Source: Mobula hypostoma
Lineage: Eukaryota
Direction: 5' to 3'
DNA length: 64,000 bases
Assembly (NCBI RefSeq): GCF_963921235.1
Contig: NC_086097.1
Span: 34,040,001-34,104,000, forward strand
Below are positions 1-64,000 of the stretch, piece after piece; the stretch's first letter is position 1; every line of letters begins with the position of its first letter. The notes under the pieces were generated by a model that did not search any database, was not told the DNA's origin, and worked only from the letters and a program-made list of their open reading frames with translations. The position numbers were made by a program, and so were the translations under genes.

Positions 1-900
1 ATGTGTTCCCTCGACTACCCCTTCCTGCAGTCCACAATCAAAAGCTTGATCTTACTGACAACGAGTGCAAGGTTGTCATTGTCACACCACTCCACCAGCA
101 GATCTATCTTGCTTCCTCATCACCATCTGAAATTCTGCCAACAATAGTTGTGTCCTTTGCAAATTTATAGATGTCACTTGAGCTGTGCCTAGTCACCCAA
201 TCGTGGGTGCAGAAAGAGTAGATCAATACTCTAAGCATGTATCCTTGAGGTGCACCAGTGTTGATTGTCAATGAGGAGAAGATGTTATTTCCAATCTGCA
301 CAGACTGTGGTCTCACATTGATGAAGTCAAGGATCCAGTTTCACAGGGAGGTACAGAGGCTCAGGTTTTGAAGGTTGTTGATCAGTATCAAAGGTATGAT
401 GTATTATACGTTGAGCTGTAATCAATAAACAGATGCATGATGCATGTTTTTCTGTAGGCCTGGTGGTCCAAGGCCAGGTGTAGAACCAATAGATTGAATT
501 GGCTGTAGACCTATTGTGATGATAGGTAAATACAGCTGGTCCAGTTCCTTGCTCAGACAGGAATTTATTCTGGCCATGACCAACCTCTCAAAGCACTTAT
601 TACAGTAGATGTGACTGCCACTAGGTGACAGTCGTTGAGGCAGCTCACTGCGCTTTTCTTTGGAACTGGTATCATATTGTGCTCTTGAAGTGGTGGGAAC
701 CTCTGACTGAAGCAGTGAGAGGTTGATGATGTCCTGGAAAACTTCCACTAGTTGGTTGGCACAGACTGTCAGAGCTCTACCACGCACACCATCAGGGTCT
801 GACGCTTTGCGAGGGTTCACCCACTTGAAAGATGCTCTGACATCAGCCTGCGAGAGAGAGATCAAATGTTGCCAGATGCTGCTGGGATTTGGACAGGTGT
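1..900 (-). mobile_element. Rex1/Babar LINE, RT part (continues off the window start; split by a CR1 insertion)
   Basis: ORFs 422-865 (VNPRKASDPDGV...LSLLQSEVPT) and 104-316 (RPQSVQIG...TGAPQG...[14 protein letters not shown]) show decayed Rex1-type RT motifs. Confidence 0.88.
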
Positions 901-3900
901 AACAGAAAACCTACAGCACATTATAGGCCCTTCGGCCCACAATGCTGTGCCAAACATGTCCCTACTTTAGAAATTACCTAGGGTTACCCATAGCCCTCTA
1001 TTTTTCTAAGCTCAATGAACCTATCCAGGAATCTCTTAAAAGACCCTATCATATCTGCCTCCACTACCGTCGTTGGCAGCTCATTCCATGCACTCACCAC
1101 TTTCTGCGTAAAAAACTTACCCCTGACATCTCCTCTGTACCTACCTCTAAGCACCTTAAAACTGGGCCCTCTCCTGTTAGACCTGGGAAAAAGCCTCTGG
1201 CTATCCACATGATCAATGCCTCTTATCATCTTATACACCTCTATCAGGTCACCTCTTATCCTCCGTCGCTCCAAGGAGAAAAGGCCGAATTCACTCAACC
1301 TATTCTCATAAGGCATGCTCACCAATCCAGGCAACATCCTTGTAAATCTCCTCTGCACCCTTTCTATGGTTTCCATGTCTTTCCTATAGTGAAGAGACCA
1401 GAACTGAGCACAGTACTCCAAGTAGGGTCTGACCAGGGTCCTATATAGCTGCAACATTACCTCTCAGCTCTTAAACTCAATCCCACGATTGATGAAGGCC
1501 AATACACCATATAACTTTTTAACTACAGAGTCAACCTGTGTAGCAGCTTTGAGTGTCTTATGAATTCAGACCCCAAGATCCCTCTGATCCTCCACACTGC
1601 CAAGAGTCTTACCATTAATATCCTGCCATCATATTTGACCTACCAAAAGGAACCACCTCACACTTATCTGGGTTGAACTCCATCTGCCACTTCTCAGCCC
1701 AGTTTTGCAACCTATCAATGTCCCACTGTAACCTCTGACAACCTGTCACACTATCCAAAACACCCCCAACCTTTGTGTCATCAGCAAATTTACTAACTTA
1801 TCCCTCCACTTCCTCATCCAGGTCACTTATAAAAATCAGAAAGATAACGGGTCCCAGAACAGATCCCCGAGGCACACCACTGGTCACCGACCTCCAGGCA
1901 GAATATGACCCATCTATAACCACTCTTTGCCTACTATGGGCAAGCCAATTCTGGATCCACAAAGCAATGTCCCCTTGGATCCCATGTCTCCTTACTTTCT
2001 CAATAAACCTTACATGGCGTAAGTACTTGCCTTGCTGAAATCCATATACACTACATCTACTGCTCTACCTTCGTCAATATGTTTAGTCACATCCTCAAAG
2101 AATTCAATCAGGCTTGTCAGGCACGACCTGCCCTTGACAAAGCCATGCTGACTATTCCTAATCATATTATGCCTCTCCAAATGTTCATAAATCCTGCCTC
2201 CCAGGATCTTTTCCATCAACTTAACAACCACTGAGGTAAGACTCACTGGTCTATAATTTCCTGGGCTATCTCTACTCCCCTTTCTTGAATAAGGGAACAA
2301 CATCCGCAACCCTTCAATCCTCCGGAACCTCTCCTGTCTCCATTGATGATGCAAAGATCATCATCAGAGGCTCAGCAATCTCATCCCTCACCTCCCACAG
2401 TAGCCTGGGATGCATCTCGTCTGGTCCTGGTAACTTATCCAACTTGATGCTTTCCAAAAGCTCCAGCACATCTTCTTTCTTAATCTCTACATGCTCAAGC
2501 TTTTCAGTCTGCTGTAAGTCATCACTACAATCACCAAGATCCTTTTCCATAGTGAATACTGAAGCAAAGTATTCATTAATTACCTCTGCTATCTTCTCCG
2601 GTTCCACACACACTTTTCCACTGTCGCACTTGATTGGTCCTATTCTCTCATGTCTTATCCTCTTGCTCTTCACATACTAGTAGAATGCCTTGGGGTTTTC
2701 TTTAATCCTGTCCTCCAAGGCCTTCTCATGGCCCCTTCTGGCTCTCTTAATTTCAATCTCAAGTTCCTTCCTGCTAGCCTTATAATCTTCTAGATCTCTA
2801 TCATTACCTAGTTTTTTGAACCTTTCATAAGATTTTCTTTTTTTCTCGTCTAAATTTACAACAGCCTTTGTACACCATGTTTCCTGTACCCTATCATCCT
2901 TTCCCTGTCTCATTGGAACGTACCTTTGCAGAACTCCACGTAAATATTCCCTGAACATTTGCTACATTTCTGCCGTACATTTTCCTGAGAACATCTGCTC
3001 CCAATTTATGTTTCCAAGTTCCTGCCTGATAGCTTCATATTTCCCCTTACTCCAGTTAAATGCTTTCCTAACTTGTCTGTTCCTATCTCTCTTCAATGCT
3101 ATGGTAAAGGAGATAGAATTGTGCACACTATCACCAAAATGCTCTCCCACTGAGAGACCTGACACCTGACCAGGTTCATTTCCCAATACCAGATAAAGTA
3201 CAGCCTCTCTTCTTGTAGGCTTATCTACATATTGTTGCAGAAAACTTTCCTGAACACCCAAACTCCACCCCATCTAAAACACCCAAACTCCAACCCACTT
3301 AAAACCTTTGCTCTAGGGAGATGCCAATCATCATTTGGGAAATTAAATCTCCCACCGTGACAACCCTGTTATTATTACACCTTTCCAGAATCTGTCTCCC
3401 TATCTGCTCCTCAATGTCCTTGTTACTATTGGGTGGTCTATAAAAAACACCCAGTAGAGTTATTGACTCCTTCCTGTTCCTAACTTCCACCCACAGAGAC
3501 TCAACAGACAATTCTTCATGACTTCCTCCTTTTCTGCAACTGTGTCACTATCTCTGATCAACAGTGCCACGCCCCCACCTCTTTTGCCTCCCTCCCGGTC
3601 CTTTCTGAAACATCTAAAGCCTGGCACTCGAAGTAAACATTCCTGCCCCTGAACCATCCAAATCTATGTAATGGTCACAACATCACAGCTCCAAGTACTG
3701 ATCCACGCTCTAAGCCCATCCGCTTTGTTCATAATACTCCTTGCATTAAAATAGACACATCTCAAACCGTCAGTCTGAGCATATCCCTTCTCCATCACCT
3801 GCCAATCCTCCCTCTCGCACTGTCTATAAGCTTTCTCTATTTGTGAGCCAACCGCCCCTTCTTCCGTCTCTTCATTTTGGTTCTCCCCCCCCGCCCCCCC

Positions 3901-4700
3901 GCAATTCTAGTTTAAACTCTCCTAGTAGCCTTAGCAAACCTCCCTGCCTGGATATTGGTCCCCCTCGGATTCAAGTGCAACCTGTCCTTTTTGTACAGGT
4001 CACGCCTGTCCCAAAAGAGGTCCCAATGATCCAGAAATCTGAATCCCTGCCCCTGCTCCAATCCTTCAGCCACACATTTATCCTCCACCTCATTCTATTC
4101 CTATACTCACTGTCACGTGGCACAGGCAGTAATCTCGAGATTACTATCTTTGAAGTCCTACTTCTCAATTTCCTTCCTAACTCCCTGTAGTCTGTTTTCA
4201 GGACCTCCTCCCTTTTCCTACCTATGTCATTGGTACAAATATGTACCTCTGGCTGTTCTCTTTCCCACTTCAGGATATCGTGGACGCGATCAGAAACATC
4301 CCAGACCCTGGTACCTGGGAGGCAAACTACCTATTTCTTTCCTGCATCCAGGCAGGGAGGTTTGCTGAGGCTACTGGGAGAGTTTAAACTAGAATTGCAG
4401 GGGGGTGAGAACCAAAATGAAGAGACGGAAGAAGGGGCGGTTAGCTTACAAATAGAGAAAGCTTGTAGACAGTGCGAGAGGGAGGATTGGCAGGTGATGG
4501 AGAAGGGGTATGCTCAGGGACTATAGGGTCTCTATAGCCTGACCCTCTAACTATAGAGTCCCCTGTCACTGCTACCATCCTCTTCCTTTCCCTACCCTTC
4601 TGAGCCAAAGGGCCAGACTCCATGCCAAAGGCGCAGCCTATGTTGCTCGCCCCAGGTAGGTTGTCCTCCTCAACAGTATTCTTCCCTCTCTGGATCGTTA
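901..4700 (-). mobile_element. CR1 LINE with ORF1 esterase remnant, decayed ORF2 (APE endonuclease + RT) and 3' tail
   Basis: ORF1-like GDSIVRG (4441-4623) and ISRLLPVPR (3971-4168). Endonuclease motifs GGGVALLIR and LGVFYRPPNS. RT motifs PGNYRPVSLTS and QHGFVKGRSCLTSLIEFF. C-terminal LYRTLVRPYLEYC...LERRRIRGDLIEVYK. Tail reaches about 901. Confidence 0.93.
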
Positions 4701-4709
4701 CTCAGGAAG

Positions 4710-6057
4710 TTCTCCCTTTCAAGATGTGTATAAAAAACATTAAGGTCATCTGGGAGTGAAGCACCACAGCCATTCACGATTTTAGGTTTCACCTTTTAGG
4801 AAGTAATGGCCTGCAAACCCTGCCAGGGCTGACATGCATCCAATTCTGTCTCTAGCTTCAATTGGAATTGTTTTCTCACTCTTAAAATAGACTTCCGTAG
4901 GTTGTACCCGGACCTCTTGTCTAGTCCTGGATTGCCAGTCTTGAATGGCACAGATCTAGCCATCAGCAGTCTGTGAATCTCCTGGTTCATCCATGACTTT
5001 TGGTTTGGATATGTCTGGTATGTTTTTGAAGGTACACGCTCATCCACACACAGGTCTTGATGAAGTTGATGACAACTGGAACATGTTCACTAAGATTTTG
5101 AAGATGAATCCCTGAATATTGCTCAGTCTACCAATCCAAAACAGTCCTGTAAGTGCTCCTCAACTTCCCTTGACCATACCTTTGTCGTCTTCCCCACTGG
5201 TGCTATCGTCATTCTCTGCCTGTACTCCAGGAGCAGAAGTACAGCTGATCGGACTTGCACAAGTGCAGGTGTGGGATGGCACAGTAAATGTTCTTGATGG
5301 TGGTGTAACAGTGGCCAAGCATGCTGGTAGTTGTTGATCAGAGGAGATTTCTTTAAGCGGGTCTGGTTGAAATCCCAGCAATGATCTGGAAGACATTAGG
5401 GTGAGTTGTTTCATGATTGCTGATCATGGTGCACAGCTCTTCCAGTGCCTGCTTGCTTGACATTGGCCGGGGGGTGGGAGTGGGGGTGGAATGTACATCT
5501 CTACCAGGATGATGTTGGGAAACTCCCTTGGCAGGTAAAATGGATGACATTTGACCGCTAGATCTGAGAAGAATGGAGAAGAACCATCACAATGAGTTAA
5601 GCATGAAGCACACTCTACCCCATCTATATTTTAGTGACTCCACTGTTCTGTCCATGTGGTGGATTGTGAAGCCCTTGGACAGCAGCACCGCATCCAAAAT
5701 GGTAAGAGTGAGCCACGTTTCTATGAAGCAAAGTACACAGCAGTTCCTGATGTCCCTCTGGGATTGCAGTTTTATTTTACAGAGACTGTATGTTTGCCAG
5801 CAAGATGGTAGGAAGTGGAAGTCTCAGGACCTTCACTCTTGCAGTCCAACACACTTCCCATATTTCCTTTTTCTTTAAGGGAAACTGCACACACGACTTG
5901 AGTATGCGGTCCAGGGTCTGCTGATTCTGAGGATTGATTGATTTTTGAACACCTTAAAACAATGTTGCTCACTGGAGGTTGTAAGTGTGGATTTCAGCTG
6001 TATTTGATGATTCCTTACAGAGCTGCACACAAGAGTTGCCACTTCCGGTGCCATCTC
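4710..6057 (-). mobile_element. Rex1/Babar LINE, 5' part (endonuclease/linker), continuation of 1-900
   Basis: YPNQKSWMNQEI...WQGLQAITS (4796-5047) and ALEELCTMISNHETTHP..IIAG (5353-5550). The 5' end begins agatggcaccggaag near 6057. Confidence 0.82.
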
Positions 6058-6064
6058 TAATTTT

Positions 6065-6870
6065 GATTATAAGAAGCAACAGGAGTAGACGATACAACAT
6101 TATTAGCCTGATCTGGCATTCAATTAGCCCATGACTAATTTGGTCCTTATCTCAATTTTGTATCTCCTTGACCTTTGACTCAGTTTTTATCCAAAATGCT
6201 ATCTGTCTCAGCCTTGAATATACTTAACAGTTTGGCCTCCAAATTAATTTAAAGAAGAAATTCCTCCTCATCTCTTTCTTCAATGGGCAACTTGTTATTC
6301 ATAAGCTATGCCCCCTTGTTTTATTTTTCCAGAAGGGGAAATAGTTTCTCAGCAATACTTTTCTCAAGTTCCCTTGGAATCTTGTATGTTTAAATGAGAT
6401 CATCTCAGTCTCCTAAATATCAGAGTACGTTGACCGAAGAAGTTTGATCATCCCCTAAAAAGACATCCCTTTTGTTTCAGGTGTCAACCTGATGAACCTT
6501 CCTGAACTGGTTCCAGTGCAAGTGTTCTGTCTTAGAACAAAGTATATAGAACTCTACAGCACAGTACAGGCCCTTCAGCCCATGATATGGTGCCCAACTC
6601 ATCACCTACTCTACGATCAATCTAACCCTTCACTCCATTTTTCTATCACCCATATGCTTATCTAAGAGTCTCTTAAATTACCCTAACGTATCTGTCTTCA
6701 CCACCACTCCTAGCATGGCATTCCAAGCATACCCCGCTCTCTGCGTAAGAAACTTAACTCTGACATCCCTCCTTTACTTTCCTCCAATCACCTCAAAGAT
6801 ATGCCTTCTTGTATTAGCCATTTTTGCCCAGGGGAAATGTCTCTGGCTACCCATTTGATCTCTGGATCCA
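6065..6870 (-). mobile_element. Two old CR1 3'-end fragments
   Basis: CR1-type tail signatures near 6070 and at 6534 (tagaactctacagcacagtacaggcccttcagccc), followed by decayed ORF2 C-terminal sequence. Confidence 0.65.
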
Positions 6871-7589
6871 TTCAAGCAATATTGAGTTTTACTGAAGTGC
6901 TGACAAAGGGTGTCAGTCCAACACATTGACGGTTTATTCCTTTCCATAGATGCTGAGCTCCTCCAGCATTCTGTGTGTGTTATTCTGTTTTACTAGTCTT
7001 CCCAAGAAAATGGATAATCTCACATCTCCTCATTTTATACTCCACCTGCCAAAATCTTGCCCACTCATGCATCCTACATTCATTCTTCGCAGGTTCTTTG
7101 CATTCTCTACACAATTTCCTTCACCACCTATCTCTGTGCCATCACCAAACTTGGCTCCAATGCACAACAATCCTTTTATCTATGTCTCTGCCTACAGTGG
7201 ATCATATCTATAGTTGAAGCCTCTGCACTTACCCCATGACAACCAAAGAGTTACAGCATCCAAACTGAAAATTGTCCATTTATCCTGACACTCCTTCTTC
7301 TGTTAGATTGTCAGTCCTCAATAAATGTTAATGGGTATATCAATCCCCTGCCTACCAGTATATCGACCACCCTTCCAGCTATTTCCTTCAAGATTCCAGA
7401 ATAGCATCATCCAGGAGACTTATCAGCCTTTTGTCAGAACAGTTTGCTATTTTTTTCCTAGTCATAAATATTGTCTTAAGATTCTTGGTCACTCCCAATC
7501 CATAATCTTTTATTACTGTTGGGATGCCTTTGGTATGCAGGAAAAAAACAAGTTCTTTATCCCATGGGCTCTGCAGTGACCATCAAGTA

Positions 7590-7830
7590 CACATTTACGC
7601 TCATTAGTCCCATTTTATCCTCCTTACATTCCCCTCAACTTCCCCCAGACTCTACCTCTTGTCTACACTATAAAGGCGAATCACAGCAGCAAGTAATGTC
7701 TCAACTGGAAAACCCGGAGGGTGCCTATACAGTCACAGGGAAAACACACAAACTCTGCACTGGAAGCACAAGAGGACAGTGCTGAATCTGGGTCACTGTA
7801 GCTGTGAGGCCACATCACTGTGCTGCCCAT
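7590..7830 (-). mobile_element. Degenerate V-SINE (HE1-like)
   Basis: Reverse V-domain-like sequence ggaaaacccggag...gtcacagggaaaacacacaaactc. Confidence 0.5.
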
Positions 7831-7964
7831 TTCTGCCATGTTGGCAGACACAAAGCATTTATGCAATGACTCTGCCAATCTACATGCGCATGCACACGAA
7901 CCCTTAACCAGGTGTGCAGGGATTGTCTAGAGTACAATTTTGTATGGACAGTCTTGTACTAATT

Positions 7965-8335
7965 TATGTATCATTTTGTGCTGTGTCATGCGACGTGGGA
8001 GATCATGGTCTCATGACCATGATTGTTCTTGGTAAATCTTTCTACAGAAGTGGTTTGCCATTGCTTTCTTCAGGGCGCTGTCTTTACAAGATGGGTGATC
8101 CCAGCCTTTATCAGAGATTGTCTGCCTGGCATCAGTGCTCGCATAACCAGGACTTGTGATATGCACCAGCTGCTCATATGACCATCCACCACCTACTACC
8201 ATGGCTTCACATAAACCTGATCAGTGGTGGTGGCTAAGCAAGTTCTACACCTTGCCCAAGGGTGACCTGCAGGCTAGCAGAAGGAAGGAGCACCTTACAC
8301 CTCCTTTGGTGGAGACGTACCTCCACCCTGCCATT
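7965..8335 (-). mobile_element. RTE-related SINE or non-autonomous element
   Basis: Contains cagaagtggtttgccattgctttcttc and caccttgcccaagggtgacc, resembling RTE-mobilised short elements. No ORF. Confidence 0.5.
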
Positions 8336-9476
8336 CAAATTTATGTATGCATGGTTCTGTGCATGTTTACACACCGAGTCACAGGTCTAGCTGTTGCCCT
8401 GCATACTTAAGTTCAAGTATGCTTGCATGTGCTTTCTTATTGTGTTGAAGTGCCTTCAATCTGGAAAGTTATGTTTCTCTTTCTGTAAAAAGCTGCTGGA
8501 CCTGCCGATTGCTTTGGCATTTTCTGTTTTTACTTTATGTTTCTAGCATCTGGAGTTCTTTGCCTTTCTATGTCCAGGAATGACTGCACAGAGTTCCAGG
8601 TCCAGTTATAAACATTTAGTCCCATGGCCAGGAATGTATGCACAGTTCCTCGTCAAGTAACACTCAGGGACTCATCGATAGTCCTGAGTCCAGGTATATG
8701 CCAATGTCCCAAGTTCAAGTAAGTGTGCATGGTTCCAGAATGTATATATGGTCCCAAATCCCAAGCCATAAATGCAGGCTTGTGTTCACAATCCTGCATC
8801 CAGGTACTGATGTAATGCCAGCAGGAATACTGGCTAAGCACACTGGTAGGAAGATGTACGTTGGGAGACAATTAGTGTTCCAGAGTTGCAGAAATTACTT
8901 TGAAGTGGAAATGCACAGTGTGCTTTGAGAAAAGACGAGCGTGTGAATGTGCAAGCTGTGAGGCTGTGTGACAGTGACGTCTGACCACCTGTGGCTTCTG
9001 ATTGAGCACAGAGCGTTCACAAAACTGATGTTAAACAGGCTCCTGATAAAACATAGAACATTACAGAACAAAGCCAACCCATCAGCCCCTGATATTGTGC
9101 CAACCTTTTAACCTACTCTAAGATCAATCTAACCCTCCCCTCCCACATTACGCTCCATCTTTCCATCATCCAAGTGCTTAGGAGTTTCTTAAGTGTCCAT
9201 AATGTATCTGCAGATATCCAATGAAACTTGCCCACCACCCAAATTTATGTATGCATGGTTCTGTGCATGTTTACACACTGAGTCACAAGTCTGGATGTTC
9301 CCCTGCATACCTAAATCCAAGTATGCCTGCTTGTGCTTACTAATTGTGCTGAAGGGCCTCCAACCTGAAAGGCTATCTGTTCCTCTTTCTGCAAGAAGCC
9401 GATGGATCTGCTGGTTGCTTCAGCATTTTCTGTTTCTCCTGTATGTTTCTAGCATCTGCAGTTCTTTGCCTTTCTA
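8336..9476 (+). repeat. Direct duplication of about 235 bp (8336-8570 and 9240-9476)
   Basis: Both copies begin caaatttatgtatgcatggttctgtgcatgtttacacac and end gttctttgcctttcta; the internal sequence has diverged. Confidence 0.9.
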
Positions 9477-9959
9477 AGTTCAACAACAGTAAAAGCAGGC
9501 CCTAGGAAGATTTTGCAGTTGGAGTTTTATCTCAAGAGTAGTAGCTCTCAGCCAAATAAAATATGGTCTGGTCAGCCATGAACCCATGCTGGCAGGTGGA
9601 TCCCTGAGACAGGTGCAGTCACCAGAAGTTGCACCTTGTCAAATCACTCGCTGACTGACCCAAGTTTTGTCTCGAAGCTTAGAATGGCAGAGAGACTACC
9701 CTAATGACAGCTGTAACATTGAGATTGCCAGAGTCTTAAAAGCTCCAGTTCAGGTATTTTGCTACATAACAAGGGCATCTTGTTTTGTTTTTGTTGGTGT
9801 TTACTAAAAATTCTTAGGACTCCTACACAGTTACTGGAGTTGCATTATTGTCTCACTGTAACTGTAGACGGGGGTGAGTTGACACCAGACTACAGTCTGG
9901 TGCCCAGGTGAGCTGTTTCCCAGTGGTGTCAATAAAATCCCTAGAGACTCGGTCAAATT

Positions 9960-11570
9960 ACTAGGCATTCCACACCGCAGAAAATAAAAACTCCTGATGT
10001 AGGAGGTAAACCATTGGCATGGATGGAAGAATGACTGGCAACAGGAAACTGAAAGCAGGCATGACAAGACCTTTTTCTGGTCAGCAGATGCTAAGACTGA
10101 TGTGTCACAGGGATCACTGCATCAAAAATCAACAATTTATATCTAAAAAAAGCTTTGGATGAAGGTGTGATTGCTAAATTTACTGATGACTCAAAGCTAA
10201 TTAGGAAAGTAGAGTGGGCAAAGACTTGGCAAATGGAGTACAATGTGAGATAATGTGAAATTCTCTATTTTGGCAGGAATAAGAAGCTTATCTATTTGCT
10301 GAGAGACTGTGGAGCTTTGTGGAGCTCAGGGGTTGGGTGTCCTAATGCATGACGCAAAAGATAAATGTGAGAGAAAGCAAGCAATAACAGAATGCTATTG
10401 TCTATTGCTGGAGGAATTGGATACAAAAGTAGGAAGTCAATGTTTATTGACTGGTATGGCAACACCAATGTCCTTGAATGGAAAATCCTACAAAAAGTAG
10501 TGGACACAGCCCAGTCCATCACAGGTAAAGCATCCCCAACATTGAGCACATCTACACCAAAAAGCTGTTGCAGGAAAGCAGCATCTATCGTTGGGAACAA
10601 CCACCACCCAGGTCATGCTCTCTTCTCACTGCTGCCATCAGGAAGGTGGTACAGGACCCTCAGGACTCACACCACCAAGTTCAGGAACAGTTATTAACTT
10701 TTGCCCATCGGCTCTTGAATCAAAGGGGATAACTTCTCTCAACTTCACCTGCCCCATCATTGAAATGTTCCCATAACCCATTGATTTACTTTCAGGGATG
10801 CTTCATCTCATTTTCCCAATAGTTATTGATTATTTACTTATTATTATTTCATCATTCTTATTGTATTTGCACAGTTTGTTGTCTATTGTGCACTGGCTGA
10901 ACACTCAAGTCAGAATGGTCTTTCATTGATTCTATTGTGGTTATTATTCTATTATGGATTTACTGAGAATGCCTGCAGGACAGTGATTCTTAGGGTTGTA
11001 CATGGTATCATATACTGTAAGCACTTTGATAATAAATTTACTTTGACCTTTGGCAAATGAGATACTACTGGTCTCCATACTTAAGGAAGGATGTGGATGG
11101 TTTGAAAGCAGTTTATAAAATGTTGATTCAACCAATATCTGGAATGGTGAGCAGTCCTATGCAGAAAGTTGGGAAAAGCTATTCTTGTATCCATCAGATT
11201 TATAAGGGAACTTGACGGGAAACTACAACATCCTCGATTTGGAGAAGATATTTCCACTTCTGGGAGAATCGAGAACTGGGGGGGGGGGGCGCAAATCTAC
11301 TTAAAAATAAAGAGAACCAGTTTAAGATAGAGGTGATGCAACTTTTTTTTCCTTCAGAGGGTTGAGAGTCTTTGGAATATTCTTCCTCATAGCACATGGA
11401 AGCAAAGGTTTTGAATATATTTAAAGCAGATACAGATTGATTCTAGATAAATGGGGGATGCAAGGTCATGGGGTTAGATAAGAACGTGTTGAGGCTAGAA
11501 TCAGATCATCTATGGCTGTGCAGACTTGAGGGTCCTTGTGGCCTAAACATGCTCATAATTCTCATGTTCC
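9960..11570 (+). mobile_element. Old CR1 3' fragment interrupted by a Rex1 3' fragment (about 10435-11050)
   Basis: CR1-like gctaaatttactgatgac...gcaaatggagtacaatgtg upstream, resuming after 11050. The insert encodes WYGN...LQKVVDTAQSITG...HPGHALFSLLPSGR and ends in tail aataaatttactttga. Confidence 0.75.
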
Positions 11571-11639
11571 TAAGTCTGTTTATTCCCATTTACTTTTTTC
11601 TTTAAAACCTCTACTTATTAGCACTGTAGGTAGGGCCTG

Positions 11640-11942
11640 GTTAGTCCTGTGATGCCATGGATCTGCGCCTGGAAAGTCTTCACTCTCCAGGGCGCAGGCC
11701 TGGGCAAGGTTGTATGGAAGACCAACAGTTGCCCATGCTGCAAGTCTCCCCTCTCCATGACACCAATGTTGTCCAAGGGAAGGGCATTAGGACCCATACA
11801 GTTTGGCACCAGTGTCGTCACAGAGCAATGTGTGATTAACTGCCTTGCTCAAGGACACAACACGTTGCCTTGGCTGGGGCTCGAACTCGCGACCTTCAGG
11901 TCGCTAGTCCAATGCCTTAACCACTTGGCCACATGCCCACAC
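11640..11942 (-). mobile_element. tRNA-derived SINE with RTE-related body and tail (copy 1)
   Basis: Minus strand has A box TGGCCAAGTGG, B box GAGTTCGAGCC, then gtgtccttgagcaaggca. Possible TSD agggcct (11632-11638 and 11943-11949). Closely similar to 40306-40624. Confidence 0.85.
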
Positions 11943-12219
11943 AGGGCCTAGTAAAACAATCCCTAGTGACTGTGATAAAGGAATAGTCATTTTCAGGGGA
12001 AAGACCATTTTCAAAATCTCTTTGCTCTCTTTACAGCAAGACATGTCTGCTGAGTGGGAGATCGTGGACTGAGTTGGAGACAGTTCCTTGAGGAGTTTAC
12101 ACTGCAGGTTTGAAAAGCAGCTGAGGACTGTTGGGATTTGTCTGCCGAGCAGGAGATTGCTTGGGTTATTAGTAACTTAGCAAGGGCCAAGAAAAGGCGT
12201 AGGAGGAATAAAGGTGTAG

Positions 12220-12950
12220 ACTTTTTTCTAAATGGAGGGAAAGTTCAAAACTCAGAATCAGAAGTGCAAAAGGACTTGGAGGTCCTTGTGCAGGATTCCT
12301 AAAGGTTAACTTGAAGGCTGATGATCAGGAAGGCAAATGTAATGTTAGCATTCATTTTGAGAGGACTAGAATATAAGAGCAAGGATATAATACTGAGACT
12401 TCATAGGCATTGGTTAGGGTGCACTTGGAGCATTGTGAGCAGTTTTGTGCCCCTTATCAAAGAGAAGATGTTTTGGCATTGGAGTGGGTCCAGAGGAAGT
12501 TCAGAAGAATGTTTCTGTGAAAGAATATGCAGAGAGTTTGCTGGCTCTGAACCTTTATTTACTGGAGTTTAGAAGAATAAGGAGGGATCTCACTGAAATC
12601 TATCAAATATGGAAAGGCTTAGATAGAATGTACATGGATTGTATGTTTCCAATAGTGGGGGAGTGCAGGACTAGAGGGACGTCCATTTAGAAAGGAGATG
12701 AGCCGGAATTTCTTCAGCTAGAGTGTGGTGAATCTGTGGAATTCATTGCTACAGATGGCTGTGGGTGCCAAGTTATTGAGTATATTTAATGCAACAGTTG
12801 ATAGATTCTTGATTAGTCAGGGTGTCAAACACAACAAAGAGAAGGCAGGAGAATGGAGCTGAAAGGGATAATAAATCAGCCATAATTGAATGGTGGAACA
12901 GGGTCGACGGGGCGAGTGGCCAAATTCTGCTCCTAGATCTTAATGGTCTT
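12220..12950 (+). mobile_element. CR1 3' fragment
   Basis: KANVMLAFILRGLEYKSKD and LEFRRIRRDLTEIY motifs; tail ctgctcctagatcttaatggtctt. Confidence 0.8.
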
Positions 12951-13199
12951 AACTTGTAGTGCTGAAGATGGGCGGTGCCAGTGTTAGCCCCAAGTGCCCT
13001 TGTGTCAGCTGCCACTCAGGTGAGACATCTTCACCCAAAAACTAGAAACGAAGCAGTCAACACATATTGTGCCATTGCAGTTTCTCTGCCAGCCATTGTT
13101 AGGGTGAAATGATAAACACTGGGATTTTTTCACACACATGGGATAGGTTTCTGTACTTAGCTTCACAAAGTAAAGTCAAATTACTATTATGAAATCTTA

Positions 13200-13570
13200 C
13201 TTAATGGAATTTAATGCAGACAAATGTGAGGTGTTGCATTTTGGGAGGAAGTACTAGGGGAAGACTTAAACAGGGAATGATAGGGTTCTCTGTTGTGCTG
13301 CAGAACAAAGGAACCTGGGAATAAAGATTCCTAATTCCTTAAAAGTGGCATCATGTGTCTATAAGTTGGTAAAAGAGCTCTTGGCACATTGGCCTTTATA
13401 AATCAGGAGTTGGGCTGTTATGCTGAATTTGTAGAAGACATCGATGAGGCCATATTTGGAGAATTGTGAACAGTTTGGGTTAGCGACCCACAGGAAAGAT
13501 GAAAGTAAGGTTGAGAGAGTACAGAGAAAATTTACAAGGATGTTGCCAGGATTTGAAGACTCTAGTTATG
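13200..13570 (+). mobile_element. CR1 ORF2 fragment, resuming briefly at about 14105
   Basis: atggaatttaatgcagacaaatgtgagg and ERVQRKFTRMLPG; continues as gagttatagggaaaggtt after the insertion. Confidence 0.75.
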
Positions 13571-14102
13571 TTGGTTGTCTGTCAATTTTAATGATGACAA
13601 GTGGAACCTATGTGGGTAAGCTTTTAAGAAAGCTGTTGCACTGGGGAAGTTCCACTCTCTTAACCTCAGGAACCCTATTCCAGTAGTATGAGTGATCGTC
13701 ACAACCGGAGACCTTGATTGCAGTGGATGGCCATGACGTCTTCTGTGCCTCGCCATGCCCTTTGCTCTCCACAGAGCGTTGTAGAACCGCCTCCCTGGCC
13801 GTTGGATCTCCCTGGTGATCTCATCCGCCCAGTCCGCCAGAACTGACTTCACAAGGCAGGGTAGGCATATCCCTATCTCACCATCATCTGAGGCAAACCG
13901 GCTACCCTCACCTGGCTTAGACTGCCTGTCAAAGCAGTGTAATGGGGTGTGGCCACTGTCACATGCAAATAGCTAATTGGAGCCACAAGTAGGAGCTGAA
14001 TGTCAGGTGAGGACCAAAGGTGGATGAGTTGTCCCGGGGTGGGGTGGGGAATGCGACAAGCCCTTTCACCAGAACGCTACCTGTCCCTGGGCACCCCATA
14101 CG
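13570..14102 (-). mobile_element. RTE-derived non-autonomous element inserted in CR1
   Basis: GC-richer block resembling an RTE 5' region, flanked by agttat on both sides and interrupting a CR1 reading frame. Confidence 0.5.
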
Positions 14103-16109
14103 TTTGAGTTATAGGGAAAGGTTAGAATGTTTATTTGTCTCATTGTTGTCAACCTCCCAACATGACAGCACTTCAGGGCGTACAGAGCGCTTTCTTCTTA
14201 TATTATTTTTCTTTAATGAAAAAGGCCTAAACTTTGGTCTCTCATATTCAACAGGAAGGCAGACTTGGAATGACTGGTGGTTCATACACTAATGTGGCCA
14301 CGGGTAGAAGTAGCATTGAAGGTGATGAGAATGAATGCTGTATGAGCTGACTTGCATAAGACCATCAGACCATAAGATGTAGGAGCATATATAGGATAAA
14401 ACATTACATAGAATAAAAGTATTGATGGTGACGAGAATGAGGACTCTATGACTTGACTTGCAAAAGGTGCGTCTGCTGATGGCATCTCTGTGTAGGCAAG
14501 GGATATGTTGTTAATAGGCCTGTTTTTCCATTGGCACGGCTTGATAGTAGCTACATATTATACAATTTCAATATAACATCCCCTCGACTATACTCAGATC
14601 CCTGATTTATGCAGGATTCCACACAGAGCAAAAAAGGCCTGGAATTTTCCCACTGCTCACTTGCCAACTAAATCAATTCTGAAGTTGTACAGATCTGCTG
14701 GAGAGAATTTCCTGAATGAAATCGGCTTGCAAAGTACAGGATCTCTGAGTGTAAATCCAAGGAAACACTGACAGCTGATTAAAGCAACACCCCTAGGCTG
14801 AAACAGCTGTTAATGCTGTTAAACAGCTTTCTTCACAAACTTTCAAAGTATAATAAAAATAAAACTTGCTCTAAAGACGTAGACAGAAGAAAACAATAAA
14901 ATAAATAAATTTATATTGCAAATGATCTGAAACTTGTTTTATACCTTCAGACTTATTCCTCTCTACAGAAATAAATGCAACCGCTGAACAAACCCTAGTT
15001 TGGAGCTGTTTCCCCAGTGTAGTTACTGGGGAAATTGCAGGTTGTCTTTGTCCCACAAATGGGTTCCAGGAATTATCCAATGTCAGATTTGCTTTGAGGA
15101 AGTTCTTGGACTTTTGTGTGGGGTAACCTGAACTTCCCAGAATAATGGGCAGAAATGGCAGCAATCCCTCCAAAGTAAAATATAAATATATTTAGTTCTG
15201 AAAAGTAATGATTAATTATAAATGAAACCAGTTTGTTGGTTACGTTCTGGAATGTGCTAATGGGCCGTTTAGCTCAGGAGTTAATTACAGTTTTCTGGAT
15301 TGGTCCCATCAAGCCACTCAAATGCTAACAGATCTCATAGGCACATGCAGTAGAAACAGCCTATAAAGCACGGTTTGTGTTTTATCCTTATGCTCTGATT
15401 TCTGACAACAGATGAAATCAAAGCAAAAAGAACTATATGTCCTTGAACTTGACACTGACCTCTAAAAACATGACAAAACCAATGTCTTGCAGCTCAGTAT
15501 AAATTACATTTACAGCTCCATGTGTGTTTCAAAAGTCAAACAAAGTGATATTTCCAGCCAACGGGGTGAACTGACATTCCAGGGGTAGTTGATCAAGGTT
15601 TGGGTGAGGACAAAGTCAAGGCTAAGCACAAGTTTTGAGTCTTAGCAGCAGAGGTTCCCAGGCAATCTCCTAACTAAAACAGATATCTAAGGAAATATGC
15701 TGCAGAGGGGTTTAAGAAGGAAAGGACATAGCCAGCTCCAGTACTCCTAAAAGATCTGGAAAGTGGATTCTGTTTAAAAGACATTGGGCTGAGGAAGGAA
15801 TGAGGAGTCACAATATGTGAGTCTAAGAGAAAATCCTACAATAGTAATTTAAAGATTAGCCTTTAGATAGAAGGAAATGGCATCAGTAAAAGCATTCATG
15901 AAGCTATTCTGCTGCAGGAATCTGAAGGCAGTTTTGATGGTTATGAGAAATGTTAATGGTCATCTGATTCAGAAGGGATTTTTGTTATGAGAGCACCACC
16001 GCATAAACAAACTTATCGACAACATAGCCTTTCCCTACACAAAGTTGCACCTTTTGTGTAAGTCAGCTCGTATAGCTCTCATTTTTGTCAATATCAATGC
16101 TACCTCCAC

Positions 16110-16660
16110 TGAGGCCTGCCAGTCAGGGTTGACTATGGATGATGCGATCTAGCTGTCTAGATAGCAAGCCTAGGCAGGCAGTATAATATGGAGAGCAAGC
16201 TGTCGCCCATGTAGCAAGCTCCCCTTCTCCAGGCATCTGATGAGCCCAAAGCAACAGCAGAGACCAATACAGTTTGGTACCAGCAGAGTCGCAGGAGTTG
16301 CCAGTTGGTGTTGAACTCAACGTAGGACTGCCTTAGGGACTCCTTTTTCCCTCAAGCCTTCCCCATGAGGGGATATAGCCGCAAGGCAGGGGAGGTTTGA
16401 GATCACAGTTTTCCTTCTCCAAGATGAGCTGTCAACCATGGCTGATGATCCCCATTTGCCCGAATCAACTGGTTTTAAGGCACCAGTAACCCACCTTTGT
16501 CCCTTCTCCTATCAATAGAAACAATTCTGCTGGGCTTAGTAGCAAAGCCACACGTGAAAGCCAGATGGTGGACTTGGCCGCCAGAGGCTATTTGAGGCAC
16601 ACACCACTGGGAGCATGTCCTCATTACCACCCACTGCTATAACAATCTTCAGGAACCTCA
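16110..16660 (-). mobile_element. RTE-derived non-autonomous element
   Basis: Contains gttttccttctccaagatgagctg and aagccttccccatgag, resembling an RTE 5' UTR, plus a block homologous to the SINE at 11640. Confidence 0.55.
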
Positions 16661-17069
16661 TATGAACCACCAGTTGTTCCAAGTCTGCCTTCCTGCTAAA
16701 TGTGAGAGACCCGAGGTTATGCCTTTTTCCATTAAAGAAACATATAAAAATAAAGCTCTCTGTTTGCCCTGAGATGCAGCCACTTTGGAAGACTTACAAC
16801 AAAGGGGAAAATAAGCAAACAGTTTGTATGCGTGTAAAATTTATGCTTACGAATCTATGCAATATGTAATAATTTCAGAGAGAGAGATTAGCTGTCTCTG
16901 CTGGAGCAAGTGGGGGAAAGGGGGGAGTGACAGCTTTGGGGTTCTAGCATTTTCTCTCATTCACTGCTTGGGTTTTTTCTCCCCTCTGTTTCGAGGATGT
17001 CTGCGGAGAGTAAGAATTCCAGGTTGTACATTGTATACGTTCTCTGATATTAAATGGAACCATTGAACC

Positions 17070-17390
17070 ATTTTATTTGTCACATGCACATTGAAATGTT
17101 TAACCATACAGTGAAATGCGACATTATGCATTGTCGTTTGCGATATACTGGGGACAATCTGAAATTATCGCCACACTTTCATTGCCAATGCAGCATGCCT
17201 CCAACTCAGAAATCCTAACTGCATGTCTTTGGAATGCAAGAGAAAACCGGAGCTCCCAGAGGAACCCACAGAGTCATGGGGAGAACATACAAACTTATTA
17301 CAGACAGTTGTAGGAGTTGAATTCCCATCAGCCGATCACTGGCACCGTGAAGGGATTGCACTGTTACGCCAACATGCCATCCTCACAGGA
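17070..17390 (-). mobile_element. V-SINE (HE1-like)
   Basis: gcatgtctttggaatg...aaaccggagctcccagaggaacccacagagtcatggggagaacatacaaact is the reverse of a V-domain. Confidence 0.7.
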
Positions 17391-18265
17391 AAGCTGGCGG
17401 TATAAATAAGAACATGTATGCACACCCTAAAAGCACTTAAGCACAAAGAAGGCTAAAGGGTATATGAGCACACGCTCAATGGAGTGCAGTCTCGGAAACG
17501 TGAATTGCCTGTCCTGCTGATGCCTCGCCCACAAGTGCCTCGAATAATCACTCACAATTCCTCAATTTTATGGTTTTAGTACACAGCTGGTGAGAGCCTC
17601 AGAAAACCAGCAATGTTATGGATACAGGGTTTTGTTTGTCACCTGAGATATCACAAACGACTGTAAACTGATCACTTTCTCTGGTAACACAAGGATTATA
17701 GAGTCATAGAACACTACAGCACAGAAACAGGCCCTTCAGTCCATCTAGTCTGTGCCGAACCGTTAATATGCCTAGTCCCACTGACCTGTACCTGGACCAC
17801 AGCCCTCCATACCCCTCACATCCACAAACGTAACCAAATTTCTCTTAAATATTGAAATCAAACCTATATCCACCGTTTGCACTGGTAGCTTGTTCCACAC
17901 TCTCACCGCACTCTGAGTGAAGATGTTCCCACTTATGTTCCTCTTAAACATTTCACCATTCACCCTTAACCCATGACCTTCAGTTGTAGTCTCACCCAAC
18001 CTCAGATGAAAAGGCCAACTTGCATTTATCCCCATACCCCTAAGCTCCAGGTATTAAAGTCCTAACTTATTCAACCTTTCCCTATAACTGAAGTCCTCAG
18101 GCCTTCAAACCCCGGCAACATCCCTGTAAATTTTCTCTGCACTCTTTCAATCTTATTGACATCTTTCCTGCAGGTAGATGATCAAAACTTCACACCATAC
18201 TCCAAATCAGGCCTCACCAATGTCTTATACAACTTCCACATAACTTCCCAAAGCCCGTACTCAAT

Positions 18266-18413
18266 CACGAGGAAATCTGCAGATGCTGGAATTTCAAGCA
18301 ACACACATCAAAGTGGCTGGTGAACGCAGCAGGCCAGGCAGCATCTCTAGGAAGAGGTACAGTCGACGTTTGGGGCCGAGACCCTTCGTCAGGACTAACT
18401 GAAGAAGTGCTAG
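18266..18413 (-). mobile_element. Penelope-like pseudo-LTR with hammerhead motif (left arm of composite)
   Basis: Minus strand: agtcCTGACGAagggtctcggcccCAAAcgTCgact gtacctcttcctagagatgctgcc...cagcatctgcagatttcctcgtg. Confidence 0.85.
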
Positions 18414-18415
18414 TA

Positions 18416-20458
18416 AAGGCAAATTGAATAGGAATAAGGAACCTTGGTTCTCAAGGGATATTGCAACTCTGATAAAGAAGAAGAGGGAGTTGTATGAAAT
18501 GTATAGGAAACAGGGGGTAAATCAGGTGCTTGAGGGGTATAAGAAGTGCAAGAAAATACTTAAGAAAGAAATCAGGAGGGCAAAAAGAAGACATGAGGTT
18601 GCCTTGGCGGTCAAAGTGAAGGATAATCCAAAGAGCTTTTACAGGTATATTAAGAGCAAAAGGATTGTAAGGGATAAAATTGGTCCTCTTGAAGATCAGA
18701 GTGGTCGGCTTTGTGCGGAACCAAAGGAAATGGGGGAGATCTTAAACAGGTCTTTTGCGTCTGTATTTACTAAGGAAGCTGGCATGAAATCTATGGAACT
18801 GAGGGAATCAAGTAGTGAGACCATGGAAACTGTACAGATTGAAAATGAGGAGGTGCTTGCTGTCTTGAGGAAAATTAAAGTGGATAAATCCCCGGGACCT
18901 GACAGAGTGTTCCCTCAGACCTTGAAGGAGACTAGTGTTGAAATTGCGGGGGCCCTGGCAGAAATATTTAAAATGTCGCTGTCTATGGTTGAAGTGCCGG
19001 AGGATTGGAGAGTGGCTCATGTTGTTCCGTTGTTTAAAAAAGGATCGAAAAGTAATCTGGGAAATTATAGGCCGGTGAGTTTAACGTCAGTAGTAGGTAA
19101 GTTATTGGAGGGAGTACTAAGAGACAGAATCTACAAGCATTTGAATAGACTGGGACTTGTTAGGGAGAGTCAACATGGCTTTGTGCATGGTAGGTCATGT
19201 TTGACCAATCTGTTGGAGTTTTTCGAGGAGGTTACCAGGAAAGTGGATGAAGAGAAGACAGTGGACATTGTCTACATGGACTTCAGTAAGGCCTTTGACA
19301 AGGTCCCGCATGGGAGGTTAGTTAGGAAAATTCAGTCGCTAGGTATACATGGAGAGGTGGTAAATTGGATTAGACATTGGCTCGATGGAAGAAGCCAGAG
19401 AGTGGTGGTAGAGGATTGCTTCTCTGAGTGGAGGCCTGTGACTAGTGGTGTGCCACAGGGATCAGTGCTGGGTCCATTGTTATTTGTCATCTACATCAAC
19501 GATCTGGATGATAATGTGGTAAATTGGATCAGCAAGTTTGCTGATGATACAAAGATTGGAGGTGTAGTAGACAGTGAGGAAGGTTTTCAGAGCCTGCAGA
19601 GGGACTTGGACCAGATGGAAAAATGGGCTGAAAAATGGCAGATGGAGTTTAATACTGACAAGTGTGAGGTATTGCACGTTGGAAGGACAAACCAACGTAG
19701 AACATACAGGGTTAATGGTAAGGCACTGAGGAGTGCAGTGGAACAGTGGGATCTGGGAATACAGATACAAAATTCCCTAAAAGTGTCACACAGGTAGATA
19801 GGGTCGTAAAGAGAGCTTTTGGTACATTGGCCTTTATTAATCAAAGTATTGAGTATAAGAGCTGGAATGTTATGATGAGGTTGTATAAGGCATTGGTGAG
19901 GCCGAATCTGGAGTATTGTGTTCAGTTTTGGTCACCAAATTACAGGAAGGATATAAATAAGGTTGAAAGAGTGCAGAGAAGGTTTACAAGGATGTTGCCG
20001 GGACTAAGAAACTCAGTTACAGAGAAAGGTTGAATAGGTTAGGACTTAATTCCCTGGAGCGTAGAAGAATGAGGTGAGATTTGATAGGGGTATATAAAAT
20101 TATGATGGGTATAGATAGAGTGAATGCAAGCAGGCTTTTTCCACTGAGGCAAGGGGAGAAAAAAACTAGAGGACATGGGTTAAGGGTGAGGGGGGAAAAG
20201 TTTAAAGGGAACATTAGAGGGGGCTTCTTCACACAGAGAGTGGTGGGAGTATGGAATGAGCTGCCAGACGAGGTGGTAAATGCGGGTTCTTTTTTAACAT
20301 TTAAGAATAAATTGGACAGATACATGGATGGGAGGTGTATGGAGGGATATGGTCCGTGTGCAGGTCAGTGGGACTAGGCAGAAAATGGTTCGGCACAGCC
20401 AAGAAGGGCCAAAGGGCCTGTTTTTGTGCTGTAGTTTCTATGGTTCTATGGTTCTATG
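18416..20458 (+). mobile_element. Relatively young 5'-truncated CR1 with 457 open codons of ORF2 RT
   Basis: ORF 18424-19797 has KSPGPD, GNYRPVSLTS, SGVPQGSVLGPLLF and YINDLD..KFADDTK. Frameshifts follow, then an octamer tail (ttctatgg)n ending near 20458. Confidence 0.95.
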
Positions 20459-20518
20459 TACTCTTCCTAGAGATGCTGCCTGGCCTGCTGCGTTCACCAT
20501 CAACTTTTATGTGTGTTG
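20459..20518 (+). mobile_element. Penelope-like pseudo-LTR fragment (right arm, inverted relative to 18266-18413)
   Basis: ctcttcctagagatgctgcctggcctgctgcgttcacca...tgtgtgttg is the reverse complement of about 18299-18357. Confidence 0.85.
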
Positions 20519-22859
20519 TCTGTACTCAATACTTTGATATATGATGGCCAATGTGCCAAAAGCTTTCTTTACAACCTTACCTACCTGTGACACCACTCTC
20601 AAGGAATTATACTTCTGTATACACTGATCTCTCTGTTCTACTGCACTCCTCAATGCCCTGCTACTCACAGTGTAAGTCCTACAGAGCTCTGTCCTCCCAA
20701 AGTGCAACACTTCACACTTGTCTGCATTAAATTCCATCTGCTATTTTTCAGTGCATTTCCCAGCTGGTCCATATCCTGCTGCAAATTATGATAATTTTCC
20801 TTCCTGTCCACTAGGCCCCCAATCTTGGTGTCATCTGCAAATTTACTGATCCAGATTGCCACATCTACCTTCATCTTGAATGCTAGGCGACTGAACCTTC
20901 TTGACCAACCTCCCATGAGGGACTCTGTTCAAAGGCCTTGGTAAAGTCCATGCCTTGCCTTTATTGACTTTTCTGGTAACTTCCTCAAAAAACTCTATAA
21001 GATTGGTTAGACACGACCTACAATGCACAAAGCCATCCTTGTGCTCTTAATCAGTCCCCATCTATCCAAGTACTTATATTTCCGCTCCCTTAAAATAGTT
21101 TCCAATAACTTAGCCACTACGAATGTCAGGCTCACTGGTTTATAATTTCCTGGCTTATTCATAGAGCCTTTTTTAAGCAATAGGACAACATTAGCCATCC
21201 TCTAATCCTCCAGCACCTCTCTCGTGACTAAAGACATTTTAAATATCTCAGCTAGGGCCCCTGCAATTTCTTCATTAGCCTCCTATAGGGTCCAAGGGAA
21301 CATCTTGTCAGACTTTGGGCATTTGTTCCAACTAATTTGCCACAAGACAGTGAAAACCTCCTCCTTTATAATCTGTATTGGGTCCATGACCCCACTGCTG
21401 CTTTGCCTCACATCTATTGACTCTGTGTCCATTTCCTGAGTAAACACAGATGCAAAAAATACATTTAAGGTTTCTCTATCTCTTTCGGTTCCATGCATAG
21501 ATTATCACTTTGATCTTCCAGAAGACCAATTTTGTCCCTTGTAATCCTTGCACTCTTAATATATCTATAGAAGCCTTATAGTTCTCCTTCTCCTTGTCTG
21601 CTAAGCCTACCTTTTGCCTTCTTTTAGTCCTCCTGATTTCCTTCATAATTGTCCTTTTGCAATTCTTATACTCTTCAAGTACCTCATTTGCTCCTGCCGG
21701 CCTATACCCGCTCTGCACCTCCTTCCTTTTCTTAACCATGGCCTAAATATCTCTTGAAAGCCAAGGTGCCCTATTATCCTTGCCTTTTCTTCTGACAGGA
21801 ACATACAAACTCTGTACTCTCAAAATTTCACTTCTGAACGCCTCCCATTTACCAAGTGCACCTTTCCCAGAAAATAACCTGTCCCAATCCACACTTGTCA
21901 GATCCTATCTGATACCACGAAAATTGGCCTTTGTCCAATTTAGAATTTCAACCCAAGGACTAGACTCATCCCTCTTCATAATTATCTTGAAACTGATGGC
22001 ATTATGATCACAAGATGCAAGGTATTCCCCGCTACAAATATCTGTCACCTGACCCGTCTCATTCCCTAATAGGAGATCTAGTACCTCTATGTACTGATTA
22101 AGGAAACCTTCTTGAATGCATTTAACAAACTCTTTCCCATCCATCCCTTTCCTGCAATGCTCCTTGCATTGAAATATACATAACTCAGATCACTAGTCCC
22201 ACCTTTCAATTCCTGACTTTGTATGTAGGCTTAACACCATCTTTCTCCACAACTACTCCACTATCTTCCCTGGAGCTCTGTTTCCCATCCCCCTGCAACT
22301 CTAGTTTAAACCACCCCTTCCCCACCACCTTGTGCTGCACTAGCAAACCTTCTCACTAGGATATCAGGGAAGAGAGCCCATGATCTAAAAATCTAAAACC
22401 CTCTCTCCTGCACCATCTCCTTAGACACATGTTAAACTTGTATGATCTTTCTATTTCTGGTCTCACTAGCACACGGCACAGGTAGCAATTTTGAGATCAC
22501 AACACTGGAGGTCCTGTCCTTTAGCTTAGCACCTAACTCCTTGAACTCACTTTGCAGGACCTCATCACCTCTCCTACTCACGTCATTGGTACTGATGTGG
22601 ACCATGGGAAGAATTGTATGAATAGAAATTTTAACAGGTTAGCTACACAGTTAAATAAATGTGCAAATAACTCCACATATTTTAAAAATGTGAAGAGAAC
22701 ATTCAGCAGAGTGAGATTTAGAAAGGAGCTAGATAATGCAGCAGAGCAATTAAAAAATTTAATAGAAACAGGAGTAGGCCCTTTAACCTCCCTCAAGTCT
22801 CTCACTGCTCATTTTTCTTCAATTACCCAATTCAGGTCAGGGCTTTGTGCTCTAGCTCT

Positions 22860-23165
22860 CAGCAGGTTCACGTATGCCAAACAGGTTGAAGGGTAGAGGA
22901 TAATTAAGAGTGGTCCACTGGTCCTCCAGGTTCGGGGTTCAGCTCAGAGCTAACAACCCTGAGTGGTAAAACAAAATTGTTACGGAAAGAGAAATGAAGA
23001 CTCCTTCTACATCTGAGTGTGATGGTATTACTGAGTTTTCACCTGGGGCTTACATGACTGACAGTAGTGAAAACCGAGACGAAGCTACTGGCACAATGAA
23101 AGAGGCTCTGAGCACCAATGGAGGGACTTCATTGCTGCCCTAAATGCTAGCTGTGTAACAGGCAA
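22860..23165 (+). mobile_element. Bipartite RTE-derived short element (5' UTR piece joined to 3' end)
   Basis: ggtcctccaggttcggggttc...ctaacaaccctg...ttgttacggaaa resembles an RTE 5' UTR; ttcattgctgccctaaatgc resembles an RTE 3' end. Confidence 0.6.
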
Positions 23166-23209
23166 AAGACAAGACAATTCCAAAAGAAAATCTGTGTAAT
23201 TTTACTTAC

Positions 23210-23286
23210 CCCTGCTATATGAAGTAATACTCCTCCATGTTGCCTTTCCTTATTGGTAAATAGATCACTTGGAAATTCATGGATAG
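23210..23286 (-). CDS. slc24a4: Internal coding exon of K+-dependent Na+/Ca2+ exchanger NCKX4 (probably equivalent to human exon 3)
   Basis: Minus strand reads ttgttctatttacAG|ct atc cat gaa ttt cca agt gat cta ttt acc aat aag gaa agg caa cat gga gga gta tta ctt cat ata gca ggg|GTaagt. It is 77 nt, phase 1 to phase 0, with canonical splice sites. The peptide (A)IHEFPSDLFTNKERQHGGVLLHIAG matches recalled NCKX4 AIHEFPTDLFSNKERQHGAVLLHILG better than NCKX3 (ALHEFPNDIFTNEDRRQGAVVLHVLC). Flanking exons were not found in the window. Confidence 0.93.
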
Positions 23287-25119
23287 CTGTAAATAGAACA
23301 ACAGGCGTCAAAGAATGTAAAGCATCCTCAGAAATGCTTTTCAAGATATGAAAGAACTATAGGAGATTGCACAAATATTCTAAGGAACATCACAAAAACA
23401 GGACCAATGTTATCACAAGATGTATTTCTGAAATAAACGGGCTGAAGATGAACCATTAACATCTGCTTGGAACAAGCTTCAGTAAATCAAAGCACTAACC
23501 TTTATAAAAGACATACTAGACTTCTGTTGGTTTTTAGAGAAGCTCTCTGTCTATCTGCACTAGGGCTGAGTGCCTTGACTGGAAACACACTCATTTTTGA
23601 TAAAGCAAACTATGTTTCAAATATGCAGTTCGTATTTATATGCACTCCAAACCGACGGTCTACAGTTGTGAATGGTAATTGATGCCACATAAGAGTTTCC
23701 ACTTGTTCTGGGAGTTGGAAATCTGCTGGACAGTTTGAGCACTTGCATTCAGTTTGCAAAATTAAGCAACACTGGCACAGAGGAGACTTACTCTCTGGTG
23801 CAATGATAATAAATTGGAGATTACATTCAATGTCACCAAGGTCAAAGTTGAGTTTACTGTCATATGCCTGATTACACAGGGGCAATGAAAATCTTGCTTG
23901 CAGCAGCGTCACAGGAGCATAGCATCAGATTTGCAACAGTTACGATAAAAACATAAATTAAACAAGTTCTTTAACTTGCAGAATCAAATGAATCTGCAAA
24001 ATCATATTGTGAAGACTAATGTGTACTGCATCTTTGAAAGGATTAAAAGGAATACAAGGACAACTTGGAGGTAACCAAGTTGGTAAAATAAAATAATCAA
24101 ATCAACTGCTAGACTTTTGGAGATAGAAGAGCAAGGAAACAACTGAAAAAATTAGGTCAGAACTTTAAATGCAAGAGTACATGAGGCATCCCAGCAATCC
24201 CTATGGCTAGACACCAATTTGAATACAGCTATTTGTATTATCCAGGATGAATAATTCTTGTCTAATTCTGGCTGAAAACACATCTATGCAGTCAGGATGT
24301 CTTCCCTGAATGACTGTCCAGTTAAATTTTGATGAGTTTGCCTTTGTTGATGTTGCTTTACAAATTGCGATTTTGCAAGGAAGATAGAACTCTCTCCTCT
24401 TGTTGCCAAGGCTTGATCAACTCAAACAACTGTACATTTGGACAAGGTTAAAACAATGAAAGTGGGGTATGGACACTGTTAATTTCAACTCTACTACATA
24501 GCTGGGTGAGTGATACTGACAGTATCTTTACAACTTGATGGGAATCAAGCTGTGAGGTTACAAACCCCAAACCAGGCCTCTTGATCAATATTTCAGAGGG
24601 CAGATTTCATGTAATATGACTTTCATCTGCTTGTATTCTGTGTGAACATAATCAGTGAAATTCCAAGCTGATTACTTGACATGATACTATTTTAATCTGG
24701 CATGCAGTAGAGTCAAGTGGCAAACAATCTGTATTATTTCTCCTCTTTCTAAACTAGAACCACCGAGGTAATTGTTGTGACCATTTACTGATTTGATTGT
24801 GATTACCCAACTGTTATGTTTGTTCTTAATAAAGACAAACTGTGGGTAAAATGCAAGCACATATCTATTGACAGTTAATGGCTTCCAGCTGAACACGATC
24901 CTCTACGAACAGTTCATGGCTTCAGCTCGACCTGAACACGTGCAACCTGCTCCCCAATGTCACTTCTGGTTCCGGGTGAACTGCCCGCATTGCACATTGG
25001 GAACTGAAGTTATTTATTATGTACACACATAATAACACACTGACCAGGCATGAGTTGAGACTTGCCAACATAAATCCATCAATTTTTAAAATGACAAAGA
25101 AGCTATCTGTGTTGTGAAT

Positions 25120-26910
25120 AAGGTGATAAGATATAGGAGCAGAATTAGGCCATTTGGCCCATCGAGTCTGCACCACCATTTCATCATGGTTGATCCATTT
25201 CCCTCTCATCCCCAATCTCCTGCCTTCTCCCCGTATTCCTTCATGCCCTGACCAATCACGAATCTATCAACCTCTGCCTTAACTTGGCCTCCACAGCTGC
25301 CTGTGGCAAAGAATTCCACAGATTCATCACTCTCTGGCTAAAGAAATTCCTCCTCATCTTTGTTTTAAAAAGAACGCCCCTCTATTCTCAGGCTGGGTCT
25401 TCTGGTCTTAGACTTTCCCACCATAGAAAACATCCTCTCCACGTCCACTCTAACATGGCCTTTCACCATTTGATAGGTTTTAATGAGGTCACCCCATCAT
25501 TCTTCTGAATTCCAATGAATACAGGCCCCAAGCCATCAAACACTGCTCATACGACAAGCCATTCAATCCTGGAATCATTTTGTGAACCTCCTTTGAATCC
25601 CCTCCAGCTTCAGCATATCCTTTCTAAGAAAAGGGGCCCAAAACTGTTCACACCATTCCAAGCAAGGCCTCACCAGTCCTTTATAAAGTCTCAACATTGC
25701 ATCCTTGTTTTTATATTCTCGTCCTCCCTAAATGAATACTAACATCACATTTGCCTTCCTCACCACCACCTTAACCTGCAAATTAACCTTTAGGGGTCCT
25801 GCACAAGGACTACCAAATGCACTTGTGCCTCAGTTTTTAAAATTTTCTCTCCATTTAGAAAATAGTCTACCCTTTCACTTATTCTACCAAAGTGCATGAA
25901 AAACACTTCCCAACATTGTATTCCTCTGCCACTTCATTCTCCTAACCTGTCTGTCCTTCTGTAGCCTCTCTACCTGCTCAAAACTACCTGCTCCTCCACC
26001 AATCTTCATATCATCTGCAAATTTTGCAACAAAGTCATCAACTCCATCATTCAAATCAAATCGATCCCAACACAGACCCCCGTGGAACACCACTATTCAC
26101 TGGCAACCAACCAGAAAAGGTTCCCTTTATTCTCACTCTTTGCCTCCTGCCAATCAGTCACGGTTTTATCCATGCTAGAAGTTTTCCTGTAATACCATGG
26201 GCTCATAACTTGTTAAGCAGCCTCATGTGTGGCACCTTGTCAAAGACCTTCTGAAAATCCAAGTACACAACATCAAGCGATTCTCCTTTCTCTATCTTGA
26301 TTGTTATTTCTTCAAAGAATTCCAACAGATTTGTTGGGCAAAATTTTCCCTTGAGGAAACCATGCTGACTATGGCCTATTTTATCATGTGCTTCCAAGTA
26401 CCCGGACAGCTCATCCTTAATAATTGACTCCAACATCTTCCCAACCACAGAGGTCTGACTAACTGGCCTATAGTTTCCTTTCTTCTACCTCTCTCCCTTC
26501 TTGAAGAATGGGTTGACATTTGTAATTTTCCACTCGTCCAGAACCATACCAGAATCTAGTGATTCTTGAAAGATCATTGCTAATGCCTCCACAATCTCTT
26601 TAGCCACCTCCTGCAGAACCCTGGGGTGTAGACCATCTGGCCCAGGTGATTTATCCACCTTCAGACCTTTCAGTTTCTCAAGAATCTTCTTTCTAGTAAT
26701 GGTAACTTTACATACCCAGAACCCCTGACCCCTGGAACTTCCACCACACTGCTAGTGTCTTCCACAGTGAAGACTGATGCAAAATACTTATACAGTTCAT
26801 CCGCCATTTCCATTACTACCTCTCCAGCATTGTTTTCCAGCGGTCCGATAACCACTCTCACCTCTTTTTTACACTTTATCTATCTGATGAAACTTTTGGT
26901 ATCCTCTTTA
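25120..26910 (-). mobile_element. 5'-truncated CR1
   Basis: YFASVFTVED, SQHGFLKGKFCPTNLLEFFEE..YLDFQKVFDKVPH, AKFADDMKIGG; tail ataagatataggagcagaattaggcc. Confidence 0.9.
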
Positions 26911-27359
26911 ATATTAATATTATTAATATCCCAACCTAGGGATCACACCTTGCAGCCACTGTTCCATTTGAGTTGTGCAGGTGTGTAGTTGCGCCGTAAC
27001 TGAAATGCTCCCATGCACATAGCCTTCCTTGCCATTCAGCTGGAATTTTCTTTTCTATAATGTTTTATTAAAGTGCTGTGCAGTCTTCAGGCCATGAAAC
27101 AATTTCCAGCTCAGAGCAATGGTTGGTCTGCGCAGGTTTAACAAAAACACAGGGAACATTGCTTACTGCTCAGTAATACATGGTACAGAGGTTACAGATT
27201 GAGCCATTGGAAGAACATTTGTTTCTAAAATGACTTTAAGAATTTGCCTAATTTTAGAAAAAGCTTCCATTCATTAATCTATGACAGATACACAGTCGCT
27301 GTTCCTTCATTTTAAGATCATAGTGTTCCGAATTTGCTGACAAAGGAAACAACATTTGC

Positions 27360-27590
27360 AACTAGAACAGGAAAAGCTGGCAATATTTTGCAGGTCAGAC
27401 TGCACCTGAAGAGAATGAAACAGAGGGAATATTTCAGGTTGATAACCGTTCATTGGCAAAGCATTCTAAAGAAAGGAATCAAGCTGAAACTTTAAATATG
27501 CTTTGTCACAGATATTGCCTGACCTGCTGAGTTTTCCAGCAATTTTTTCAATCATTTCACATATTCAGCATTGCTGGTATTTTGTTGTTT
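27360..27590. mobile_element. Old inverted-repeat (hairpin) Penelope pLTR derivative
   Basis: gctggcaatattttgcaggtcag on the left and ctgacctgctgagttttccagc on the right are imperfect reverse complements. Confidence 0.55.
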
Positions 27591-27910
27591 GAAATATTTT
27601 TTTTTTACAAACAGTTCCAATTCCTTTGTTGAAAATTCACAACACAGTAGAATAATCACTAGACATCTGAAAGCTTTGAACACAGTTGTTAATCTGTGAA
27701 AATCTCTGGGTCTTAAATTCATACTATTACTTAAAAGATAAAAACACGACTGGAGCTGCTAAAATAAATGGTTTAAATAAATTTACAGTGATTAAAGCCA
27801 TTTTGTTGGTCAGTATTGTCTATTGGGAAAAAAAATCATATAAAACTTTACCACTGACAGTTTATATCTTGGCTGCGCTACTTTTGGCTGCATTATAACA
27901 GCTTGATAGG

Positions 27911-28922
27911 CATAAACACAGGAGATTGTGCAGATGCTAGAAATCCTGAGCAACACACACACAATGCTGGAGGAACTCAGCAGGTCAGGCAGCATCTAGG
28001 AGCCTCCATATTCAACATACCATTCTCCGCAACTTCCACTATCTTCAAAGGGACCCTACTATCAAACGTACCTATACCTCTCGCCTTCCCACTTTCTGTT
28101 TTCCACAAGAATCCTCCATGATTCCCTTGTCTGCTCATCCCTCCACCCTAATCTCCCTCCTGCTACTTATCACTGCAAGAGGCAGAAGTGCTATACCTGC
28201 CCATTCACCTCCTCCATCACCTCCATTCATTGCCCATCAGTCTTTCCAGGTGAGGTAACACTTCACTGCACATCTATGGAGTTCTCTACTGTATCTGGCA
28301 CTCCCCACGCTGCCTTCTCTACAACGTGAGACCCAATGTAAAATGGGCACGGGTTTGTCGAGCACCTTTGCTCCATCCTCAAAAAGCAAGCTTTTCCAGT
28401 GGTCATTCATTTCAGTTCCAATCCTCATTCCCATTCCGACATGTCAGTCCTGTTACACCATGATGAAGCCACTCTCAGGTTGGAGGAGCAACAGCTTATA
28501 TTACAGCTAGGAACCATTCAACCTGATGGCATAAACATCAACTTCTCCAACATCCAGTAAATTTTCCTCCTCCTCCTTCTGCATTTCCCCCTTACCTATT
28601 CTTCTCACCTGCTTATCACCTTCCCCAGTGCCACTCCTTTCTGTCTTCCTCCCATGGTCCACTCCACTCTCCTATCAGATTCCTGCTCCTTAGCCCTTTA
28701 CCTTTTCCACCTATCACCTCCCAGCTTCTTACTTCAAAGCCCGCCCCCAACCACCTGGCTTCACCTATCATCTTTGAGTTTGTACTCCTTCCCCTCCCCC
28801 CCCTTCTTATTCTAGTATCTTCCACCTTCCTTTCCATTCCTGATCAAAGGACTCAGCCAGAAACATTAACTGTTTATTCCCTTCCATAGATGAGTTCCTC
28901 CAGCATTTTGTGTGTGTTGCTT
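27911..28922 (+). mobile_element. Penelope-like element 3' part (GIY-YIG region + pLTR) with inverted pLTR at its left end
   Basis: Inverted pLTR at 27911-28000, then decayed ORF C-terminus (cagtctttccaggtgagg...actctcaggttggaggagcaacagcttata), a pyrimidine-rich UTR, and a degenerate hammerhead at about 28840-28870. Confidence 0.8.
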
Positions 28923-29039
28923 CATAGCCATCATGTTTTATCTTTCTTTCACTCACTGGATCAATACATTGCTGACAAGGCCAGCATATAATATCCATCC
29001 ATAATTACTCCTGGATGTTTGCGGTGTTCATATGGTAGT

Positions 29040-29585
29040 CATAGAACATAGAAATATTACAGGCCCTTCGGCCCACAATATTGTGCTGACCATGTAAGCG
29101 ACTGTAAAAACTGCCGAGTATTTCCCTACCGCACAGCCCTCTATTTTCCTAAGCTCCATGTACCTATCTCAAAGTCTCTTAAAATACCCTATTGTATCTG
29201 CCTCTACCATCATCACTAGCAGTGCATTCCATGCACCCACCACTCTCTGAGTGAAAAACTTACCCCTGACATCCCCTCTCTACCTACTTCCAAGCACCTT
29301 AAAACTATGCCCCCTCATGTTAGTCATTACAGCCCCGAGAAAAAGCCTCTGGTTATCCACATGATCAATGCCTCTCATCATCTTATACATCCCCATCACA
29401 TCACCTCTCATCCTCTGTTGCTCCAAGGAGAAAAGGCAAAGTTCCCTCAACCTAGTCTCATAAGGCACGCTCTCCAGTCCAGGCAACGTCCTTGTAAATC
29501 TCCTCTGCACCCTCTCTGTGGTATCTACAGTATAGTATCTATAGTATCCTGTAGTGAGGTGACCAGGACTGAACACAGTACTCCA
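29040..29585 (-). mobile_element. CR1 3' fragment
   Basis: ERVQRRFTRTLPGL...LEQQRMRGD; tail catagaacatagaaa. Confidence 0.85.
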
Positions 29586-30040
29586 AGCAATCCACACAAA
29601 ATGCTGGAGGAACTCAGCAGGCCAGGCAGCATCTATGGAAAAATGTACAGTCGACATTTCAGGACGAAACCCTTCAGCAGGACTGGAGAGAAAAGGCTGA
29701 GGAGCAGATTTGAAAGGTGGGGGGGAGGGGAGAGTGAAATGCAAGGCGATAGGTGAAACTTGGAGGGGGAGAGATGAAGCAAGGAGCTAGGAAGTTGATT
29801 GGTGAAGGAGATACAAGGCCATGGAAGATAGAAGAAAGGTGGGGGGGGGGATGGGGAGAGAAGCACTAGAGAGAGGCGATGGGTGGGCAAGGAGATAACA
29901 TGAGAGAGGGACAAGGGGTTGGGAAATGGTGAAGTGGGGGAGTGGAGGCATTACTGGAAGTTTGAGAAATCAATTTTTATGCCCTCAGGTTGGAAGCTAC
30001 CCAAATGGAATATAAGGTGCTGTTCCTCCAACTTAAGTAG
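29586..30040 (-). mobile_element. Penelope-like 3' end and pLTR
   Basis: Same family as 32557-34030; hammerhead variant cagtcCTGCTGAagggtttcgtcctGAAAtgTCgactg at 29648-29685. Confidence 0.8.
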
Positions 30041-30189
30041 TCCGTTGGTTTATGATAGACTTTGGAGGATAAGCTGTCTCTGGTGAAGCAGACGTTTTTA
30101 TGCCAGCCAGCTAGTTTCATGTCTACTATTATTGACACTGACCTTATAATCCAAATTTATTCAACACAAGAAGTAAATTCTCCATCTAC

Positions 30190-30345
30190 AGCACAAGCAA
30201 AATGCTGGAGGAACTCAGCAGGTCAAGTAGCATCTATGAAAGGGAATAAACATTCAAAATTTCCTCCTAATGAAGTGTCAGCCTGAAACATAAATATTTA
30301 TTCTACTCTGTAGATGCTGCCTGACCTGCTGAATTCCATCTGGAT
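30190..30345. mobile_element. Short hairpin Penelope pLTR derivative
   Basis: ggaactcagcaggtcaagtagcatcta and tagatgctgcctgacctgctgaattcc form an inverted pair. Confidence 0.7.
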
Positions 30346-30349
30346 CTGT

Positions 30350-30820
30350 GAATTGAATTGAATTGACTTTCTTTCTTACATCCTTCACATACATGAGGAG
30401 TAAAAATCTTTACGTTATGTCTCCAACTAAATGTGCAATGTGCAATCATAAAACTTATAATAATTTATAATAAATAGAACAGTCAATATAATACAGAGTA
30501 CACTTAAGTTTAGCGTGAAATCATCAGTCTGATGGCCTGGTGGAAGTAACTGTCCCAGAGCCTGTTGGTCCTGGCTTTTATGCTGCGGTACCACTTCCCA
30601 GATGGTAGCAGTTGGAATAGATTGTGGTTGGGGTGGCTCGGGTCCCCAACGATTCTACAGGCCCTTTTAACACACCTGTCCTTGTAACTGTCCTCTTCAC
30701 AACTACAGATGCGCTGGGCTGTCCGCACCACTCTCTGCAGAATCCTGAGATTAAGGGAAGTACAGTTCACCTACCAGACAGTGATGCAACCAGTCAGGAT
30801 GCTCTCATCATGCCCCTGTA
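30350..30820 (-). mobile_element. Rex1/Babar 3' fragment
   Basis: LQRVVRTAQRI...DPSHPNHNLFQLLPSGKWYRSIKARTNRL; (aattg)n tail at about 30350-30366. Confidence 0.85.
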
Positions 30821-30875
30821 GATTTCCAGCATTGCAGAATCTCTTGTGTTAATAACTTTCCACCTCTGTGGCGGC

Positions 30876-32060
30876 ATATGAACTCATCCAAACCAATTAA
30901 TAAGCTTCAAGACTTTGGCCTCAATAATTCATTGTGCAATTGGATCCTCGATATCCTCACTTGCAGACCCCAGTCAGTTCAGATCGGCGACAATATCTCT
31001 TCCACAGTCTCCATCGCACAGATGCACTACAAGGCTGTGTGCTTAGCTCCCTTCTCTACTTGTTTTACACTTATGGCTGTTTGGCTAAGCACAGCTCCAA
31101 TGCGATTTTCAAGTTTGCGGATGATACCATTATCATAAACTGAAACAAAAGTGGTGATGAATCAGCATATAGGAGGGAGATTGAAATTCTGGCTGTGTGG
31201 TACATTAACAACAACCTCTTACTCAATGTCAGCAAGAGCTGATAATTGTCTTCAGGAGGAGGGAAAAAGAGGTCCAAAAGCCAGTCCTCATCAGAGGATG
31301 AGAGGTGGAGAGGGTCAGTGACTTTAAATTCCTTGGTGTTATCATTTCAGAGGACCTGTCCTGGGCCCAGCATGTAAGTGCCATTACGAAGAAAGTATGG
31401 CAGCACCTCTATTTCCTTAGTAGTTTGCGAAGATTCAGTGTGACACTTAAACTTCTATAGATGTGTGGTGGACAATATATTGACTGGCTGCATTACAGCC
31501 TGGTATGGAAACACCAATGCCCTTGAATGGAAACTCCAACAAAACGTAGTAGATATAGCACAGTCCATCACAGATAAAGACCCCCCTCCCACTATTGAGC
31601 ACATCTACATGGAGCATTGTTGCAGGAAAGCAGCATCCAACATCAGGGACTCCCACCACTCAGCTCATGCTCTTGTCTCACCACTGCTATCAGGAAGAAG
31701 GCATAGGAGCCTCAGGATTCAGGAACAGTTATTAGCCCTCAACCATCAGGCTCTTGAACCAAAGGAAATAACTTCACTCAACTTCACTTGCCTCATCACT
31801 AAAATGTTCCCAAAACCTATGAATTCACTATCAAGGACTCCTCATCTTATGCTCTTGATATTTGTTGCTTGTTTATTTATTCCTATTATTTCTTTATTTT
31901 TGTACTTGCTCAGTTTGTTGTCTTTTGCACCCTGGTTGAATGCCCAGTTGGTGTCGCCTTTCATTGATTCTATTATGGTTATTATTCTATTGTGAATTTA
32001 TGGAGTATGCCTGCAAAAATGAATCTCAGGTTTGCATATGTGGCATATATGTACTTTGAT
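30876..32060 (+). mobile_element. Rex1/Babar 3' half
   Basis: [52 protein letters not shown] and the family 3' UTR. Confidence 0.88.
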
Positions 32061-32556
32061 CTTTCCCTCAATGATCCCTGTGGGTCTTGGTAGACTTATT
32101 GTGCCATGTGACATTAAATAGAACATAGAACAGTACAGGCCCTTCAACCTATAATGTTGTGCCTCCTCTCAGTCTAATCTAATCCTTCCCTCCCATATGG
32201 CTCTCCATTTTTCTTTCATCCATTTGCCTATCTAAGAGACTTTTAAATGTCCCTCATGGAAAAGCCTCTACCGCCAGCTCTTGCAGCACATTCCACACAG
32301 CCACCACTGTGTTAAAACAAAATCTAGCTCTGACATCACCTTCTGTGATTGTCTTGAATCACATTACAATTACGCCCATCTTTACTATTGCCCTGGATAG
32401 GGATGGAATGCAAAGAAAACTGATATTTAGTGTCTTTCTATTTTGTTTTTACAACTGTCTGACAAGAGAAAGTATGCAGTTATCATTTGTGGTAAGATCA
32501 TCATAATTTTCTTCAACTTAGTGGTCTATTAAAGTAGAACTACTGATCCTATCATA

Positions 32557-34030
32557 GACAAGAGAAAATCTGGAGATGCTGAAAATCCAAGCAACACACA
32601 CCAGATACTGGAGGAGCTCAGCAGGCCAGGTAGCATCTACGGAAAAGAATATAGTTGACGGTTCGGCCGAGACTCTTCAGCATGACTGGAGAAAAAAGAT
32701 GAGGGGTAGAATTAAAAGATGGGGGGAGGGGAGGGAGAAGTACAAGGTGATAGGTGATACCGGGAGGGGAGAGGGATGAAGTAAATATCTGGAAGTTGAT
32801 TGGCGAAAGAGATACAGAGCTGGAGAAGGGGGAGTCTAATAGGAGAGAACTGAAGGCTATGGAAGAAAGAGAAGTGGGGAGGAGCACTAGAGCTAGGCTT
32901 TTTAAAGAAAAGAGGTAAGGGGAGAGAGGGAAATGGGAATGAGGAATGGTGAGGGGGGGCATTACCGGAAGTTCGAGAAATCGATGTTCATGCCATTAGG
33001 TTGGAGGCTACCCAGACGGAATATAAGGTGTTGTTCCTCCAACCTAAGTGTGGTTTCATCATGACAGTGGAGGAGGCCATGGATAGACATAGCAGAATGG
33101 GAATGGAAAGTGGAATTAAGATGGGTGGCCACTGGGAGATCCTGCTTTTTCTGGCAGACAGAGCATAGGTGCTCAGAGAAGTGGTCTCCCAGTCTATGTC
33201 GAGTCTCACCGATATACAAATGACTGTACCAGCAATACCAGACACAATATATGACCTCAACAGATTCAGAGGTGAAGTGTCGCTTCACCTGAAAGGACTG
33301 TTCGGGGCCCTAAGTGGTAGTGAGGGAGGAGGTGTAGGGGCAGTGTTGATGGTAGAGGAAGGGAAGCCCCTTTCTTTGAAGAAAGAGGACATATCCTTTG
33401 TTCTGGAATGAAAAGCCTAATCCTGAGAGCAGATGCGGTGGAGACGGAGGAATTGAGAGAAGGGGGATGGCATTTTTTCAAGTAACGGGGGAAGAGGTAC
33501 AGTCCAGGTAGCTGTGAGAGTCCGTGGGTTTTTAATAGACATCAGCAGATAAGCTGTCTCCAGAGACAGAAACAGAGAGATTGAGAAAGGGGAGGAGGGT
33601 GTCGGAAATGGACCGGGTAAATTTGAGGGTAGGGTGGATGTTGGAAGCAAAGTGGATGAAGTCATGGGTGCAGGAAGCAGCAGCAATACAGTCATTGATG
33701 TAGCATAGGGGAAGTGCAGGATGGCCTCCAGGGTAGGCTAGGAACATAGACCGTGCCACGTAGTTGCCAAATAGGCAGGTATTGCTGGCACCCATATCAG
33801 TGCCCATGGCTCCACCTTTTGTTTGAAGGAAGTGGGAGTAGCCAAAGGAGAAATTATTAAGCGTGAGGACAAGTTCTGCTAGGTGGAGCAGAGTGGAGGT
33901 GGAGTGGTTGGATCTGGTGTCCAGAAAGAAACAAAGAGCTTTGAGTCCTTCCTGGTGGGTGTTGGAAGTGTATAGAGATTGGACATCCATAGTAAAAATG
34001 AGATGATGGGGGCCAGAAAACTTGAAATCA
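32557..34030 (-). mobile_element. Penelope-like element: RT + GIY-YIG endonuclease + pLTR (decayed)
   Basis: MDVQSLYTS...LAELVLTLNNFSFG..QTKGGAMGT...YIND (33532-33990). GIY-YIG region VIYC...LYIGETRHRLGDHFSEHL...LEEQHLIFRLGSLQPNGMN (32962-33288). pLTR at about 32557-32700. Confidence 0.92.
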
Positions 34031-34112
34031 TGTACAGTATCTGAAATACATCTTATGGGAAAATTTGTCTGATGATGAACTTCAATAAAAAAAAAATTAC
34101 AAAAAAAAGAAA
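34031..34112 (+). mobile_element. Poly(A)-tailed retroelement extreme 3' end (possibly L1/Tx1-like)
   Basis: Short block ending aataaa followed by an A-rich tail. Confidence 0.4.
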
Positions 34113-35169
34113 AGATTATTTCAATTGACTGATCCTATTGAGTTTAACAAAATTTCTTCAGATTTTCAGACATGACCATAACTTTAATGTAATTACAGAA
34201 GGAACTCAGAATATAATCTGGGGGAAAATATATCAAGTATGTTCTTTTGTTTCCATTCTGCCCAGAAACACCATTGGAATGAAATCAAGCGTTCACTGAA
34301 GTGCATGATACTCTTTTTGTATTTCAGAATCGATCACAGAGAAAGCTCTGAAATTGAGCAGAATATTGCAGTGATAGTTCTAATTGATGATTATTCAAAC
34401 AGCAAGTCAGCTGGATCAACAGACAAAAAAGGAGTTTAATTTATGAGGCAAACCTAATATTTTCGTTGTACTCATCACATTCTGCAACGGACAAAAATAG
34501 GCCAATGAATCCTACAGGGAGACCGCAGACTGCTAGTTCTACTTACAAGCATGAACAGCAATAATTTGGATTAGAACCACTTCTCATGCAATAACCGCCA
34601 TTTATTTATCAGTGAAAACAATAAAGGTAAGCGTTTTCTACTGCTACAACACTTTTTTTCAGTGCTCTCTGTTGTCTTGTAACTGACTCAGGGATATCGA
34701 ACTTCTCAACATTTAAAATGAAGAAAATAAGAACTGAATTACTTTGATCAGAAAAGATAAACAAGCAATCAGAAGGCATTGTGAGTAGGGTCCAGAAAGA
34801 ATCAAAAGCATGCAGGCACAGCACTTTGAGAGATGATATGTAAAGTCAAAATTAACTGAAAAATGTAGATTTAAATTTTCCAGAAGGGATCATAATGGCA
34901 CTTCACACAACAAAGCTGGGGTTTTCGGAGTAAAATTTTATGTTATTGTCAGTGTTACATAGCGCATGTCTGATTTTCTGATAACTGAACAGATTTTTTT
35001 CTGATTTATTGAGAAGAAAAGCTATGAAAGAATCAATCATTTTTCACTTGTCATCCAAATTTTTTCTCCCCAATTCAAGTAGGAGCTCAGTTTTGAAAGG
35101 TACCATTGAACCTATTTCCTCCTGTAATAAACTAGATTAGATAAAGCACCTAAAGATAAAGGACCCCAA

Positions 35170-36230
35170 AGGAGTCAGTGGTCAAAAATTCACCCTGCAG
35201 TTTGAGAGAGAGAAGATAAAGTTAGATGTATCAATATTACAGTGGAGTAAAGGGAATTACAGAGGCATGAGAGGGGAGCTGGCCAAAGTTAATTGGAAGG
35301 AGATACAGTACTAGCAGCGATGACGGAGGCAGGAGTTTCTGGGAGCAATTCAGAAAGCGCAGGATAGGTATATCCTAAAGATGAAGAAGTATTCCAAAGA
35401 AGGACGAATCAACCCTGGCTGACAAGGAAGTCAAAGACAGCATAAAAGAAAAAGAGAGAGCATATAATACTGTAGAAGTTAGAGAATTGGGAAGCTTTTA
35501 AAAGCCAACAGAAGGCAATGGAAAACCATAAAGAGAAAAAATGAAATTCGAAGATAAGCTAGTCAATAGTACAACAGAGGATACCAAAAGTTATTTCAGA
35601 TACTTAAAGAATAACAGCCGTAAGAATGGATATCTATCGACCGCTGGAAAATGAAGCTAGAGAGGTAGTAATAGAGGACTAAGAAATGGTGGACATACTT
35701 AATAAATATTTTGGGTCAGTCATCATTGTGGAAGACACTAATAGTATGCCAGAAATTCGAGAGTGCCGGGGACAGAAGTGCATGTTGTTGCTATTACCAT
35801 GGAGAAGGGGCTTGGGAAGCTGAAAACCCTGAAGGGAGAGAAGTCACCTGGACCAGATGGAAAATATATGTAACCCAAGGTTCTGAAAGTGGTAGCTGAA
35901 CAGAGGGTGGAGACGTAAGTAATGATCTTTCAAGAATCACTAGGTTCTGGCATGGTTCCAGAGGATAGGAAAATTACAAATGTCACTCCACTCTTTAAGA
36001 ACAGAGGAAGGCAAAAGAACGGAAATTATTGGCTACTTAACCAGACTTCAGTGGTTGGGAAGATTTTGGACTCTATTATTAAGGATGAGGTTTCCAGGTA
36101 CTTGGAGACAGATGATAAAATAGACCAAAGTCAGCATGGTTTCTTTAACGGAAATTCTTGCCATACAAATGTGTTGGAATTCTTCGAGGAAATCACAGAC
36201 AGGATAGACAAAGGACAGTTAGTGGACGTT
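35170..36230 (+). mobile_element. CR1 ORF2 internal fragment
   Basis: MIFQESLGSGMVPED..NVTPLFK...QSQHGF...LEFFEEITDRIDKGQLVDV. Confidence 0.85.
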
Positions 36231-37132
36231 TCCTTACCTTCTACCATCATCAAGTCTGCAAATGATACAACAGTGTTGGTCTCATTGGCAAAAATGATGC
36301 ATTGGCATACAGAAATAAGATAGAGAGGCTTGTCAAACTTTGTAAAAACAACAACCTGAGTTTCAATGTGGACAAGGCAAAAGAGATGGTTGTGATCTTC
36401 AGGAAGATGCAGGTCAGCCACTTTGGACTGCACATCAATGGCGCTACCATGGAGAGAGTGAAGACCACATAGTCTTTTGGTATGCTCATAATGGATGATC
36501 TTACCTGGACCCACAACACCTCCTCATTAGTTAAGAAGGCACAGCAGCATCTGCACCTTCTGAGGAGATTAAGGCATGCAAGGCTCCCAGCACCATTCTG
36601 GTAACTTTCTACAGGAGCACCATCATGATTGTCCTGTCTGGCTGCATCATTGTATTGTATGGATGCTGCAAGGCATTGGCCTGCATGATCCTACAGCGGT
36701 TAGTAAAAACTGCAAGAGACGACCAACGCGGTCTCCATCCTGCCATTTGTGACTTTTATCGGGAGTGTTGTAGAAGAAAGGCCTAAGCATTGTTGAGGAT
36801 CCCTGCCACTCATCCCACAATCTCTTTGACCCCCTACCATCAGGAAAGAGGTGCATGAGCACCAAGACTAGGACTGGCAGACTGGGTAATAGCTTCTTTC
36901 CACAGGCTGTGAAAGAAATGAATATCCTGCCACCATTGATTCTTGCCACTCTATCAACGAGCTGTTTACTGTTTATTGCATACATTTTGAATGATATTTT
37001 ATTAGGTTATTTGTGGTAATATTTAATTTTATGTGCTTTTTTTTGAATGTTTTGTGGGTGCACGGTGGTTCAGAGGAACATTGTTTCATCTTGTTGTATA
37101 TATGTACAGTCAGATGACAGTAAACTTGAACT
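36231..37132 (+). mobile_element. Rex1/Babar 3' fragment
   Basis: TIIKSANDTTV, gatccctgccactcatcccac..ctaccatcaggaaagagg, tail aaacttgaacttg. Confidence 0.8.
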
Positions 37133-37526
37133 TGCTGACAGTGAGTTTAGTGCTATTGACCTGAAATGCATTTCCAGACAGTTATCTGCTCATTACCACA
37201 CTGGTGTTTGCAAGAAGTTGATGTTTAACAACTGGGGTTATCTGAGGACTTGGTGTGGCTAGTAGCACACCTGCTCAGGTTAACAAATGACACTTAGATG
37301 TTCACCTGAGTCAGTAGGTTGTGGGATTCAAAATCCACAGAACTCTGAGCACATAAGCTTATTGTGATGGAAGAATTATCAAATTTTAATTAAACAGATA
37401 ATCCAGTTGTGAATATTCTGTGAAAATATTCAGGGCATTCAAAGCATCAGGTATTGAAGCAGGTGTAAGATGTCATCCTTTAGGAAACAGAGCACAGGAA
37501 CTATCAGTTCATTTTTTCACCTTAAT

Positions 37527-38198
37527 TAGATTAGATCAGATTAGATTATGAGGACACGCAGTCCTCTTTTATTGTCATTCAGTAATGCATGCATTAAGAA
37601 GTGATACAATGTTCCTCCAGTGTGATATCACAGAAACACAAGACAGACCAAAACTGAAAAACTGACAAAAACCACATAAGTATAACATATAGTTACAACA
37701 GTGCAAGGAATACCATAATTTGATGAAGAACAGACCATGGGCATGGTAAAAAAAAGTCTCAAAGTCTCTCGAAAGTCCCATCATCTCACGCAGACGGGAG
37801 AAGGAAGAAAACTCTCCTTGCCATGAGCTTCCAGCGCCGCAAACTTGCCGATGCAGCATCCTGGAAGCTCCCGACCACAGTCCAAAAACCTCAAGCCTCC
37901 GACCAGCCCTCTGACACCGAGCACCGAGCACCTTCTCTGCCGAGCGCTTCGACCCCAACCCCGGCCGCCAGCAACAGGCAAAGCCGAGGATTCGCGGTCT
38001 TCCCTCCGGAGATTCTCGATCGCACAGTAGCAGCAGCAGTGAAGCGGGCATTTCAGAAGTTTCTTCAGATGTTCCTCCGTGCTTCTCAAGTCTGTCTCCA
38101 TCAAATCAGAATTGTGCAAGGCATCCTACTTACATATACGATATCATTCACCGGAGAGGCCGCGCGCGCTGCGTCGTGCTGCCATCTTCTCCTCCCTC
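37527..38198 (-). mobile_element. CpG-rich non-autonomous retroelement with Rex1-like tail and (aatct)n end
   Basis: Minus strand starts ggaggagaagatggcagcacgacgcagcgcgcgcgg and ends gacaataaaagagg...ataatctaatctgatctaatctaat. No credible ORF. Confidence 0.65.
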
Positions 38199-38839
38199 CA
38201 CATACTTTAATGGAAAAGTATATATTTCCTTCACTCCATATATCCATAAAGTAATAAATGCAATGGCCCCTTTGTATATGTTATGGACAGCCGCTTTTCC
38301 CCACTGGATTCTCCTTAAATCGTATTTTCGTTATTAACTATAAAACTGCTTCCAACTGCAATTTTTTTTCCAAAGTGTTCAATCCAGAATTATTCATTAA
38401 CCTTTAACATTAATTGACCAAAATAAAAGTGCAACTCCCAGTTTGTATTTAACTAATGCCAAAATTACTAAAACCATTGGAGATGTTGGATCTGCAATTG
38501 TTTGAAATACTGATTGCAGCTGGAACTCATGCATGCTTCATTAAACTAGTACAGAGAAAGCCATGTCCCCAGACTCTGGACCCCATTTAGCCGCTAACAT
38601 TCTGAGAGGAATCTAAAGTACTCCAGCTGCAACTTGATTGAATTCCAAACTAACCAACATCCATTAAACAAAAGGCTTTATAAACTGTTACAAATATTTG
38701 GTGGTTAAAGAAATATTAACAAAGAAAATTAAAGAAATTGGTTTGGATTAAACTGATCAATGAGAAAATAAATGATTTGGTGCTCTAGACAAATATGTTA
38801 GGCACTTAAATAATTTTACTCCCAGTAATGTGCGTGATA

Positions 38840-39165
38840 TTAGACCATAAGATAAGGGAGCAGAATTAGGCCATTTGGCCCATCGAGTCTGCTTCGCCAT
38901 TTCATCATGGCTGATCCAATTTTCCTCTCAGCCCCAATCTTCTGCCTTCTCCCCATATCTCTTCATGCCCTGACTAATCAAGAATCTATCAACCTCTACC
39001 ATAAATATACCTAAAGACTTGGCCTCCACAGCTGCCTGTGGCAACAAATTCCACATATTCACCACTCTCTGGCTAAAGATATTCCTCCTCACCTCTGTTC
39101 TAAGAGGATGCCCCTCTATTCTGAGGCTGTGTCCTCCGGTCTCAGACTCTCCCACCATAGGAAAT
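38840..39165 (-). mobile_element. CR1 3' end
   Basis: IFPMVGESETGGHSLRIEG..RRNIFSQRVVNMWNLLP; tail as at 25120. Confidence 0.85.
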
Positions 39166-40305
39166 ATTAAAAATAATATTAATATTATTTTTAACAACTT
39201 TTGCAATGTGCCCAAGTGCTTGTCTATGTTAAGCCGTCAGAGACAACTTCTAGTAACATTGCAGGGAAGAGATTTATTCTTAAGCATTTACTGAAGATGA
39301 GTTGCTCTTTCTTGTGGTTGAACATCAACTGATTTCCAAAGAACTATATAATTATAGATGCTTAGCTCCTATCCATTCCTGTATGTGCCACCTTCACGTT
39401 CTCCTTTTTACCCATGAGCTTGTCCACTTGAGGGGCAATAATGTCATGATGGCAAGCAATGGGGTTGTGCCAAGAGTTCCAGCAGTGACATTCGGTATCG
39501 CTGTCTCTCTTGGAGGTACAACACCTGGAGTTGACTCAGAGTCTTTGTACTCCTATTGTATTGTCATTCTTGCCCATCCCTGCACTTGAGCAGAGGATTT
39601 GGGCAGCATCAGCTGGCATCCATCGGAAATATCCTGCTGAGGCTGTTACTGCATGAAACTATAAGATTCTATCCACACAGGTACACGTGGAACTTTCTCA
39701 CTCCAACTTTGATGGCTAAGTTTTCTGGTTGTGAGGATAATGAAAAAGCAACCTTGATCCTAAACCATTTAATTACTCATCTTAATCCTCCACAAGATGA
39801 CAAAACTATACCAAAAACAATACCTTATGGGGCAGCAGTAATGGGATTATAATGAACAAGACCCGTGAATTTAAGCAACAATTCTTTTTGGCCATCTGTG
39901 CACAGTTGCTTATTTCTTCTTTTACCATTTTCCACTTAGCTTGTGATCCAGCAACTCACTGAAGACCAGCAGACATAGAAGTAGAACTAGGTCATTTGGC
40001 CATTGAGTCCGTCCTGCTATCCCATCATGGTTGATATACTTTCCTTCTCAACCCCATTCTCCTGCAGAGGTCCAAACTCAGCTATAGCGATCCATGGTTG
40101 TTGACATGTGCTATGTAGACCTTTAGCTCCACCAGATGTACACTAAACCACTTGAAACTTGTCCTCGGCAGGGCAGAGTCCTTTATTGACTAACAGCCAA
40201 GAGGGAACATGCCAGGTAGTGTGTACATGTCCTCCTGATCTCAGTTTTGCAATTTATATATTCTTGTCTTTATATTCTCACTTTCCAACTGCACTCATTC
40301 ACTTA

Positions 40306-40624
40306 AATAATAAATAAAGGCATCCGTTAGTCTTGCGAGACCATGGACCTGTGCCTGGAAAGTCTTCACTCTCCAGGGCGCAGGCCTGGGCAAGGTTGTA
40401 TGGAAGACCAGTTGCCCATGCTGCAAGTCCCCCCTCTCCACAACACCAATGTTGTCCAAGGGAAGGGCATTAGGACCCATACAGCTTGGCACCAGTGTCG
40501 TCACAGAGCAATGTGTGATTAAGTGCCTTGCTCAAGGACACAACACGTTGCCTCGGCTGGGGCTCAAACTCACGACCTTCAGGTCGCTAGTCCAATGCCT
40601 TAACCACTTGGCCACGTGCCCACA
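40306..40624 (-). mobile_element. tRNA-derived SINE with RTE-related body and tail (copy 2)
   Basis: A box TGGCCAAGTGG and a B-box-like GAGTTTGAGCC; short AT-rich tail; TSD tcattcactta (40295-40305 and 40629-40639). Confidence 0.88.
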
Positions 40625-40779
40625 TCATTCATTCACTTATTAACCAGAAAACATCATTTACAGTTTATTGCCATAGTTACCCCATTTTCCTGTCAAGGAC
40701 ATCTGCTCTCACACACTTCCTGCAGCTTAACAAGCTTCTTTTCTCTCTTTCCCCATTCTGACAAGGGTCTTCGATGAGG

Positions 40780-41190
40780 TTAGGCTGCATTTAAAGTATT
40801 GAGTGCATCTCCCGGTCACCCCGTTATAGGAAGGATGTGGAGGCGCTGGAAAGTGTGCAGAAGTGGTTTGCCAGGATGCTGCCAGTATTAGCTGGTATGA
40901 GGTTGAACAAATTTGGGCTGCTTTATTCCTTCTACCAAAGTGCATGACTGTGCACTTCCCTACACTATAATGCATCTGCTTCTTCTTTGCTCGATCTGTC
41001 TAAGTCCTTCTGCAGACACTCTGTTTCCTCAACACTACCTACCCCTCCACCTATCTTTGTATTCGTTTGCAAACATGGCCAAAAAGCCATCAATTTCTTC
41101 AACCAAATCATTGCCGCATGACGTGAAAGGAACACCGACCCCTGAGACACACCATTAGTCTGCAGCGGCCATTCAGAAAAGCCCCTCTCA
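40780..41190. mobile_element. Two small CR1 fragments in opposite orientations
   Basis: Plus strand gttataggaaggatgtggaggcgctggaaagtgtgcag (40780-40915); minus strand TKIGGGVGSVEETECLQKDLDR (40920-41190). Confidence 0.7.
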
Positions 41191-41889
41191 TCAACTATGA
41201 GAAAGCATGACTCTGTACAGATGCCATGTGAAATTGGATTGCCACATCATGAGGTAACTTAATGGAGACCAGTTATACTCACACACATCTGTACTTCTCT
41301 TAAGGAGAAAAATCAATAACCAGGGCGAAAGAAAGTTATTTATTATTTCATGCACATTTATTTCCTAAAGTTAATTGATGGGGATATTTCATGATTATGG
41401 CTTAACACCAATTAACATGCTGGCCATAACTGCTGCCTCGTCTTCTCCAGAGACCTTGAAGGGGTTCTATTAACTGCTGAGGATCTCTGAAAATCTCTTG
41501 TCCTTCCCTGTGGTTTTAGTTTCTGATTCAAATCGCGTCTATTAATTTTATTGAGGAATGGAACATTGGTAAATGCAGTGAATTCATTATTACTTATGTC
41601 AGGTAGTATAACAATCCCTATAACTTTCTAAATCAAAGGCTTACTTCAGAAACTCACATATACTGTATTTTAATATGATACTTTATAACAGTATTTTTAA
41701 TTTTCTTCCTGTATCACTCTCTACCCCAATTATCTTTCCGCCCTTTCATTTCCCACCTAAAAACTCCTCTTGGGAATGTCACTCAAAACCAGCTTATCTG
41801 TATTGCTGCCTCACCATCACTTATTTTGGCCTCTTCACTACATGATATCGTCAAGAGCTTGTCCAGAACCCAGTCCTTGAAGGTTCGGG

Positions 41890-42705
41890 ACTTTGAATGG
41901 TGCCACAACAACAATCTCTCACTCAAAACCGAAGGGGGGAAGAAAGCAGGGTTCATGAGTCAGGCCTCATTAGGGGATCAGAGGAGGAGAGGGTCAGTAG
42001 TGTTATCATATCAGAGGACCAACGCATAAGTGCCACTTAAAAGAAGATATGACAGGGCCTCTACTTTGTTAGAAGTTTACACAGATTCGGCATGTCAAGT
42101 AAAACGATGACAAACTCCTATAGATGCACAGCGGAGAGCATCCTGACTGGATGCATCAATGCCTGGTATGGAAACACCGATGCCCAAAAATGGGTAAGCC
42201 TATAAAGAGTGGCGGATAGAGCCCAGTCCATCACAGGAAACGTCTTCCTCACCGTTGAGCACATTGACAAAGAGCACTTCCACAACAGAGCAGCATCCAT
42301 CATCAAGGACCCCCACCATCCAGGCCAGGCACTTTTCTCACTGTTACCATCGGAAAAGAGGTACAGGAGCCTAAGGTCCCACACCACCAGATTCATGAGC
42401 GATTCTCACCTTTCAACCATCAGGTTCCTGAACCCGCGTGGATAACTTCACTCACTTCAAAACTGAGTTAATTCCACAACCTAACTGTTAAGGACTCTAC
42501 AACTCACATTCTCAGCATTTATTTATTTATAGTTTTTACACAGCTTGTTTTCCTTTGTACATTGGTTGTTTGTCAGTCTCTGTCTGTAGTTTTTCATTGA
42601 TTCTATTGTACTTACTGTGAGTGCCTGCAAGGAAATGAATCTCGGGGCAGTATATGGTGACATATATACGTATACTTAGATAACCCCCATTTATTTTGAA
42701 CTTTG
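41890..42705 (+). mobile_element. Rex1/Babar 3' fragment
   Basis: AQSITG...AASIIKDPHHPGQALFSLLPSEKRYRSLRSHTTRF and the family UTR. Confidence 0.85.
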
Positions 42706-42709
42706 AGCT

Positions 42710-43140
42710 TTCTCCTCCAGCAAAGTATTGAAAAGTAAGGCACAAGTCATCACCTTTATCCTTGCCACAAGCTTCATCCTTGGTCATCAGCTCTACTCCT
42801 TTACCCGACAACAGTGTGAAACCGAACCAAACCATGCTGTACTTGAGCCAGCAGTGGTCTTCAGACCACAGACCCGCATTGTCATTAAGGCCACCTACTT
42901 TCACCCACCTTTTCCACTGTCTCAGTCTACTTGCAGCTGAAATTTTCATCCCTGATTATTATCTTTAACTTTGACCTCTCAATGACCCCTCTCATTTTCC
43001 TTCTGAACTTTCAGCAAGCCCTCTAGTATCCTCATGTGGCTGGATGCCAAATTTTGTTTGGTTATGGTCCTGCGAAGCACTTTGAGAAATCCTATAAATA
43101 TTAAAAGGCACTATGTAAATGCAGAACGTTATTGTTTTAT
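42710..43140 (+). mobile_element. Ancient L2-like 3' remnant
   Basis: Tail gaagcactttgaga...aaaggcactatgtaaatgca resembles the L2-type 3' end. Confidence 0.45.
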
Positions 43141-43224
43141 TCTCCGCTGACCAATAGTTGTTCAAACCCAGATTGGACCATAAACCCTGAATCGCATGAC
43201 CCAAATCCCATTCCGGGGAGTCAG

Positions 43225-43435
43225 AGTCATACTGTACAGAAAAGTCACCACCAGTCTAGCATTATGCACCAATTTAATCCCATTTACCGCAGTAGAACAG
43301 CGTGTATGGCTTTGGGGTGTGGGAGGAAGCTCACGTGACCTCAGGGAGAAAGAACAGACTCCAGCGTAAGTCAGAACCTGTTCAGTGGTGTTGTGAGGCA
43401 GTAACTCTGCTGGTCGCAACACCACACTGCTCCCA
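43225..43435 (-). mobile_element. Degenerate V-SINE
   Basis: ctttggggtgtgggaggaag...cagggagaaagaacagactcc is a reverse V-domain. Confidence 0.55.
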
Positions 43436-43699
43436 CACAATGCAATTGGTGATTTGCCCATCATCTTAGAAGATGGAAAGACATACACCACCTCACAGTA
43501 TATGGAATTAATTCCATGTTCAGATATATTTACAGATATAAATACATGCTGATAAGAAAGATCCAATTAATATGTAAACAGTAAAATAAGAATCATACTC
43601 TTTATAGTCATCACAGTATTTCTGGAATAATAATTAACAGATTTTTTACAGTATTTCCCTAAAGATTAATTAGAAGACAGTCGACTAAGAATGCAACTA

Positions 43700-44115
43700 A
43701 GTCACCTCACTACAGGAAGGATGTGGATACTACAGAGAGAGTGCAGAAGAGACTTACGAGGATGTTGCCTGGATTGGAGAGCGTGCCAAATGAGAATAGG
43801 TTGAGTGAACTTGGCCTTTTCTCCTTGGAGCGACGAAGGATGAGAGGTGACCTGATCAAGGTGCATAAGATGATGAGGGGCATTGATCGTGTGGATAGTC
43901 AGAGGCTTTTTCCCAGGGCTGAGATGACTAACACGAGGGGGCATAGTTTTAAGGTGCTTGGAAGTAGGTACAAGAGAGATGTCAGGGTTAAGTTTTTTTA
44001 CACAGAGAGTGATGGGCACGTGGAATGCACTGCCAGTTTCTAGAGTGGGTTACATGATCAGCACAACACTGTGAGCTAAAGAGCCTGTAATGTGCTGTAC
44101 ACTTCTGTGTTCTGA
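43700..44115 (+). mobile_element. CR1 3' fragment with internal deletion
   Basis: ERVQKRLTRMLPGL...LERRRMRGDLIKV...TRGHSFKV. Confidence 0.88.
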
Positions 44116-44555
44116 GAAAGGATCCCAGGATCTTAAGCAAATTTTGATGTAAGAATGCTCATGTTTAAATACTTCTCAATAAACAATCTCTGCTCAAACA
44201 AATATCACAGCAAATAATAGGTTAAGAAAATGAGTGACCTTTCATGGCGTCTTCACCTTTTCAGTTCTCCAACTTAATAGTGGAGAAAATAACATTTTGA
44301 GGGAGTAAGTGCCTGGAGGAATTAATATAAAATAAAAATATTGACAGATCCTCTGGTCAGAAACACCCGGTATTGAATATAACTCAAAACGAAGAGTATA
44401 GGACAGAAAACTAATTTAGGATTGGCATTCTGTCATGTCTTCAAGTCAAATCTGATTGTAAGATTTGCTGCCTATATCAGTGAAAAACCAAGTTTGCCGT
44501 GGAGCACATGGATCCACAGCACTAATGACAAAAGCAGCTTCTTCCTTCACAGAAA

Positions 44556-45120
44556 TACCCTCAGTGGCCACTCTACTAGGTACACCTGTACACCTGCTTA
44601 TTCATGCAACTATCTAATCAGCCGATCACGTGGCAGCAACTCAGTGCATTAACACATACAGACGTGGTCAAGAGGTTCAGTTGTTGTTCAGACCAAACAT
44701 CGGAACGGGTGAGAAATGTGATCTAAGTGACTCTGACGATGGAATGATTGTTGGTGCCACATGTGGTGGCTTCAGTATCTCAGAAACTGCTGATCTCCTG
44801 CAATTTTCATGCACAAGTCTCTTGAGTTGACAGAGAATGGTGCGAAAAAACAAAAAGAAACATTCGGTGAGCAGCAGTTTTGTGGGTGAAAACACCTTGT
44901 TAATGAGAGGGATCAGAGGAGATTGGCTGGACTGGCTCAGGCTGACAGGAAGGTGACAGTGACTCAAATAACCACACATTACAACATGGTGTGCGGAAGA
45001 GCATCTCTGAACGCACACCATGGTGAACCTTGAAGTGAATGGGCTACAGGAGCAGAACACACACTCAGTGGCTTCGTTATTAGATACAGGAGGTACATAA
45101 TAAACTGTCCATTAATTGTA
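44556..45120 (+). mobile_element. Tc1/mariner internally deleted element
   Basis: Begins ta-ccctcagtggccactctactaggtaca and ends gtacataataaactgtccattaattg-ta. Contains the transposase N-terminal HTH remnant KCDLSDSDDGMIVGA..GGFSISETADLLQFS. Confidence 0.85.
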
Positions 45121-45334
45121 CCTAATACCAGCAATAGTGTTGCAGAATGTTGCCAGAAATTATATCAGACTATCAGGAATATATCGTACAGGATTCCTAA
45201 CCAATAGCTGCAAGACCTGATCTAGCGAAGGCGGATGTTTCCGCCAGACCTGGCTTTCCATTAGGAACATGAAGTCTGTGGTCAAGGATTGAAGAAGTTA
45301 AAGGAAATTTTTCATGTTCTTTTCTGAATGGCCC

Positions 45335-45626
45335 AATGGCTACCAGTGAAGTATTGTAAAGTAGGAATCAGATACAAAAATAGCAATAATATAAATACTG
45401 GATGATCTGTTTCGTAAATGTTGATTGAGGGATAACTGTTGTTCTGGATACCAAGAGAAGCTCCCCTGCCATGGTGTCTTTGACATCTAGCCAAGGATGC
45501 AGATAATTTTGTAATGTTCACTAAAAACATCGACACCAGCAGACCAGCGTTCCCACTGGAACACCATCCCAGACTAACCCCAAAAGCTTCTGATCCATAG
45601 TCAAGACTGCTACTCACTGAGCCACA
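45335..45626 (-). mobile_element. Ancient Deu-domain SINE remnant (SacSINE1/AmnSINE1-like)
   Basis: tRNA-like head gtggctcagtgagtagcagtcttg on the minus strand; gttgattgagggataa...gagaagctcccctgccatgg resembles the reverse Deu domain as recalled. Confidence 0.55.
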
Positions 45627-47259
45627 ACTAACACAGCAAATGGAAAAGGAACTGAAGATAAGTCTGTCAAAACAATGAAATGACCCTCACTTCCAGAGTT
45701 CGATGATAATAATGACAGGTACATTTTACAAGTGTCATCACCATTTGATCTGACGCTTGTTGAATGTGTTTTTGCAGATGTCTCCTTCACCTTCTGAGAC
45801 AGTCTCTTGGAATCCACTCCATTGCTATGGTTTTTAAGCTGAGTGATGAGACCAAAGTGGGAACCACAGATTCTGCTCAGCTGGGGCAGGGCAGGTAAGT
45901 GGGTAGGTTGTGAGGTGGTGCACTTCTCCTGCCCCTTCTGTGTGCTTCCAGTGCACAGGCTTGAGATCCTCCCTGGCAGCCTGGCTGCTCTTTCTGCACT
46001 GCGAGCGCTCTCAGCCAGCGAGATTGCAATATTTCAAGAAGGTTTTGAGAGTACCCTTTAATAATTTCCCCTCTGTTAATTTCTTCCAACGACAAGAGTT
46101 CAGAATAGTGTGTCTGCTTTGGGAGTGTGGTGGAGGGCATAATCACTCAATGCATTTGAGTGACCTGTAGTACACTTTAGTGTAAGCACCAACCCGTCTT
46201 AAACAAGCATAACAGAGGGTGGCCTGGGGACTTATAAAGATTTTGCCTTCAGCAATTTCTCCGCTTACCTGCAGTGAGACCACAAATGTATTTTTTATCT
46301 AGTCAGTATTTCTGCCAAAACTGTAGAAATAATGACTGCTAGGTTCCTGTATAGACTCACCAATATAGTTAGCAGACGATCAGTTCTTCAATCAGCTGAC
46401 CTGCCAGTGTCTTGGACTCATTACTCTAGCAGCTGGGAAAGCGGAGAGAAAACTGGAAGGCACTGACACATCAACCAGCAGTCATTATGAGACAGAAAAT
46501 GTGCCAAGCCAGACTTAATGAGAGGTGCACTGACTCCATGTAATAAATGCACACCTGCTTGTATTTCAAACCCTTTTATGCATGTGCTTTCTTTTAAGGA
46601 GAGAACAAACATAAACCTGTGTTGTAGATGTTGAACACCTGAAATGCACGCGACATTTTATTTTGTATGTAACACTGTGGAAATTTCTACCATTAAATAA
46701 GAATCATTGTGCTGGGATCTGAAAATCAATATGAACATTCCTGTTGCAATTTCTCGGTACAAAATTGCCCTGAGTAAAGAACAATAATTTGCACCTGAAG
46801 ATAAGATGTCCAGATGGAATGAGCTATTTTTCAGACATTTTAGGGAGCTACCTAAAATAGAACCGAACACTTTCCCCGAAAGGGCAGGTAAATGAGATAC
46901 GCAATGCTTATTTTATGTGCTTTTGCGGAATGGGCAGCAGGACACAGAAGAAAAGGCAACTTTGATTAAACAGAAACAATTCTGTGCTTCCAGCAGAATC
47001 AAGATTCTAGATCACAATTTCACCCAATTTCCCCAGTGTCTATACCAAATCACTCTCCCAAAAGTACCAACTGATCAGGGCTGTGTTCAACACCTGCCAC
47101 ACAGGATTAGATTTGTCGACTCTTTAAAAGAAAGTGCATGCATGAAGGGGTCTGGAATACAAGCAGGTGGATGTAAGGAAAATGAAGGGTTCACTTTTCC
47201 ATTGGCAGTTGATTTCTCTCATCCGTTTATATAGAGGGCTGCTACACTCGCAGAGGACC

Positions 47260-47420
47260 GGCGGGTGCTGTAGTGGCATCAGCACTGGACTTCGAGGCAG
47301 AAGGTCCTGAGTTCGAATCTGACCGGGTCCCAACCTGGGCAGCAGCAGTATCTGCATGGAAGAAAGGTCTGGCAATTTACTTCTGTATCTCGCCACGGAA
47401 ACAGCATGGACAACTCAACA
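47260..47420 (+). mobile_element. Short tRNA-derived SINE
   Basis: A-box-like gtgctgtagtgg and B box gagttcgaatc, followed by ggaagaaaggtctggcaatttacttc, resembling an RTE-type tail. Confidence 0.55.
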
Positions 47421-48167
47421 CCAACACACTTGCAGAAGCCGGCAGACTCCCAGCAGGTGAAAACTGTCAGTTCATCCTGCCCTGCCAGTTACTATGAAGA
47501 CTCTATGAAGAATACGTTACAGATGATGTTAGCAGTGTTACATTAGGCCATGCTGTGTCCTGTCCTACCCTGCTGAAAATCAGGACATCTCTCAGGATAC
47601 ACAGGTGAATCACAGTTTTAATGTCAGTGCCAGGGCAGATCCGTTCCTTTAAATAGCTTTCTGTGTAAAGTTGAAATAAACCTCATTACTCATAATTAAA
47701 TCCTTGAATATAAATATTCCCAGCGAAAGTGATTCCAGAATGACTTTGACACTATTTAACTACTGTATCAGTTCCTTGAGGTGACTATGAAATAAGTAGA
47801 AGTTGGCCATTTGTCCCCTCATACTGAGTCAGATATTCGAAAAGCTCAAGGCTGGTCTCCACCTCAGAACGACTTTCCTGCATTAACCCAATATCCTACG
47901 ATTACCTTAAGAACTAAAAAGTTATTGATTGCTATAAGTTTCCTCGAGAACAAATTTGTGGCAGACCTCTGTATATATGTGAATCATGTCAAATAATAGT
48001 TATTTTCCAGGAATAAAATGGTGTACATATACCCAGCCATACCTCCTACCAAAAGCTCCTTTTCTGGAAACAGTTTCACGCCCAGAGGTCAAACAACATG
48101 CTTAAAAAGGGTAATAGAATGTTTTAGTTTATTGATAGAGGAACTGAAAACAAAAGAAGTGAGGTTA

Positions 48168-48545
48168 TAAACAGGAGACATTCTGCAGATGCTAGAAATC
48201 CAAAGCAACATGCACAAAATGCCGGAGGAGTTCAGCAGGTCAGGCAACAGTTATGGAAATGAACAAGCAGTTGACGTTTTGGACTGAGACCCTTCATCAG
48301 GACTGAGAAGGAAGGGGGCAGATGCCAGAATAAAAAGGTGGGGTGAGGGGAAGGAGGCTAGGTGGAAGGTGATAGGTGAAGCCAGGTGGATGGGAAAGGT
48401 CAAGGGCTGGAGAAGGAATCTGATAGGAGAGAAGAGTGAACAATAGGAGAGAGGGAAGGAGGAGGGGACCCAAGAGGAAGTAATAGGCAGGTGAGAGGAG
48501 GTAAAAGCTAGCGCGGGGAATAGAGGTGGGGGGAGGAGAATATTG
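48168..48545 (-). mobile_element. Penelope-like 3' UTR and pLTR
   Basis: Hammerhead variant cagtcCTGATGAagggtctcagtccAAAAcgTCaactg (48268-48305) plus purine-rich UTR on the plus strand. Confidence 0.8.
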
Positions 48546-48689
48546 GTACTCCAGAAGCTTATCTAGATCAGTCATATAAATACTACTGCTACGACAACAG
48601 GTTCGTGGTTGCATATCCTTAGGCAAGTGACTTGCTTCATGTTAGCTCAAAGCCTTTTCACCATCCACAAGACAAATCAGGAGTGTATT

Positions 48690-49150
48690 GGTGTTGGTTT
48701 ATTGTTGTCACACGTACCAAGACAGACTGAAAAGCTTGGCTTGCATACTGTTTATACAGATCAAATCATTACACAGTGCATTGAGCTTGAATGCGGTAAA
48801 ACAATAACAATGCAGAATAAAACGTAAAAGCTACCAATAAAATGGAGCGCTGGTAACTGATAAAGGGCAAGATCAAAACGACCATCTTATCGTACAAGCG
48901 ATCTGTTCACGGTCTGGTAACAGTGGGATAGAAGCTATCCTTGAGCCTGGGGGTATGTGCTTTCAGATTGCCTGATGGGAGAGGGGAGAAGAGAGTCTGT
49001 CTGGGCTGAGTGGGATCTTTGGTTACACTGGCTGCTTTACAGAAAAGTATAGTCAGAGTCCATCGATGGGAGGCTGGTCCCAGTGCTGTGCTGAGCTGTG
49101 TCCACAACATAATATAGTTTCCTTCAGTCACGTGCAGAGCAGTTGCCATA
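48690..49150 (-). mobile_element. Old Rex1/Babar 3' fragment
   Basis: KAASVTKDPTQPRQTLFSPLPSG..RLKDSFYP. Confidence 0.7.
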
Positions 49151-49199
49151 TTATGTATCCAAACTGACAATAAGTACACTGTAATTGCATAAACTGAAT

Positions 49200-49680
49200 A
49201 AATAAGATATTGCTCTCCTCATTTAAGAAAGAATGCTAATACTCTGACAGCAATTCAGAGGAGCTTTATTGGACTAATATTCAAAAATGGACAGATTATT
49301 TCATGAGAAAATGTTGGAGAAGCTAAGGTTGATCCATTGGAGTTTGGAAAAGCTGGAGAGAAGTTGATAGTGTGAATATGAAGAGGATGTTGCCTTTCAT
49401 GGGAGAATATAGAACTACGACCCGTGGTTTACAAATAAGGGTCGCCCACTCATGACCGAGATGAAGCAAAATTTTTGATCTGAGGCTTGTGCATCTTTGG
49501 AGTTCTGTTCTTCAAAGAGTAAACATTTTAAGGAAGAGCTAGAGATATTTTTGATAAGCAAAGGCATGAAAGGTTACCAAGAATACGCAGGAGCTTTGTG
49601 TTGAGGTTACAATTAGATTCCCTATGATCTTATATAACGGCAGAGCAAGTTCAAAGGGCCAGGTGGACCACTCCTGATCA
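49200..49680 (+). mobile_element. Old CR1 3' fragment
   Basis: gcaattcagaggagcttta...aggatgttgcctttcatgggagaa...aagggccaggtggaccactcctg. Confidence 0.6.
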
Positions 49681-50454
49681 GAACCAGAATCAGAATCAGG
49701 TTGAACATCTCTGGCATATGCCAATTGTAATACATAATTAAAAAACTGTGAATTACAGTAAGTATATAGTTAAATTTTAAAAATTGCAAAAAAGTAGTGA
49801 ATCTTGTTCCATATCATGGCATGTTTTGTTTTTCCTCATTTATTAATCATTAGCTTCATTTCTGTCCATGAGCCTAAAAACTTATTTCGGCTGGATTATG
49901 GGATTATATGGATCAAATTACCATTTTGCCATAAATCCATCCCTCTTACTGTTAATTATCCAGGAAGCTACAAACTGTCGTTGCAGGCTTACCTCATACC
50001 TAAGTGTTTCAAACAGTTTTTGAAGAACTTCAATGATCAGTATGGTATCATTTGGATGTCCAGTAGCAGCCTTTCCTTTGCTTGGAGTGAACAGTTTAAA
50101 TATGAGCTCCAAACAGTCAAGCAAATTATTCCTGTTTACAACACTGGAGAAATTTTGTGTGCATTGCAGGTGACGATTGGATTGCGTTATGAAAGGTCTT
50201 GCATGGAAGCTGCAGAAACCAGGCCATATTGGAAGAGGGCCGGTGTATGGATTGCTAACACCTGCTGCAATTGTGACTGTGACATTGATTAGTATGCAAT
50301 ACTGGTCCGACTCCAAAGCTGTTACCTGAAGGAAATCACGGCAGCTGCCTTCTTTTCAAACAGCTTGTATCTACACTAGTTAATCAGTTAATGATATTTC
50401 ATGTTGTATATCAGTGACACCAGTGCCAATACTGGGGAAGATGATCAGTGTGAA

Positions 50455-50915
50455 GGTACTGCAAATTTATGAGTATGTTGCTGGGACATGGGGACCTGGG
50501 TTATAGGGAAAGGTTGAATACGTTAGGACATTATTCCCTGGAGTGTAGGAGGATGAGAACAAAATTATGAGGTGTATAGACAGGGCAAATGGAAGCACGC
50601 TTTTTCCACTGAGGTTTGGTGAGACTAGAGCTAGAGGTCATGGATTAAGGGTGAAAGGTGAAATGTTTAAGGGGAACATGAGGTGTAACTTCTCTCAGAG
50701 GGTGGTGAGTGTGGAACAAGCTGTCAGCAGAAGTGGTGGATGTGGGTTTGATTTCAACATTTTGGAGAGATTTGGATAAGTAAATGGATGGGAGGGGTAC
50801 GGAGGGCTATCGTACAGGTGCAGTAAAATGGGAATGAAGAGAATAATAGTTTGGCATGGACTAGATGGGCTGAAGGGCTTGTTTCTGTGCTGTTGTGCTC
50901 TATAGCCCTACGATA
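50455..50915 (+). mobile_element. CR1 3' fragment
   Basis: LFPLRFGETRARGHGLRVKGEMFKGNMR; tail gtttctgtgctgttgtgctctat. Confidence 0.8.
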
Positions 50916-51461
50916 CTATTTGCCTGCCTTCCAGTGAATTTGGAGCATTTTTTGAAGCCCTGGTTACATTCTGTTGGATATCTTGATTGGGCAACATGGT
51001 TCATAATCTCACATCGGACTCCTGAAGGGGGCTCTATTCCAATTACCAGGTGAACCAAGGAAAGGACTGAGAGTTGTGTTTAAAGCCAAATGTAATGTCC
51101 ACAACATCTTTAGAAATCTCAAGTCCATAATTGCTCAACATGAGAAATGAGTATTCTGGATTGCATTAGGAATGTGAAGTCCATGCATCAGGAGTGTATA
51201 GAGGCCGTGCATAAGGAACAAAGGGAGTGGACAACCTCACAGGTACCCACACATCTTCTGCATCCTTTGTGGAAGAGCCTGCATTTCCTACATCGATGCA
51301 AAGAATTCAAAGTAAATTTATTATCAAGTATATGTCACCATATACAACCCTGAGATTCATTTTCTTGTGGGCATTCACAGTAGAACACGAAATTGTGATA
51401 GAAGCGATGAAAAACTACACACAAAGACTAACAACCAATATGTAAATTGTGCAGACACACA

Positions 51462-51507
51462 TAATAATAATGATGACGATGATGATGATAATAATAATAA
51501 TAAATAA
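51462..51507 (+). repeat. Compound (AAT)/(GAT) microsatellite
   Basis: ataataataatgatgacgatgatgatgataataataataataaataa. Confidence 0.9.
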
Positions 51508-51699
51508 CCCTTATTGGCCACCTCAAAACCCAAAATGCCAGAGTGAAGTCAGCTGTCCTCAATCCTGAGGAACTACTAAAAAGTCACTGACAATCTACTT
51601 GCTAAATAATAAATGGCCTAATTCTGCTCCTATTTTACGGTTTTATGGTCTTAGACCTATGGTCTTAGGCCATATGTTGGACATGCAAATGGAGGGTCT

Positions 51700-52240
51700 A
51701 AAAGTCATTGGGTTATACAGCATAAAAATGGGCCCATGAACATATAAGATTTTGCTGATGCTGGAAATTCTGAGTAACACACAGAAAGCTCTGGTGGAGC
51801 TCAGCAGGTCAAACTGCATCTATGGAGAGGAATTAAGAGTCGACATTTCGCACCAAGACTAAAATGGGCCTTTGGGCTCAAGGTATCCACAGCAACCAAT
51901 GTGCCAGCCTGAGCTAGTCCCATTTACCTGCATTTGGCTCATATTCCTCTACCTGCCTTTATCACATCCTCTAGAAGCGTGTTTCATATACCCACCACAC
52001 TCTGTGTGAAAAAACTCACTCCTCAGTTTTCATTTAAATCTTTCCCTGATCACCTTAAACTTTTACCCTTTAACTTCAGACTCCCTTATCCAAGGCAAAA
52101 AGACTCTGACCTTGGTGATTTTATAAATCCCTGTAAGGTCACCCTTTAGCCTCCTTCTTTAGTCAGAAAACAACCGCAGCCGATTCAGTCACTCCTTACA
52201 ACCCAAATCCTCCAGTCCTAGCAACATCCTTGTGAATGTT
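51700..52240 (-). mobile_element. CR1 3' fragment interrupted by a Penelope pLTR piece (about 51738-51860)
   Basis: CR1 tail broken by gatgctggaaattc...ctcagcaggtc...gtcgacatttcg; aaaatgggcc occurs on both sides of the insert. Confidence 0.65.
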
Positions 52241-52817
52241 TTCCTCATTTCCTTGTTAAATTCCTGGTTCAGTGAATTTATTGAAGTTGAACTAGCATCT
52301 TTATGTCCAGTCAGCAGTCTTTACGTTTTCTCACCTAATGACACTTGTAAACCAATGAGTAGTTGACTTATTTATTTACTTACAGGACAGTACAGAGCTT
52401 AGCCCTGTAAACATAGCTTGGGTGCCTACGGTGTTTTCACAGCACTGTATTTCTCTCTGTGGAATAGAGAGCGAGTTTGTAAAGCTGGTGGGAGCAAGGA
52501 ATGGTGGAAATGGCAAGGGTGGAGTGTCGCAGGAGGAGTGTGGGATTGGAGGCATAGTAGGAATGCTGGAGTGGGTGCAGTCACAGGAAAGGTCATTTGA
52601 TTCCAAACAATTGGTTTGTTAATAATTACAGAATGTCTCTCTGGTCCTCCCTTCCCCTTGCCCATCCCCTTTTCTCTACCATAATTCCCCTCTCCCTGCC
52701 CCTTCCCACTCTCAGTCCACAATAGAGACCCATATCAAAATCAGGTTTATCATCACGTACCTACATCATGAAGTTTGATTCTTTTTATGGCAGCAGTAGA
52801 GTGCAATACATAAAATT

Positions 52818-52886
52818 ACAATACTGTGCAAAGGTCTTAGGCTCCCTAGCTATATACATGTGTCAAAGATTTTTGCACAGCACTGT
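52818..52886. mobile_element. Tiny Tc1-type MITE (hairpin)
   Basis: caatactgtgcaaaggtctt and aagatttttgcacagcactg are imperfect inverted termini. Confidence 0.7.
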
Positions 52887-52889
52887 TTT

Positions 52890-53185
52890 TAGTGATACAG
52901 CATGCGCAGGCCCTTCTGGCCCTTCGAGCCATGCTAAACCAGCAACCCTCGACAAACCTGATTAACCCTAACAATTGGCACGGGACAATTTACAATGACC
53001 AATTAACCTACCCAGTACGTCCTTGGTATGTGGGAGGGGATTGGAGGACCCATAAAAACCCACTCATACTATGGGGAGGACGTACAGAGACTCCTGACAG
53101 GATAGTGCCAGAGTTGAAGTCCGAACTGTGGACACCCGAGCTGTAATAGCATTGCGCTACTTGATATGTTGCCATGGCACCCACG
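52890..53185 (-). mobile_element. V-SINE (HE1-like)
   Basis: gggacaatttacaatgaccaattaaccta...gtgggagg...ggggaggacgtacagagactcc: reverse V-domain with a CR1-like tail. Confidence 0.7.
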
Positions 53186-54444
53186 AGGGAGGCAGGAAAG
53201 CAGGGAGGCTACACTAGAACCTTTTACATTTTATAGGCCGCAGCCTGAGTTCCAACCCACCTGACCTGACCAGAACGTACTAGCCAGGGTCCAGAGGAGT
53301 TCTGTGTGGAAGACTGCAAATTGTAGCTCTGAGGAAAATTGTAATAAATTCGAGCTGTTTTCTTTGCAACACAGGACACTGAGGAAAGACTTGACTGGCC
53401 CATCTGATAATGAGGGCAGAGATAATATAAACAGGGAGGGACCCATTTCCCCTGGTGGGTTTCAGGTCAAAAACAAGGCATGGATTTAAAGTAATTGATG
53501 GAAGGATTAAAAAGGACATGAGGAGAAAGATTTTTTTCCCCACACAAAGGGGAAATGAACACTGTGTTGTTGATGCTCTCATTTTTAGTTCTGAATCCTT
53601 CAATGTAAATTAATTTTGTAACAACCATTTTTTTTGGAAATCCATAGCTACTGCTTGGTGTTAATATTAAGCTCCTGCTTTTAAGAAAACAAAGAAAGTA
53701 ACAGCTCGTCAAAATCAGGTTTATTATCGCCGGCATGTGTTGTGAAATTTGTTATCTTAGCAGCAGCAGTTCAATGCAATACATAATATAGAAGAAGAAA
53801 AAATAATCATAATAAATAAAAATGTAAATCAATTATATAATGAATAATGAGAAGATTTTTTATTACAGTTAATCATGATAGTTAGCCATTTAGTCACATC
53901 CTTCCTAGTTTATAATCCATACAAGTTAGGAAAATACTCGTCATATCTATTGATTTAATGCAGGAATAACAAATAGCGGAGGGATTTCAGAATAGAGGTG
54001 CTGTACTTTTTTTATTATTTGAGGCTTTGGAGTTCTGTATGCTGTGAACTTATGGGTCCTTAGTATAACTTTATATAGTGCAAGTAATTGCATCATAGTG
54101 TTTAACTTTCTTATCACTCCTATTATTTGATTTTCCAAAAACAGTTATTTTCTATGTCACCAAATGGAGTGAAGCCAATTGGCCCTTCAAATTTATGTTA
54201 GGTCTCAAAGTATTTCCATCAGTCACATTCCTGCCCATTAGCTGCTCCTTGGATCTCCAGCCACTAGGGGCAATCTACAGTCACCAATTGACCTCATGTC
54301 TTTGGCAGCACCCAGGGGAAATCCCATGCTGACTCAACGAGAACAATGGAAATCCCAGACAGACAATGCTGGAGGTTCGGACTGAATCTCGAATACTGGT
54401 ACTGTTCGGCAGCTGCTCTACTGGACCACTGTGATCTTTTGTCT

Positions 54445-54579
54445 CACACATCAAAGTTGCTGGTGAACGCAGCAGACCAGGCAGCATCCCTAGGAAGAGG
54501 TACAGTTGACATTTCAGGCCGAGACCCTTCGTTGATGTGTGTTGCTTGAATTTCCAGCATCTGCAGAATTCCTGTTGTT
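54445..54579. mobile_element. 135-bp Penelope pLTR insertion with internal inversion
   Basis: Perfect 15-bp TSD tgtgatcttttgtct (54430-54444 and 54580-54594). Left part is an inverted pLTR; right part is the forward pLTR end. Confidence 0.9.
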
Positions 54580-55345
54580 TGTGATCTTTTGTCTGCCTGG
54601 TTGCCGCTTGCAAAGTAATTATTGGAGGTTTATATTATTATAAAGTATTGGAAGTTATGGTCATTGTGAGTGAGCATATTCCTTCTTCAATGTGAGTCAC
54701 TGTCAGAAGAAACTCTGATCCACACAGTCGTTACCTCCTGACCATCCCAAAACTCTTTTGTTTGTGCTGCCCCATCTTGCATTCTCCGTAACGTTTGGCT
54801 CATCCAAAGACTTTCAGCAGCTTATTCTGTTTCACACCATGTCTTACTTGGCTGCCACTGTAACCTCACAAAATCTGCAATGGCTACCACTCCCTCGACG
54901 TTTGAAAGTGAAAATGATCAAGCTCGAGGTTAAATGATTTTCTAGCTTTGCTGCTCACGGTTGGTGTAACATTCTCCTCCTGACTTATAAATTCTCCCCA
55001 CTTTCCTTTGATTTTAGGCTCATAAGGCTTCCTTCACACCTTGTCAAAAATATTATTCATTATTCAAGGCTTAATTACCATTGGCAAGACCAACATAATT
55101 CACAATCTTGACAAGAAGGTGCTGAGACACCTTCAAGTGTTTTATACTCCAGGTACAAGCTGTTGGTTGAGGATTTCAGGATTCAGACCCAGCAACAATG
55201 AACGGTCCAGGTTAGGATAGTGCCCGACCTGAAGGCAAACAACTGCCCCCACTGAGCTAAGGCTGGCAGAGATGTGCCACAGGAACAAGCTGTCAAAATA
55301 GGCTAGATAAATGGATGGCTTGTTCATATTACTGGTCAAACTGCG

Positions 55346-57505
55346 AAGTAAAATTTATTATCAGAGTACGTACATGTCACCACATAAAACCCTGAGATTC
55401 TTTTTCTGCTGGCATACTTAGCAAATCTATAGAACAGTAACTGTAAACAGGAACAGAATAAATAAATAACAATAAATAATGAGCATGAAGTATATAATAG
55501 TCTGTAAATGAGTGTAGTTATCCCCTTTTGTTCAATAGCCTGATGGTTGAGGGGTAGTAACTGTTCTTGAACCTGGTGCTGTGAGCCCTGAGGCTCTTGT
55601 ACCTTTTACCTGATGGCAGTAGCAAGAAAAGAGCCTGGCCTGGGTGGTGAGGATCTTTGATGATGGATGCTGCTTTTCTACGGCAACATTTCATGTCGAT
55701 GTGCTCGATAGTTGGGAGGGTTTTACTCGTGATATACTGGGCCGAATCCATGACCTTTTGTTGCATTTTCCACTCAAAGGAATTGCTGTTCCCATACCAA
55801 GCTGAAATGCAGCCAGTCAGCACTTCTATAGAAGTTTGCCAAGGTTTTTGATGATATGCCGAATCTCCACAGACTTCTGAGGAATAGAGGTGCAGTCGTG
55901 CTTTCTTTGAAATTATATTTACATGATGGGTCCAGGACAGGTCCTCTGAGATGGTGACTCCCAGAAATTTAAAGTTACTGACGCTCTCCACCTCTGATCC
56001 TTCAATGATTACTGGCTCATGGACCTCTGGTTTCCCTCTCCTGAAGTCCACAATCAGTTCCCTGGTCTTATTGATATTGAGCGAGAAGTTGTTATTACAC
56101 CACCCAGTCAAATTTTCAATCTCCCTCCTGTATGTTGATTCATCACCCCCTTTGATGCAGACAACAACAGTGGTGTCGTCAGTAAACTTGTACATGGTGT
56201 TGGAGCTGAACTTAGCCACACAGTCACAGGTGTAAAGTGAGTAGAGCGGGGGGCTAAGTACACCTCCCTGTGGTGCTCCAATGCTGATGGAGATTGTGGA
56301 GGGGATGTTTTTGCCAATCTGAACTGACTGGAGTCTAGAAGTGAGGAAACCCAGGATCCAGTTGAGGGCCAGGACTTGGAGTTGACTGATTAGTTTTGAG
56401 GTGATGATTGTATTAAATGCTAAGCTGTAATCGATAAAGAGCTTCCTGATGTATGCATCTTTGCTGTCCAGATGTTCCAGGGATGTGTGAAGAGCCAACA
56501 AGAAAGCACCTGCTGTAAACCTGTTGATTCAGTAGGCAAAATGGAGCAGGTTCAAGTCGCCACTCAGACAGGAGCTGATATGCTTCAACACCAGCCTCTG
56601 CAAAAACCCTTCATCACTGTGGATGTAAGTGCCACTGGGCGATAGTCATTTCGACAGGTTACCATGCTCTTCTAGGGTGCTGCTACGATTGAAGCCTGCT
56701 TAAAGCAGGTGAGTACCACATACTGCCGGAGCAAGAGGTTGAAGATATCGGAAAATACACCAGCCAGCTGGTCAGCACAGGTCTTCAGTACTCAGCCAGG
56801 TAATCTGTCCGGAGCGGATGCTTTCCTTGGATTTGCTCTCTTGAAGGCAGCCCAAAAGATCATTTGGGAGACATGGGGGTGTGCGATGTTTCCTCCCTGT
56901 TCTGGTGGTCACAGTGAACGTAGAATGAATTCAGCTCATCAGAAAGCGAAGCTCTACTGTCCACTATGTCACAAGATTTAGCTTTGTAGGAAGCTATGGC
57001 ATTCAAACCCTGCCAAAGCTGTCAAGCATCCCTCGTTGATTCCAGTCTAGTCTGGAATCTCCACTTTGCCCGAGAGATAGCTTTCTGGAGATCGTACCTG
57101 CACCTCTTGTAGCATTCTTGATGTCCAGACTTGAATGCCTCTGATCTGGCTCTCAGCAGGTTCCAGATTTCATTGGACATCCAGGGCTTCTGTTCGGGGT
57201 AAACCCTGAATGATTTTGTGGGGACACTCTCATCCACAGCTATTTTAATAAAGTCGGTAACCATCCTGGTGTAGTCATTTAGGTCCTCAGACGAGGTTTT
57301 GAACACGGCCCAGTCCACTGACTCAAGGCAATCCTGTAACCGTTCCTCTGCCTCCCGCGACCGCCTCTTGCTTTTCTTGATTTCTGGAGTCTTGGTCTTA
57401 AGGCTCTAACTGTATGCATATAGCTAACTGATGCGACTTGCCAAAATGTGATCTCAGCGAGGAAGAACAGGCATTCCTTATCATAGTGTAGCAGTGGTCT
57501 ATTGC
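55346..57505 (-). mobile_element. Rex1/Babar LINE, 5'-truncated, with a 327-codon RT/C-terminal ORF
   Basis: ORF 55518-56501: LFIDYSLAFNTI, GAPQGGVLSPPLYSLYT, YKFTDDTTVV, FKFLGVTISEDLSW. Upstream YPEQKPWM (57022-57318). Confidence 0.93.
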
Positions 57506-59898
57506 GCTTGAAATACTTTTTCTTAAATTTTCAAAAATAAACTTTGGTCATAAAATGTATTTACAGAAAAAACAGTGCAAAGCCATTTACATTCTTAGTG
57601 TCACTTGGTCAATACATTCAATCGTATTAATGATTGTTTATTTAAACCATGGCACCATTGCCATTCATGTGGCCCTGTTGAGGTAATAAACCTATTCATA
57701 AATTGGAGGGCTTCTCCACACGACTCAACCCCTCTGGCAAGTAGCAGGAGGAGCCGAGACTGCAATCCATCCCCACAGAGCCCCTGCATTCGATTACACA
57801 TCCACAAATCTGAATTTTACTTATTTAACCTACCCACCACCCCTCCTCCCTCATTTCCTCCTGTAATACACATCATACTTTTGGTCACCAAACATGTCCC
57901 ACATCTGACAATCTGTTGCTCTGTCATTAAGAAAAAAATTAAAGAGTGTATGAAATGCTCTGATGCATTTTTCTGCCTCATAAAGGCATGTTATGCTGCT
58001 AAATAAACTTAGCTGTAAGAAATCAATTACAACTATTCCAAATTGATAGTTCATGGTAAAATAGTTTAATTCGATTATACTCTATTATGTCAATCCATTA
58101 AAATGAGTGAAATACATTGTGATGATGGGTGCTTTAATTTTTGAATAATTTAGTATATATACAATCAGTATAATCACCATTGCCTTCAAATTCCTCTTTA
58201 AATTGTACACTCTCCTAGGGATATGCATCCACACGCAATAATCATTGTTGGATTTAAACACCCTACCCAGCAATGCTGATTTAGACCCTGAAAAACTGCA
58301 GTGGTTCAAGAAGGCAGCACATCACTCCTGTCTTGAGCATAGTTTAGTAAAATGTACAGATACTGACATCCTGCCACTCAATCAAAAAAGAAACATCACT
58401 CTGTATATCTGCTGACATACTTGACAGAATGACTAATAGTTCACATTAAGAGTTTAATGTCTTATTGTTTAACGTGCTTGTGTAACATATTACAAATAAT
58501 GAGAAATCTTATTTGCTTTCATGTGATTATATCCCTGCAGTCTGAGTACGACTGAACAAAAAAGTAAGCCAAACAAACAGCTTCCAAGGGCAAAGGATGC
58601 ATTGTCCGTGAAATACTGTGGTATCACGCTAATCAAATGACTCAAGGCCTCGTGATTTTTATACAGCTTCGTAAGAAGTTGCACTTCTTTCAAGAGAAAT
58701 GCTGTAATAAAAGTCTTTTCATACTTAACACTAATAAGTAGTTAGCTGGAAAATAAAGATGAATTTATTTCTAATATGAGGAAAGAATGTTTGGGAGTTC
58801 TGGCACAGCTCAGTGATGATTATATTGAATGGTGGTTCAGATCTGACGGGACCTACTCCTTCTCCTGTTCTGTTTTTGAGCCAGCGATGGCTCAGCTTCA
58901 TGAAAACCATCTCACATAGAGCTGTAATTGGAGAAACAGAAGGATTCTGTGGATCACGTACAGCAACCGTCTTTGTTCACCTTGGCAAGTTTACACAGAT
59001 CAAAAGAACCATGACTTAATTACCAAATAGAGTTTCACATGTTATCACATCACAAATAATGGACCCAGGGAAATATCCTCTGGGATAACTCTGAAGAATT
59101 TACATCTTTCAAAATTTAAGCGGGGTAAACATTTTTTAAAAAGGAGCTGAAGGGTGTTACTATAGACAATTTGCTGCTCTAATGTGTAGCTCGAAGTTGC
59201 AAATGATTTGTGCCAGGGCTGAAATACCCCATTTTGGTCTTGCACAACAAATTAATTCAATGGATGAAGAGGGTATAAGATGTGTTGCAGTGTGGAACAT
59301 TCTGAGGTACTAAAGTTGAATTTTAGTGGAGATTGTTTCAGAGGACAGGTGGAAAAGAAACAAAATCCTTGCCTTTTGTCTGTTCTTAATAGATTCTGAA
59401 ACAAGCCATACACTGAAGCAGCCCCGAATCTGTTGTAATAGATGAATGATGATTAGCAGGTAACTTCCCCACAGGAGAGGTTTCACACTGTGCTGAAGAA
59501 CGTTCCCAGGAGACGAATGTAGTCTCCACATACAGTGTATGTTAACTAATAGTTGATGAGGAAAGAGTTTGAAGTCCTAAAGAGAATACTTTGTCAAAGT
59601 AAATGATAAAGAGTCTTCTTCAAATTCATTCAACTTGATTGAATCTTAAAGCAAATTACACAGCCAGCCACACAGCTCTTACGGATTCCATACTGACAAA
59701 ACCCGACTTTGCAGCTGCCACTGAAATTTGCATTTAAACAAAGACAGCTTTCCAACAATGCTGGACACATCGTGCATTTGCATTCAGCCATTCACCAGAT
59801 GAAGTGCAGGATGGGTATTTTATAAATTCCTATGTTATAAAGGTCAGCCTAAAAGGCTGGGATTCAGAATATTGAGATATACAAAATCCTAAAAGTAG

Positions 59899-59977
59899 AG
59901 TCTCGGCCTGAAACGTCGACTGCACCTCTTCCTAGAGATGCTGCCTGGCCTGCTGCGTTCACCAGCAACTTTGATGT
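59899..59977 (+). mobile_element. Short Penelope pLTR insertion (5'-truncated hammerhead)
   Basis: gtctcggcctGAAAcgTCgactgcacctcttcctagagatgctgcc; possible TSD aagtag (59893-59898 and 59978-59983). Confidence 0.8.
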
Positions 59978-60061
59978 AAGTAGCAACTAGATTGCTTATT
60001 CCTCAGAAAGGAATTCTGGAACTGCTGGATGCAGTTGGCTATTTTGGTCTGGACTCATAGA

Positions 60062-60348
60062 TAACGTTCCCTCTAAGGTGTGTGCATGTGCACGCACACA
60101 CATCTTTTGCTACTAGCACACAATGGAGTTTACCTTTACCTCGATAACATGTTACGTATACAGCATTTCACAATCGTGCACAATCACATTTCCTTTTCCG
60201 ATTTCTGATGCGGACGGTGTTGACAACGTGGAGTTTGTGCAGACTTTAGAACTGGCTTATTTATGCTGTTTTTATTGAGGAAATTATTCAGTGTGCCTAG
60301 GACAAGATTTTTGTGCACACTGGTCATTACAAATTAGAAGGAACATTG
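60062..60348. mobile_element. hAT-superfamily MITE
   Basis: TIRs taacgttccctctaa and ttagaaggaacattg; 8-bp TSD ctcataga / ctcattga (7 of 8 match). Confidence 0.8.
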
Positions 60349-60392
60349 CTCATTGAGCTGTGAATCTTTGGAAATGGTCCTCCTCTCAAGGC

Positions 60393-60674
60393 AAACACAA
60401 GGAATTCTGCAGATGCTGGAAATTCAAGCAACACACCTCAAAGTTGCTGGTGAACGCAGCAGGCCAGGCAGCATCTCTAGGAAGAGGTACAGTCGACGTT
60501 TCAGGCCGAGACCCTTCGTCACCCCCACCGATGACCCCTTCTCCCGTCTTCAACCCTCCTCCTCTACATGGACACCCCGCTCTGGTCTTCTGCCTGCTCT
60601 GGATCTCTTTATTGCTAGTCCTGATGAAGGGTCTCGGCCTGAAACATCGCCTGTACCTCTTCCTAGAGATGCTG
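60393..60674. mobile_element. Penelope-derived mini-element: two inverted pLTR arms around a short ORF-like fragment
   Basis: 13-bp TSD ctcctctcaaggc (60380-60392 and 60675-60687). Arms at 60393-60521 (-) and 60616-60674 (+). The centre reads PTDDPFSRLQPSSSTWTPRSGLLPALDLFIA, resembling the N-terminal region of the Penelope ORF. Confidence 0.88.
60617..60652 (+). ncRNA. Minimal type I hammerhead ribozyme motif (best-preserved core in the window)
   Basis: agtc CTGATGA agg-gtctcgg-cct GAAA ca TC gcct. Both core boxes and stem II are intact; two substitutions relative to the family consensus (cgTC gact). Confidence 0.7.
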
Positions 60675-63414
60675 CTCCTCTCAAGGCTGTGGATTCACAC
60701 TAAGTTGAGTATATTTGAGGTTGGGATGATTGGACTTTGTACAGCAAGAAAAGCAAAATGGGGATTGTCTGTGAAATTGAACGTGAGAAAAACCAACAGT
60801 AACAATATTATACAGTACTGGAGTAGGCACAAGGGGTTGTTTGAGTTATTTCTGCTGCTTATTAAATTTCATATATGCATGTTCAAATGTCATTTCTGTT
60901 TTCTCATTGATCAGTAACATATGCAGTATTGGCAGAAACTGGTACTCTGTCTTTAAAACTCATTTCCATCAAATGGAGATGTAATTCTTGCTGGGGCCAA
61001 TGACAAAATGCTGCCAAGGTAATTTCCCAGACTCTCAAAGAGTGAGCGTGTGTTTTGTTTACACCGACATGGCAAACTAGAACATTGCTTTTCTCCCCTA
61101 TATTGATCCAATTTTATCAAAAATAACTCTTTAATGAGAAAGAAAAAGTTAAACAGATATTTAGAGAGGGAATTTAGGTCCTGGAGTTGAAGGCATGACC
61201 CCCTCAGGTGAAGAGATTAAGATGTGGGATAATCATATTTGAATAAAGATCTACATAAAATGTTGATAACTATCTGTATAAACCATCCAGGTCAAGCATG
61301 ATATTGTCTTTCCACATGTCATAGCCAATGACACTTATTGCCTTTGATGCCTTGACTTTTAATCCTTTTCCTACTCAAAGACACTCTCTCCAATGAATTC
61401 CAAGCTGAATTCCATGCCATCTCTGTCACTAAACCTATTAATAATATTCACAGAAACTCCTCTCATCAATGCTTAACGTTCCCCTGTTTACTTCTGTTCA
61501 ATTAAATCTACCCATTTCCATATCTCTCCATCCTTTTGCAGGAGATGAGAACATTGGAACTCCTTCCAAGCTTAGAAAACCAAAGCTTTTTGTCATCTAC
61601 TCTCTACAAGTCTGTTGGTGTCTTGTACAATGAATCAAAGCCCTTTGCCCTGATTTCTAAAATTTTAAAAGAATAAATCAAATCTGAATGATGTACAATG
61701 TTTTATATGGAAAGGATATGATATATCTGTCAGAACTGGTTTGTCACAGTCAATAGTTATATATAAATGGCCCATCTTCAGACAGAGCATAAGTGTCTGA
61801 CACTGGAATGTGTTATGATTGGCTGCATCATGATTTACCATGCAGTGTGATAGATACTGTGACAGCAAAGTGACTTTCATCAGGCAACTCGCTAAGTAGG
61901 TTATCACAAAACTCATGCTCCCTTGGTGTGTTCCATTTAAAGCAGGGATTATAATTTTTTTTCAAAAAATACAAAAGGATAAAACAAGTGAAAAGGAACA
62001 TGTTTAATATAAGGAAATATTTTATTGTGTGAAAACAAGTCTGTAGAGTTACAAGAAGTTATGTTATTGTCATTTGTCATCTCAGTGAAAATATATTAAC
62101 TGTTATAATTTCTTCTCAGGTGTGATGTGAAGAATGCTGGGACAAAAATGAATTGACATTCTAGTAATTTTATTTAGAGGTTAAGATAAGGAAACATTCA
62201 AGCGTTTCCCAAGGGCAAGAGAGAGATGATTAAAATGCGTTATTCATAAATACAATTGTTTATTTTTGATTCTCCTAAAAAAAAAGCGACTCTCTGCAAT
62301 GCACTTCATCATCTAATGCAGGATGCAACTGATGCCAGGACAGTTTCTACAGCTGACATGTTTGAAGAGTCATTGTTGTACCATGCAGGAGATTTCATTC
62401 TTTAAGGAAGAATAATCTTTAAATCCTCCATTTTTCAATTTTCAAGAATTCACACGAAAATGGTTCTAATTATACACTGTCAGGAATGTCAGACTCATCA
62501 TTCAGTGAGATTTTGATTTGATACCACATTTAGTACTGTGAGCGCTGATCTTAATTGGAATAGGATTTAGCCAGATAAGACAAACCTACAGCTAAATGCT
62601 CTCGACATGGGGCTGAAGTATTTTAACTCCTGAGGCTCAAACTGAAGCTGGAAGCCAGTGATGATGTCCTTCGAACCTGGTAAAATTCAAGACCGCAGCG
62701 AGTTGCTTAATTTGTAGTCATATAAACGGAAGCTGGTTATCCTGATTGCACGAATGACTATGATGAATGCAAGAAAATTACACCACCACGGGAGTGGAAT
62801 TCATTCAAAGACTAAAGCAGCTTTTATGTCACTGCCGTTTCCCAGTGCAGAGATCAAATGAAAATCTGTAGGTAATCTAGAATCTTAAACTGACTTCCAG
62901 TAAGGTCTTTCTGTTGGCAGATTCTCCTACCAACAGGACTTACTTACTTAGTGCCACAGGAGAATTGCTTAAGATAGATAGGTAAAGCACTGCAGAAATC
63001 AGACGCCAAAAATCAGAAATAAAAACAGAAAGCAGCAGATGTACCCAGCTTGAAAAACAGCACCTGGACACAGTGAGTGTGAGCTCACGCTGTAAGTCAG
63101 TGAGTTCTGATGAAAACTCATCTCTGAATAGACTTACACAATGAAGAATTTCCTTTCTTTCTCACTTACTTTGTGCTTTTATTTTAATTTGAAACTACCA
63201 TCTCTCTTTCAGATAGAACACACCAGATGCGGTACATGTTGGTTTTTGAAATATCCCAATGAATGAGGTCAAAAGGCCATTGGCTGTTGTGTTGCCATGG
63301 CTATGGGGGCAACGTAAGGGGTGATTGTGAGGTCCAGTACCACCCAGCCCATTACTTAAATCAACTATCAACAATATAATAAATATCTCATCATCATTTC
63401 CTCTCTTCCTTTTA

Positions 63415-63855
63415 GAAACATAGAACATAGAAATCTACAGCAGATTACAGGCCCTTCGGCCCACAATGTTGTGCCGACCATGTAACCTACTCTAAAAGCT
63501 GCCTAGAATTACCCTACCGCATAGCGCTCTATTGTTCTAAGCTCCATGTACCTATCTAAGAGTCTCTTAAAAGATCCTATTTTATCTGCCTCCACTACTG
63601 TGAAGGCAGTGCTTTGCACACACCCATCACTCACTGTGTGAAAAACTTACCTCTGACATTCCCCTTGTATCTACTTCCAAGCACCTTAAAATTATGCCCC
63701 CTCGTGTTAGCCATTTCAACCCTGGGAAAAGCCTCTGACTATCCACACGATCAATGCCTCCCATCATCTTATACAGCTCTATCAGGTCACCTCTCATCCT
63801 CCGTCACTGCAAAGAGTACAGTCAACCTATTTTCATAAGGGATGCTCCCCAATCC
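63415..63855 (-). mobile_element. CR1 3' fragment
   Basis: Tail tagaaacatagaacatagaaatctacagc; same family as 901-1450. Confidence 0.88.
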
Positions 63856-64000
63856 ATTTTATCCCTCTATGACTTGTTCAGCCTTACATTCTCAATATCT
63901 CTGTGAATATTTCAGATTTCCAATATTTTCCGAGAGCAAGGAGCGACCCGAGATCTGGACGATTTAAGCGATCAGGCCAGATTGAAATGGTCGGGGAGTC

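What the first reader, a model, noticed from the sequence alone, without database searches (positions are those of the whole stretch)
18361..60652. Dispersed family of minimal hammerhead ribozyme motifs in Penelope pseudo-LTRs
Seen: related motifs at 18361-18396 (-), 29648-29685 (-), about 32652-32688 (-), 48268-48305 (-), about 54503-54531 (-), about 59900-59921 (+), 60491-60521 (-) and 60617-60652 (+), with more decayed copies near 6900, 28840, 30265 and 63105. Their consensus agtc-CTGAYGA-agg(N7)cct-GAAA-cg-TC-gact gives stem I agtc/gact, both catalytic boxes, a 3-bp stem II, an almost absent palindromic stem III (ACGT) and a GUC cleavage triplet. Established: Penelope-like elements carry such minimal type I hammerheads, thought to cleave as dimers. 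Inference: this genome holds many of them, several on the slc24a4 pre-mRNA strand. Every copy here has at least one lesion.
Basis: partly seen in the sequence, partly recalled or inferred. Interest (0 to 1): 0.7.

Follow-up and report, generated by a model that had tools for sequence, protein, structure and literature searches.

The report
Decayed Penelope hammerhead motifs in SLC24A4
These are broken end-pieces of a very common Penelope-type jumping gene inside introns of the SLC24A4 gene, likely of a ray; they carry the small hammerhead RNA motif already known from such elements and likely do not cut the host RNA, so the finding is mostly ordinary.

Summary
All eight named motifs are present and belong to one repeat family: the end repeat (pseudo-LTR) of a Neptune-type Penelope-like element (PLE). 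In the window one motif lies about 280 nt behind a decayed RT + GIY-YIG frame. The genome has 87,121 matches to the intact core (control 21). The motif fits the published minimal PLE hammerhead. The host gene is SLC24A4 on the minus strand; six of the eight copies are on its pre-mRNA strand and all eight are damaged. Intact copies show no sense-strand depletion (10 vs 11 in 1.06 Mb; low power). Two changes are inherited from source elements, not decay: G10.1-U11.1 in the youngest wave (32,886 exact copies) and A6C in an older subfamily (95 of 100 listed). A6C is known to impair cleavage in Mg2+. Cleavage was not tested. The scan has reported this motif, and A6C in this genome, on other DNA before. 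Verdict: new member of a known kind, low interest.

The parts
18361..18396 (-). Hammerhead motif in a solo pLTR piece (18264-18415); G12 changed to C; on the pre-mRNA strand
29648..29685 (-). Hammerhead motif of the A6C subfamily, with a stem II mismatch and a changed palindrome; the end of a PLE frame lies upstream at 29954-30043
32652..32688 (-). Hammerhead motif of the A6C subfamily with several further lesions (C3, A15.1, 1-nt loss in stem II), in pLTR 32558-32730
32965..34047 (-). Decayed PLE coding remnant: RT part 33361-34047 (62% to the L048 protein) and GIY-YIG part 32965-33342 (79%), directly upstream of the motif at 32652
48268..48305 (-). Hammerhead motif, G12 changed to A plus stem changes, in pLTR 48170-48349
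54445..54579 (.). One short insertion with an inversion: minus arm 54445-54532 carries a motif truncated inside the first box, plus arm 54532-54579 carries the tail; flanked by a 15-bp direct repeat (54430-54444 and 54580-54594)
   Evidence: read from the sequence
59893..59985 (+). 5'-truncated pLTR piece lacking the CUGANGA box
60393..60521 (-). Young pLTR piece (96% to L048) starting at U4; lacks C3 and the 5' strand of stem I
60510..60615 (+). Fragment of the PLE coding frame between the two inverted motifs
60617..60652 (+). Motif with both boxes intact but a broken palindrome and a stem I mismatch; antisense to the gene
27915..28924 (.). Old PLE: inverted pLTR arm 27915-27998 (-), linker and GIY-YIG remnant 28001-28557 (+), decayed motif in pLTR 28792-28924 (+)
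6891..6990 (+). Old decayed pLTR piece
30189..30347 (.). Two old pLTR pieces back to back (30189-30263 -, 30265-30347 +)
51739..51859 (-).
23210..23286 (-). SLC24A4 (NCKX4) coding exon, the only one found in the window; AG/GT borders; 26 of 26 residues identical to the ray protein P0001

Best explanation
The motifs are minimal type I hammerhead sequences in the end repeats of a Neptune-type Penelope-like retroelement, left in SLC24A4 introns as truncated, mutated copies that likely do not cut. Shown: the motif sits about 300 nt behind the stop of an RT + GIY-YIG frame; insertions are 5'-truncated, often inverted, and end at two points about 35-40 nt apart; the motif is conserved between subfamilies but decays at about the background rate after insertion. 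Inferred mechanism: in the source element the motif is a gated ribozyme. As a lone RNA it is predicted to fold into an inactive rod in which the first box pairs with the cleavage triplet, and it has no stem III of its own. It would cut after GUC only when two copies pair through the ACGU palindrome or when the element's protein assists. Reverse transcription likely starts about 65 or 105 nt 3' of the cut site and runs through it, so the template is uncut or re-ligated and fast cleavage is likely not needed for spreading.
For: PLE link: a 770-aa frame (in frame with a further 293 aa behind one stop) with RT (Pfam E 2e-4), a CX4CxxC linker and GIY-YIG (E 2.5e-3), and the motif 297 nt after its stop; the same order in the window at 32558-34047. 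Copy number: 87,121 core matches, control 21; 32,886 and 4,891 exact 36-mers, controls 0. Anatomy matches PMC4209133: extra nucleotide between 9 and 10.1 is A in 72 of 72 core-intact copies; palindrome CG in 46 of 72, and 21 more are single CpG-type changes. Between 7 flank-defined clusters, identity is 97% in the core, 94% in stems, 75% at N7 + loop II, 60% upstream, 74% and 87% downstream. After insertion, core columns differ in 33 of 420 cells against 96 of 1,040 in invariant flank columns. 3' ends: 27 of 61 young copies at +55 to +79 and 32 of 61 at +100 to +124, none between. 47 of 61 start 12 nt or more upstream of the cut and 1 starts exactly at it. Only 10 of 100 core-intact copies have a same-strand partner within 5 kb. 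Intact copies: 10 sense, 11 antisense. Monomer rod fold. Protein-assisted cleavage that is dispensable in vitro was shown for an Anolis PLE (PMC11167929).
Against: No cleavage was measured. Both Pfam matches are below the curated cut-offs. Rfam finds no hammerhead. Two-sided covariation is almost absent here: one A-U to G-C change in stem I among 72 copies; other variation is one-sided. The computed active dimer (-9.5 and -14.7 kcal/mol) is far less stable than alternative duplexes (-28.3 and -32.1), and in 220 nt of context the U11.1 motif's stems are not predicted to form (P<=0.002). The youngest wave lacks the G10.1-C11.1 pair that PMC4209133 calls highly conserved. The one direct pair I fetched was two separate truncated copies, not a full pLTR-ORF-pLTR unit. 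Clusters are small (4-28 copies; 86 of 326 aligned hits) and the profile included the motif itself.
Confidence: 0.85

Rival explanations
1. In these lineages the motif is kept as a folded signal (for protein binding, template recognition or a pause in reverse transcription) and is no longer a working ribozyme.
For: An older subfamily spread with C at core position 6: 1,653 matches on a tight flank pattern, C in 95 of the first 100 listed, and 20 of 30 with sense PLE coding remnants upstream. A6C cut the rate of a test hammerhead to 3.55e-6 per min in 0.3 mM Mg2+ (PMC7151607). The youngest wave has G-U at 10.1-11.1. 20 of 61 young copies start between -40 and -1, that is within or at the edge of the motif. 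Catalytic mutants did not affect insertion in vitro (PMC11167929). Naiad PLEs spread without hammerheads (PMC8557442).
Against: Ten of 11 core columns are invariant across 7 clusters while N7 and loop II vary, which is the pattern expected of selection on catalysis. Natural A6C hammerheads keep low activity (PMC3088659). The clusters that amplified most have A6.
Confidence: 0.3
2. The motifs are a separate non-coding retrozyme or SINE-like family that spreads through hammerhead-cut RNA circles.
For: Many copies are short and carry no coding sequence. Tandem retrozymes derived from PLEs exist in a chondrichthyan (bioRxiv 10.64898/2026.07.22.740005, passages).
Against: 5' ends are staggered from +54 to -2013, and 18 of 61 young copies reach the PLE frame. 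The window has no tandem array of the unit. Only 1 of 61 copies starts exactly at the cut.
Confidence: 0.05
3. Some copies have been co-opted as intronic ribozymes that cut or process SLC24A4 pre-mRNA.
For: Six of the eight named copies are on the pre-mRNA strand. Conserved intronic hammerheads exist in mammals (PMC3088659, passage).
Against: None in the window is intact; across 340 kb of the gene only 1 sense copy passes the strict descriptor, outside the window. Orientation in the gene is even (31 sense, 34 antisense). Decay runs at about the background rate.
Confidence: 0.02

Closest known systems
Minimal hammerheads (min-HHR) in pLTRs of metazoan Penelope-like elements (Cervera and De la Pena 2014, PMC4209133; parts 1-2 of 4 read, two of three supplementary files searched)
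   Same: Type I, stem I of 4-5 bp, no real stem III, palindromic 15.2-16.2, extra nucleotide between 9 and 10.1, located in the pLTR, mostly single copies on truncated elements, some pairs on opposite strands.
   Different: Copy number is about ten times the largest reported there (87,121 core matches against about 9,000 in Xenopus; methods differ). Stem II is 4 bp. The youngest wave has G10.1-U11.1, and one subfamily has A6C.
Poseidon PLE of Anolis carolinensis, PAc (Frangieh et al. 2024, PMC11167929; parts 1-2 of 4 read)
   Same: Hammerhead in the pLTR; two end points 30-40 nt apart downstream of the motif (tail); templates that span the cut site.
   Different: The element here has a CX4CxxC linker (Neptune/Nematis type), not the Poseidon layout; nothing here is tested in vitro.
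Small PLE-associated hammerhead variants that cleave as dimers (Lunse, Weinberg and Breaker, RNA Biol 14:1499; seen only as a citation in PMC6765202; text not held)
   Same: Diminished stem III and dimer cleavage, as summarised in the review passage.
   Different: I could not check whether shark or ray sequences, A6C or U11.1 forms are among its examples.
Natural A6C hammerhead of phage Bcep176 (PMC3088659 passages; PMC7151607 part 1 of 4 read)
   Same: Same core substitution.
   Different: There a single phage ribozyme; here inherited by thousands of retroelement copies with a minimal architecture.

Membership tests
Penelope-like element (EN+) | Single frame with RT followed by a C-terminal GIY-YIG endonuclease | tested here: met
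   L048 and L049 frames of 770 and 790 aa; RVT_1 E 2e-4 and 7e-4, GIY-YIG E 2.5e-3 and 1.7e-3, below curated cut-offs; decayed in the window
Penelope-like element (EN+) | Inverted 5'-truncated copies and an optional 30-40-bp tail | tested here: met
   15 divergent, 3 convergent and 5 direct pairs within 5 kb among 100 copies; two clusters of 3' ends; window examples at 27915, 54445, 60393
Penelope-like element (EN+) | Tandem arrangement giving pLTR-ORF-pLTR | tested here: inconclusive
   L048 has a pLTR tail fragment ahead of the frame and a full pLTR after it; no complete unit with two direct motifs among the loci fetched
Neptune/Nematis clade | CX2-5CxxC linker between RT and EN, CCHH motif in EN (definition from PMC8557442) | tested here: met
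   CX4CxxC and the EN cysteine pair found, histidines read; no tree was built, so Neptune against Nematis is inferred
Minimal type I hammerhead | CUGANGA and GAAA boxes, A15.1-U16.1, H17 | tested here: met
   87,121 genome matches against 21; not met in the A6C subfamily or in 7 of the 8 named window copies
Minimal type I hammerhead | Stems I and II pair; palindromic 15.2-16.2; extra base between 9 and 10.1 | tested here: met
   Pairing in 58-68 of 72 copies per pair; extra A in 72 of 72; little two-sided covariation
Minimal type I hammerhead | G10.1-C11.1 pair | tested here: inconclusive
   C11.1 in 6 of 7 cluster majorities, but U11.1 in the dominant youngest wave (32,886 against 4,891 exact copies)
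Minimal type I hammerhead | Self-cleavage after NUH as a dimer or with protein help | not testable with these tools
   Needs an in vitro assay; no raw RNA reads were available
Non-LTR retrozyme | Non-coding, fixed-length units in tandem, each with a hammerhead | tested here: not met
   Staggered 5' ends that run into the PLE frame; no tandem array in the window

The most novel reading that the evidence does not exclude
Ray Penelope lineages amplified to thousands or tens of thousands of copies with hammerheads weakened in the source element (A6C; G10.1-U11.1) while the rest of the motif stayed conserved. The PLE hammerhead would then be selected mainly as a slow or protein-gated fold rather than a fast cutter, and these subfamilies would be a natural allelic series for testing what the motif does in retrotransposition.
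Probability: 0.35. Interest if true: 0.55.

Novelty: new member of a known kind. Interest (0 to 1): 0.25.

Why it matters
Minimal hammerheads in PLE end repeats have been in print since 2014, so the core observation is ordinary. Two additions have some value. The scale is large: at least 87,000 core-intact motifs, about one per 40 kb, apparently tolerated on the sense strand of introns. And core or stem variants are inherited by whole subfamilies, which bears on the open question of whether PLEs need the ribozyme to cut (PMC8557442 calls its function unclear). My literature searches found no paper on this motif in cartilaginous fish (partial), but a 2026 preprint sampled one chondrichthyan and the Lunse paper could not be read.

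Tried and rejected
Rfam scan of the window: no hammerhead family at E<=10. Fold z-scores of six motif copies: not informative. PDB sequence search with the PLE protein: one chance match at E 0.14. Pfam on six decayed window frames of the PLE: no family. Idea that the CCT form is only CpG decay of CCC: rejected; the mirror-image decay product has 1,121 exact copies against 32,886. Idea that copies start at the cut site: 1 of 61 does; four more at -3 or -4 are inversion junctions in the palindrome and are ambiguous. Sequencing runs: no RNA holder listed; four runs of other organisms, kept as contigs and only guessed to be RNA, hold the pLTR but cannot show ends or strand. A direct pair 3.6 kb apart proved to be two separate truncated copies. 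The candidate near 63105 was not recovered. A search for measured effects of G10.1-U11.1 gave nothing usable, so its effect on rate is unknown to me. The orientation test covers 1.06 Mb only, 230 kb of about 546 kb for the third gene. File 1 of the PMC4209133 supplement and the preprint's supplements could not be searched and may list shark or ray motifs.
Full report
Observation. They are the front part of one dispersed repeat of about 180 nt. A profile refined on genome copies finds 21 pieces in the window, 20 at E<1e-3, against a best E of 0.047 in the reversed window. Three of the four 'more decayed' places are confirmed; 63105 is not. A strict descriptor (both boxes, 4-bp stems I and II, palindrome) finds no intact copy in the window. 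The lesions are: G12 lost at 18361 and 48268; C6 plus stem changes at 29648 and 32652; 5' truncation at 54503, 59900 and 60491; palindrome and stem I changes at 60617. Rfam does not recognise the motif, and short folds are not more stable than shuffles.

What the repeat is. The window's frame at 32965-33309 has about 179,000 first-look candidates in the genome. Two of the longest matches are frames of 770 and 790 aa with RT and GIY-YIG similarity below Pfam's cut-offs. In L048 a further 293 aa lie in frame behind one stop; the protein has a CX4CxxC linker, which marks Neptune/Nematis PLEs by the definition in PMC8557442 (passages read). The motif lies 297 nt after the stop. The window shows the same order in decayed form at 32558-34047 (-), 27915-28924 and 29579-30043, and a young rearranged copy at 60393-60675. 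Among 61 young copies (88% or more identical) in 1.46 Mb, 3' ends fall in two groups, 27 at +55 to +79 and 32 at +100 to +124 from the cut site, with 2 earlier. This is the PLE tail described in PMC11167929 (parts 1-2 of 4 read). Among the first 100 core-intact matches on contig 1, pairs within 5 kb are 15 divergent, 3 convergent and 5 direct.

Scale. The pattern with both boxes and the GUC triplet has 87,121 matches, control 21. Two exact 36-mers give 32,886 (U11.1) and 4,891 (C11.1), controls 0. Forty 10-kb stretches taken at fixed positions on ten large contigs hold 59 profile hits and 9 strictly intact motifs, which extrapolates to roughly 500,000 pLTR ends and 80,000 intact motifs. One young element covers 4.7% of that sample by BLAST.

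Anatomy. The motif has all features of the minimal PLE hammerhead of PMC4209133 (parts 1-2 of 4 read). In 72 copies chosen only for intact boxes and family flanks, the base after A9 is A in all 72, each stem pair forms in 58-68, and the palindrome is CG in 46. Two-sided covariation is almost absent in this genome. The structural case therefore rests on conservation: across 7 clusters defined by flanks alone (86 of 326 aligned hits; the rest lacked flank coverage or fell in two clusters of 1-2 copies), identity is 97% in the core, 94% in stems, 75% at N7 and loop II, 60% upstream and 74-87% downstream. Within three older clusters the core differs from its majority in 33 of 420 cells and invariant flank columns in 96 of 1,040, so there is no clear protection after insertion.

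Inherited variants. U11.1 is not just CpG decay: the mirror-image decay product has 1,121 exact copies, and 27 of 28 copies in the youngest cluster have U. C at core position 6 has 2,816 matches, control 6. In the subfamily defined by its upstream flank (1,653 matches), 95 of the first 100 listed have C, 3 T and 2 A (counted by eye). Twenty of 30 fetched members have sense PLE coding remnants upstream, and the majority base at the other core and stem positions is canonical. The window copies at 29648 and 32652 resemble this subfamily in their flanks. A6C lowers cleavage strongly in Mg2+ and less in Mn2+ (PMC7151607, part 1 of 4 read; PMC3088659, passages). I found this variant before consulting the scan's notes; the notes show it was already reported for this genome.

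Host gene. An exon 94 kb beyond the window matches NCKX4 proteins best from rays (94%, 92%, 91%), so the genome is likely a batoid. The exon at 23210-23286 (-) is identical to the ray protein over 26 residues, and exons 1-2 lie about 160 kb past the window's right end on the same strand. The whole window is inside SLC24A4, and minus-strand copies are on the pre-mRNA strand. In 1.06 Mb from this gene and two NCX-like genes, intact motifs are 10 sense and 11 antisense, motif-covering copies 81 and 100 (p 0.18), all pieces 122 and 148 (p 0.13), and intact against the rest gives Fisher p 0.82. The spans of the two NCX-like genes are inferred from their first and last domain matches, and power is low.

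How it likely works. A lone copy has no stem III and is predicted to fold into a rod in which the first box pairs with the cleavage triplet. Published work shows low dimer activity for such motifs (PMC4209133) and protein-assisted cleavage that is not needed for insertion in vitro (PMC11167929). Here 47 of 61 young copies begin 12 nt or more upstream of the cut and 1 begins exactly at it, so the template was uncut or re-ligated; these data cannot tell the two apart. Only 10 of 100 core-intact copies have a same-strand partner within 5 kb. I infer a gated ribozyme in source elements and inert copies in introns. Against this, the computed active dimer is much less stable than other duplexes, and the stems are not predicted in a longer context.

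Comparison and verdict. This is a member of a class described in 2014. Searches for it in cartilaginous fish returned nothing relevant, the 2014 supplement was searched only in part, a 2026 preprint includes one chondrichthyan (part 1 of 5 and passages read), and the Lunse paper was not available. The scan holds 60 earlier findings with the same key words in at least 20 genomes; these are unchecked notes and not support. Novelty: new member of a known kind. Interest 0.25; 0.55 if the weakened-core reading holds (probability 0.35).

Noticed in passing
window 18403-19794 (+): 464-aa open frame with a reverse transcriptase domain (Pfam RVT_1 E 6e-36), CR1-like by recall; the PLE piece at 18264-18415 abuts it.
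   Followed up: partly
window 55521-56528 (-): 336-aa frame with a reverse transcriptase domain (E 8e-12), a different LINE family; related pieces at about 10400, 31450 and 42110.
   Followed up: no
window 54430-54594: A 135-nt PLE end with an internal inversion, flanked by a perfect 15-bp direct repeat that looks like a target-site duplication.
   Followed up: partly
window 8331-8556 and 9235-9462: Local duplication about 900 nt apart (85% over 142 nt) that includes a very old pLTR piece.
   Followed up: no
window 11726-11941 and 40409-40624: Two 216-nt copies, 96% identical, of a young short repeat; family not identified.
   Followed up: no
window 3775-3892 and 4400-4517: 118-nt inverted repeat, 96% complementary, 507 nt apart, inside a LINE 5' region.
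   Followed up: no
G000:C1:34063287-34263642: The SLC24A4 intron between exon 2 and the window's exon is about 200 kb long.
   Followed up: yes
L055:4234-7620: Three motifs in direct orientation within 3.4 kb, two of them exact C11.1 36-mers 1.3 kb apart; a candidate for a cis dimer.
   Followed up: no
cluster 7; G000:C1 about 34128400 (+): A small subfamily with a different loop II; one copy has a compensatory A-U to G-C change in stem I.
   Followed up: partly
genome-wide: Inversion junctions of young copies often fall inside the motif, several at the palindrome around the cut site; 20 of 61 young copies start within or at the edge of the motif.
   Followed up: partly
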